Assembly (NCBI RefSeq): GCF_964213995.1
Contig: NC_135801.1
Span: 108,252,001-108,316,000 of the forward strand
DNA from: Mustelus asterias
Taxonomy: Eukaryota
Direction: 5' to 3'
DNA: 64,000 nt
A program made the translations under genes and the position numbers. Shown in pieces: positions 1 through 64,000 of the stretch (position 1 is the first letter of the stretch; the number at the start of each line of letters is the position of its first letter). The notes under the pieces were generated by a model. It made no database searches, had not been told where the DNA came from, and saw only the letters and a program-made list of their open reading frames with translations.

Positions 1-543
1 GTAAACTTCAAATAGAAATATTCACACTGCAAATCAGAAAGTGGAAAGCAATTAAAAATCCTTCACTTTTCATTTAAATTTTCAGCTAGCAACATAAATG
101 TATGACTGAATTAAGATAAAAGCTTAAAAAAAACTTTTTAAAGAAAAAAATGCTCCTTAAAGTATATGGAAATGTTATCATTGTGGAAAAAGTTGACATT
201 CCACAAATATAAAATTAGCTTTTCAGGACAAGGATATTTAGCATTATTTATATAGTTCCTACAGCATTAGAGAAACCGGGTGTAAACATTTTCACAAGAT
301 CACAGCATGAAAATGGAAGTTCTTGCCAATTCATAAATTCAAGAGACATAGGAATCTGTGGGAAACACCATGGAGGAACACTGACAGCAACATTTGGATT
401 TCCATGTTATTCTGCACATGGCGGAACTCCTGGTCAATTTCATAGAGCAATGACAGCGAAGGCTGAAAGTTCCACTGTCAGTGTCACAAAAAAATCCAGG
501 CGTTTGACTTTCTGCACAGAATGGAAAATAGGGATGATAACTT

Positions 544-814
544 GGGCAGCACGGTGGCTCAGTGGTTGGCATTGCTACCTCGCAGCACCAGGGACCCGGA
601 TTCAATTCCAGCCTCAGGTCATTGACTGTGTGGAGTTTACACGTTCTCCTGTGTCTGCGTGGGTTTCCTCCGGGCACTTTGGTTTCCTCCCACAGTGTCA
701 GGGGGACTAGAAGGGTAAATACGTGGGGTTACAGAGATTGGCCCTGGGTGGGATTGTTGTCAGTGCAGGCTCAATGGGCCAAATGGCCTCCTTCTGCACT
801 TTAGGGATTCTATG
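544..814 (+). mobile_element. HE1-type V-SINE
   Basis: tRNA-like head (ggcagcacggtggctcagtgg...ttcaattcc), V core gtgtctgcgtgggtttcctccggg, CR1-like tail gcctccttctgcact..gattctatga. Confidence 0.88.
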
Positions 815-1464
815 AACTGAGAAACCATTATAATTAAAAACTTTAAGCAAACATATTCTGGTAAAAATTAAAATCAGAATTATACATGGTACTATTAACT
901 TGACATCTGACCACCTTTATAGATGAAAACTCACTTAAATGTTGCAAGATTCAGGAAGTCCTACAAAAATCTAATCATATTATCCACCCTTTCTACAAGG
1001 TTTTATTTTAGCACAGAAATTGGACGGTTCATTTTGATTCCAAACCACAGCAATTGCTGGAAAGTATTTCAATCAATCTATTTATACAATAGTTCCACAC
1101 ATACAGCAAGCTTTTCTTTAGCAAGTATCACATTGACAAATTAGATGTATGCTAGATGATTCCCCTTCCCTCCAACACAGCAGTTATGAGTAAAGAACTA
1201 CTGTGCAGCCAGATCAATACTGAGGTATATTTAATCTATTTCATGGGTATATTGTCATATGTCACATGAAAAATGTTTTAAGCTGAAGTTCTGACATAAA
1301 TATAAAAAATAATTTAACAGTTGTTATGGTAGTCAAATGTAAAATTACATCAATTCATTCAGCCCAAGAAAAAGATTTTCAGTGAATGTTAGCATACTTT
1401 GTCCAAATACTGGACAGTGGTAGAAAGATTCTTCACAATGGCCAATTGTTACACCTGAATATGA

Positions 1465-2640
1465 ATAGGAATAGACCATTCAGTTCCTTGAGCTGGTTCC
1501 ATATACAATTAAATCATGACTGATCTGTACCTCAACTCCATCCCCCACTTCTCTCCATATTGCTGAGAACTATTACCGATCAAGAATTGATCAATCCCAG
1601 TCTTGAAATGTTCCCAGCATCCCCCTTTTGGGGAAAGAGAGTTTCGGATTTCCTTTATTTTTTTTGTGGAAAAAGCCCTTTCTGATTTCATTCCTGAAAT
1701 GACCTTGCTCTAATGTTATGTCAGCTTGTTCTGAATTTCCCTCTATCAGTGACATTAGTATATTTGTATCTACCACATCAAATGTCTTCCACCAATTGTA
1801 AACACCTTGGTGACATTACTCTGTAACCTTCTAAACACAGAGGAATACAAACCAGGTTTAGACAGCCTTTATATTTTCATAATGTAACCCTTTGAGCACT
1901 CGTATCAATCTGGTAATTCTGTGTTATAACCTTCCTGAAACTTGGCTTAAAAAGACTTCAGATGGGACCTGACCAAAGTCTGTCAGACTGAACTATCATT
2001 TCCTCACTTTAGTATTTCAATTCTTTTGAGATAAAGGCCAACATTCTATTAGCCTTTTTGATTGGTCTTGTTCCTGGCTTTGAGTGACTGTGTATATGGA
2101 CAGTGTTTTGTTCCTCCACGGGTCCTAGCCTCTTACCACTAAAACATTCCAGTTTGTCTTTCTCAGATCTGAACTGAATGACCTCACACTTCCCCACATT
2201 GAACTCCATCTGCCATACGTTTGCTCACTCACTCGGTCTGTCTATGCCCTTTTGTAACTTCCTCCACTCATCTGTATGACTTATGGTGCATCCTAACTTA
2301 GAGCAATTTTCAACTTGGATAGACAGTTTTCTACTCCTTCACCCACTTGTTTAATATATCTGATGAAAAGATGAGGCGCCAGCTCCATACCCTGAGATTG
2401 AAGAAAAAAATTAACAAGCTCTTGGGCTGAAGCAAATGCCTTCTGGAAGTCCACAAAAACAATATCCATAGCCTCTCCCCTAACTACCATGTTAGTGACT
2501 GCTTTCAAAAAAATGATTAGTCACACATCACCCATCCTTCAGAAATCTGTGCTAACCTCTGATCAGTTCATACAGTTCATAGTGTTCAGTCAGTCCTGTC
2601 TCCAATGATAGATTTCATTAGCTTTTCTATAATTCTTAAG
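1465..2640 (-). mobile_element. Degenerate CR1 LINE 3' fragment
   Basis: ORF remnants MEFNVGKCEVI.F, DFQKAF, FRNEIRKGFF; CR1 3' tail near 1470-1530. Confidence 0.75.
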
Positions 2641-3924
2641 GAACAGTTCTTTATTCATTTCCTTTTAACCCAGTCTTGTCCTTGTATGTACATGGGACAG
2701 TTCTTTGAGGTTAGATCGACTATTTATGTAATATCTTTGAGAGTTAGTGCTTCATATAATTTACTAAGTGATATAGAGTTGAATATTTTATGGTTGTTAT
2801 TTTAACAGTGATTCGCTGGTACTGGGCACAATATAATACAAATCTCAATACGATGCACAGCTGCAGTACGACCTTCTATCATGCTTAGCAATGAGAACAA
2901 ACCAAGTACAACACAGCAAATCAAGTCTACCATAGGCAGAGCTTCTGCTTACCAAAAACATTCTCAGGAGCTGAACTCCTCACCTACTACTAATTCTCAG
3001 GAGTCTGGCATACATCTTATGGGGCCAATTTAGTTCTAATTGGTCAACATGTCATTTTGATTTCACTGCACAAGGATTCCCCATGCAGTTTTTGTCTTTT
3101 ACTTCAGTCTCATTACTTTTGAAGTATAGTCACAACTGTCAAGAGGATAAATGTGTAGCTTTGTCCCCAGATGGCAAATAAGATGAATGGCAAGTTGATA
3201 GGCTGCTTTTCACAAAATAACAAATAGCAATTTCTAAGTAACTTTGCATACAAGTACAAAATGTAGCACTGGTAGGAAAATAACTATTTCACTCATTGTA
3301 CAATGTTAAAGCTCTCTTATAGTCTAGGGTAACAGTAGACTAATTAGCAGACCAAATCTCACAACATGTTGATGATTTGCTGAAAAATACTGGTAAGAAT
3401 GAGATGAAATATGATTTTTATATCATATTTCAGCCCGTGTGGAGTCCACAAATTCTAGGAATGTTTGACATCTTGTACACATTAGACACACATCTCATCC
3501 AAAGACAACACGTCTGACAATATAGTACTCACTAAAGTGTCAGTTTAGATTATTTTACTATTAAAAAGCCTTGTAGTGCAAGGGTGTACAAGAACTTCAT
3601 TTTAAGTTTGAAGCAGATTTTGAAGACACCACAGAACTTTATTTCTCCCTTTACTTGCAGAAGTTAAGAGTTAATGGCAAATTCCCGAACATTAAAACTG
3701 AAGATGTCCTTGGAGCTTCACTCACTCTGCCACTGTAACCCCCGTTTGCTAAAGTAATTTCTATACCAAACAGATAAAAATATACTTGAGGTTTATTTCC
3801 CTAACATTCAAATTTCAATGTTTATATGAAAATTAAATGGAAGGTGGAATCCTGATTATGCATTATGGCACTGGGGAAATTCACCAAGTAAAACTACATA
3901 GTATAAAATGTTCCTGCACATATA

Positions 3925-4785
3925 AATTTGATTTATTGTCACATGTATTAGCAGACAGTGAAAAGTGTTGTTTCTTGCACGCTATACAGACAAAGCATAC
4001 TGTTCATAGAGAAGGAAACGAGACAGTGCAGAATGTAGTGTTACAGTCATAGCTAGGGTGTAGGAAAAGATCAACTTAATGCAAGGTAAATCCATTCAAA
4101 AGTCTGACAGCAGCAGGGAAGAAGCTGCTCTTGAGTCAGTTTGTATGAACTCAGATTTTCGTATCTTTTTCCCGATGGAAGAAGGTGGGAGAGAGAATGT
4201 CTGGGATGCGTAGGGTCCTTAATTATGCTGGCTGCTTTGCCGAGGCTGCAGGAAGTGTAGACAGAGTCAATGGATGGGAGGCTGGTTTGCGTGATGGATT
4301 GGGCTACATTCACGACCTTTTGTAGTTCCTTGCAGTCTTGGGCAGAGCAGGAGCCATACCAAGCTGAGATACAACCAGAAAGAATCCTTTCTATGGTGCA
4401 TCTGTAAAAGCTGGCGAGAGGTGCAGCTGACATGCCAAATTTCCTTAGTCTTCTGAGAAAGTGGAGGCGTTGGTGGGCTTTCTTAACTATAGTATCGGCA
4501 TGGGGGGACCAGGACAGTTTGTTGGTGATCTGGACACCTAAAAACTTGAAGCTCTCAACCCTTTCTACTTCGTCCCTGTTGATGTAGACAGGGGCATGTT
4601 CTCCTTTACGTTTCCTGAAGTCAATGACAATCTCCTTCGTTAATGGCAAAAGAGCCCCTGTGACTTAATGTAGGAGAATCACTAGGAGATTGTTTTTAGA
4701 ATGTGTGTTATGGAAACATGTATGTGTGTAACATATATTAAATATATAATATATTATGTGCATACATACAAATGTACATGTACAG
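3925..4785 (-). mobile_element. Rex1/Babar-type LINE 3' fragment with a ~145 bp non-LINE head (copy 1)
   Basis: ORF 4071-4649 KEIVIDFRK...SFKFLGVQIT...KKAHQRL.FLRRLRK; tail ...gtgacaataaatcaaat; flanked by acatata at 3918-3924 and 4786-4792. Confidence 0.88.
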
Positions 4786-5072
4786 ACATATACTGGAAGA
4801 TTGTTTACATGATCTTTGCGTCATCATTCTTTCTCCAGCTCAAACATAATAAATAAAAGTTGAAAAAAAGCCAGAAAAAGGATCAATAAGGGCAGAAGCT
4901 TCAATAATAGAATCTGGAACAGTGCATATAAAGAAGTAAATCACAGTTACAGGTTTTGGATAAAAGGCCAGGCTTCATGCTAAAAATGTCATCAAATATA
5001 AAAAAATAATATCAAGGCAAGTTTAAGAAAGTTATTTTGAAAAACTTAATTTGTGTATATATTAAAAATATT

Positions 5073-5201
5073 GGCTGGAATTCTCCAGCTGTTCACCGCT
5101 GCTGCAAGCAAGGATGGAGAATTTGGCACTGAGCCAAATCTCCATTCACTGGTGCAGGGCTAGAGAATCGCGGAGGCACGAACAGCCGCAGAATTCCGGC
5201 C
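5073..5201. mobile_element. MITE, PIF/Harbinger-like
   Basis: TIRs ggctggaattct / agaattccggcc (1 mismatch), 3-bp direct repeat att on both sides, internal palindrome ggagaatttggc...gccaaatctcc. Confidence 0.75.
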
Positions 5202-7837
5202 ATTGACAACGAAAATTCAGAGTGCTTCCAGATCTCAATCAGTTCAAAAGGACCAGGAATTGGGGCACCAGTTTTCATAGCCTTTGTTTGGCTGGAGCTG
5301 ATTCCAACTGAAAGATATCAGGATCAAGAGGCATGACTGGGGGAAGCAAACGCACAGGCTGGAAAGATCCTCATCCTTGGGCTGGAAATGGGTTGGTGTG
5401 CCCATATCTCCAGAGAAAGTTAGTGCATGGCCCAGAATATGTGTAGGGCACCAGCGATGGAATCTGGCCTGGACACACAAGTCATTTGAAGAAAATTGAA
5501 CAATACTTTCACAACCTTGTTCAAGGAGCAACAAGTAAGATGTTTGGAGAAACAGAAAACATTAAAAGTTCATCTCGCTGGTATTCGACCACCTTGGCAA
5601 TTGCATGATACAACCCTGACACTGTTGACTAAACTTTGCAATCAATCTGCAATGACTCTACCACAGACCGAGACGTGAGGTGAAGAAACTCTCAGAGGTG
5701 GAGCGCCTTGGGAATCACAAGTATAGTTTCACCTACTGGTCCCAACCATGCTACACTTACCACACATCCTGTCACAAATTACTTCCATAGTTTATCCCAA
5801 AGTCTAATGTGTTTGAAATAAGTCTAATTTGCGTTTGAATGAATCAATACTAACCTCTTGTACTATGGCTAAAGGAATGCATACCATAGATTGACCACTC
5901 ATTTACTGAAATAATGGGCTCCAATTTTAACCGATTCAAACCCTCCACCCTCCTTCTCCCCCAAACAAGCCATTGCAGGATCAGCGAGTCACTCTTCTTC
6001 CAGGGGCCCTTGGCTCTTTTGAAACCCAGATACGAAGAATCATTACTGGTGCAGGCACGTACTATACATTTAAATATGGGAGTGTTCCCCTGGACCTGCA
6101 AATTCCTGCAAGGTCAGCGCTGGAGGTTCTCAGTGGGCCTAACTGGCACTAATGCTCATTTGCTGTTCTTGTTGATTTTCAGGTCTCATACTTATAAGCA
6201 ATAAGGTTAATGAAAATAGTGAAGGAAAAGATTAACATGCAAAATATCTTTCAAACTAAATGATTTGATTCATCCAGTTTTTTTTTAAATGAAGAATTCA
6301 TAATTTTCCACATTTCAAGCTCTGATTGATTAGTCTTTGATTTAGAATGTGTAATGAATCACTGTATTGGATGTGAAATGCTTTCTTTTACTGCAAGATA
6401 AGGCTTATATACACCATCATAATGATTTGATAATTGTTGTTGAGACATTAAGTATAAACTCAGTTGAATACCATTGAATAAAACAGAGTGTTTCAAAAGT
6501 CTGTACCATGCCAAATTTCCTGAATCTCACTTCTTTCACAAGTATTACTGCTTGACCAGTTAGCTAAAACAAAGTTAAAAAGGCATTATGAAAGTATTCA
6601 CAACTGTTTTTAGCAAGCTCCTCAGTAATTATTTTCAATTAGTTGAAATACCGTTTGTATTAAGGACGTTATATGTTTATAGAATGTGCAGAATGTAACT
6701 TCACATAGTTAGCTTCCTGAAGAAAATCTGACAGGCTTCACAAAATGAATGTAAAACTTTCCAAGAGCTACCATGTCACGGCAGCTCTGTAACACTCCAC
6801 GGTTCATTAAATCTGATTATAGAAGCATGAATCGCTACAAATTCCCCATTTACCAATTTGTAACCCAGCTGGCCTCCAGATGAACAGTTCCTGCTCACAA
6901 ATCAACCTTACTTTATTGCTTGAGTGAACGTGCAAACAATATTTGAAAAACAAATGTCTATAGCTAAAGATATAAAAAAGAGACTAGTGTAACAATTTGC
7001 CTCGTTTTATTTAAATATATTTAATAGTGAATCGTGAAGTGAAATTATTGAGACATGGCTTAAGAGATAGTTATCAACAGATCCCTTCTCACAATCTGCT
7101 CGACATGTGTGAAGACATGAATGGCAGAGGCAGATGGAATTTGTTTACAGCACTTGGAGGGGGTGGACACATTTTAAAGAACTTCAAATTAATGCCATTC
7201 TAAAAAAAATTGACAAAAGCATTTTCTGTAGATATTTTCTATTTTTAAAATTTTATTATGATTTCCTAACACACTCTCATCATCCCAGTACTCTTTTTGA
7301 TGCCATTTTGGAATTGACTGCTTAACAATATGCAATGACAACCCAAAGGCGGTTTGCACATTAAGCTTCTGCCCTTTCCTCGAGGGAACTAACTGCAGGT
7401 GCATTAACCAGATTACTGATGCCCTCTTCACCAATGCATCACCTTCCCATTGACTACAACAGTTACTCAGAGGCAGGAGAACAGTTGGGGGGTTTGTAGC
7501 AGTGACTGACCTCTAAATATAGGGAGCCACTGATTGCAGAAGTTGCTATTCGGGCAAACCAGTACCAGATAGCGTTAGAGAAACCATCAATGTACAGCTA
7601 GTGGCTGATCATAGGCACAGAATTATGTAAATTTCTACTAAGTTCCCAGGCATGCTACATTTATCCTGAGACATATTACCATTTGTTCAGTATTTTAGCC
7701 TCCCAAGATGGCTTCTGGGGGAATAAGGGATACCCGCTACAGATTTAGCTCATGATAATATTCTAACAACTAATAACACCCAAACAGCACCATTAAAATT
7801 GAAGCCATGGAATCATCAGGATTATAACTCAATGCAG

Positions 7838-8673
7838 CATGTAAATTTGTAGGTGTGCGCATAATATATTATATATATTTAATATATGTTACACATATTC
7901 TAAAAATAATCTCCTAGTGATTCTCCTATGTTAAGTCACAGGGGCTCTTTTGCCATTAACGAAGGAGATTGTCATTGACTTCAGGACGCGTAGTGGAGGA
8001 CGTGCCCGTCTACATCAACGGGGACAAAGTAGAAAGGATCGAGAGCTTCAAGTTTTTGGGTGTCCAGATCACCAACAACCTATCCTGGTCCCTCCATGCT
8101 GACATTATAGTTAAGAAAACCCACCAATGCCTCAGTCTTCTCAGAAGACTAAGGAACTTTGGCAAGTCAGCTACGACTCTCACCAACTTTTACAGATGCA
8201 CCATAGAAAGCATTCTTCCTGGTTGTATCACAGTTTGGTATGGTTCCTGTTCTGCCCAGGACTGCAAGGGGCTACAAAAGGTTGTGAATGTAGCCCAATC
8301 CATTATGCAAACCAGCCTCCCATCCACTGACTCTACACTTCCCGCTGCCTCGGCAAAGCAGCCAGCATAATTAAGGACCCCACACACCCCGGACATTCTC
8401 TCTTCCACCTTCTTCCGTCGGGAAAAAGTTACAAAATTGAGATCACGTACCAACTGACTCAAGAACAGCTTCTTCCCTGCTGCTGTCAGACTTTTGAATG
8501 CATTTACCCAGCATTAAGTTGATCTTTTTCTACACCCTAGCTATGACTGTAACACTACATTCTGCACTCTCTTGTTTCCTTCTCTATGAACAGTATGTTT
8601 TGTCTGTATAGAAACAAGAACAATACTTTTCGCTGTATGTTGATACATGCGACAATAATAAATCAAATCAAAT
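7838..8673 (+). mobile_element. Rex1/Babar-type LINE 3' fragment with the same non-LINE head (copy 2, inverted relative to copy 1)
   Basis: ORF 7969-8370; tail gcgacaataataaatcaaatcaaat; head is the reverse complement of ~4640-4780. Confidence 0.88.
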
Positions 8674-9807
8674 ATATACTTCACAACCTTGCCTTAGGAT
8701 GCCCATCTTTGGAAGACACAGAGCAGGTGAGGGGAAAGAGGAAGAAAGGGTCATCACAATGTCTTGCAGCCAAAGATGTTCGAGATCAGCATTTTCTATA
8801 ACCTGCTTGGACAGTTCCTATATCAAACTCCTATATGAAATGACACTGGAAACTAAACTGCTAGCAATTGTGCACAACAGCAGAGTGGGCTGTCCAATTG
8901 CACAGACAAACTGGGGGGCGGGGCAGTGTTTAGCCCACCCATGATATTCTAACAAGGCTTGGTGTTCAAAATGGCCCAGGCATTTTACTCAGCTGTCCAT
9001 ACGTGATTCTTGCCTGTCCCAAACATGCTCCTAAATTAGGGGCTCCAAGTTCTGTGTAGTCAACTGTGCATACAAGAAGACTACTGACCTGAGATGTCAC
9101 AAGATTCAATCAACTCATGGATTATTTTTCTTTAATCGTGCTCCCTTTCATATGCTCTCATTTCACTCCTATTAGCGTTGAGTTGGAACAGTAGGCAAAC
9201 AGAACTTAAGACTACTCCATAGTTCTGTTCTCAAAGCTTCTTTGTACGTTCTTAAAGGGAAGGCATTTCCTGCCACCAGGTGGCAAGCAGGTTTGAACAG
9301 TGGCCTTGACTAGAACTAAAATAGCTATATGGTAGTGGGAAGGAAGCACCTCGGCACGTAGCCTCTGAGTACCATGTGTACCAATCATCTTTTTCGGGGT
9401 TACTTTAGAACCATCTACTATTATCCAATTTAACTGAGTGTTTGTCGGGGTTTTGCTAAATGCATGATGATAAATTAAATTTGACATTTTATCCTTTTAC
9501 GTGGGAGAGGTTGTGGGTTAAGAAACATTAAGGAAATTAAAATGCTCAGAACGATGCAGAATATGCAAGACAATAAATCAGAAAGCTGGTGGGCATTGCA
9601 TGGCTGAGAATTCCTAGTCACCATCAGCAAAAGTACCAATAATATGTGGCAGATTTTAATGTTCCAGCAATACTGAGAATAGCTGAGCAAGAGCTCTCTG
9701 CAGCACTAAGTGATTTTCCTGGTTGTAATTTTAGATGGGAGGGGTAGAGAGTGAGAACAATTGGCAATAAAAGGAATGAGCGTCTGGAGATAACTCTCGT
9801 AGCTTAC

Positions 9808-9918
9808 CTCAATAATGTACAAGACTATGTTCTTGTAAAAGCAGTAGAGGATACACTTTGCTACGCGATTATAGTTCCAGGCTCCATGAACTAGTAGCAA
9901 GTTCTTCAGATACTTGAA
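9808..9918 (-). CDS. ATP8A1: ATP8A1 coding exon, 111 nt: [37 protein letters not shown]
   Basis: TTTCTAG|TTCAAG ... ATTGAG|GTAAGC; P4-ATPase TM5 region (FYKN motif). Confidence 0.96.
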
Positions 9919-10859
9919 CTAGAAACAATATAAGGATTATGATTGCCCATTGCACAATAATGATCTTCTTTAAAATAAATCCAATTGAAACATCACACAT
10001 GGTTTTCATTTCTATAACTCATCAAAATATGCAAAACATAACTGCCAATGCAGTAATGCATAATATATGGAGACATCTAGAAATTACCAATATTACATTA
10101 TGCTACATTAGCTTAATAGTTATTTTCTTGGATTAGTCTATATTTCCTCATAAGTTTCAGAATCTGAATTAATTTTTTTTAAAATCTGCAAATAAAAAAC
10201 TGATATCAGTGACCACGCCATGAAATCTTTCGATCGTCTTAAAACCCAACAAGTTTTGTTATTTCCATCAGCACATTTGTATCCACTGTTCCTCCAGTGT
10301 TATATTTGCATGGTAGCTCACTGTCAACTTTATTCTTGCCTCCTGCTGTTGACCTTAAATTTCCTCTTACTGCATCCAACCTGCCAGACTGTTTCCAATT
10401 TTAAAGTGAATGTCTGAGACAGAATTGAAAGAGGAGGAAAACTTTTGGCCCAGTCCTGTTAGCCACTGTTCTGCTTTTTCAGTTTGTATATTTAAATGGA
10501 AACTCTTATTCCAAACTTCAGTCCAAACTTTCCAGGCTCATTTATAATTAGAGATGGCCCAGTCACACAGATACAAAGAGAAAAGCAAGGAGAACCAGGG
10601 TTGAACTTCGGAGGGTGGATTACCAGAAAAAAGAAATCACAATTCTGAAAAAGCTGAAGGGAGCAAATGCTGATGGGAGTGAACTGAACTGATATGGTGT
10701 GGCTGGATTTGTTGAAATTGAAGGAAGGTAGCAGGAAGAAAACCGTAGGAAGGATATGATCTGTGAAAAATATAATTAAAAAAGGACAAACATTTCTCCT
10801 CTTCTGTCTGCACTATACTTACACACTTCTCAAATATAAAAAACTGCTTTAAAAAAATT

Positions 10860-11900
10860 ATTTGATTTTGGGATATGCCCGTCGTTGCCAAGGCCAGCAT
10901 TTATTGCCCACCCCTAAATGCCTTGATAAGGTGATGGTGAGCTGCCTGCTTGAACAGTGCAGTCCATATAAGGTAGGTACACCCACAGTGCTGTTAGGCA
11001 GGGAGCTCCAGGATTGTGACCCACTGATGAAGTAGTAATAGTTCCAAGTCAAGGTGAGTGAGTGAACTTGCAGATGGTGGCATTACCATGTGTCTTTTGC
11101 CGTTGTCCTTCTAGATAGTAGCAGTTGCAGGTTTGGAAGGTGCTGTCGAAGGAGCCTGGGTGAGTTACTGCATGCATTGTGTAGATAATACACGCTATTA
11201 CAACTGTGTGCCTGTAGTGGACGGAATGAGTGTTTAAGGTGGTTATGGTGTGAAAGAAATGGGCTGCTTTGTATTGGATGATGCAGAGTTTGAGTGCTGG
11301 AGCTGCACACAATCCAGGCAAATGGAGAATGTTCCATCAGACCTCTGACTTGTGTCTCATAGATGATGGACAGGATTTGGTGAGTCGGGCACGAATTACT
11401 CACTGCAGAATTCCAGCTTCTGATCTGCTCTTGCAGCCAAAGCATTTATATGGTCAGCAATGGTAATGCCGTTGAATGTCAAGGGGCGATGGTTAGATTC
11501 TTTCTTGTTGCCTGCCACCTCAGTTATGTCCTGTTATCACCTCAAGTCTAAATGTGTTCAGGTCTTGCTGAATGCAGGTACAGACTGCTTCAGTGTCGGA
11601 AGGATTGTGAATGGCACTCAAACCAATGTAATCAGCAGCAAACATCCTCAGTTCTGATGTTATGTTGGAGGGAAGGTCATGGATGAAACAGCTTAAGATG
11701 GTTGGACTTAGGACACCACCCTGAAGATTTCCTGCAGTGATGCATTTGCACTGAAAAGACTAGATCAAAAAATACAACCATATTTTTGTGCTAGATATGA
11801 TGCCAACCATTGAAGACCTTTTCACTCAATTATCATTGACTTCAATTTTTCAAGGACTCTGCTGCCATGTGTTCAAATGCTGCCTTGACGTCAATGGCAA
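10860..11900 (-). mobile_element. Degenerate LINE, second CR1/L2-group family ('family B')
   Basis: Tail ggggtgggcaataaatgctggccttggcaacgac and body homologous to 24460-26455. Confidence 0.7.
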
Positions 11901-12364
11901 TCAACCTCAGCACAAGTTCACAAATTTTGAAGAGAGTTTGCTCAATGTTTCAAATAAAACTGCCAGATCATGATAATTATCACCAAATATCCTGGTATAT
12001 ATTACTGGAGATGCTTTTCAAAAGTCCAACTCTTGTGTTTGAACTATTTTAGAAAATATTAATAAATTGACAGTAAATTGAAATATGAACACAAGCTACA
12101 TATTCTTGGAGTTTAATGTTGGATTTTATGATGATGATGAACAGTATGGATGACAATCATAGCAGTTAAAATGTTTTTAGGTTAATGAGGCAAAACAATA
12201 AAAGGACCATTTGGTTTAATAAGATCACTCTTAACAACTGTGTTTAATTGAAATCAGCTGTACTTTGTAATGCCAGTGACATTGAAATATATCAAATTAA
12301 ATCTACACATTGAGGGTTATTAAAGTTTACTCATATGTCAAATGATTATTTTATATTCTGTTAC

Positions 12365-12548
12365 CTGTGCTATGGAATAGTCAGATGAATTTGCTGCCTG
12401 TAGTCCCTCATTTCCACTTATTCCAACACCAACATGCGCCGTCTGGATCATTCCCACATCATTTGCTCCGTCACCTATTGCTAATGTTATAACTTTCACC
12501 TGTTTCTTCACCATATCAACAATTTCTGACTTCTGAAGAGGAGAAACT
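12365..12548 (-). CDS. ATP8A1: ATP8A1 coding exon, 184 nt: (R)[61 protein letters not shown]
   Basis: Not in the ORF track. TTCAG|AGTTTCTCCT ... GCACAG|GTAACA; GDGANDV hinge motif; phase 2 start matches the previous exon. Confidence 0.97.
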
Positions 12549-13007
12549 CTGAATAAAGTAAAAAGGAAGATAAATCAGAGTGAAACAGAACCTCAGTAGG
12601 CTAGAAGAATGGCTATTCCTTTATTTTCATATATTTTAATAGTAAAAGTCTTTCCCATGGTATGTTTAGTTTGTACTTTTGTGTAGTACTTCTGTATCTC
12701 CTTAATCATAGGCACATTTCTTCTGCCACATCTAATTGAGACTTTATTACCACTGTCTATTAGACCCTTATCCTGGTTTCCCCATCTAGTTTACAAAATC
12801 TGCAGCAAGCCACAGGAAAGTAAACTAAAGCAAAGTAAAAACAATTCAACAGCTTCACATAGAGTATAAATGCTTACTATTGTAAATAATGATCATCGCA
12901 GTTAGAAGAATTTACACTTTCTGCCTCATTAACGGGCAGGAAGTCGCTGCCTGCTTCGTGAAAATCAGGATGGGCAGGCGTGAGTTTGTATATATGTGTG
13001 TGGTGGT

Positions 13008-13057
13008 GGGGGGGGGGGGGGGGGGGGGGGGGGGTTGGGGGGTTGGGGGGGCGGGGG
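13008..13057 (+). repeat. Poly-G tract (27 G) followed by G5-7 runs; G-quadruplex-forming potential
   Basis: Direct reading of 13008-13057. Confidence 0.9.
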
Positions 13058-13454
13058 AGCTGTAAGTTCAGATGGGGTTGATTTAAACTCTCCTCCACTG
13101 CCAGGAGTGGGGTTCAAACCTTCCATCTCAGTGGCAGGAATATTACCATGAAGGCAAAGGCTTGTTCAGAAGGTTAGGATAAATAAACAGATTGAACTCA
13201 CATAGAAGCAATTTCACATAAAAATTAGCCTGTTTACAGTCTTAACTTACCTGAGACATCAATATGTCACAGTCTAATTTAATATTCCTTTGCACTGGCA
13301 CCTTATTAATGTTGGATATTTATTCAGCCAATTTCTAAATAATTTCGATAGTGTGCCTTATACACTGTTAACATTTTAACTTAGATGTTCTGCTGAAGTT
13401 ATGTTGGCTTTCTAGGGTGTGTATGTTTTGTGGATTGGGAGTAACTGATTACCG

Positions 13455-13950
13455 AAACAGTCTCCCATATGGGAAACTTATAAAGAAGGCAAATGCACAT
13501 GGGACACTGAGCAATTTGATAAAGTGGATTCAAAATTGGCTCAGTTGTAGCAGGCAGAGGGTGATGACAGAAGGCAGCTTTAGTGACTGGAAGCCAGTGT
13601 CCAGTGGCGCACCACAGGGATCTGTGTTGGGTCCCCTATCATTCGTCATTTATATAAACAACATAGCTGACTATGTGGGGGGTAGGATTAGTAAGTTTGT
13701 GAATGACACAAAGATTAGCCAGGTGGTTAACAATGAGGCTGTGTGTCTTGGGCTGCAAGAAGATATAAATGAGATGGTCAAATGGGCAGATAAGTGGCAG
13801 ATGGAATTTAACCCTGAAAAGTGTGAGGTGATACACTTTGGAAGGAGTAATTTGACAAGGAAGTATTCAATGAACAGCATGGCATTAGGAAGTTCTGTGG
13901 AACAAAGGGACCTTGGCATGTTTGCCCATAGGTCTCTGAAGGAAGAAGTC
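13455..13950 (+). mobile_element. CR1 LINE RT fragment
   Basis: ORF 13417-14022: SGAPQGSVLGP, KWQMEFNPEKCEVIHFG. Confidence 0.85.
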
Positions 13951-13964
13951 CTTTCGGGAAGGAA

Positions 13965-14108
13965 ATTCTGCTGTCCTTATCTGGTCTGGATCCCAGACCC
14001 AAGCATTGTGGTTGACTCCTAAATGCCCTAAATGGCAATTAGGGATGGGCAATAAATGCTGGCCTAGGTAGTGACACCCACATACCATGAACAAATAAAG
14101 AAAAAAAA
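13965..14108 (+). mobile_element. Family B LINE 3' tail with A-rich end
   Basis: ggcaattagggatgggcaataaatgctggcctagg...ataaagaaaaaaaaa. Confidence 0.65.
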
Positions 14109-14259
14109 ATGAGCCAATTTACAAAAACGCTACATTTCTCAACTACAAGCTCATTTCCCCAATTTTTTGGTCAAACACTGTTAAAACACAAGCTGCTAGA
14201 AGTATCCAAATCATCAACACAAACACCAAGAATAAATGTAAAAACTGTTATCAAATTAG

Positions 14260-14600
14260 GGTGGCACGGTAGCACAGTGGTTAGCACTGCTGCTTCACAG
14301 CTCCAGGGTCCCGGGTTCGATTCCCGGCTCGGGTCACTGTCTGTGTGGAGTTTGCACATTCTCCTAGTGTCTGCGTGGGTTTCCTCCGAGTGCTCCGGTT
14401 TCCTCCCACAGTCCAAAGATGTGCGGGTTAGGTTGATTGGCCAGGTTAAAAATTGCCCCTTAGAGTCCTGGGATGCGTAGGTTAGAGGGATTAGCGGGTA
14501 AATATGTGGGGATAGGGCCTGGGTGGGATTGTGGTCGGTGCAGACTCGATGGGCCGAATGGCCTCCTTCTGCACTGTAGGGTTTCTATGAATTTCTATGA
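14260..14600 (+). mobile_element. Young HE1 SINE, full length
   Basis: Intact A/B boxes; near-identical to 27941-28293 and 54247-54590; 7-bp TSD aaattag (14253-14259 / 14601-14607). Confidence 0.93.
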
Positions 14601-14934
14601 AAATTAGACTCACTGACCCCACCTACAGACTTCACAAAATTCTAACTTACTGATAAGATGCAAAAGTGGTTCAATGTGCATGTCTGAGACTCGTTCTTTG
14701 TTGTATTTAGTAAGACATTTCTGTACGTAACACGTAATACCTGTGCATTTACACCGGTATCTCAATCTCAATGTCAAGTGATCTTATCAAAAGCTCAAAA
14801 TGGGTCTCTATCTCAAGATCTTTGTTTATCCTTCCCTACATGACCCCAAAGACTCAGATGCTGGCCAGACTGTGCAATTCAGTTGTTTTATAAAGTTCAT
14901 AGGAAAGGACACAACTATCTCCAAGAGAAAGCTA

Positions 14935-15577
14935 AGAGCCAAATATTGCAGCTGTTGGAATCTGAAACGAAAACAGAAAGTGCTGGAAAATCTCAGCAGG
15001 TCTGGCAGCATCTGGGAGAGAGAATAGAGCCAACATTTCGAGTCTAGATGACCCTTCGTCAGAGCTGAGCGCAAAGAGAATCAGCGGAGATTTATACATT
15101 GATGGTGGGGGGAATTAGCTGGGGGTGGAATGGGACAAAGGGAATGTAAATGAGGATACAGGAGGCTGAAAAGGTGTTATAAAGGAGTCAATTAAGTGAT
15201 GAGAATGCCTGAATGACAGAACAGAGGTACAGATTGTTAAAGGACTGCCTGAGGAATGTGGCAGTTGCCCTGAACAGCGGGGAGGCAAGAAGGAGAGCTT
15301 GAATGGAAAGTGGAAAACCAGAGGTGACAACACCTCATCTTCCAATTGGGCACTTTACAACCTTCTGGACTGAACATGAAGTTCAACATGAACCCTCTCC
15401 TCCACCTTCACCCCATTTCCATTTATTTTATTTCATTTTGTTTCATCTCATTCATCCATTTTATCATCCTTCTTTCTCACCTCCATTTTTCCACTTTCCA
15501 TTCCAGCTTTCCTTCTCCCTCTACCCCCCCACTCCACTTTTTCAGCTGCTGAGAATTTCCAGCATTTTCTGTTTTTG
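14935..15577. mobile_element. Penelope-like element remnant with internal inversion
   Basis: 15-bp TSD tccaagagaaagcta (14920-14934 / 15578-15592); plus-strand 15328-15387 encodes QHLIFQLGTLQPSGLNMKFN (typical PLE GIY-YIG C-terminus); inverted ends aaaacagaaagtgctggaaaatctcagcag / ctgctgagaatttccagcattttctgttttt. Confidence 0.85.
15028..15066 (-). ncRNA. Minimal type I hammerhead ribozyme motif (PLE family B), stem III mutated
   Basis: Minus strand AGCU-CUGACGA-A-GGGUC-AUCUA-GACUC-GAA-AUGU-U-GGCU. Confidence 0.7.
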
Positions 15578-17067
15578 TCCAAGAGAAAGCTATCTATTTA
15601 CCAGTCTGTTCTGCACGTGCCTTTCACCAAAATGTACATCAAAACTAGATGAACATATTCCATTGAGCTACACCCAGGTTGTGTTCCCATTTGGTGGTGT
15701 GATTTTCCTGGCTCTACCTTTTAAGTGGGCATCCTACTAAATTATCATTCTATCTCGTTCATGAACACTGATGAAACTTTGCTGTCCAATAAAGTATTCT
15801 TATACCTTTAAAACTGAAACCAAACATTCTCAAATAGTCCTAGTAATTAACAGAGCTTCTCTCTGAATCAACTTTTTTTAATACCCTTTAATAACCACCT
15901 GTTTTTCCAATTTTTTTAAAATTGAAAATTAAAATTTGATTATCCCCTTAAACTTCAGGTAACTTTCCCTTTTGAGTGCTCGAAATGGCAACTCATCAAT
16001 TTGTTTTATTAATTCCAATTTTGGAAGCAATTATGCTTAGTTTTAAATGGTGCTTTAACAGAAATGCTTGCAGCTAATTTCAAGGTCACTCCATGTCTCC
16101 CCTTTTTGAGCACTGTGTCTTGGCAGATAACAAATGGAATAAAGTCAAATTGTTAAAAGGCAAAGACTTTGTTCAAATTTTGACCATGCTGTCAATGGAA
16201 AGCGTTAACTTCTTTGCTTGCTTGCAAAAGGGCAGAACAAGAAACCTTCTCAAAGGTACACAATTGTATCTGCCTCCAGATTGAAGAAGAATCGAACACC
16301 ATTTTAAAATGTTTTTTCAGGTCTTAGTTTCTTCCTTAGGAACTGAAAAGCTGAAAAATCCTTCAGTAAGAACTTGAAAAGAAAACACTCAAGAGGGAAG
16401 ATAACATTTTAGATTAAACTCCCATTTGTTTCCAAACCTATTAGCTTCTTGCTCAATTTAAAAAATATATATTTTGATTGTAAACAACACCCACCTTTAA
16501 CTGACTTGACAATGTCTCAGCTGGTTAAAGGTGAGAGTGTGTACCAACCTGCTAATATCTTTGGGTTTGGTCACATTCTGGAATCATGTTTATGAGTTGT
16601 AAATACACCTGGCACAAACTCTTCTGGATCAAGAGGTGGCTGGTTTCTACTCCTCTGTTAAGACCTGGGGCATGCCATTTGTGGAGTCAGGGTGAAGGTC
16701 ATGAATGCCGATGAGGGAGGATTTGGACAATTGGTGTTAATTGTTGACGGCTGCCAGTTTCAACATATTAAACATGCCCACTTGATTACACAATTTCCTC
16801 TGCATGTTTTAAAATTGTTTTCAATTACCATTAAATGCAATTTTGCACTGAAGTGTTAGAGGCATAGAAAATTAGACATGTTTTTCTGGTGTTTCCCACC
16901 CTACCTTTTTGTGTAGTGAAATATGTACAACATATTACTTATATATACTTAATTGCATGCAACTGACAAAGCAATTGGACTATTTACATTTTGCAAGAAT
17001 CAGAGTTTAATTTTTTAATCTTAAAAAACAAACATAGCATTCATAAAATGTTCATATTCTAGCTTAC

Positions 17068-17240
17068 CGGCAGCAGATGACTGCCTTGCAAGACAAAGCA
17101 AGATCCAAAAAAGACTGTCGCACTCCAAATGTCAGGGCATATTTGAGGGTTTTCCCATCTATAATGAGTGCAAAGTCATTGTCCTTGCGCAAAGCATCAC
17201 CTAGAGTATTGCAGTGATGCACGAGTGTTTCCCTTGTTGT
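17068..17240 (-). CDS. ATP8A1: ATP8A1 coding exon, 173 nt: [57 protein letters not shown](R)
   Basis: CACAG|ACAACA ... TGCTGCCG|GTAAGC; residues [15 protein letters not shown] fit ATP8A1 better than ATP8A2. Confidence 0.96.
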
Positions 17241-18199
17241 CTGTGAATTAATTAAAAAAAGTAAATTGGAATACACAAAGAAAAAAATTCTCAGAAAACC
17301 GATAAGTCATCCTACTACTTTCAAAGCAAAAACCTGAAAATTTAAAATGATGAGTTTCACTGAAGGACTTGCCCATCAAAATCTGGTTCATATAAATAAA
17401 AGAAAGTACTGTGGATGCTGAAATTGTGAAATAAAAATCTAGTTCAATGGATTAGAATTGAAACACATTTCAGTTCTTCCACCGTAAAAAGGTGAGGTTT
17501 CTAAAAACCTGATATGAATACCATGATGAATTATTTCCTCGACTCAGGTTAAATCACTGAAAGGAGTGTTTGATCCAGTTTCCATCATTCTATGGTATAG
17601 GTGGATTTTGCAACTAGCAGAATTCCAAAGAAAAGCCAACACTTTCTCATTTCTTCTTGTGCTGATGCTGTAAGTTATTGCAGTGGAGAGGGAACACGGT
17701 AGAGGTACATTTGTTACCTCTGACGAAGAAAAGTCAAATGTACTAATCACATGAAATGTGTTGAATTACAATAATAACTTGTATTTGTACAGCACCTTTA
17801 ACCAGAACATGCAAGGAATCCCCAATAACGGATTTTCAAAATAACTTCAGAATGCAGAGGGCATCTTTGACAAACCTGATCCAAAATTTGAGGGGCTACC
17901 AAATCAATGGACAAGGAAATTCAGTACAAATCAACCACAAGAATTCCCGTCAAGTCACACGAGGGATGGCTCAAAAACAAAATCACATTGCATTGTGCAA
18001 GGGCAAGAAAGAAAGAGGGATAAATATTGAACAGGGCACAGTGAATGATTTTAAATGGGGCAGCTTCCCCAGAACTCCAGTTGTATGTGGCTTGCCTTAG
18101 TCTGTAGTGCTGGATGACCATTACATTCATTGTACTCATCAATGATCTGGGGGAGGGGGATAGATATGTCAGTGAACATATTTTAGTCTCAGTTGTGTC

Positions 18200-18650
18200 A
18201 GCCATGGGTCAGTTGGTAGCATTCTCACTCCTGAGTCACAAGGTTCCAGGTTCCAGTCACATTCCAGGACTTGAGCACAAAGATCAAGGCTGGCACTACA
18301 GTACAACACCAAGGGAATTCCGCACTATTGGTGGTATTGTATTTCAGAGACATTAAGGCACGGCCCAATCTGTTGCATCAGGTGGATGCAAAAGAACCCC
18401 TGGCGCTGTTTCGAAGAGCAGGGGAGTTATCTGGGGAGATCTGGACAATATTTATTCCTTAATCAAAATCATAAAAACAGATTATCTGGCTATTATCAAG
18501 TTACTGTTTTTGGGAGTTTGCTGAACATTTATTGGCTGCTGTGTTACCTACATTAACTCATTGACTACACTTCAAAAGTATTTCATCAGCTTTGAGATGT
18601 CCATTGGTTGTGAAACCTATTATATAAATGAGTGTCCTTTCTTTCTTTAT
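18200..18650 (+). mobile_element. DeuSINE (SacSINE1-like): tRNA head, Deu domain, L2-like tail
   Basis: Head gggtcagttggtagc...ggttccagtc; Deu-like caggtggatgcaaaagaacccctggcgctgtttcgaagagcaggggag; tail tatataaatg...ctttctttctt. Confidence 0.75.
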
Positions 18651-18974
18651 TTGTAATTTTGTGTTAGAGTCAGTAATTTATAAGAATGAAATAGATTGAA
18701 AATGGATCTGGGAAGATTGAGCAAACAAGCCCAAGACGAGCAAATGACAGTCAATGGAGTTCAGAGCATATTGATTCTGTCTACAGGCAGAAAATTCCAG
18801 GACTTACAATCACAATCAGTCACCTCATGGGCAAGCATGCTCCCACTCTATCATTGCCATCAAGCCAGGGAATTCAACCCGGGCCCAATGTTAAGTATGG
18901 GAGGGCAGGCCAGGCCAGGAACAGCACCAAGCATACCTAAAAATGAGATGTCAACCTGTGAAGCTACACTCAGT

Positions 18975-21140
18975 AAACAAAGAACAAAGTACTGCACAGG
19001 AACAGGCCCTTCAGCATGCCAAGCCTGTGCCAATCATGATGCCCCAACTAAACTAAAAGAAACCTTCTGCTCTTACTCGGTCCATATTCTTCTATTCTCT
19101 CCTTAGTCATGTACCCATCCAAATGCCTCTTAAATGTTGCTAATGTGCCTGCTTCCACCACCACCTCTGGCAGCACATCCCAGGCACCCACCACTCTCTG
19201 CATGAAAAACTCCCCCCCCCCCCCCGCCGCACATCTCCCTTAAATTTTTCCCTTCTCACCCCCTTGTAATTGACACTTCCACCCTTGGAAAAAGCCCCTG
19301 ATTATCCATCCTGTCCATGCCTCTCAATTTTGTAGACCTCTATCAGGTCTCCCCTCAGCCTCTGTCTTTCCAGTGAAAACAATCCTAGTTTATTCAATCT
19401 CTCATCATAGCAAACAGCCCCGAGACCAGACAACATCCTGGTGAACCTTCTTTGCACTTTCTCCAAAGCTTCCACGTCCTTCTGGTAGTGTGGTGACCAG
19501 AACTGCATACAATACTCTAAATGTGGCCGAACCAAGGTTTTATATAGCTGCAACATGATTTTCCAACTCCTGTACTCAATGCCCTGGCTGATGAAGACAA
19601 GCATGCCATATGCCCTCTTAATAATCTTGGCCACCTGTGTTGCCACTTTTAGGGATCCGTGTACCTGCACGCCCAGATCCCTCTGTATGTTAATGTTCCT
19701 AAGGGTTCTGCCATTGACAGTATAATTCACACCTAAATTTGATCCTCCAAAATGCATCATCCAGATTAAACTCCATCTGCCATTTCTGTGCCCAAGGCTC
19801 CAATCTATCTATATCCTGTTGTATCCTCTGACAATCCCCGGCACCATCAGCAATACCACCAATCTTTATGTCATCCACAAACTTATTAATCAGACTACCC
19901 ACATTTTCCTCCAGATCATTTATATATACTACAAACAACAGAGGTACCAGCACAGATCCCTGCAGAACACCATTAGCTAGAGATCTCCATTCTGAAAAAC
20001 ACCTTCCCACTGCTACTCTGTCTTCTATAACCAAGATGTGGAGATGCCGGCGTTGGACTTACTATGGTTAAGACAAGTTAAAGTCCAACAGGTTTATTTG
20101 GTAGCAAAAACCACTAGCTTTCGGAACAGGCTGTTCCTTCAGCCTCTATAACCAAGCCAGTTCTATATCCATCTAGCCAGCTCACCCCGAATCCCATGTG
20201 ATTTTAGTTTTTGTACCAGTCTGCCATGTGGGACTTTGTGAAACACCTTACTAAAGTCCATATAAATTACACCCATAGCCCTTCCCTCATCAATTATCTT
20301 TGACATTGCTTCAAAAAACTCAATCAAGTTGGTGAGACATGCCATTCCCCGTACAAAACCATGCTGCCCGTCACTAACTAGTCCATTTTCTTCCAAATCT
20401 GCATATATCCTGTCCCTCAGTATCTTCTCCAAAGCTTCCCCACCACTGATGTCAGGCTCACCAGCCTATAATTTCCTGGATTATCCCCACTTCCTTTCTT
20501 AAAGAAGGGAACAACATCGGCTATTCTTCAGTCCTCTGGAACCTCACCTGTGGTCAGAGGAAGTGAAGATATCTGTTAAGGCCCCAGCTATTTCTCCCCT
20601 TGCCTCCCACAATAATCTGGGATAGATCCCATCTGGCCCCAGGGACTTGTCTAGCTTAATGCAATTTAGGATACTCAACACTTCCTCCTTCGATATATTA
20701 ACATTCTCTAGAGCGTTCACACACCTATCTCTGAACTCAACATCCGACATGCCCTTATCCTTGCTGAGTACGGATACTAAGTACTCATTAAGGATCTCAC
20801 CCACTTCCTGTGGTTCCATGCATAACTTCATTGTCCTTGAATGGGCCTACTCTTTCTCTTGCTACCCTCTTGCTCCTAATATATGCTTAAAAAGCCTTGG
20901 ATTCTCCTTGACCATGTTTGCTAAAGACATTTAATTGCCCCTTTTAGCCCTCCTAATTCCACGTTTAAGTTCCTTCCTATTTTCACTATACTCCTCAAGG
21001 GCTTCCTCAGTTTTAGATGCCTTGACCTATCTATTGTATGCTTCCTTATTCCTTTTGACTGAGCTTACAATTTCCCTTGTCATTCATAGTTCCCGAATCC
21101 TGCCATTTCTATCCTTCATTTTTACTGGGACATGCCTGTC
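18975..21140 (-). mobile_element. CR1 LINE, 5'-truncated and degenerate, interrupted by a PLE fragment
   Basis: ORFs 19302-19760, 19699-20034, 20163-20432, 20544-20831 (QHGF, DFSK.F.KVPH, RPHLEYC). Confidence 0.9.
20036..20144 (-). mobile_element. Short Penelope-like pLTR fragment (family A) with truncated hammerhead
   Basis: 12-bp TSD tctataaccaag (20024-20035 / 20145-20156); minus strand CUGA..AGGAACAGCCUGUUCC-GAAAGCUA; tail agtccaacgccggcatctccacat. Confidence 0.82.
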
Positions 21141-21244
21141 AGGATTACTTATGTGCCAAACAGTGGAAACAGCATGTAAGACAGAGCTAAGAAATCTCAC
21201 AACCAATGGGTCAAATCTAAGCTGTGCAGTCCTGCCCATCCAGC

Positions 21245-21553
21245 TGCACTGCTGCCTCACAGCTCCAGGGACTAAGATTCAATTCCAGCCTCAGGTCACT
21301 GTCTGTGTGGAATTTGCACATTCTCCCTGTGTCTGCGTGGGTTTCCTCCAGGAGTTCCGGTTTCCTCCCACACTCCAAAGATGTGTGGGTTAGGGTTGAT
21401 TGGCCATGCTAAATTGCCCCTTAGTGTTGGGAGGATTAGCAGGGCAATACTTAGGGTTACAGGGATAGGGTCTTGGCGGGGTTGTTGGTGGCGCAGGCTC
21501 GATGGGTCGAATGGCCTCCTTCTGCACTGTAGGGTTTCTATGATTCTACATGA
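21245..21553 (+). mobile_element. HE1 SINE, slightly 5'-truncated
   Basis: V core and CR1-like tail. Confidence 0.88.
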
Positions 21554-21569
21554 TTGGGGCAGGGGGGGG

Positions 21570-24456
21570 AAGAGCAATCATCCTCAACACCGGTGCCCCA
21601 CAAGGCTGTGTTCTCAGTCGCCTACTATACTCCTACATCTATGACCGTGTGGCCAAATTCCCTTCCAATTCTATTTTCAAGTTTGCTGACGACAGTGGGT
21701 CGGATCTCAAACAATGATGAGACAGAGTACAGGAAAGAGATAAAGAATCTGGTGAACTTGTGCAGCAACAATAATCTCTCCCTCAATGTCAACAAAATGA
21801 AGGAGATTGTCATCAACTTCAGGAAACGCAAAGGAGAACATGCCCCTGTCTACATCAACGGGGACGAAGTAGAAAGAGACGAGAGCTTCAATTTTTTAGG
21901 TGTCCAGATCACCAACAACCTGTCCTGGTCCCCACATGCTGACACTATAGTTAAGAAAGCCCACCAACGCCTCTACTTTCTCAGAAGACTAAGGAAACTG
22001 AAAACAGATGGAGCTCTGGAGGAATACAGAGAGAGTAGGAAAGAACTCAAACGGGGAGTTAGAAGGGCAAAAAGAGGTCACGAGATGTTCTTGGCAGGCA
22101 GGATTAAGGAGAATACTAAGGCATTCTATTCATACGTTAGGAACAAAAGAGTTGTCAGGGAGAAAATCGGACCTCTCAGGGACAAAGGAGGGGAATTATG
22201 CTTAGAACCCAAGGGAATAGGGGAGATCCTAAATGAATACTTTGCATCGGTATTCACGAAGGAGAGGGGCGTGTTAACCGGGAGTGTCTCGGAGGGAGGT
22301 GTTGACCCGTTAGAGAAAATCTCCATTACAAGAGAGGAGGTGTTAGGTTTTTTAGGGAACATTAAAACTGACAAAGCCCCAGGGCCTGATGGCATCTATC
22401 CTCGACTGCTCAGGGAGACGAGAGATGAAATTGCTGGGCCTCTGACGGAAATCTTTGTCGCTTCTTTGGACACGGGTGAGGTCCCTGAGGATTGGAGGAT
22501 AGCGAATGTGGTCCCGCTGTTTAAGAAGGGTAGCAGGGATAACCCAGGAAATTATAGGCCGGTGAGCTTGACGTCCGTGGTAGGGAAGTTGTTGGAGAGG
22601 ATTCTTAGAGACAGGATGTATGTGCATTTAGAACGGAATAATCTCATTTGTGACAGACAGCATGGTTTTGTAAGAGGGAGGTCGTGCCTTACAAATTTGG
22701 AGGAGTTTTTTGAGGAAGTGACAAAAACGGTTGATGAAGGAAGGGCCGTGGATGTCGTCTATATGGATTTCAGTAAGGCATTTGACAAAGTCCCACATGG
22801 CAGGTTGGTTAAGAAGGTTAATGCTCATGGGATACAAGGAGAAGTGGCTAGATGGGTGGAGAACTGGCTTGGCCATAGGAGACAGAGGGTAGTGGTCGAA
22901 GGGTCTTTTTCCGGCTGGAGGTCTGTGACCAGTGGTGTTCCGTAGGGCTCTGTACTGGGACCTCTGCTATTTGTGATATATATAAATGATTTGGAAGGTG
23001 GTGTAACTGGTGTAATCAGCAAGTTTGCGGATGACACGAAGATGGCTGGAATTGCGGATAGCGAAGAGCATTGTCGGGCAATACAGCAGGATATAGATAG
23101 GCTGGAAAATTGGGCGGAGAGGTGGCAGATGGAGTTTAATCCGGATAAATGCGAAGTGATGCATTTTGGAAGAAATAATGTAGGGAGGAGTTATACAATA
23201 AATGGCAGAGTCATCAGGAGTATAGAAACACAGAGGGACCTAGGTGTGCAAGTCCACAAATCCTTGAAGGTGGCAACACAGGTGGAGAAGGTGGTGAAGG
23301 CGGCATATGGTATGCTTGCCTTTATAGGACGGGGTATAGAGTATAAAAGCTGGAGTCTGATGATGCAGCTGTATAGAACGCTGGTTAGGCCACATTTGGA
23401 GTACTGCGTCCAGTTCTGGTCGCCGCACTACCAGAAGGACGTGGAGGCATTGGAGAGAGTGCAGAGAAGGTTTACCAGGATGTTGCCTGGTATGGAGGGT
23501 CTTAGCTATGGGGAGAGATTGGGTAGACTGGGGTTGTTCTCCTTGGAAAGACGGAGAATGAGGGGAGATCTAATAGAGGTATACAAGATTATGAAGGGTA
23601 TAGATAGGGTGAACAGTGGGAAGCTTTTTCCCAGGTCGGAGGTGACGATCACGAGGGGTCACGGGCTCAAGCTGAGAGGGGCGAAGTATAACTCAGACAT
23701 CAGAGGGACGTTTTTTACACAGAGGGTGGTGGGGGCCTGGAATGCGCTGCCAAGTAAGGTGGTGGAGGCAGGCACGCTGACATCGTTTAAGACTTACCTG
23801 GATAGTCACATGAGCAGCCTGGGAATGGAGGGATACAAACGATTGGTCTAGTTGGACCAAGGAGCGGCACAGGCTTGGAGGGCCGAAGGGCCTGTTTCCT
23901 GTGCTGTACTGTTCTTTGTTCTTTGTTGAAATTTGGCACGTCAGCTACGACTCTCACCAACCTTCACAGATGCACCATAGAAAGCATTCTTTCTGGTTGT
24001 ATCACAGCTTGGTATGGCTCCTGCTCTGCCCAAGACCGCAAGGAACTACAAAAGGTTGTAAACGTAGCCCAATCCATCACGCAAGCCAGCCTCCCATCCA
24101 TTGATTCTGTCTGCGCTTCCCGCTGCCTCGGCAAAGCAGCCAGCATAATTAAGGATCCCACACACCTCGGACATTCTCTCTTCCACCTTCTTCCGTCGGG
24201 AAAAAGATAGAAAAGTTTGAGGTCACATACCAGCCGACTCGAGAACAGCTTCTTCCCTGCTGCTGTCAGACTTTTGAATGGACTTACCTTTCATTAAGTT
24301 GATCTTTCTCTACACCCTAGCTATGACTGTAACACTACATTCTGCACTCTCTCGTTTCCTTCTCTATGAATGGTATGTTTTGTCTGTACAGCACGCAAGA
24401 AACAATACTTTTCACTGTATGTTAATACATGTGACAATAATAAATCAAATCAAATC
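21570..24456 (+). mobile_element. Rex1/Babar LINE fragment split by a CR1 insertion
   Basis: IILNTGAPQGCVLS..., KFADD, FLRRLRK|FG continues after 23928; tail gtgacaataataaatcaaatcaaatc. Confidence 0.88.
21998..23927 (+). mobile_element. Young CR1 LINE, 5'-truncated; RT frame interrupted by one stop codon
   Basis: ORFs 21554-22945 and 22973-23851 in one frame separated by TAG 22943-22945 (SGVP*GSVLGP); 4-bp TSD gaaa; tail (gttcttt)n. Confidence 0.93.
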
Positions 24457-24459
24457 AGA

Positions 24460-26455
24460 TATCCCACTTTGCCTCCTCCCTAGATTCCCAGCAACACAGA
24501 TTCCAGTCTTCAGCCAATTTGATTCACTCCATGTGACAAGAAACGGCTGAAGGCATTGATTACCACAAATGATATGGATCCTGACAACATTCTGGAAATA
24601 GTACTGAAGGGCGGCACGGTAGCACAGTGGTTAGCACTGCTGCTTCACAGCTCCAGGGTCCTGGGTTCGATTCCCGGCTTGGGTCACTGTCTGTGTGGAG
24701 TTTGCACATTCTCCTTGTGTCTGCGTGGGTTTCCTCCGGGTGCTCCGGTTTCCACCCACAGTCCAAAGATGTGCGGGTTAGGTTGATTGGCCAGGTTAAA
24801 AATTGCCCCTTAGAGTCCTGATTAGCGGGTAAATATGTAGGGGAAGGGCCTGGGTGGGATTGTGGTCGGTGCAGACTTGATGGGCCGAATGGCCTCCTTC
24901 TGCACTGTAGGGTTTCTATGATGATTTGTGATCCAGAACTAGTCATGCCCCTAGACAAGCTATTTCGGTACAGCTACAATACTGGCATCTACTCAACAAT
25001 GTGAAAAGTTGCCCAGGAATGTCCTGTCCACAAAATCTAAATCTAAACTAGCTAATTACCACTACATTAATCTACTTTCAATCAGGAACAAAGTGATGGA
25101 AGGTGTTATTGACAGTTCTATTAAGCTGAACTGACTCACCAATAAGCCGCTCACTGATGCTCAATTTGGGGCACACGAGGTCCACTCAGCTCCTCACCTC
25201 ATTGCACCCTTGGTTCAAAAATGAACAAAAGAGCTGAACTCAAGAGGTGAAGTGAAAGTGACTGCCCTTGACATCAAGGCCACATTTGACAGGGTATATC
25301 ATCAAGGAGCAGTAGCAAAGCTAGAGTCAATGGGAATCGGGGGACAGGGATGGGGACGGGGACGGGGGTGGGGGGGGGTGGGTTGTGGTGGAATTACCAT
25401 CGGTTAGAGTCATACCTAGCACAAAGGAAAACTGTTGTGGTTATTGGAGGTCAATCATCTCAGTCCCAGGCCATCTCTGCAAGAGCTCCTCAGGGAACTG
25501 TCCTAGGCCCAACCATCTTCAATTGCTTCACCAATGACCTTCTCCCCATCGTACGTCAGAAGTGGGGATGGTCGCTGATGATTGCACAATGTTTAACATC
25601 ATTCTTGACTCTTCAGATACTGACGCAGTCCATGTCCATATGCAGCTATACCTGGACAACATCCAGGTTTGGGCTGATAAGTAACATTGGCAAAACACAA
25701 TTGTCAGGTAATGACCATCTTGACAAGAGAGAACCTGACTATTTCCCTTTGACATTGAATGGTATGACCATCGCTGAATCCTCCGTTATCAACAGCTTTG
25801 AGGCTTATCATTTACCAGAAACTAAACTGGACTAGCCACATAAATACTGTGGCTACATGAGCCGGTCAGGCTGGGAATTCTTTGGTAAGTAACTCATCTT
25901 CCGAATCCCCAAAGCCTGCCTGGGACATACAAGTCAGAAATGTGATGGAAACTCTCCACTTACTTGAATGACTGCAGCACCAACAATATTCTCAAAGTTT
26001 GACACCATCCAAGACAAAGCAGCCCGCTTGATTGGTTCTTAGCCACCACCTTAAACATTCACTTCATCCACCACCAACACACAGTGCCATCACTGCATCA
26101 TCTTCAAGCTGCACTGCAGCAACTCACCGAGGCACCATCAACAGCATCTGCCAAACCCATGTCATCTACCACTTAGAAGATCAAGGGTAGCAGAAACATG
26201 GGAACATCACCACCTACAAGTTTCCCTCCAAGCCATACACTATCCTGACTTGGAACTATCTTGCCATTCTTTCACTGTTGCTGGATCAAAATCATGGAAT
26301 TCTCTCCCTATTTGCACTGTGGGCATACATACATCATATGGACTACAGCAGTTCAAGGAGATGGCTCACTACCACCTTCTCAAGGGTATGTAGGGATGGA
26401 CAATAGATGTTGGCCTAGCCAGCTATGCCCCAACTGGATAAAAGAATAGATTAAA
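24460..26455 (+). mobile_element. Degenerate family B LINE (CR1/L2 group) RT region
   Basis: Remnants PLDKLFRYSYNTGIY, ALDIKATFDRV, PQGTVLGPTIFNCF; tail tagggatggacaatagatgttggcctagccagc. Confidence 0.8.
24609..24923 (+). mobile_element. Young HE1 SINE inserted in a family B LINE
   Basis: Intact head, V core and tail. Confidence 0.92.
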
Positions 26456-27940
26456 AAGTAACACACATGACGGAGTGCCCGCCAGGTGAAGATGAAACTT
26501 ATCTTGACAAGAACTGTGCAGTAGTCATTCCTACTACTACTGTCATGGATTGAGGCATCTGCGATAGCTAAGGACAAGGTCAAGTAGATTTGCCCCTAGT
26601 GATGATTCACCCATTAATCATTGTAAGTCCAATCTGACAACTATGACTTTCAAGATTTGGCCAGCATGGTTAATAGTGGTGCTACTAAGCCACTCTTGGT
26701 GACGGATATGGAGGACCTCACCAAGATTGCATTCGGCCCAACTGTTCAATGCCAGTGTTTAAGATCCACATGTGCCTACGCCTGCACCTCTTCATGTAAT
26801 CATATCAGTACTGTTTATCCTTCTTTTTTCCCTCATGTGCTTGCAAGCTTCCTCTTAAGTACACAGTGCCTGAAGGCTGATGCCAAAGTGGTATTGCCCA
26901 GATGATCAGACTGGGACAATGTAATTGGGTTGTGGAATGCTTCATTTTAAGTAATGCGTCCAATTTTGGACACCCTCTTCCTCCTCCACCTCAAGGATCA
27001 TCGACATTTTGGGAACAGGACAGAGAAGAGAAGCACTGTGTCTTGTGGTATTTTTTCCCCTATTGGCAAGCTGGGCCCTCAGTGAATATTCAAGCTTGCT
27101 TGAGACTTTAACAGCACCAAAATGAAAGGGTGTGGAAGGTGATGGGTTTGGGCAGAAGTGAATGCAGTTCATATAAATTAAAATAGCAATTCAGCAATTT
27201 TTCTTCAAGCAGTATATCACAGGAAATTAAATTTAAATGTTTAACTATAGGGAAAGTTAGACTGACGTAACTTATCACAACATACAAAATGCACTCAAAT
27301 GTTATTCTACAGTCCCTCAGAATGCAGCAATGATAGATAAACAGAACCAATACTCGCCAAATTAACAAAGTGTTTTAGAATTTCTACTATATCTTTAAAG
27401 AATTTGATAAAAATGATTTGCACAATTCCAAAGATCTATATTTTTAAAAAGGGCTGAAAAATTCTGCTGCAACCATTCCATGCACTTTCTCTTGATCAAA
27501 AAAGTGAAACTTGGTCTTAAACAATGACATCATTTCAAGGGTGAAAATAAAAGCACAGATTATTAAAAAGGCAATTTCTGGCTTTCTTTCCCTTTCAAAT
27601 CCACCCAATTATCATAAATCATAAAAGATGTGCCTGACATGCAGGTACAAATTGAAGTTACCGTCTGTTGCAGACAATTTACAGGGACTCCTAACTTACT
27701 GCCGTAACAAGCTGCTGAAATTTTACCCAAAAGAAATATTTACAAATCAAATGCTTCAAATTTTGCAGGCTAAGGAAAGGCAGTTGGTTTTATGTTGATC
27801 GTGAAAGATTACCAGGAAATGTACTACAGTTGCTTCTGCAACTAAATTAAAAGCAATTCTGCCCCAACAATAAATGTCTCAACTCACCAAGATGTGCAGC
27901 ATACTTTTATTTGTGCTTTAATCTAAAAGTACTGTGCAAG

Positions 27941-28293
27941 ATAGAATAGAATCATAGAATCATAGAAACCCTACAGTGCGGAAGGAGGCCATTCGGCCCA
28001 TCGAGTCTGCACCGACCACAATCCCACCCAGGCCCTACCCCCACATATTTACCCGCTAATCCCTCTAACCTACGCATCTCAGGACTCTAAGGGGTAATTT
28101 TTTTAACCTGGCCAATCAACCTAACCCGCACATCTTTGGACTGTGGGAGGAAACCGGAGCACCCGGAGGAAACCCACGCAGACACGGGGAGAATGTGCAA
28201 ACTCCACACAGACAGTGACCCGAGCCGGGAATCGAACCCGGGACCCTGGAGCTGTGAAGCAGCAGTGCTAACCACTGTGCTACCGTGCCGCCC
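27941..28293 (-). mobile_element. Young HE1 SINE, full length
   Basis: Reverse complement of the 14260-14600 type; (catagaat)n tail. Confidence 0.93.
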
Positions 28294-28329
28294 CTATGTG
28301 GATACTATGTGGATAAAACTCACATTCAA

Positions 28330-29300
28330 GGCGATTTTCCCAGCCTGCTGTTCTGCTTGAGCAGCGCAACGGGCCGGGAGATATCAGCGGAGGCGTTTCA
28401 TGGGTTTCCCGCTGGGCGCCATGGCCTCCTCGACCAAGGGTGCGAGATCTCCACGACTAAAATTTCCAGTGTAATCAGCTCGGCACTGGAAAACAGCTGA
28501 TACAATTATTTTCACCCTTAAAATGATCCCGGTGGAGGGAAGAGAGGCCATTGAGGCCCCCCGGGAAGTAGGAGGCAAGAGTGGGGCGCCCTGGCACTGC
28601 CAGGGTGCAAACAGGTACTCTCCAAGGGGCACTTTGGCACTGCCCATGGGACATCGGGCAGCACTAAGGGAGCAGAGCGATTGGTGGGCGGTCCCACTGC
28701 CACTCTGCATTGGGATGACTGGGAGAGGGGGGGGGGAGGAGGTGATCGCGGTTGCAGGGGGAATGGAAATCGGGAGATCGGGGCTGGCCGGGTTGGGGGA
28801 TGAACATCACGGCTTGCTCGGGGACGTCCACAAGACCAGCAATCGGGCTGGCCAGCGATCTGGAGGCTGGTAATATGGGGCCACTGCGCATGCGCCAATC
28901 GCCGCACTGACAGATTAGTTCATTAAGAAGTTTAACAACACCAGGTTAAAGTCCAACAGGTTTATTTGGTAGCAAAAGCCTGTGGCTTTTGCTACCAAAT
29001 AAACCTGTTGGACTTTAACCTGGTGTTGTTAAACTTCTTACTGTGTTTACCCCAGTCCAACGCCGGCATCTTCACATCAAGATTAGTTCATGCACAGCGG
29101 CCCGTTCAACGCAATGCTGCTGGCCTTGCAGGCAGGAATAGGACCCACCCCCTGATTTTCAGAGTGAATCACGCTGAGGCACTCTGTGATGCACTGAGTG
29201 ACAGAGATTCATTCTGGGAATCACGCTGAAAAAACTCATGCAATTTTCTCCCATTTTCCCGCAAATTGGGACTTGGAATTTTTTGGGGCAAATTCCGGTC
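28330..29300. mobile_element. GC-rich non-autonomous DNA transposon (Harbinger-like), interrupted by a PLE fragment
   Basis: Ends ggcgattttccc / ggcaaattccggtc resemble the 5073-5201 MITE termini; internal ggcactgcccatg...cgggcag shared with 48030-48345. Confidence 0.5.
28924..29079. mobile_element. Penelope-like pLTR fragment (family A) forming a perfect 57-bp inverted repeat
   Basis: Arms 28924-28980 and 28984-29040, loop tgt, then tail ...ccagtccaacgccggcatcttcacatc; 12-bp TSD agattagttcat (28912-28923 / 29080-29091). Confidence 0.9.
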
Positions 29301-30476
29301 ATTATGTCTGTTGCAACATTTGTGTTAAGAACTCCGCTGAAAATTTGTAGTGGGTTCATATTTCCCAATATAGGCCCATGAGGTGGTAACTTTCATAATT
29401 TCCACACAAGTATATTCAAACATGGGCCACAAGATGCTTACTGTAGACTGAAGTGAGCAACGCATAATGTTCTCATATTAACAGTGAAGCTAATGGCCAC
29501 AGGTGAGTGGCAGATGAAGGGTTCAATGGGAATATTGAAAAGTTGCTGTCTGAGTTGCACTCCTCCATCATTAGCTTCCCGTCTCTCAGTCCGCCTCACC
29601 TTTGAAATACAGGCGAAGTTGCTGAATTCGCACTGAAAATATGAATTAATCTCGTCACAAAGTTAAATCTTGTCCCATCCTAAATACCCTTTTAACAAAG
29701 TGATGTGCGTCATTGCTACTAAATGACCTCTCTGGTACTGAAAATTAACCATTACAAATGTGGAGGATCATTCTTTCAGGCTTTAATTATTGATGGGCGA
29801 TTTTAAAAATGCATTTTAATTATTTTCCTCTCAAATTCAGTCTTTCTTTCCCTCTTTTAATTTATCTTTCACGTGGTTCGGCATTGAATATACCAACTCT
29901 AATTTATACTTCATGTTCAGTCCTTGTGCAACTAATATTTCAATTCTTCAATCTGGTTGAATATGGACATACACAGGTTCTTGCTCAGGTACTCAGGTGT
30001 CAGAAGCCTTCTTTCACTTGCTCTAACTTTATCAGTTTGCATCTTCAACAATTTGCCACGCAAAAGAAATTATTAAAAACCTAAACATGCTAGCAAGGGC
30101 AGGTCTAACTAATGGCAGAAATCATTAGAAAACCTGCTACTGCAAAGTCTAAACCAAGATAGCTGTGCTGGGAACAATAGTGCATTGCCAGAGGTATAAT
30201 ACAAACTCAGCAATAAAGAACAGATAATTGTTATTTTCTGTTGCATCAAAGGTCACAAAGGAAGTTTAGAAATAAAAACAGCCCTCAAAAGGGATTGACT
30301 ACAAATTGCCCCTTTACAGCTGTCAACATTGATAACTATCAGGGGTGACATTTATTATGCACAGGAGTGATGCAAAGCACAGAACCATTCATTTAAGTAT
30401 ATGGAGCAGCGTCTGTTTTTTAGACATTAATGTACATTAAAGAAAGGTACATTTTTAAAGTGAGTGACTGACATTT

Positions 30477-30598
30477 GTGCCAGAATTTATGGCCTCGCCT
30501 GTCGAGGCTCGTAAGATCCTGTCTGAGGCCAACGGAGAATGCCTGTGAGCCTCACCCACCCTGATTCTGGGGCGGGCGAAGTGGTAAAATTCCGGCCC
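30477..30598. mobile_element. MITE related to 5073-5201
   Basis: Termini gccagaattta / taaaattccggcc. Confidence 0.6.
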
Positions 30599-31073
30599 TG
30601 GTGTCCACAAGTCTTTGAAGTGACAAGGGGATTGGCCAGTTAGAGGCACAGACAGGCGTTTCTGTGGCCGCAATCAAGACTCCAGGATGGTGTGTTGCCT
30701 CCCTGGTGCCAAGGTCAAGGACGTCTCTGAGCGCTTGCAGGACATTCTTAAGGGGGAGGGTGAGCAGCTAGAGGTCGTTGTACATATTGGTACCAACGAC
30801 ATAGGAAGGAAAAGGGATGAGGTCCTGAAGTGTGAATATAGAGAGTTAGGCAGAAGACTAAAGTGCAGGACCTCGGAGGTAGTAATTTCAGGACTACTAC
30901 CGCTGCCACATGCTAGTGAGAATATGAATACGAGGATTAGGCAGATGAATGCGTGGCTTGAGAGCTGGTGCAGGAGGCAGGGATTTAGATTTTTGGATCA
31001 TTGGGATCTTTTCTGGGGAAGGGCTGACCTGTTCAAGAGGGCTGGAGAGGGACTAACATTCTGGCGGGGAGAT

Positions 31074-31411
31074 CATAGGATCATAGAAACCCTACAGTGC
31101 AGAAAGAGGCCATTTGGCCCATCGAGTCTGCACCGACCACAATCCCATCCAGGCCCTACCCCCATATCCCAACATATTTACCCACCAATCCCTCTAACCT
31201 ACACATCTCAGGACACTAAGGGGCAATTTAGCATGGCCAATCAACCTAATGCGCACATCTTTGGACTGTGGGAGGAAACCGGAGCACCTGGAGAAAACCC
31301 ACACAGACACGAGGAGAATGTGCAAACTCCACACAGACAGTGACCCAAGCCGGGAATCGAACCCAGGTCCCTGGAGCTGTGAAGCAGCAGTGCTAACCAC
31401 TGTGCTACCAT
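31074..31411 (-). mobile_element. HE1 SINE inserted in CR1 ORF1
   Basis: 5-bp TSD gagat (31069-31073 / 31412-31416). Confidence 0.9.
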
Positions 31412-33404
31412 GAGATTTGCTAGAGCCACTCGGGAGGGTTTAAACTAGTTTGGCAGGGGGGTGGGATCCAAAGCAGTAGGGAGACAGAAGAGAAGTTTGA
31501 GGACAGCACAGAAGTTAAGGAGAGCACATTAAGTAGCAAAGGCAGTGTCAGTAATACTAGTACCAGACAGATCAGGCAAAAGCAGGACAGAGAGCAAGGG
31601 AAGTCCAGATTAAACTGCATTTATTTCAATGCAAGAGGCCTGACGGGCAAGGCAGATGAACTCAGGGCATGGATGGGTACATGGGACTGGGATATTATAG
31701 CTATTACTGAAACATGGCTAAGGGAGGGACAGGACAGGACTAGCAGCTCAATGTTCCAGGGTACAGATGCTATAGGAAAGATAGAACAGGAGGTAAGAGA
31801 GGAGGGGGAGTTGCACTTTTGATCAGGGAAAGCATCACGTACTGAGAGGGGATATATCCGAGGGTTCGGCCACTGAGTCTATATGGGTAGAACTGAGAAA
31901 TAAGAAGGGGGAAATCACTTTGATAGGGTTGTACTATAGGTCCCCAAATAGTCAGCGGGAAATTGAGGAGCAAATATGTAAGGAGATTACAGATAGCTTT
32001 AAGAAAAATGTGGTAATAGTTGGAGATTTTAACTTTCCCGACATTGACTGGGACAGCCATAGTATTAGAGGGTTGGATGGAGAGAAATTTGTTGAGTGTA
32101 TTCAGGAGGAATTTCTCATTCATTATGTGGATGGCCCGACTAGAGAGGGGGCAAAACTTGACCTCCTCTTGGGAAATAAGGAAGGGCAGGTGACAGAAGT
32201 GTTAGTGAGGGATCACTTTGGGACCAGTGACCATAATTCTATTGGTTTTAAGATAGCTATGGAGAATGATAGGTCTGGCCCAAACGTTAAAATTCTAAAT
32301 TGGGGCAAGGCCAATTTTGAAGGTATCAGGCAGGAACTTTCAAAAGTTAATTGGGGGAGTCTGTGGGAAGGCAAAGGGACGTCTGGTAAGTGGCATGCTT
32401 TCAAAAGTGTGTTAACCAGGTTCAGGGTAAACACATTCCTCTTAGAGTGAAGGGCAAGGCTGGCAGAAGTAGGGAACCCTGGATATAGAGGCCCTGGTCA
32501 AGAAGAAGAAAGAGGCACATGACATGCATAGGCAGCTGGGATCAAGTGAATCCCTTGAAGAGTATAGGGGGTATAGGAGTAGAGTTAAGAGAGAAATCAG
32601 GAGGGCAAAAAGTGGACATGAGATTGTTTTGGCAGATAAGGCAAAGGAGAATACAAAGAGCTTCTACAAATACATAAAGGGCAAAAGAGTAACAAGGGAG
32701 AGAGTAGGACCTCCCGAGGATCAAAAAGGTAATCTATGTGCAGATCCACAAGAGATGGGTGAGATCATAAATTAATATTTCTCATCAGTATTTACTGTTG
32801 AGAAAAGCATGGATGTTAGGGAACTTGGGGAAATAAATAGTGATGTCTTGAGGAATGTACATATTACAGAGGTGGTGGTGCTGGAAGTCTTAAAGTGCAT
32901 CAAGGTAGATAAATCCCCGGGACCTGATGAAGTGTATCCCAGGACATTGTGGGAGGCTAGGGAGGAAATTGCGGATCCCCTAGCTGAGATATTTGAATCA
33001 TCGATAGCCACAGGTGAGGTGCCTGAAGATTGGAGAGGGGTAAATGTTGTTTAAAAAGGGCTGCAGGGAAAAGCCTGGGAACTACAGGCCAGTGAGCCTC
33101 ACATCTGTGGTGGGTAAATTGTTGGAAGGTATTTTGAGAGACAGGATCTACAGGCATTTAGAGACGCAAGTACTGATTAGGGACAGTCAGCATGGCTTTG
33201 TGAGTGGAAAATTATGTCTCTCAAATTTGATTGAGTTTTTTGAAGGGGTAACCAAGAAGGTAGATGAAGGCAATGCAGTTGATGTTGTCTATATGGACTT
33301 TACAAGGCCTTTGACAAGGTACCGCATGGTTGGTTGTTGCATAAGGTTAAATCTCACGGGATCCAAAGTGAGGTATCTAAATGGATACAAAATTGGCTTC
33401 TTGA

Positions 33405-33535
33405 AAGAACAGTAAGAAGTCTCACAACACCAGGTTAAAGTCCAACAGGTTTATTTGGTAGCAAATACCATAAGCTTTCGGAGCACTGCTCCTTCGTCAG
33501 ATGGAGTGGATATCTGTCCAACGCCGGCATCTCCA
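33405..33535. mobile_element. Penelope-like pLTR fragment (family A), internally inverted, inserted in CR1 RT
   Basis: TSD cttcttga (33397-33404 / 33536-33543; 13 bp with one mismatch); minus-strand pLTR followed by plus-strand tail gtccaacgccggcatctccac. Confidence 0.88.
33468..33504 (-). ncRNA. Minimal type I hammerhead ribozyme, intact catalytic core
   Basis: Minus strand CCAU-CUGACGA-A-GGAGC-AGU-GCUCC-GAA-AGCU-U|AUGG: stem I CCAU/AUGG, stem II 5 bp, palindromic AGCU stem III. Confidence 0.8.
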
Positions 33536-34613
33536 CTTCTTGACAGAAGCCAGAGGGTGGTTGTAGAGAATTGTTTTTCAAACTGAAGGCCTGTGACCAG
33601 CGGTGTGCCTCAGGGATAAGTGCTGGGTCCACTGTTATTTGTCATTTATATTAATGATTTGGATGAGAATATAGGAGGCATGGTTAGTAAGTTTGCAGAT
33701 GACACCAAAATTGGTGGCATAGTGGACAGTGAAGAAAGTTATCTCCAATTGCAACAGGATCTTGATCAATTGGGCTAGTGGGCTGACAATGGCAGATGGA
33801 GTTTAATTTAGACAAATGCGAGGTGATGCATTTTGGTAGATTGAACCAGGGCAGGACTTACTCAGTTAATAGTAGGGCGTTGGGGAGAGTTACAGAACAA
33901 AGAGATCCAGGGGTACATGTTCATAGCTCCTTGAAAGTGGAGTCACAGGCGGACAGAGTGGTGAAGAAGGCATTCGGCATGCTTGGTTTCATTGGCCAGA
34001 ACATTGAATACAGGAGTTGGAATGTCTTGTTGAAGTTGTACAAGACATTGTTAAGGCCACACTTGAAATACTGTGTGCAATTCTGGTCACCCTATTATAG
34101 AAAGGTTATTATTAAACTAGAAAGAGTGCAGAAAAGATTTATTAGGATGCTACCAGGAATTGATGGTTTGAGTATAAAGAGAGGTTTGATAGACTGGGAC
34201 TTTTTTCTCTGGAGCATAGGAGGCTGAGAGGTGATCTTATAGAGGTCTATAAAATAATGAGGGGCATAGATCAGATAGTCATTATCTTTTCCTAAAGGTA
34301 GGGGAGTCTAAAACTAGAGGGCATAGGTTTGATGTGAGAGGGGAGAGATGCAAAAGTGTCCAGAGGGGCAATTTTTTCACAGAGGGTAGTGAGTGTCTGG
34401 AACAAGCTGCCAGAGGTAGTAGTGGAGGCGGGTACAATTTTGTCTTTTAAAAAGCATTTAGACAGTTACATGGGTACGATGGGTATAGCGGGATACGGGC
34501 TGAATGCGGGCAATTGGGATTAGCTTAGGGGTTTAAAATAAAAGGGCGGCATGGTCAAGTTGGGCCGAACGGCCTGTTTCCATGCTGTAAACCTCTATGA
34601 CTCTATGACAAGG

Positions 34614-35225
34614 TGAAAAAGCTCTTAAAAAGGCACATGGGAGCGATGGCTTTATAGAGGAACAGAGTACAAAAGCAAGGAAGTTATGCTAAACTTTCAT
34701 AAAACACTAGTTACCCTCAGCTGGAGTACTGTGTCATATCTAGGCACTACACTTCAAAAAGTATGTCAAAGTCTCAAAGAGGAAGCAAAGGAGATATACC
34801 TATAATAGTACCAAAGATGAAAAGTTTCAGTTATGTGGAGAGACTGGAAAAAGAGATTTCTGAGAAGGTTAAGGGGAGATTTGATAAAGATGTTGAAAAT
34901 TGATGGAATTTGATGGAGTAAATAATGCAAAACTGTTTCTAGTGGCAGAGGACACTGATTTATAGTAATTAATAAAAGAACTAGAGGTGACATGAGGATT
35001 TTTGATGCAGTAAGTTATGATGATTTGATTTGCACTGCCTGAAAGGGTGGAAGAAGCAGTTTCAACAATAATATTGAAAAGGGAATTGATTATTTCAGAT
35101 AGAAAACTTTGAAGGGCTATGGGGATGAGAGCATGGGAATTGGATTAATTGGATAGCTTTTGCAAAGAGCACAGGCAGACTTAACTGACTGGCCTCCTAC
35201 TGGGCTGTATTACTCTATGATTCTA
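34614..35225 (+). mobile_element. Older CR1 3' fragment (host of the 30629-34605 insertion)
   Basis: PQLEYC-like remnant and tail ggcctcctactgggctgtattactctatgattcta; continues gtgtccacaagtctttgaagtg at 30600. Confidence 0.7.
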
Positions 35226-35809
35226 AGATGCCTTAGAAGAAGAAATATCCCTCTATATTCAATTCATACTTTATTGGGAATCTCCCAGAGAGACCTGCGT
35301 TTGGAATAAATCTCATTTGAAAAGGAACGGAGGGAAAACTTTCACACACAGCTGCAGTTACATCATTACTTCCTTTGTTCTTCTAACTGAGCAGCTAGCT
35401 CTTCTCAATCAACAATCAGAAAGCAAAATATTTCTCTTTTTACAGCTTTAGTGCCACATAATATCAAGCAAATCAGTTAACAATTTATCTTAGTTTGTTG
35501 ACAAAGCAAGCAACCCAAGACGTGATCCAGCTCAATTACTGAAGCAATTCACTTCAGGCTTCAGTGACACTCAGTGTAGGTCTCCTCATTAGTAAATGAT
35601 CAAAATATATATGAGATCACACTTTTAAAAACTGTTTTCTTCCTCCCTCTAAGGCCTCCCACTGACTTGAGGCACTTTCCACTTGAGAGATTGAACATGT
35701 CTGTTGTCAGGGTTCTGAGAGATCTTATGTCACTTTGTAACTAGATGCTAGGAAGTATGCAAGGTGAATTTCATATTGATTTTCTCTTCATGTGTATTTT
35801 TAAAAACCA

Positions 35810-36320
35810 GTTTCCAGGATATGGGCTTCTCTAGGAAGGCTGGTATTTATTGCTCTTCCCTCGTTGATTGAAAGAGGTAGTGGTCAGCTGTCTTCTAGAA
35901 TGGCTACACTGCATGTGATAAAGGCGCTCAGCTGAGTACCAATAAAGCAATGGACATATTGGAAGTGCCAGGATGGAAGTGTCTTGGAGAGGACTTAAAT
36001 ATGATTGTATCCCCATGTACCTGCTGCCCTTGCCCTTTTAGATGATAGAGGGCTTTGGAGAATCCTTGGCTAGCTACAGCAGTGCACCCTGTTGACATTA
36101 ACATTTCCAGCCATAGTATACTGATGTTGGAGGGAGTGAATGCTTAAGCCGGTGGATGGCTTGTCAATCCAGCAGACTGCTTTGTCCTGGATGATGTCAA
36201 GCCTTGAGTGTTGTTGCAGCTGCATCCATCCAAGAAGTAGAGAATATTTTATTACACTCCTGACTTCTGCTTTGTAGGTTGAAGAGAGAATTTGGGGAAA
36301 TCAGGAGCCTTATTGCCTTC
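35810..36320 (-). mobile_element. Degenerate family B LINE 3' fragment
   Basis: Similar to 10860-11400. Confidence 0.55.
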
Positions 36321-38084
36321 AGCCGACTCTATAGTTTTTATTTGAGACATTAAAATGATTGATAGCTATGAGAGAAATTAGCATGGGTTTACTGTCAATC
36401 ATAGAAGATAACTTGTGATAATTTTAATTATTTTTCACTATTTAAGGTGAATGGTAGTTGAATGAGGCACTTGTGCACAACCTGTTAAAATCATTTGGAC
36501 GGTGTGTTACAGAAGTAAAGGCAACAAATATACTCTAAGAGTTTGCAACAAGAATGGTTTCAAGTCCCAAGAAGCAATAGTAGTTATGTATAGAGCAGCA
36601 GTTCAGTCTGATTTCAAATACAGTTCACCCTACAGCAATAGCGACATTCAGCTTTGGCTGCACAGATGGGCAACTGAAGTGATACCTGGGATAAAAATAT
36701 TTACACACGAAGACTGCTGAAACTGGATATGTTTACAGTGGAGAAAAAAAAGAGGCTCAAGGGAGTTTTCAGAATTCTGAACATAAAATTCTTCTATCAA
36801 GCCATTCCTGTAAAACACTTCAATTTCAACCTTTTCAGTCACAGGGAAACTGGTTTGGGGAGACCAAAAGGAATGAAGGAAGAAAATATCTCCAAGAGCA
36901 AAGGAGTTCCATCATGGATAGGAATATGTCACTTGAAACATGGAACAGTTTTTATTATTATTTATTATTAAAAAAGAAGTATTCCAACTCTGAAGAAAAC
37001 CATGTGAAAGTTTACACATAGTAAAATGGGATAATCCAGCTAACTTTTCTTGGGATAAAGACTGTGCACTTTAACCCTCTACATTGTCTAACATTGATTT
37101 GAAATACAATGGAAGCATTTGACGGAATGTAAACTTCCCGCAGGATCCAATCTCTCAACTGGGAAGTGCAATCAGTCCTATTGTTATACCCAAGCGCAGG
37201 TAAACAAATTGGTTGGAATTTTTGAGAATCCTACAGGGACTTTCCATATTAGCATATTAACAATTAAATTGTTAATATTCTTTGGAGCAATCCACTAATG
37301 GCCATGAGAGATGAGAGAATGAGAGAGCAATTAGGGGAGAGTGTGGATTTGCATGTGATTGCTGGTATCTAAAATTGTAATGAAGTACAGTATTCATATT
37401 TACACAGCTATATTGCACCATTACAATGTGCTGTGCTGCAACTTGTTAAAATGGGAGTAAAATTATCTTTAATGATTGTAAAAAAAATACACCAGGACAT
37501 TCCTATATAGGACCTAAAATTGTTAGCTTTTCTGAAAAGCAAATTAATTCAGCCTCTGATACAAGCAATTATGTCGGCTGAAGAACAGTCACCAAAATAT
37601 ACATCAGAGTTCAAAAGCACACTAGTACATAGTTACACTCAACTACAGGAAAAAACGGTTTTACTGGTTGTCTTTTTTTGGAGAGGAGGGTATACAGCTT
37701 GTGTGAATCTATATTCTACAGCACAGACCTACTGTTGATTCAAGTTTTTTGGTTATATTACCATACAGAGTACACATTTTCCTGAAGTGTGTGTTTACAT
37801 GTGCATACAAATGCAGTTGGGGCAGTTATTCTCCTTAATTTGCAATCAGTCCGAATCTGGTCAGAATCAATGACTTGTGCAAAAGGCAATAAGAGTTGGG
37901 AAAAGTCATGCAGGCAATAAACCAAAAAAAGGGAGTATGCATATCATGGCATATATTAGTTTTATGGACCTTTTTTTTCCCCATGATTCAGACTGGAACT
38001 GACACAGCATAAGTACATTGAGGTTATGCAATTGTAGAAGTCTTATCTCCATTAGTACGCATTGAAGAGCAATGCGACATCAGA

Positions 38085-39700
38085 GAGTTTATAGAGTCAT
38101 AGAATAGGTACAGTGCAGTAGGAGGCCTTTCAGCCCATCATGTCCATGTCAGCTTTCTCTGCAAGAACAAATGTTTAAGCCCCACTCTTCTGCCCTTTTC
38201 CTGAAAACCTACAAATTCTCTCTTTCAATGCTTCTCCAATTCTCTTTGGAAACTCAATTGTCTCTGCCTCTACAACACTCTCAGACAATATGTTCTAAAT
38301 CCTCACCATTTGCTGCATTAAAAAGTAGTCTCATGTCGGTGTTGAGCTTTTTTTTGCTAATCATATTAAATAGATGTCCTCTAGTTCTCAACCTCATTGC
38401 CAATGGGAACAATTTCTATCTACTACAGATTCCTCATGGTTTTGATCCGTTCTATCATGTCTTTCCTGAACTATTTCTTCCTTAAGGAGAACAAACCCGG
38501 CTTTGCCAATCTACCCAGGTTGCTGAAGTCCCTCATACCTTCATAGAACCATTTACCACTACTCAGTTTACTGTCACCTCAACTAACTTTATATCCATGC
38601 TGGATAAAAGCAAATTACTGCGGATGCTGGAATCTGAAACCAAAAGAGAAAATGCTGGAAAATCTCAGCAGATCTGGCAGCATCTGGAAGGAGAAAAAAG
38701 AGCTGACGTTTGGAGTCCAGATGACCCTTTGTCAAATCTGGACTCGAAACTTCAGCTCTTTTCTCTTTTGGTTTCATATCCATGCTGTTACATTTCCTTT
38801 TATTCTGTGGGCTTCAACTTTGGTGGCAATGTTGCACTTCACCAAACATCTTTTGGAAGTCCATGTACACCTCATCAAACATCTCCATTACCTCATCAAA
38901 CAACTCAATCAAGTTAAACACGAGTTGCCTTGAACAAATCCATGCTGGCTTTCCCAAATTTAATCTACACTTGTTGAAACAGCTATTCTAATTTTGTCCC
39001 AGACCAACGTTTCTAAAAGCTCATCCACCATCACAACTAACTGACTGGACCATAGATGTTGTGTTTATTCTTTCACTCTTTCTTGAACAAGGTTGTAACA
39101 TTTGTAATTCACCAGCCCTCCGGAACCCTTCTGTATCTAAGGAGAATTGCAAGATTATGGCCAGTGTCTCTGCAATATCCACCCTCACTTCCTCAGTGTC
39201 CATGGATGCCTCTCATCTGATCCTGGTGCCTTATCAATGTTAAGTGCAGCCAACCTTTCTTATACTCCACCTTTATCAACTTTTAGCCCATCCAGCATCC
39301 CAAATACATTTTCTTTCTCTATGACTTTGGCAGCATCTTCTTGTCTGGCAAAGATATGCAAAGGACATATTCACCCATGTCCTCTGCCTCCATACTTAGA
39401 CTGCCTTAATGGTCACTATTTGGCCTCATTCTTTCACTTAATATCCTTTTACTATTGATGTGCTTATAAAAGTCGTCAGGATTCCATTTTATGTTAGCTG
39501 CCAGTCTCTTCTATTCTATATTGCCTCTCATTTCCTTTTCACTTCCCCTCTGAACTTTCTATAATTACCCTGGTTCTCACTTGTTTTATCAACTGGAAAT
39601 CAGTCATATGCTCTTTTTTTCTGCATCATCTCTCACTCTTGATTCTTCTCGACATCCAGACAGCCTTATCGTTCCCCCATGTCGGAATGTACCTTGAATG
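38085..39700 (-). mobile_element. Degenerate CR1 fragments
   Basis: CR1 tail at ~38085-38160; remnants LAIILQFSLDT, ANVTTLFKK. Confidence 0.65.
38603..38775. mobile_element. Penelope-like pLTR fragment (family B), internally inverted, degenerate hammerhead
   Basis: 12-bp TSD atatccatgctg (38591-38602 / 38776-38787); homologous to 14935-15066; fold-back gagctgacgtttggagtccagat / atctggactcgaaacttcagctc. Confidence 0.85.
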
Positions 39701-40019
39701 CACCTGAATTCTCTCTTGATGAAGTGCAACACTAAATTTCTAGTCTAATGCAAAGAATGGCAGCAAGAGCAATGAGTAGTATAATAAGCCACCTGATGTA
39801 GCTCGGCTGGAAAGATAGCTCCAGTAGGCAGAACAAATTTCAACTATATTGGCAAATGCAATTTTACTTGACAGCTTGAAATCTAATGCCACTCTTAGAT
39901 TATGAAAACTTTGCATTGACAACTGTGTAGTGTAAAGGAGGCATTAAACCACAACATTGCTCCCATGACATTAAGATTGGCAATCTTTTAGTGCTCATTA
40001 AGTCTACAGTTTGAGGCTT

Positions 40020-40380
40020 TGCCAGCAGCTAAGTGGATTTATCCAGCAAGTAGCCAAGTTATAGAACAGGAAATTCCCAGGTTCAACTCTGATCTGTGCT
40101 GAATTAACTGATCTCATTTAGTATAGTAGGAAGTGTGGTAGAAGTGGCCTCAGAATTACAGAAATGAAATTTAGTCAGACTTATGTGGTCCAGTAACCCC
40201 TGATTGACTTGTGCAGTTGTGACCATTAGACAAGTATTGTATCGATCTCTGCTATATTGCACCTGTGACTGAATAACTTGCTAACAGTCACTTTGATGCA
40301 TAAACATTGACTAATTGCTGAGAGATGACTAGCACTCCAGTAGTCCAGCTAAGAGTCAATATCTTAAGAGAAGAAAGAAA
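40020..40380 (+). mobile_element. Ancient tRNA-derived SINE (AmnSINE2-like)
   Basis: caggaaattcccaggttcaactctgatctgtgctgaattaactgatctca, tccagtaacccctg, aagagtcaatatcttaagag resemble, from recall, the AmnSINE2 consensus; not database-checked. Confidence 0.5.
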
Positions 40381-40983
40381 GCATTATAAAGTTCCTCTTT
40401 CATTTCATGTAAAATGCTAGAATTCTTTGCATGTTTCCAAAAAGACACATACATCAACACAAAGATACTCACAATACAAAGGATCCATCTTAATTAAAAA
40501 CTAATATAGTTAAAAATAAAAAGTAAATTGGCTTTCTAGGTGATTAACAACCAATTGATGGCAAAGCTGACAGTTTCAAAGAAGAATATGAGCATCACAT
40601 TAACGTTATTCAGATATATTTTATAGACAAGTGTCCAGTATTTAGGGATTGCTTCAGATAAATAGATATTGAAGCCAAATACTGATTTAGAGTCTTCTCC
40701 TTTGGTTCTGCTCAAAAATGTTACATTGGCTAATCAGAAACTCAAATCACTGAACTGAACCCTCCTAGAATAATAGGAAAGAAAATCGAGCAAAGTGTGA
40801 ACCATGCTGTCAAATTGTGCCTATTGTATTACTATCCAGGACAATTTTGTACCCAAATTACTTTTAAAAAAACTTCAATTTGGGATTTACATGATTTAAT
40901 AAGATTTAGTCAGAATTAATATGAACAATTAATTTCATTTGCAATTTACTGGACACAATACCTTAGAGACATCAAATACTTAC

Positions 40984-41048
40984 ATCGAGAGTGTGTGTAT
41001 TTAGAACCATAAGACCCATGTTTTTGGTCAGAAGTTTACATGCGTGTC
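40984..41048 (-). CDS. ATP8A1: ATP8A1 coding exon, 65 nt: (G)HACKLLTKNMGLMVLNTHTLD
   Basis: Not in the ORF track. Minus strand TTTTCTAAACAG|GACACGCATGT...CTCGAT|GTAAGT; resembles mammalian ATP8A1 GHSCKLLKKNMGMIVINEGSLD; 139+65=204 nt restores phase 0. Confidence 0.93.
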
Positions 41049-44034
41049 CTGTTTAGAAAAAACAAAATAAAAAAGTTCAGTTCGACAGAAATGCAAACTG
41101 TTGTATGACTTCCACTATAGTATGGTTTTATGATTGGTGGACTTGGGGATGTGAATTGTAATTAAGAAATAGGAGCAGGAGTAGATCATTCTGCTCCTCG
41201 AGTCTACTCTGCATTTCTTTTGTGTTTCACATTAATAAAGTTCAGGTCTATATAACATTACGAATTGAACAGCAATGTAACAAAACATGTACAATGCTCA
41301 GATTTTTACCTTTGACTTGCGGATTAGAAAGAGGTATTTATAAAAATACTTTTATATATACATACATATATGTACTTTCATGGCTGTAAACATTGTCTTG
41401 TTTTGTACTCCTGTCAGTACAGTCTGAATTATTTGATCAATGTTGAGGTTGGTCTGTTAATTATCAAACGGGAATTGATTCAAAGCTCATCACTATTAGA
41501 ATAGTCTCCTCAATTTTAACATTTTAATAAAATGTTCAGAGCTGAAAAGTCCAGGTGTAACAAGTAGTAAATAGTCACAACCAACTATTAACTTGCGGAT
41601 TTGAACTTCTGTTCCTGAAGGAATGAGCTAAAATTGTGTGCAATTCTCATAGCTCATCCTCCCCTTGGTTCTTCCTCTGGAACAGTTGTCAAAATGGCTG
41701 GGAAACAAATCAAAAAAGGCAGTCCAGAAAATCAAGAAAAGACATGAATACCTTAATCCAACATGAAAAATTAATTCCTACCAAATGCTAATTTTATTTT
41801 CTTTTAGCATCTTTTTCACTTGCTATATGCTAATCCTTTTGACTACTGCTTGGCATTTACAAATTGCAAAATACTAGCACCATCTGCAATATAGCATTTG
41901 AAAATCATAAACATTTACTTGACAGGATATTAAAAAACAAATGAATTAAAGTATTGGCTCATGGGGAGGAAGGTTGTGGGAAACCTCGTTAGAAACAATT
42001 TCAATGCAATATTATCTGATTTTTAAATAGAACATATGGATCTAATCATGTCACATTAATTTGACAGCATTGTCACTATCACAAGCTAACAAAAAAGTCT
42101 TGAATAATTATTTAAACTGTAACTAGGTTTAAGTGAAATTATGTTTTATTACTTAATTTGCTTTGATGTCCTTGGTGATCATAATGTGCACACATTTCTG
42201 AACTTCACTGATGGCCTAACTTCGGTGAGAAGCTAAGACCCCCAGCACATGAGAGGATGCCAGTCGTGGTCACAAAAGAATCACAGAATCCCCACAGTGC
42301 AGAAAGAGGCCATTTGGCCCATCTTTAACATGCTGTAAATTGTAGGTGGACAGAAACAGAGAGGATGTAAAAAGGTTTAGACTTCCATGGAAATGAAAAA
42401 GAGCCCTTTACTTTGTGGTTCAGCATTACATGAAATGCGATTACCACACATCTTGTACATGTCATGGTGAAGACAATCAAGCCAATTAAAAATTTTGAGG
42501 TCAACATTTAAACTAGGGAAAACAACAGTAGTTGTGACTATTTCTTAAAGCAATTCTGGTTTTCAAAGGGTACTGAATCTCTACCCCGCAATGTTCCCCT
42601 TTGCCATCTGCTTTGTAAAGGAAGAGCACCCCTCCTGTCACCCCTCCACAAAGCTGAACAATAACTCCGAATCGGACTTCCAGTGGATTCCACCAGAATA
42701 ATGGCTGGAACACCACAGGTCTTTCAGGTCCTTAGCTTGTGCACCGTATTCATTGCTGATCACAAAAAAACAGGGGAGATAGTGTAGAGCGAAGGAGCGC
42801 GAGGTTATCTCATGTCAAAGGTGAGAGATATGAGGAAAGCTAGGAGAAAGCTCACATTTCTCAGCCTTGAAAAGAAGTGAGAGAGACGATCTTCTCGTGA
42901 TATACAAGATACTTAATTTGGAAAACGTAAACCAAGAACTTTACTTTAAATTGCAAAAATAGAACAAAGACTAGAAGTTCAAAATATTAAAATGCAACTT
43001 TAGAATGGATTTACAGAGACTAATCAATACTTGGAGTGACCTCCGGGTGTAGTATTGGAGCAAAATCCTGGAATTATTTAAGAACTAATGTGATGCAACA
43101 ATGATCGATGCAAAACTTTAGGCTCATTCTGGATGGATGAACAAATCTGGCCTGAATAATAATCCTCATCTGCAATTACCCACAGAAATATTCTTTAATG
43201 TGTTGCGTACATTTCTATCACCACTTTTCTCCTTTCAATGAGAGTCTATTTTTATCACTTTTACAAAGCTGAAGACAGGGGCATGAAAATTAAATGTTTT
43301 TATATTGTTTTCAAAAGAGGATGCAGACAACCTCTTGGACAGCTCTCCCCAACAGCCACTGTAATATTAATGGAAACTGTCTAGACACAGAACATCCAAG
43401 AAAATGCACAGCAGTGTTTTCCCTGAATATAAATGATTGGAAGTGCAGACAGAAGCAAAATCCTCCCAATTTACAGATGATACCAAACTAGATGAGACTA
43501 GTAAACAATAGGAAACATGCTATTCTAATATAGAAGGCTCAGGATAGATTAGGCTGATGAATGGTAGATGTCACCTACTGTTGGGAGAAGATAATAAGCC
43601 ATGGAAATATAAGTCAAACGATAAAATGAGACTATTCTAGAGGAAATAGCACAGCAGATGGAGGTGGGAATGCACTTAGATTACTAAAACCATCAGCACT
43701 ATATATGGCAAAGGTAAAGAGAGCAAGTAGCATCACCTGTTGTGTAGCAAGAGCACAAATCTCAGGAATCATAAGTACAGAATACTGATTCAGCCTCATT
43801 TGTACTGTACCTGAATTCTGAGAAAGAGGCCTTTTAGGTTTAGGGTAATCTCAAAGTATTCATCAAAAGTCGACACTAGGTAAGTGCCAATGGGTCCAAT
43901 GCTCTTGGGTATTGTGGCCATGAAAGAATTTTTCCATCCAAGGGGAGAAGGAATTAAGTATTAGAATAGAACATGCATTTAAATTTTGCTAAATACAGCA
44001 TGGATTTGCAGAGGGCATATCATGTCTAACAAAT

Positions 44035-46357
44035 GGGAGGAGGGAATCGTGATGAGGTGACTGAGAGCGAGGAGGTTAGCCTGCAAATAGAGAAGGATTG
44101 TACACAGTGTAAGAGGGAGAATAGACGGGTGATGGAGAAGGGGAGAGCTCAGACCAAAGGTTTGAGATGTGTCTATTTTAGCGCCAGGAGTGTAGTGAAT
44201 AAAGTGGATGAGCTTAGAGTGTGGATCGATGCTTGGAAGTGTGATGTGGTGGCCATTACGGAGACTTGGGGACAGGGACAGGACTGGATACTTCAAGTGC
44301 CAGGTTTCAGATGTTTCAGAAAGGACAGAGAGGGAGGCAAAAGAGTGGGGGGGGGGGGGGCACTGCTGATCAGGGATAGTGTCACAGCTGTAGAGAAGGT
44401 GGAAGCCGTGGAGGGATTGTCTACGGAGTCTCTGCGGGTGGAAGTTCGGAGCGGGAAGGGGTTGATAACTTTGCTGGGTGTTTTCTACAGGCCGCCCAAT
44501 AGTACCAGGGATGTTGAGGAGCAGATAGGGAAACAGATCCTGGAGAGATGTAGGAATAACAGGGTTGTCATGATGGGAGACTTTAATTTCCCAAACATCG
44601 ATTGGAATATCCCTAGGGTAAGGGGTTTGGATGGGGAAGAGTTTGTGAGGTGTGTTCAGGAGGGTTTCCTGACACTGCATGTGGAAAAGCCTACAAGAGG
44701 AGAGGCTGTACTCGATCTGGTACTGGCAAATGAGCCTGGACAGGTGTCGGATCTCTCAGTGGGGGAGCTTCTTGGGGATAGTGATCATAGCTCTATCTCC
44801 TTTACGCTAGCATTGGAAAGAGATAGGATCAGGCAAGCCAGGAAAGTGTTTATCTGGAGTAAGGGGAAATATAAAGCCATCAGGCAGGAGCTTAGAGGCG
44901 TAATTTGGAAGGAGGCATTCTCGAGGAAAAGTACTGAAGTAAGGTGGCAGATTTTCAAGGAATGTTTGTCTGGAGTTCTGCACGATAACGTTCCGATGAG
45001 ACAGGGAGGTGTTGGTAGGTTACGGGAACCATGGTGCACGAAAGCTGTGCTGAACCTAGTCAAAAAGAAAAGGAAAGAATACTCAGCATGGCTTTGTCAA
45101 AGACAAATCATGCCTTACGAGCCTGGTGGAGTTCTTTGAAAATGTGACTAAACACATTGACGAAGGAAAAGCAGTAGATGTGGTTTACATGGACTTCAGC
45201 AAGGCGTTCGATAAGGTCCCCCATGCAAGACTTCTCGAGAAAGTGAGAGGGCATGGGATCCAAGGGGCTGTTGCCTTGTGGATTCAGAACTGGCTTGCCT
45301 GCAGAAGGCAGAGAGTGGTTGTAGATGGGTCTTTTTCTGAATGGATGTCGGTAACCAGTGGAGTGCCCCAGGGATCTGTTCTGGGACCCTTGCTGTTTGT
45401 CATTTTCATAAATGACCTGGATGAGGAAGTGGAGGGATGGGTTGGTAAGTTTGCCGACGACACGAAGGTTGGTGGTGTTGTGGATAGGTTGGAGGGATGT
45501 CAGAAGCTGCAGCGTGACATAGATAGGATGCAAGACTGGGCGGAGAAGTGGCAGATGGTCTTCAACCCGGATAAATGTGGAGTGGTACATTTTGGCAGGT
45601 CAAATGGGATGAAGGAGTATAATATCAAGGGTAAGACTCTTAGCAGTGTAGAGGATCAGAAGGACCTTGGGGTCCGGGTTCATAGGACTCTTAAATCAGC
45701 CTCGCAGGTAGAGGTGGTGGTTAAGAAGGTGTATGGTGCGCAGGCCTTAATCAATCGACGGATTGAGTTTAGGAGTCGGGAGATAATGATGCAGCTTTAT
45801 AAGACCCTCGTCAGACCCCACTTGGAGTACTGTGCTCAGTTCTGGTTGCCTCATTACAGGAGGGATGTGGAAATGATTGAAAGGGTGCAGAGAAGATTTA
45901 CAAGGATGTTGCCTGGATTGGTTGGCATGCCTTATGAGGATAGGCTGAGGGAGCTCGGTCTTTTCTCCTTGGAGAGACGAAGGATGGGAGGTGACCTGAT
46001 AGAGGTGTACAAGACGTTGAGAGGTATAGATCGGGTGGCTTGTCAGAAGCTTTTTCCCAGGGCTGAAATGGCTGCTATGAGAGGACACAGGTTTAAGGTG
46101 CTGGGGAGTAGGTACAGAGGAGATGTCAGGGGTAAGTTTTTCACTCAGAGGGTGGTGGGTGAGTGGAATCGGCTGCCGTCAGTGGTGGTGGAGGCAAACT
46201 CGATAGGGTCCTTTAAGAGACTTCTGGATGAGTACATGGGACTTAATAGGATTGAGGGTTATAGGGAAGCCTATATATAAGCCTAGGTAGGTAGGGACAT
46301 GACCGGCGCAACTTGTGGGCCGAAGGGCCTGTTTGTGCTGTATTTTTTCTATGTTCT
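44035..46357 (+). mobile_element. CR1 LINE: end of ORF1, APE and RT, with an internal deletion of the linker
   Basis: ORF 44033-45139 (VVAITETW, GDFNFP, DSDH) jumps at ~45078 to QHGF; ORF 45126-46280 RT C-terminus; 4-bp TSD aaat within an older CR1 remnant. Confidence 0.92.
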
Positions 46358-46834
46358 AAATCTTTGAATAGGTAATTAAAATGATAGAATGACAGAGCAG
46401 TTGGAGTGAGAAAATACCAAGGCCAGCCAGGGGATGGTGGGTTCAAAGCCCATCCACCACACTCAAGAATTACCTGACGTGTATTGCAAAATTCAACCAC
46501 ATCATGATGCAGTCCAGGACAATAAAAATGTTTTTGTATTTTTGCTGGAGTCTTCCTTACTCCTAAATGATCTCCTACTGGAACCTCATGTGCTACCTGT
46601 AATACCTCCTTTCTACAATCCACCATTACTACTACTTGATGAACATCCTCCCATTTTTTATCCACCTGAATTTATAAAGTGTTCTACTTCCTCATTAAGA
46701 CATTATTTTTAAGGCAATAACACTCCAATATACACTCAGATTCTCCTGTGCATGTTTTCTGCTACAACTGTTGTATCTCTGCATCTTTCTGTTGCAATTC
46801 TGCCAACTTTCCTGAACTAAAGGCATCTTTATTA

Positions 46835-47160
46835 GGGGCGGCACGGTGGCACAGTGGTTAGCACTGCTGCCTCACAGCTCCAGGGGCCCGGGCTTGATTC
46901 CAGCCTCGGATCACTGTGTGCGGGGTTTGCACATTCTCCCAGTGTCAGCGTGGGTTTCCTCCGGGTGCTCCGGTTTCCTCCCACACTCCAAAGATATGTT
47001 GATTAGGTGGATTGCCCATGCTAAATTGCCCCTTAATGTCAGTGGGGTTAGTGGGATAAGTACGTGGGGTTACGGGGAGAGGACCTGGGTGGGATTGTTG
47101 TCGGTGCAGGCTCGATGGACCAATGGCCTCCTTCTGCGCTGTAGTGATTCTATGATTCTA
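46835..47160 (+). mobile_element. HE1 SINE
   Basis: Head, V core, CR1-type tail. Confidence 0.9.
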
Positions 47161-47224
47161 TCTGCTTCATCCTCCACCTGTTCTTGTTCTTGACCAACCA
47201 CCTGGTCAAAGACTGTTTCTGATA

Positions 47225-47750
47225 CTGTGTATAGTTCTGGTCACCCTATTATAGAAAGGATATTATTAAACCAGAAAGAGTGCAGAAAAGATTTACTAGG
47301 ATGCTACTGGGACTTGGTGGTTTGAGGCATAAGGAGAGGCTGGATAGACTGGGACTTTTTTCCCTGGAGTGGCTTAGGAGTAATCTTACAGAGGTCTATA
47401 AAATAATGAGGGGCACAGATAAGATAGATAGTCAACATTTTTACCCAAAGGTAAGGGAGTCTAAAACCAGAGGGCATAGGTTTAAGGTGAGAGGGGAGAG
47501 ATAGAAAAGGGTCCAGAGGGGCAATTTTTTCACACAGAAAGTGGAGTGTGTCTGGAACAAGCTGCCAGAGTAGTAGTAGAGGTGGGTACAATTTTGTCTT
47601 TTAAAAAGCATTTAGATAGTTACATGGGTAAGATGAGTATAGAGGGAAATGTGCCAAACACGGTCAAATGGGACTAATGGTAAAAACTGGGCGGCTTGGA
47701 CAAGCTGGGCCGAAGAAACTGTTTCCATGCTGTAAACCTCTATGACTCTA
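47225..47750 (+). mobile_element. CR1 3' fragment (same subfamily as 30629-34605)
   Basis: QKRFTRML..., 5-bp TSD tgata (47220-47224 / 47751-47755). Confidence 0.88.
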
Positions 47751-48029
47751 TGATAATGGAACTTCAGCCTCCTTATGTTTACTCTTTGATATCTCCTCCT
47801 CCTGTTTCAACCTGTGGCTTTGTAATTTTGTTGCCACACAGTCAGGAAACTTCCCAGGATATGCTTCCTGCAATCCCTCAGTTGTTTTATTTTCCACTGG
47901 CTTTTCAACCACAGTAGGCATCACTTCCATCTGTGATCCAACCATGTTACCCAGGATAAACTGTACCCCTGAAAAAGATAATTTCTCTATTACTCGTACC
48001 ACCTATTTTCACCAGACTCTCCAACCTGG

Positions 48030-48345
48030 CCTCCTTCCTTCCCCCACCAATCCTGTCTGCAGAATGGCAGGAGACCCCCAACCCACACCGATCGCCCCAC
48101 AAGACCTCGCCCCCATGGCACTGCCCCATGCCCGATGGGCAGTGCTAAGGTGTCCCCTGGGCATTGGCACCTTGGCAGTGCCAGCCTGTGACCCTGGTGA
48201 ACACACACACACACACGAGGAGCCACTCTAAACTCCACTGAAGTGGACAACGCTTAGTGGTGGGAGAGAGAGAAAGACTAGTGGGCCTGGAGACTTCAGT
48301 CCCGGGCCCGCTCATCATATTTAAATTATATTAAAATCCAGCCCC
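48030..48345. mobile_element. Fragment of the GC-rich DNA transposon family seen at 28330-29300
   Basis: ccatggcactgccccatgcccgatgggcagtgctaagg shared motif. Confidence 0.45.
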
Positions 48346-48389
48346 CCCCGAATACAGAGGGAGAGACAGAGAAGCTTGTAGGTGGCGAA

Positions 48390-49600
48390 GATGATTTATG
48401 AGGGTAGGGCAGTGGATGTTGTCTACATGGACTTCAGTAAGGCCTTTGACAAGGTCCCTCATGGCAGACTGGTGCAGAAGGTGAAGTCGCAAGAGATCAG
48501 AGGTGAACTGGCAAGGTGGATAAAAACTGGCTCGGTCAAAGAAGACAGAGGGTAGCAGTGGAAGGGTGTGTTTCTGAATGGAGGGCTGTGACAAGTGGTG
48601 TTCCTCAGGGATCAGTGCTGGGAACTTTGCTGTTTGTAACATATATAAATGATTTGGAGGAAAATGTAACTGGATTGATTAGTAAGTTGGCGGATGGCAC
48701 AAAGGTTGGTGGATTTGCGGATAGCAATGAGGACCATCAGAGGATACAGCAGGATATAGATCAGTTGGAGAATTGGGCGGAGAGATGGCAGATGGAGTTT
48801 AATCCGGACAAATGTGAGGTAATGCATTTTGGAAGGTCTAATACAGATAGGAAATATACAGTAAATGGCAGAACCCTTAAGAGTATTGATAGGCAAAGGG
48901 ATCTGAGTGTCCAGGTACACACGTCACTAAAAGTGGCAATGCAGGTGGAGAAGGTAGTCAAGAAGGCATACGGCATGCTTGCCTTCATCGGCTGGGGTAT
49001 TGAGTTTAAAAATTGGCAAGTCATGTTGCAGCTTTATAGAACCTTAGTTAGGCCGCACTTCGAATATAGTGTTCAATTCTGGTAGCCACACTACCAGAAA
49101 GATGTGGAGGCTTTGGAGAGGGTACAGAAAAGATTTACCAGGATGTTGCCTGACATGGAGGGCATTAGCTATGAGGAGAGGTTGGAGAAACTTGGTTTGT
49201 TCTCACTGGAGCGACGGAGGTTGAGGGAAGACCTGATAGAAGTCTACAAGATTATGAGGGGCATGGACAGAGTGGATAGTCAGAAGCTTTTTCCCAAGGT
49301 GGAAGAGTCAATTACTAGGGGGCATAGGTTTAAGGTGCGAGGGGCAAGGTTTAAAGGAGATGTACAAGGCAGATATTTTACACAGAGAGTAGTGGGTGCC
49401 TGGAACCCATTGCTGGGGGAGGTAGTGGAAGCGGATACAGTAGTGACTTTTAAGGGGCATCTTGACAAGTACATGAATCGGAAGGGAATAGAGGGATATG
49501 GTCCCCAGAAGGGTAGGGGGTTTTAGGTAAGTCGGGCAGCATGGTCGGTGCAGGCTTGGAGGGCAGAAGGGCCTGTTCCTGTGCTGTAATTTTTTTTGTT
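48390..49600 (+). mobile_element. CR1 LINE, 5'-truncated
   Basis: ORFs 48516-49085 and 49104-49526; tail agggcctgttcctgtgctgta. Confidence 0.92.
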
Positions 49601-49939
49601 CTCGGTTTCTATCTTTTAATAAACCCCTCCAGCAACTGAACACAAAGCTGTTTTTCTCTGCTACAAACCTTGCCCGTCCCATTAACTACATCACATGAGC
49701 CTGTCTACCTAAATTCCATTCCTTTAATCTATAAAAAAAAAACACCCCGGGGGTTCTTTCTCATTTATAAACAAAACTCAATTAGCTCTAGTCTAAGTAA
49801 ACACTACAAGACTAAAATGAGTAATTATCCTGCTTTCCTGCATCTGCTGTATTCCCACTAGACATACTGATTGAATTGGAAACACTGAACTTTAAACACT
49901 CTACAGAAACATAAAATATATCAACAGCACAGCATCACA

Positions 49940-50370
49940 GTGAACCCAGTCAGTGTGGTGGCTATTAAAGTCTCCAGAATAGACAGCTGGGTGCGGTAGA
50001 ATTGGGTGGACCTGCTTGTCTCAGTTAGCGCTAGCAGCCTTGTAGGCATTTGCTATTTAGAAGCCACTATCTTTGATGATGGCAGAGTATTCAGAACAGA
50101 TGGACTGCATCGGAAATATTTGCTTGAATATATGTGGTACAGCCATGCTTAGGCTGGGCAATACAATGGCGTACCTGATTGAAACCGTCTACTTTGCACC
50201 TCCCAGCTTTATCTAATGGGAGATGTGCTTCCTTGAATGCAGATTACACTGATGGTGTACTGTTGGGTGAAGATGCCAATAGATGTCTCTTGGCTACAGA
50301 TAGTCCCACAACATTGAATTGCAGGATGTGAAGCACATGCCTAATGTTTCAAGACCCACAGGAGTTCATA
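49940..50370 (-). mobile_element. Decayed APE endonuclease N-terminus of a Vingi/I-group LINE
   Basis: Manual translation with frameshifts/stops: LHILQFNVVGLSVAKRHL...VICIQ.EAHL...KVDGF...PKHGCTTYI...IANAYK...LPHPAVYSGDFNSHHTDW. Confidence 0.7.
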
Positions 50371-51539
50371 TTACTGGCATTTTTCTTAACTCTCTGATAC
50401 TGGAATTCTTTAAGTGAAGATTTGTTGAATTCAGTTTGCTCGGAGGATCATTGGCTTACTCGCTGTAGGGCAGGTACTGGTGGTGCGAAGAGAATGATGA
50501 TCCATTGCCAGTAGGTGGTTGCGTGGGAAACCATATCCATTAGAAAATTCTAAAGTCTACTGTTCATTGAAAGACATGGCAATAAGGAACTTTATGATAC
50601 TTACTTGGGTCAATAGTGGGACAACGCGGAAAATCCAGAATGAAATGTCTTTGTGTTGAATCAGAGAAACTGGACTCCATTTCAACCTATTAACTATCAC
50701 AATCTCCACCTCCTAGACACCAAATAATTATTCTGTTCTTTGTTGATATATCTCTCATCATTCAAGGTGCATGTCTCCAAATTTACCCATGCCACCTCTC
50801 CCAATCTCTCCGAAATCCATTTCGTCATTGTTGCACCTTTAAAATTTGTGCATGTTTATCCTACTCCCCAAGAAAGAGAATATAGGGACAGAAGTAGATC
50901 ATTTAGTCCATCAAGCCTCTTTCACCATTCAATGAGCTCATGTTCAGTTTGCGATACAACTCCATATACCCTCCTTTGATCCATATCCCTGAATGACTGA
51001 ACTCATTCTGCTCTTCATATTGCTAGCCTGCTCTTGCGCCAAGGCTTAGAGAAAGCTTGAAAATCAATGACCTGAAAAGTTCTTGTCTAAAAATATTACC
51101 ATTATGTAGCCTCTCTCCAAAGCTAAATTTCATGGTTGCCCGGTTTCCTCTTGTATTGTTGCTGGTTCAATCTCTCACTTTTTCATTAGATCTGGCTCAT
51201 CAACCACTTTCGCCTCTTTCAAACCCTGAACTTGCTATGTGTCAGGCGCCTCTTCCATATGATCTATTCTTGTCGATTCTACACTCATAAATTGCTTTCA
51301 GATTGCCATTTCATTTCTCACAAAACCGAGTCTTTTCCCAGTATAGTAGCTGACCTCCTTTCCATGCCCTTTAATGGAATCATGAAAATATAATTTCTTT
51401 CAGCACCACAAATATACTTTCCTCTCAGCTTTCACAAATTAAATAACTGTCTCTTCCTACTGTTAATTGCTTACCTTGGTCCACCTTCCCATTCTTGCCT
51501 ATATTATTTCCTCTACATAAAATGGGAATCCAGTCTCCT

Positions 51540-51910
51540 TGTTTATTTAAATTGTCTGAAAGGTTACTCACCGACCCCATCCTCATCGTCACACCCCTCC
51601 TACACTCTGATTCTCCAACTTTGTTTTTCTGTGCTTCTCACACATCCTTCCCCCAACCCCAATATTAGGAATAGAGCCTTTGGCCAAAGTGGTTCTACTT
51701 TTCTATCCTCCCTACCTAAACCCTCTGCTCTCCACTTCACTGTCTTCTTTTTAAAACGTTCCCACCATGCATATTTTAATATAGCCCCTTAATCACTTCT
51801 CTTGAACTCTCTTCCTCAGCTCAGTATTTATCCCTCTTGCTTTTTTCCCTAAAATAATCTTGGAATGTTCATTATGTTGAAGGCATTATGGAAGTATACA
51901 ATATTGTTAA
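51540..51910 (+). mobile_element. Old L2-like 3' end
   Basis: agagcctttggcc...ctccctacctaaacc...ttatgttgaaggcattatggaagtatacaatattgtt. Confidence 0.4.
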
Positions 51911-52224
51911 ACAAACACAGGTTTCACAGGGAAGTGGCCCACCTCCCTGCAAGAGGTGTAACACAGGCTGTAATGATCCATCAAAAAGGCTTTCATGGTA
52001 CCTTCATGTGCTGCAGATACATGAGACAATAATGTTCTTTAAATCATAGAACCTTAGAATGGTTACAGTGCAGGAAGTCGTTATTTGACTTGTATCTATG
52101 CCAGCTCTGCAAAATCAACTAACCTAGTGCAACTCCAAAGTCTTTTCCCCATAGGCCTATGAATTTAAAAAAAAATAATTATCAAATTTTCTTATGAAAG
52201 TCTCATCTGTATCCGAGGCTCTAT

Positions 52225-52654
52225 TAATTGAGGCAGAAGGGCATAAGAGCAAGGAGGTTATGTTAAACTTGTATAAGATGTTTGTGGTTCAGCTGCGGTA
52301 TTGCAAGCGGTTCTGGATGCCACGCTTTAGGAGGGATGTGAAGGCATTGGAGAGAGAGTAGAAAAGATTCACAGGAATGGTTCCAGGGATGAAGAACTTC
52401 AGCTATGAAGACAGACTGGACAAGTTTGCATTGTTTTCCTTGGAGAAAAGAAGGCTGAGAGGCGATTTGATAGCGTTATTCAAAACCATGACAGGTCTAG
52501 ACAGAATAGATAGGGAGGAACTGTTCCCACTCATAAATGGATCAAGAACACAGAATTAAAGAAACTGGCAACAGAAGCAAAAGCAATGTGAGAATTTTTT
52601 CAGAGTCTGAAATGCACTTGCCTGAGACTGTGGTGAAGACAAGTTCAATTGAGA
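52225..52654 (+). mobile_element. Old CR1 3' fragment
   Basis: ORF 52377-52559 FSLEKRRLRGDLI. Confidence 0.75.
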
Positions 52655-53567
52655 CATAAATCATAAAATCCCTACAGTGCAGAAGGAGGCTATTCGGCCC
52701 AGCGAGTCCACACCGACCACAATCCCATCCAGACCCTATCCCCTCGACCACACATATTTACCCTGCTAGTCCTGCTGACACTATGGGGAAATTTGCCATG
52801 GCCAATCAACCTAATCTGCACATCTTTGGATTGTGGGAGAAAACCGAAAAACAAGGCGCTGGTGAGGCCGCAACTGGAGTACTGTGTGCAGTTTTGGTCC
52901 CCTCATTTGCGGAAGGATATATTGGCCTTGGAGGGAATGCAGAGAAGGTTCACCAGGTTGATACCGGAGATGAGGGGTGTAGCTTATGAGGAGAGATTGA
53001 ACAGATTGGGTCTGTACTCGGAGTTTAGAAGGCTGAGGGGTGATCTTATAGAGACATATAAGAGAATGAAGGGGCTGGATAGGGTAGAGGTAGAGAGATT
53101 CTCTCCACTTAGAAGGGAAACCAGAACTAGAGGGCACAGCCTCAAAATAAGTGGGGGCCGGTTCAGAACAGAGTTGAGGGGGAACTTCTTCTCTCAGAGG
53201 GTAGTGAATCTCTGGAATTCTCTGCCCATTGAAGTGGTGGAGGCTACCTTGTTGAATATGTTTAAATCACGGATAGATAGATTTCTGATCGATAAAGGAA
53301 TTAAGGGATATGGGGAGCAGGCGGGTAAGTGGAACTGATTTGCCTCAGATCAGCCATGATCTTGTTGAATGGTGGGGCAGGCCCGAGGGGCTAGATGGCC
53401 TACTCCTGCTCCTATTTCTTATGTTCTTATGTTCACCCAGAGGAAACCCACGCAGACACGGAGAGAACGTGCAAACTCTACACAGACAATGACCTGAAGC
53501 TGGAATTGAACCCAGGTCCCTGGTGCTGTGAGGCAGCAGTGCTAACCACTGTGCCACCATGCCGCCC
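52655..53567 (-). mobile_element. HE1 SINE split by a CR1 insertion
   Basis: aaaccg|...|cacccagaggaaaccc halves flank 52851-53433. Confidence 0.88.
52851..53433 (+). mobile_element. CR1 3' fragment (same subfamily as 62359-63607)
   Basis: ORF 52793-53338 RPQLEYC...GKWN; tail cctactcctgctcctatttcttatgttcttatgtt. Confidence 0.92.
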
Positions 53568-54017
53568 ATGATAAAAAAGGAATTAGATTGTTCTTTGAAA
53601 AGGACCAACGTGCAGGGTTGCAGGAGAATAGTGCTGGTGAATTGCTCATTCGGAGAGCTGTGCAGACACAATGGACTGAACAGCTTCCTTCTGTGCTGTA
53701 ACAATTCTGTGAACCTGTCCCACCACACTCCTTGACAGTACATTCTATAATATTCCAGGTGAGGCTGATGCAGTATTTCATACAGGTTTATTGTAAAAAA
53801 GAACAAGAACTGCTCAATATGGCAGCCTTTAATATGCCATGAGTGTAAACCTGATTGAAAAATGCTAGGAAATTGCAATGGAATGGATGAAATGACCTTG
53901 GGCCTCACGCTTGCAAGATGACAATAGTGCTGAATACACCAAATCTTCCATTTGACTTCCCACTGCTTTGTCACCAGTTTAACTTGCATACAAACATATG
54001 AAGAAGGAGCAGGAGAA

Positions 54018-54643
54018 GGCTGCATGGTGGCACAGTGGTTAGCACTGCTGCCTCTCAGTGCTAGGGACCCGGGTTCGATTCCTGGCTTGGGTCACTGTCT
54101 GTGTCGAGTTTGCACGTTCTCCCCGTGTCTGTGTGGGTTTCCTCTGGATGCTCTGGTTTCCTCCCACACTCTGAAAAACATGCTGGTTAGGTGCATTGAC
54201 CCGAACAGATGCCGGAGTGTGGCGACTAGGGGAATTTCACAGTAACGGGCGGCACGGTAGCACAGTGGTTAGCACTGCTGCTTCACAGCTCCAGGGTCCC
54301 GGGTTCGATTCCCGGCTCGGGTCACTGTCTGTGTGGAGTTTGCACATTCTCCTCGTGTCTGCGTGGGTTTCCTCCGGGTGCTCCGGTTTCCTCCCACAGT
54401 CCAAAGATGTGCGGGTTAGGTTGATTGGCCAGGTTAAAAATTGTCCCTTAGAGTCGTGGGATGCGTAGGTTAGAGGGATTAGCGGGTAAAAATATGTGGG
54501 GGGAGGGCCTGGGTGGGATTGTGGTCGGTGCAGACTCGATAGGCCGAATGGCCTCCTTCTGCACTGTAGGGTTTCTATGTTTCTATGTTCTAACTTCATT
54601 GTAGTGTTAATGTAAGCCTACTTGTGACACTAATAAATAAACT
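54018..54643 (+). mobile_element. V-SINE with alternative (non-CR1) tail, split by a young HE1
   Basis: HE1-like head and core, then ggcgactaggggaatttcacagtaac|ttcattgtagtgttaatgtaagcctacttgtgacactaataaa. Confidence 0.85.
54247..54590 (+). mobile_element. Young HE1 SINE, full length
   Basis: 4-bp TSD taac (54243-54246 / 54591-54594). Confidence 0.93.
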
Positions 54644-54649
54644 AAAAAA

Positions 54650-55820
54650 GCGCTGTTTAACCCCTTGAGCTTGCTCTGCAAATTAATAAGAACATGGCTG
54701 ATCTGATAGTAACCTCATATCTGCATCCTGCCTGCCTCTCTTTACTGTCTACAAATGGTGATACAGCTTGGCTGACATCCAAATGAACTAGGGACAGAAG
54801 TAGGCCCCTTGAGCCTGCTCCATTCAACAAGGTCACAGCAATCTGACTGTAGCCTCAACTCCACATTCTTACCTGCTCCATGGCCTATCACCCCCTTGAA
54901 TATCAAAATATATCCAGCTCTGCCTTAAAAATATTCAAAGACTCTGCTTCCATCACTTTTTCAAGAAGGGAGTTCCAAAGACTCTCACACCTCAAAGATT
55001 TTGCCTCATCTCCCTTTTAAATAGGCGACCCCTTATTTTTATATGGTGATCCCTAGCTCGAGATTCTCCCACCAAAAGGAAATATCCTCTCTACGTCCAT
55101 CCTGTAAAGACCCCTCAGGATCTTATATGTTTCAATCCAATCTCCTCTTATTGTTCTTAACTCCAGTGGATACAATCCTAATCTATCAAACCATTCCAGG
55201 TAGTAGTCTGGTAAACTTTCACTGAACTGCTTCCAATCTCTTAACTAAAGTAACCAATACAACAGTACTCCAAATGTGGTCTCAGTAGTCCCCTTTACAA
55301 CTGAAGCATAAACACCCTTCTTTAGTATCCAATTCCCCTCGCAATAAATGATAACACTCTATTAGTTTTCCCTATTATTTATTGTACCTGCATGCTAGCT
55401 TTCTGTGATTCATGCACTAGGACACCCAGATCCTTCTGCACCTTAGAGCTCTACAATCTCTCACCATTTAGATAATGTGCACCTTTTTTATTCTTTCTGT
55501 CAAAATGGACAATTTCACACATTATCCTCCATTTGTTAGATCTTTGTCCATTCACTTAACCTATTTATATTTTTGTAGCGTCCTTATGCCCTCTTCACAA
55601 CTTCCTTTCCTACCTATCTGTGCCATCAGCAAATTTGGCACTCCCCGTCAATCCCTTCATTCAAGTCATTTATATAAATTGTAAACAGCTGAGGTCCCAG
55701 CACTAGTCCCTGTGGCATACCACTCGTTGCATCTTGCCAATGTTAAGACGACTAATTTATGCCTACTCTCTACTTCCTGTTAGCCAGCCAATCTTCTATC
55801 CATGCAAATATGTTACCCTC
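54650..55820 (-). mobile_element. Older CR1 3' fragments
   Basis: Two CR1-type tails and RT remnants (PHLEYC, SVLGPQLFTIYI). Confidence 0.75.
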
Positions 55821-56759
55821 GAACTTGGACCATTGTACCATGATAAATAATTACCTGCCCAGGCTGTATAAAGTTCTCAGAGATAAATTGAAACAATTAA
55901 GGATGTAAAGTATCTAAAAAATATAGAAATAACATTCTGTTTTTGACTTCGATTGCTGCGGTTAAAATTATGGAAGAATTTCTTAACTAAAAGAAACCAA
56001 CAGCATTAATCTGTCTAAATTTTAAGTTGCAATTAAAAACCTCTGGGGAATTAATTGTGCACTCATAAATGCATCAAAAACAGGCGATCCTTTCATGATC
56101 CAAATACAACTAATGAAATACTGAAATAGCACAATACAGATCTATATTGGATTATGCTTTGGACCAATATTGGCAAATCCTGGAGATATTTCATAATTAT
56201 GCAAGATAACAAATCAGATAGAATTAGCCACCTTAGGAGACCACCTCTGCATGAACTTCATCTTTTTTAAAAAAAAAGTTCTGTCGGTGAGTGTAAAAAC
56301 ATAACTTCCAATCTTTGAGAGAAAATCAGTCCTGAAAGCATCCAAGCCTGTGTCTTCTGAAAATGGTCTGAACTATCTCCAGTTGGAGTTCTGATAGTTA
56401 AGATGGGATTGAATCATCTTTCATTGCATTGTCTATCACAACTAACATGGGAGAGTACTTCCATGACTTAGATGTCAGCATATTAATAGCACCAAGCAGG
56501 TAAAATATTCCTTCCCCCTTGTTGATGCGTAGTCCATTTACTGTTCATGGGGGAAGCAAGGGTTGTAAAGCGCAGGGCTGTGCAGTTACTTGATTGTGTT
56601 CTTCAAATCAAATAACGTTTTTGCCAAATTGCACCCCTTCCATGTATAGAGTTATAAAATCTCCAAGCAAGTAGGTCTGAAGGCAGGGAAAACCTTGTTG
56701 AGAAAAATGCCATTCAATATGGCAACATGGTGGATATGCCAGTTTTGAAATTAAAATAA

Positions 56760-57300
56760 GTTATTCTGGTCATTTTTGTATTTGCATAGGAGGAGATCAG
56801 AAGTGACCACGGAAGCTGCTGTGTTGTCATAAAAAAACTGTTAATATCTTTAGGGAAGGGGACCTGACATTCCCATACTCGACACTAAATCAAACTAACG
56901 TTCCCTCTAATTTTCCTTCAGCATTCATAGTCCATTTCCTTTTTTTGCTTTCCTCTTTCATGGGATGTGAGCATTGCTGGCAATGCCAGCATTTGTTGCC
57001 CATCCCCAATAGCTCTTGAAGTGAATGGCAAGCTAAGCCATTTCAGAGGGCAATTGAGATTCAACCACATTGCTTGATCTGGAGTCAGATGTAGGGATGT
57101 AGGTTTCCTTCCTCTGAAAAATCCATCAGTGAAACAGATGGGTTTTTACAACAATTGGCTGTGGTTGTCATGGTCAACATGAGTGAAACTAGCATTACAT
57201 TCCAGATTTATTACTGGAATTTAAATCCCACTAGCTACCGTGGTAGGATTTAAACCCATGTCTGAAATCCAGCAATATTACGATTACACCATCATGCACT
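56760..57300 (-). mobile_element. Family B LINE tail / related SINE fragments
   Basis: gggatgtgagcattgctggcaatgccagcatttgttgcccatcccc. Confidence 0.55.
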
Positions 57301-57945
57301 CCATCTGCCCTCTCTGCCCCCACCCCCATTCCCCCCCACCTCAGCAGCACTGCACAGGCCTTTTAAGAGTTCTCAGTAGTACAGATAACTGCCTCTCATT
57401 ATAAAGCTGGAAGAGTGCTTCATTTTTATTATTGCACATCATGTATAAAAAATTTAATGCAACTGAGAGAGCACAATATTGTGCGTTATACAGTGATGTA
57501 TCACTATCACGGGATCAAGAAGTTTTGCCTCAGAACTTTATATAAACTATAATGAACTTTAAGAAAAGTTTGAGATTGTTTATCAGAAAAGATTTTAGAT
57601 ATTCATTGCTTTCCCACTGCCTGCCTTCCTACAAAATTAAACTGAACAGGATACTATTTTGCCACATTCTATAGCTTTGCCAACTTCAAAAGAAAATCTG
57701 ACTCTGTCTTCATCCAAGAAAAACCCAACTTCAAACCAAGCTTTGACAATTGTTCCTGACGACAAGTTGGACATGACCCTCCCTTCTTCTGATGAAAAAG
57801 TTCAGAGATTATTTGGCTTCTAATAAAATGAAAACACAGTACTTTTGTTTTCATGTTTATCTAGAAGAATATTGTATGAGGATGTACATTTACAAATTAA
57901 ACACAGCCTTCAGTAAAATACTATTAACTGTAACTCCAGCTGTAC

Positions 57946-58084
57946 CTATATTAATAGCGGTTTCCTGCTTGTCTCCTGTCAGGATCCAAATTTTGATGTC
58001 TGCTTTGGATAATGTTTCTATGGTTTCAGGGACTTTGTCTTGTAGTCTATCTTCAATTGCTGTAGCTCCAAGCAACTGCAGATT
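57946..58084 (-). CDS. ATP8A1: ATP8A1 (P4-ATPase flippase) coding exon, 139 nt: [46 protein letters not shown](G)
   Basis: Minus strand TTTTAATAG|AATCTGCAG ... AATATAG|GTACAG; P-type ATPase TGDKQETA motif; ends phase 1 and joins the 65-nt exon in frame. Confidence 0.96.
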
Positions 58085-58329
58085 CTATTAAAATGACATG
58101 AAAAATAATTAGTAGCAGGACAAATAGATAAGCTTGTCGAAGGATTTATCTCGGAGATTACTGCATTAAGTGCAACCATATGGGTATGAGATTTTCACTT
58201 CTCAGCAAACTTGAATTCCACATTGTCGAACCCTATCTCACTAACCACTCATTTTAACCACAGTTAGCAACGCTCCCTTGTATGGCTCCACTATACTTTT
58301 TAGAAGAGAATGCCAATGTGTCCTACAAA

Positions 58330-60580
58330 TACTGTACAATATCATAACTGGCAAAAGAACCAGAGGCAACATGAAGAAAAAAAATGCAGTGAGTTATGAT
58401 GATCTAGAATGCACTGCTTGAAAGCATGGTGAAAGCAGATTCAAAAGTAAATTTCAAAATGAAATTGACAAATACTTGAAGAGCAAAATTTGCAGGGCTA
58501 TGGAGGAAGACCTGGAGACTGGAACGAATTAAGTAGCTCTTTCAAAGAGTTGGCACATGCTCGATGGGCTGAATGACTTGTTTCTGTGCTGTGCCATTCC
58601 ATAATTATATTTTCTCCAAGACCCCTTGTAATTGTTAAGAGTTCACAATCTCCACAAGTTGTGTTCTACTGAACTCCAGAGCGTGAACTTCCAAGTTTTT
58701 ACCTGGAGCTTGGCCAATCTGGTAGGAAATGTGTAAGACTGGCTTAAAATTACTTTTGAGCAGAGAAAATCAGGCTTTAATTCAAAAAAGCACACAAACA
58801 AAATCGTGAATGAAGTGGTTTCCTAGTCAAAATGTTGACCCATCTTTTCTCCTATGATAATTGTACAGCTATACATTTCTAGTAATTTACTATTTTTAAA
58901 TATTTATCATGATTCCAACCTTCGTTTGTAATTGGCCTAAATTGAGTCTGGAGAATTGATCTCTGAAAACAAGGAGATGGCAGATGAATTGAACAGGTAT
59001 TTTGCATCAGTCTTCACTATAGAGGATACAAGTAACATCCCTGAAACAGTCATAAACCAGGAAATGGAAAGAAGGGAGGAACTCAGAAAAATTAGTCACC
59101 AGAGTAGTAGTACTGAATAAATTTTTGCTGCTGCAGTTGATAAGATCCCGGGTTCTGATGCATCTCATATGAGGAACTTAAAGGAAGTGAGATCGTTGAT
59201 GCATTGGTTTTAATTTTCCAAAATTCCCTAGATTTGGGGAAATTCCATTCGATTGGAAGATAGCAAATGTAACTCCATTATTCAAAAAGAGACGGAGACA
59301 GAAAGTGGGAACCAATAGGCCAGTTAGCTTAACATTTGCCATAGGAAAAATGTTAGAAGCCATTACAGCAGGGCACGCGGATAAACTCAAGGTAATCGTG
59401 CAGAGTCAACATGGTTTTGCGAAAGTGAAATCATGTTTAACCAACTTATGTTTGAAGAAGTAACATGTGCTGTGGTTAAAGGGGAACCAGTGGATGTATT
59501 GTACTTAGATTTCCAGAAGGCAAGTGCCATATCAAAGTTTAAAGTATATTTATTAGTGTCACAAGTAGGCTTACATTAACACTGCAATGAAGTTACTGTG
59601 AAAATCCCCTAGTCGTCACACTCCGACACTTGTTCGGGTACACTTAAGGGAGAATTTAGCATGGCAATGCACCTAACCAGCACATCTTTTGGACTGTGGG
59701 AGGAAACTGGAGCATTCGGAGGAAACCCACAAAGACATGGGGAGAACGTGCAGACTCCACATTGACAGCGAACCCAAGCCTCGAATCAAACCCGGGCCCT
59801 TGTCGCTATGAGCCAGCAGTGCTAACCTCTGTGCCACCCCAGTTGTTCTGCAATAACTTTTGATTATGCAATAATCAAAAGTTACTGCAGAAAATAAAAG
59901 CTTATGTTATAGGGGATAACATTCTGGCATGGATTGAAGATTGGCTGGCTAACAGGAAGGAGAGAGTATAAATGGGTCTTTTTCAGGTTGTCAAGATGTA
60001 ATGAGTGGTGCACCACAGGGATCAATGCTGGAACCTCAACTGTTTACACAACATTACCTAAATAGCGAGTGATTGCAGAGCTCTGAGGTGCAGAGGAATC
60101 AGGGTGTCCTAGTGCAGGAATCACAAAAGGTGAGTCTGAAGACACAGCAAGTAATCAGACAAGCTAATGGAATGTTATCAATTATGGTGAGGAGAATTAA
60201 ATACAAAAGTAGGGAGGTTTTGCGGTAATTGTATAAGGCACCAGTGAGACCACGTCTGGACTACTCTGTACAGTATTGGTCATCTTAAATAAGGAAAGAT
60301 GTAAATGCATTGGAAGTAGTTCAGAGAAAGTTTACCAGATTAATACCTGTAATGGATGGGTTGCCTTATAAGGAAAGGTTTGACAGGTTAGGCTTGTATC
60401 TGCTGGAGTTTAGATGAGTAAGAGATGACTTGATTGAAGTATACAAGATCCTGATGGGTCTTGACAGGATTGATGTGGAGAGGATGTTTCCTCTTGTGGG
60501 AGAATCTAGAACTAGGGGCAGTTTAAAAATAACGGGTCACTCATTTAAGACCGAGATGAGAAGAAATCTTTTCTCTCAGA
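58330..60580 (+). mobile_element. Degenerate CR1 fragments
   Basis: DWKIANVTPLFKK, QHGF, DFQKA, RPRLDYSVQYWS remnants; separate tail at ~58330-58600. Confidence 0.8.
59534..59840 (-). mobile_element. Second copy of the alternative-tail V-SINE
   Basis: Reverse complement gtgacgactaggggattttcacagtaacttcattgcagtgttaatgtaagcctacttgtgacactaataaa plus V core. Confidence 0.85.
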
Positions 60581-62358
60581 GTGCCCTGGATAAATGTTCG
60601 TACTCATTCTTAAAGTCGTTTAATTTTGAAATACATGACAAGTTCTCTTAGCTGTTTGTACTTGTGCTAGCTCTCTAAAAGGTCAAATCACTTCATCCTT
60701 ATTTCGCTCATCTTACTCCTCTTCTTTTCACCCATTTTCTCCAAAATATTTACCTGTTCTCCTGTTAAAAAGCGATTATCTCTCTTGGAGAATATTCTGT
60801 ATGCCAATAATTATCTGCATAAAAGTTTTCTCCTAGCCCTATCCTTTATCCTTTTGGTGAGCTTAAATTTCATTTTCTCTTTTTAAAATTTCTGCCCCAA
60901 CATTACCAATTAACCTGCTGATCAGTGGATACAATTTTGCCCTGTGCACTTTATTGAAACTCCTCATAATTTGGAACACTATCAGAAATCCTCTTAACCT
61001 TACCTGCTTTAATGAAAGGACCCTAGTTTCTCCAGTCCCTATCTCTTACTAAAAGGTTCTCAGATTTGATATCATCATGGATGAATCCCTTGCCCACCCT
61101 CACACCGTGATCTTGACAATTTTCCTAAATGTGCCAAAAACTAGATAAAATATACTAACTTGTGGCTTAACAAATTATTTGTCTAAGTTTAGCTTTAACT
61201 CAGTCTTTAAAATGAACATGCAATTTATAAAACATGTCATTTTTGAAGATACATTGGAACTTCTAATATCTCTATGCTCCTTTAAAAGATTTATCATTTA
61301 ATGTGCATGTCTCCTTAGTATTCTCCCTCCCAGAATGTGTGATCTCACATTTTCTGCAGTCTCTTTCATGTCATTTGTCTTTCAAATCAAACCTGCTATG
61401 GCCTCCTTATGTTTTATGTTCCTTTTTGCATTATCAAGACATTTTATATTGTACCCCTGATAACTAATTCTAATTTATTTGTAAATGGGAGAGCAAAAAT
61501 CTTAACAATGAGCCCTGAGGAAAACAATTGGTTAGGCTTTTCCTGTCCAAAAGCTTCCTTACCATAGAATCCCTACAGTGCAGAAGGATGCCATTCAGCC
61601 CATTAAGTCTGCAGTGACTCTCCAAAAGAGCATTTTACCCAGGTTTATCCAAATTTAACATTTTCTTTAATACCATGTTCCCAATTATATCACCATGCCT
61701 CCAATGAAGCCCACATCAAACACCTTTGAAAATCCAAATGCACATTACCTACTGGATTCCTAGTATCAAAACACTTATTTCCTCAAAAGGTTATCTTGAA
61801 TTTGATAGACACAACTTTAAAAAGTAATGTGTTTGCTTAATAAACCCATGTCTTCCCTCATCATCTCTAGCGGCTTATCAAATACTAATGTTAGCAATAC
61901 TCTGAATTTCACATAAATATTCAATGTGATTAATTCACAGATGAAGTTGTATATTGGAGTTAAATGTCTTTAATTTTGAAGACCCAAGTTGTATGAACTT
62001 ATTCTGAAAAAAGTGTCAAACTGCCAACCACTTCACTGAAGGTGATTCTGCTTTTTCTCATCTTGAATGCTGATGGGCTTGTCATCTGTGTATTCTTTTT
62101 GAATCTTTACTTTCTATTGATTATGTCTAAAATATCATTTAGGTATAAAAATAGGTGTCCAGTATCAGCAAATAAAGCAAACCAATTACTAAATGAATCT
62201 AGGTTTGATTTGAGGTAGATATTGTTATGTGTTTTTACATAGTGATCAGAGGCTTTGGAACTTAATAAATCATTTACAATGAATCTTTTGATAGGAGTAA
62301 TCAGTTAACAAAGCACTAAATTTTGTGCATGTATTCCTGAGTTACAGTTAACTTAATT

Positions 62359-63607
62359 AAGAACATAAAAACATAAGAAATAGGAGCAGGAGTAGGCCAT
62401 CTAGCCACTCGAGCCCGCCCCGCCATTCAATAAGATCATGGCTGATCTGAAGTGGATCAGTTCCACTTACCCGCCTGATCCCTATAACCCCTAATTCCCT
62501 TACCGATCAGGAATCCATCTATCCGTGATTTAAACATTTTCAACGAGGTTGCCTCCACCACTTCAGTGGGCAGAGAATTCCAGAGATTCACCACCCTCTG
62601 AGAGAAGTTGTTCCTCCTCAACTCTGTCCTAAACTGACCCCCCTTTATTTTGAGGCTGTGCCCTCTAGTTCTAGCTTCCTTTCTAAGTGGAAAGAATCTC
62701 TCCACCTCTACCCTATCCAGCCCCTTCATTATCTTCCTGGTCTCTATAAGATCCCCCCTCAGCCTTCTAAATTCCAACGAGTACAAACCCAATCTGCTCA
62801 GTCTCTCCTCATAATCAACACCCCTCATCTCTGGTATCAACCTGGTGAACCTTCTCTGCACTCCCTCAAAGGCCAATATATCCTTCCGCAAATAAGGGGA
62901 CCAATACTGCACACAGTATTCCAGCTGCGGCCTCACCAATGCCCTGTACAGATGCAGCAAGACATCTCTGCTTTTATATCCTATCCCCCTTGCGATATAG
63001 GCCAACATCCCATTTGCCTTCTTGATCACCTGTTGCACCTGCAGACTGGGTTTTTGCGTCGCATGCACAAGGACCCCCAGGTCCCTTTGCACAGTAGCAT
63101 GTTGTAATTTTTTTCCATTTAGATAATAATCCAATTTGCTATTATTTCCTCCAAAGTGAATAACCTCGCATTTGTCAACGTTATACTCCATCTGCCGGAT
63201 CCTCGCCCACTCACTCAGCCTGTCCAAATCTCTCTGCAGACCTTCTACGCCCTCCACACGATTCACTTTTCCACTTATCTTTGTGTCGTCTGCAAACTTT
63301 GTTACCCTACACTCAGTCCCCTCCTCCAGATCGTCTATATAAATGGTAAATAGTTGAGGCCCCAGTACCGATCCCTGCGGCACGCCACTAGTTACCATCC
63401 GCCAACCAGAAAAGCACCCATTTATTCCGACTCTCTGCTTCTTGTCGGATAGCCAATCCCCAATCCACACTAACACCCTACCCCCAACTCCGTGTGACCC
63501 AATCTTCTTCAGCAACCTTTTGTGAGGCACCTTATCAAACGCCTTTTGGAAATTCAAAAACAGCGCATCCACCGGTTCCCCTCCGTCAACCGCATTAGTC
63601 ACATCTT
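62359..63607 (-). mobile_element. Young CR1 LINE 3' fragment with open RT frame
   Basis: ORF 62457-63650 without stops (FQKAFDKVPH, KFADD, RPQLEYC); possible TSD ttaatt. Confidence 0.93.
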
Positions 63608-64000
63608 TTAATTGATTAAAAGGATCATATATCAAGTTATATATTTGCATGAAAATTAAGTTTAATTGTAGGAAAAGTATTAATTACTAGTACAATGCCA
63701 TTAACATGGCACTATATTTCACATAGATTAAATATTGCAAGTAAAGAGAGTGTTACAATTAAGTGGACCAGGTCAAAACTGCTCAAGTAGTGTGAAAAGA
63801 CTGCCCCAATTCACTGTGCACCCAGTGCATTGAAAAACTATTTCGTATTCAGACTCATGCTCTGTTCTGGTAACAGCCCTCATCCTACCATGTAACTTAA
63901 AGGCACATGGAAAATTTGGCAAGTATAGTGAAGGTGTAAGAATATTGATGGAAAATAAAAATTCATGAAAAACCTAAAGAAACCAAACAAAATACAAGAT

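What the first reader, a model, noticed from the sequence alone, without database searches (positions are those of the whole stretch)
14935..38775. Five micro-insertions of two hammerhead-bearing Penelope-like families, mostly inverted, with ribozyme motifs on the host transcript strand
Seen: insertions of 643, 109, 156, 131 and 173 bp (14935, 20036, 28924, 33405, 38603) with TSDs of 15, 12, 12, 8-13 and 12 bp. Family A (tail ...agtccaacgccggcatctccacatc, stem III AGCU) and family B (tail ...ccagcatccgcagtaatttgctttt, stem III ACGU). Four of five join the terminal tail to an inverted pLTR segment. The four most complete hammerhead motifs (intact, mutated or truncated) all read on the minus strand, i.e. 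in ATP8A1 pre-mRNA. Knowledge: PLE pLTRs carry minimal type I hammerheads thought to cleave as dimers, and PLE inserts often show inversions. Inference: a recurrent integration route leaving only ribozyme-sized fold-back footprints, seeding introns with potential self-cleaving or hairpin RNAs. With n=4 the strand bias could be chance.
Basis: partly seen in the sequence, partly recalled or inferred. Interest (0 to 1): 0.7.

Follow-up and report, generated by a model that had tools for sequence, protein, structure and literature searches.

The report
Ordinary Penelope stubs, no strand bias
The five short inserts are end-pieces of two very common jumping-gene families of a known kind, their small ribozyme motifs face either way in host genes equally often, and their paired ends suggest that the element likely copies the front of one RNA twice at once from both cut DNA strands.

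Summary
The five inserts are real, with 12-15 bp target duplications, but they are ordinary for this genome: truncated Neptune/Nematis-type Penelope-like elements, with 153,544 and 27,404 exact motif matches genome-wide and about 84 inserts per Mb of intron. Insert 2 is not inverted, insert 3 has no hammerhead core, and only inserts 1 and 4 have intact cores. The strand bias fails: 36 of 67 intact intronic hammerheads lie on the host strand in 13 gene bodies (P = 0.63). The inverted pLTR plus tail layout is published. What the sample adds: 73 of 73 inverted family A inserts pair one tail-ended arm with one tail-less arm; the two arms start at correlated points (rho 0.75); 46 of 64 targets are symmetric; and arm starts pile up about 30 nt after a TATA box, shifting upstream in the subfamily that lacks it. 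A small excess (8 of 226 arms) starts at the predicted cut site, in family A only. This fits twin priming by a dimer on one RNA, running off at the RNA's start. The scan noted most of these points before, on other DNA of this and other genomes.

The parts
14935..15577 (.). Insert 1, family B, 643 bp, inverted two-arm insert between 15-bp duplications (14920-14934, 15578-15592)
14935..15330 (-). Insert 1 tail-ended arm: end of the GIY-YIG frame, TATA box, intact hammerhead, pLTR end, tail
15032..15062 (-). Intact minimal hammerhead core (C3 at 15062, H17 at 15032); stem III palindrome decayed to AUGU
15327..15577 (+). Insert 1 tail-less arm; starts about 150 nt further upstream in the element than its partner; an internal deletion removes TATA box and hammerhead
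20036..20144 (-). Insert 2, family A, 109 bp, single arm, not inverted, inside a CR1-type LINE; starts at C3+5, so the first half of the core is missing; a short inner stretch is replaced by sequence seen in no other sampled copy; 12-bp duplication
28924..29079 (.). Insert 3, family A, 156 bp hairpin: tail-less arm 28924-28976 (-), tail-ended arm about 28980-29079 (+); both arms start within a few bases of the predicted cut site; no hammerhead core; 12-bp duplication
33410..33535 (.). Insert 4, family A1, 126 bp inside a CR1-type LINE: tail-less arm 33410-33519 (-) and a tail-only arm 33516-33535 (+) sharing 4 bases at the joint; 13-bp duplication
33472..33500 (-). Intact minimal hammerhead core (C3 at 33500, H17 at 33472), stem III AGCU; stems I and II form in the lowest-energy fold
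38603..38775 (.). Insert 5, family B2, 173 bp: tail-ended arm 38603-38736 (-) and a short, internally deleted tail-less arm 38737-38775 (+); 12-bp duplication
38705..38735 (-). Hammerhead with the subfamily's U3:A8 core; G12 changed, predicted inactive, and folded shut by the inverted arm
12356..12553 (-). Host P4-ATPase (ATP8A1-like) exon downstream of insert 1
17064..17306 (-). Reading frame holding the host exon between inserts 1 and 2 (exon limits not mapped)
57960..58085 (-). Host exon upstream of inserts 2-5 (approximate limits)

Best explanation
The five inserts are short end-pieces of two abundant Penelope-like retrotransposon families with no preferred direction in host genes, and they were likely made when a paired element protein cut a symmetric DNA site and copied the first 100-150 bases of one RNA from both cut strands at once. 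Shown: family identity, copy number, 12-13 bp duplications, two fixed 3' ends about 35 nt apart, exactly one of each end per inverted insert, correlated arm starts, a symmetric target, no strand bias. Inferred: a dimer nicks both strands 12-13 bp apart; one 3' end primes at the pLTR end and the other at the tail end of the same RNA; both reverse transcriptases usually stop together, most often at the RNA's 5' end, a start site about 30 nt after the pLTR's TATA box and 4-6 nt before the hammerhead core; host repair joins the two cDNA ends head to head. The inserts are ribozyme-sized because the priming sites lie only 100-150 nt from that start. A few percent of family A templates were likely already cut by the hammerhead. 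The intronic motifs are likely inert passengers in the host RNA.
For: [quoted passage not shown] Two 3' ends, also seen as loose-end peaks in raw reads of another organism. 73 of 73 inverted family A inserts are tail + tail-less, 67 of 67 without tail-only arms. Duplications in 64 of 73 against 1 of 300 mismatched flank pairs; mode 12 bp. TG-N16/17-CA centred on the duplication in 46 of 64 against 4% of random sites. Arm starts: rho 0.75, 30 of 55 pairs within 6 nt, shuffled mean 8.3, maximum 20 of 10,000. Either arm may be the longer: 17 against 17 by more than 5 nt, plus 6 tail-only arms. Starts at -10..-2 from C3 in TATA-bearing subfamilies (31 against 11 at -20..-11) but not in TATA-less A1 (4 against 18), Fisher P 4e-5; 1e-4 on independently bounded arms. 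Family B: 25 of 36 arms that reach C3 stop at -7..0, none at -55..-18. In vitro, a lizard PLE protein cuts and extends both strands, starts at two sites that bound the tail, and is modelled as a dimer (PMC11167929). Strand: 36 of 67.
Against: No RNA evidence for the start site or for cleavage. In family B the pile-up coincides with a 4-base palindrome and with a possible splice acceptor, either of which could also fix a joint there. A2, which has the best TATA box, gives only 5 of 70 arms at -10..-2, so the shift in A1 may reflect subfamily age or sequence rather than the promoter. PMC11167929 found no difference in start site between strands and no strict pairing was tested there; it also found no RNA ends at the cut site. 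The cut-site excess is 8 of 226 arms in 6 inserts against 1-4 in other 2-nt bins, and is absent in family B. Family B pairing was poorly resolved (6 inverted of 56, 5 with duplications). One insert has arms that differ by subfamily near the hammerhead, which needs two RNAs or a switch. No full-length element was in the sample.
Confidence: 0.62

Rival explanations
1. Fold-back self-priming: one cDNA is made from the tail end, folds back at a palindrome and copies itself to the pLTR end, giving the inverted arm (proposed in a related form in PMC3846280).
For: Arm starts are correlated, arms are nearly identical and almost always of one subfamily, and several joints sit on short palindromes.
Against: A copy cannot be longer than its template, yet the tail-less arm reaches further upstream by more than 5 nt in 17 of 67 pairs and by more than 15 nt in 7, and 6 more inserts, including insert 4, have a tail-only partner. 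The target is symmetric.
Confidence: 0.15
2. The pile-up of arm starts is a reverse transcriptase stall at the folded hammerhead, or a joint preference, and not the RNA's 5' end.
For: The pile-up borders stem I in both families; family B has a palindrome there.
Against: A stall would be expected where the enzyme enters the structure, on its 3' side, where the rate is low (0.4% per base against 3.1% at -8..-2). The peak moves in A1 although the hammerhead does not.
Confidence: 0.15
3. The stubs are a non-autonomous mini-element (retrozyme- or SINE-like) that multiplies as its own unit.
For: Huge copy number and a sharp 5' wall in family B; short RNAs from solo pLTRs could be the templates.
Against: Lengths and joints differ from insert to insert; no tandem units in the window; longer arms run on into the element's coding frame.
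Confidence: 0.08
4. One reading: the route seeds introns preferentially on the host strand with self-cleaving RNAs that act on the pre-mRNA.
For: Four motifs in the window read on the host strand; two cores are intact.
Against: 36 of 67 intact motifs are host-sense; 31 of 57 without the least certain gene. These hammerheads are reported to need dimers or protein (PMC4209133, PMC11167929). The two intact ones lie 18 kb apart and have stem III sequences that cannot pair; sampled host-sense motifs lie 0.8-100 kb apart.
Confidence: 0.04

Closest known systems
Endonuclease-bearing Penelope-like elements with inverted 5'-truncated pLTR and tail (Adineta vaga Pen2/Pen3a, PMC3846280; overview in PMC8557442 Fig. 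2)
   Same: Head-to-head arms, a 30-40 nt tail on one arm only, short target duplications, TATA plus initiator-like motif in the pLTR, palindromes at joints.
   Different: Duplications of 12-13 bp against 8-10 bp; hundreds of thousands of copies; the one-tail rule is strict here (73 of 73); symmetric TG...CA target.
Neptune/Nematis clades of PLEs (PMC8557442)
   Same: [quoted passage not shown]
   Different: No tree was built; targets are not microsatellites.
Poseidon of Anolis carolinensis, in vitro (PMC11167929)
   Same: Two internal reverse transcription starts bounding the tail; both strands cut and extended; hammerhead close upstream.
   Different: Other clade; the paper did not analyse inverted inserts or 5' ends of genomic copies in the parts read, and found no RNA ends at the cut site.
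Minimal hammerheads of metazoan PLEs (PMC4209133)
   Same: Core, bulged base before stem II, short stem I, palindromic stem III, a U3:A8 variant, solo motifs and pairs on opposite strands 100-700 bp apart.
   Different: None of substance; activity not tested here.
Twin priming of LINE-1 (recalled; Ostertag and Kazazian 2001, not read)
   Same: Both target strands prime on one RNA and give an inverted 5' arm; insert 4 has this non-overlapping form.
   Different: Here both priming sites are fixed, and the arms usually overlap.
Non-LTR retrozymes (bioRxiv 10.64898/2026.07.22.740005)
   Same: PLE-derived type I hammerheads in vertebrate genomes, also in introns.
   Different: Retrozymes are tandem units; these inserts are single or inverted stubs.

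Membership tests
EN+ Penelope-like elements | Reverse transcriptase frame | tested here: met
   RVT_1 E 6e-10 in L189:5389-6918 (family A); family B frame fragmented, no RT hit in the two pieces scanned
EN+ Penelope-like elements | C-terminal GIY-YIG endonuclease | tested here: met
   GIY-YIG E 0.0025 (A) and 0.012 (B), both under Pfam's cut-off, at the end of the frame just before the pLTR
EN+ Penelope-like elements | Direct pLTRs on both sides of a full-length frame | tested here: inconclusive
   No sampled arm continues past the tail into an element body; no full-length copy was fetched
EN+ Penelope-like elements | Optional 30-40 nt tail at one end | tested here: met
   Bimodal 3' ends in both families; one per inverted insert
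EN+ Penelope-like elements | Inverted 5'-truncated copy and short target duplication | tested here: met
   73 of 168 family A inserts inverted, 64 with duplication
Neptune/Nematis clades | CX2-5CxxC linker between RT and endonuclease | tested here: met
   CX4CxxC in both frames (definition from PMC8557442)
Neptune/Nematis clades | Placement in an RT tree | not tested
   No reference sequences at hand
Minimal PLE hammerhead | Core, stems I and II with covariation, palindromic stem III, H at position 17 | tested here: met
   24 variants: 94% of cells paired, 7 of 10 pairs change on both sides, 0 of 500 shuffles reach the score (rows are related and were picked by a motif search); G at 17 in 1 of 142 family A motifs
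Minimal PLE hammerhead | Self-cleavage as dimer or with protein | not testable with these tools
   Needs a bench assay
Rfam hammerhead families | Match to an Rfam model | tested here: not met
   No hammerhead family at E up to 1 in the window
Non-LTR retrozymes | At least two consecutive tandem units, each with a complete hammerhead | tested here: not met
   None of the five inserts has tandem units

The most novel reading that the evidence does not exclude
The hundreds of thousands of stubs are a fossil record of the unsolved Penelope insertion step: a protein dimer cuts a symmetric site, primes one RNA at two fixed sites (one per strand), and runs off at the RNA's capped start next to the hammerhead, much like strong-stop DNA; a few percent run off at the hammerhead cut instead, which would be evidence that this ribozyme cleaves in the germ line.
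Probability: 0.4. Interest if true: 0.6.

Novelty: new member of a known kind. Interest (0 to 1): 0.33.

Why it matters
As posed (introns seeded with host-strand ribozymes) it does not hold. The families still matter as a very large natural data set on two open questions named in the papers read: how Penelope-like elements form their inverted ends with a one-sided tail, and whether their hammerhead cuts in vivo. The counts give sharp predictions for the existing in vitro system: one tail-end and one pLTR-end primer per event, a symmetric target, and run-off at the RNA's start.

Tried and rejected
Host-strand bias: rejected in every count (all family A arms 57 sense to 57 antisense; family B 19 to 27; tail-ended arms 39 to 57, P = 0.08). 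Controls in the same introns: a LINE end 26 to 35, a SINE 227 to 186, so these introns show little strand bias for any of the three. Local clustering: rejected. Rfam search: only chance hairpin matches. Sequencing runs: no RNA holder listed. A search for a full-length element body beyond the tail found none. An extra G before arm starts (a cap trace) was looked at by eye: too few cases free of partner sequence. A small host exon expected between 17306 and 57960 was not found with a recalled motif. Look-up of earlier notes by sequence and by one word set gave nothing. Lunse et al. 2017 (PMC5785218) is not held. One search timed out and was rerun.
Full report
Observation. The five inserts are at the stated coordinates and no other piece of either family lies in the window. 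Target duplications are 15, 12, 12, 13 and 12 bp; for inserts 2, 4 and 3 they are confirmed by 23, 24 and 1 uninterrupted copies of the repeat into which they landed. Insert 4 is 126 bp (33410-33535). The host is a P4-ATPase on the minus strand; the label ATP8A1 rests on the best structure match 6k7g and on recall. The genome is 3.68 Gb and likely a shark's (recall of its repeats and earlier scan notes; not tested).

Anatomy. Insert 1 has a tail-ended arm with an intact hammerhead and a tail-less arm whose hammerhead is deleted. Insert 2 is one arm, not inverted, and starts five bases into the core. Insert 3 is a hairpin without a core; both arms start close to the predicted cut. Insert 4 joins a tail-only arm to a non-overlapping tail-less arm with an intact hammerhead. 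Insert 5 carries the U3:A8 core of its subfamily, has lost G12 and is folded shut by its second arm. So two of five have an intact core.

Families. Exact motif matches number 153,544 for a family A 30-mer and 27,404 for a family B 24-mer. [quoted passage not shown] No tree was built and no full-length copy was sampled. The hammerhead covaries across 24 variants, and 1 of 142 family A motifs has G at position 17.

Sample. I fetched 13 P4-ATPase gene bodies, 5 on the plus and 8 on the minus strand, 1.649 Mb with the window (the strand of g11 rests on fewer motifs), and 43 blocks (0.197 Mb) around exact family A matches at the start of contig C1. The blocks favour young family A copies but not any 5' end. 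Loci L002-L060, picked by similarity, served as references only. 226 of 228 family A arms passed the filter; 50 of 80 family B arms passed and 68 of 80 at a looser cut.

Strand. Intact motifs: 29 sense to 26 antisense in A and 7 to 5 in B, together 36 of 67, P = 0.63, interval 0.41-0.66; 31 of 57 without g11. All arms: 57 to 57 and 19 to 27. In the whole ATP8A1-like gene as sampled: 4 to 4. Density is 84 inserts per Mb against 78 in the window.

Insertion rules. Family A gave 168 inserts: 73 inverted (64 with a duplication) and 95 single (26 with one; 10 of these begin with an inverted remnant). Duplications peak at 12 bp; 1 of 300 mismatched flank pairs gave one. The 3' ends fall at the pLTR end or about 35 nt further at the tail end, as in the lizard element. 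All 73 inverted inserts hold one of each. The two arms start at correlated points (rho 0.75; 30 of 55 within 6 nt, shuffled mean 8.3), and either arm can be the longer, 17 against 17. Family B was resolved poorly: 6 inverted of 56, 5 of them tail + tail-less and one unclear.

5' ends. In family A the stopping rate is 3.1% per base at -8..-2 from C3, 2.0% at -20..-9, 0.7% at -45..-21 and 0.4% inside the core. A TATA-like box lies at -35 in family A outside A1 and at -34 in family B, 29-30 nt before an initiator-like A. A1 lacks the box and its starts lie at -20..-11 (18 against 4), the other subfamilies at -10..-2 (31 against 11). Against this reading, A2 has the box but only 5 of 70 arms there. 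In family B, 25 of 36 arms that reach C3 stop at -7..0, 5 at -17..-8, none at -55..-18 and 6 further up; a palindrome and a possible splice acceptor sit at the same spot. At the predicted cut, 6 arms start at 0 and 2 at +1, against 0.79 per base nearby (Poisson P 2.5e-4, arms not independent; 6 inserts against 1-4 in other 2-nt bins); 5 of the 8 have an independently fixed boundary. Family B has no arm at the cut.

Mechanism. Shown are the counts above. Inferred is that a dimer nicks a symmetric site 12-13 bp apart, primes one RNA at both fixed sites, and that both copies stop together, most often at the RNA's start; repair joins the two cDNA ends. This uses the in vitro results of PMC11167929. 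Pure fold-back cannot give a tail-less arm longer than its partner. The intronic hammerheads are likely inert: no depletion on the host strand, no near partner, and a reported need for dimers or protein.

What is known. Inverted pLTR, one-sided tail, duplications, TATA plus initiator and palindromic joints: PMC3846280 (passages). Same layout and clade features: PMC8557442 (passages). Minimal hammerheads, solo and opposite-strand copies, U3:A8 core: PMC4209133 (parts 1-2 of 4: results, discussion). Two start sites, both strands, dimer model, protein-assisted cleavage: PMC11167929 (parts 1-2 of 4: main text). Retrozymes: bioRxiv 10.64898/2026.07.22.740005 (parts 1-2 of 5). Promoter of Drosophila Penelope: PMC2377424 (passages). 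Review: PMC6765202 (passages). Lunse et al. 2017: not held, known only from that review's citation. LINE-1 twin priming: recalled. Eight searches showed no paper that reports the strict pairing, the correlated arm starts or the pile-up at the start site; subscription papers, Repbase and Dfam entries and all supplements were not seen and may hold them. The scan's own notes report these points on other DNA of this genome (168 notes fit the look-up) and of other genomes.

Verdict. Real, ordinary members of a known class; the strand-bias idea is refuted; the family-wide end statistics are a modest, testable contribution already noted elsewhere in the scan. Interest 0.33.

Noticed in passing
L265 (G000:C1:2066500-2069800), about 914-1230: An inverted family A insert whose two arms start at 0 and +1 from the predicted hammerhead cut, with about 100 bp of unrelated filler between them; the cleanest single case for a cleaved template.
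   Followed up: partly
L249 (G000:C1:745444-748473), about 889-1550: A 659-bp inverted insert whose two arms both start at C3 -5, with filler between them; fits run-off at a shared RNA start with capture of other sequence.
   Followed up: partly
L254 (G000:C1:1271400-1281399), about 1036-1204: The two arms of one insert differ by subfamily just after the hammerhead, which points to two RNAs or a template switch.
   Followed up: no
family B pLTR, e.g. window 15062-15095 on the minus strand: The bases before the hammerhead look both like TATA plus initiator and like a branch point, pyrimidine tract and splice acceptor; Drosophila Penelope has an intron ending at stem I (PMC4209133). Host-sense copies could act as cryptic acceptors.
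   Followed up: no
tail ends in the sample: The bases after the tail begin with AT in at least 66 of 120 family A and 37 of 55 family B arms: a ragged element end, priming by short homology, or a target preference.
   Followed up: no
window 20024-20156, 33397-33548 and many sampled loci: Inserts often sit in CR1-type LINE copies, several at what looks like the same few LINE positions.
   Followed up: no
13 sampled gene bodies: A tRNA-type SINE shows a slight host-sense excess (227 to 186, P = 0.049), unusual in direction, not corrected for clustering.
   Followed up: no
window 21554-23851 (+) and 62457-63683 (-): Long, nearly open LINE reverse transcriptase frames, one fused to a second LINE type.
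   Followed up: no
G000:C4:75739406-75740047: A P4-ATPase C-terminal match over 211 profile positions in one piece with three stops: possibly a processed pseudogene.
   Followed up: no
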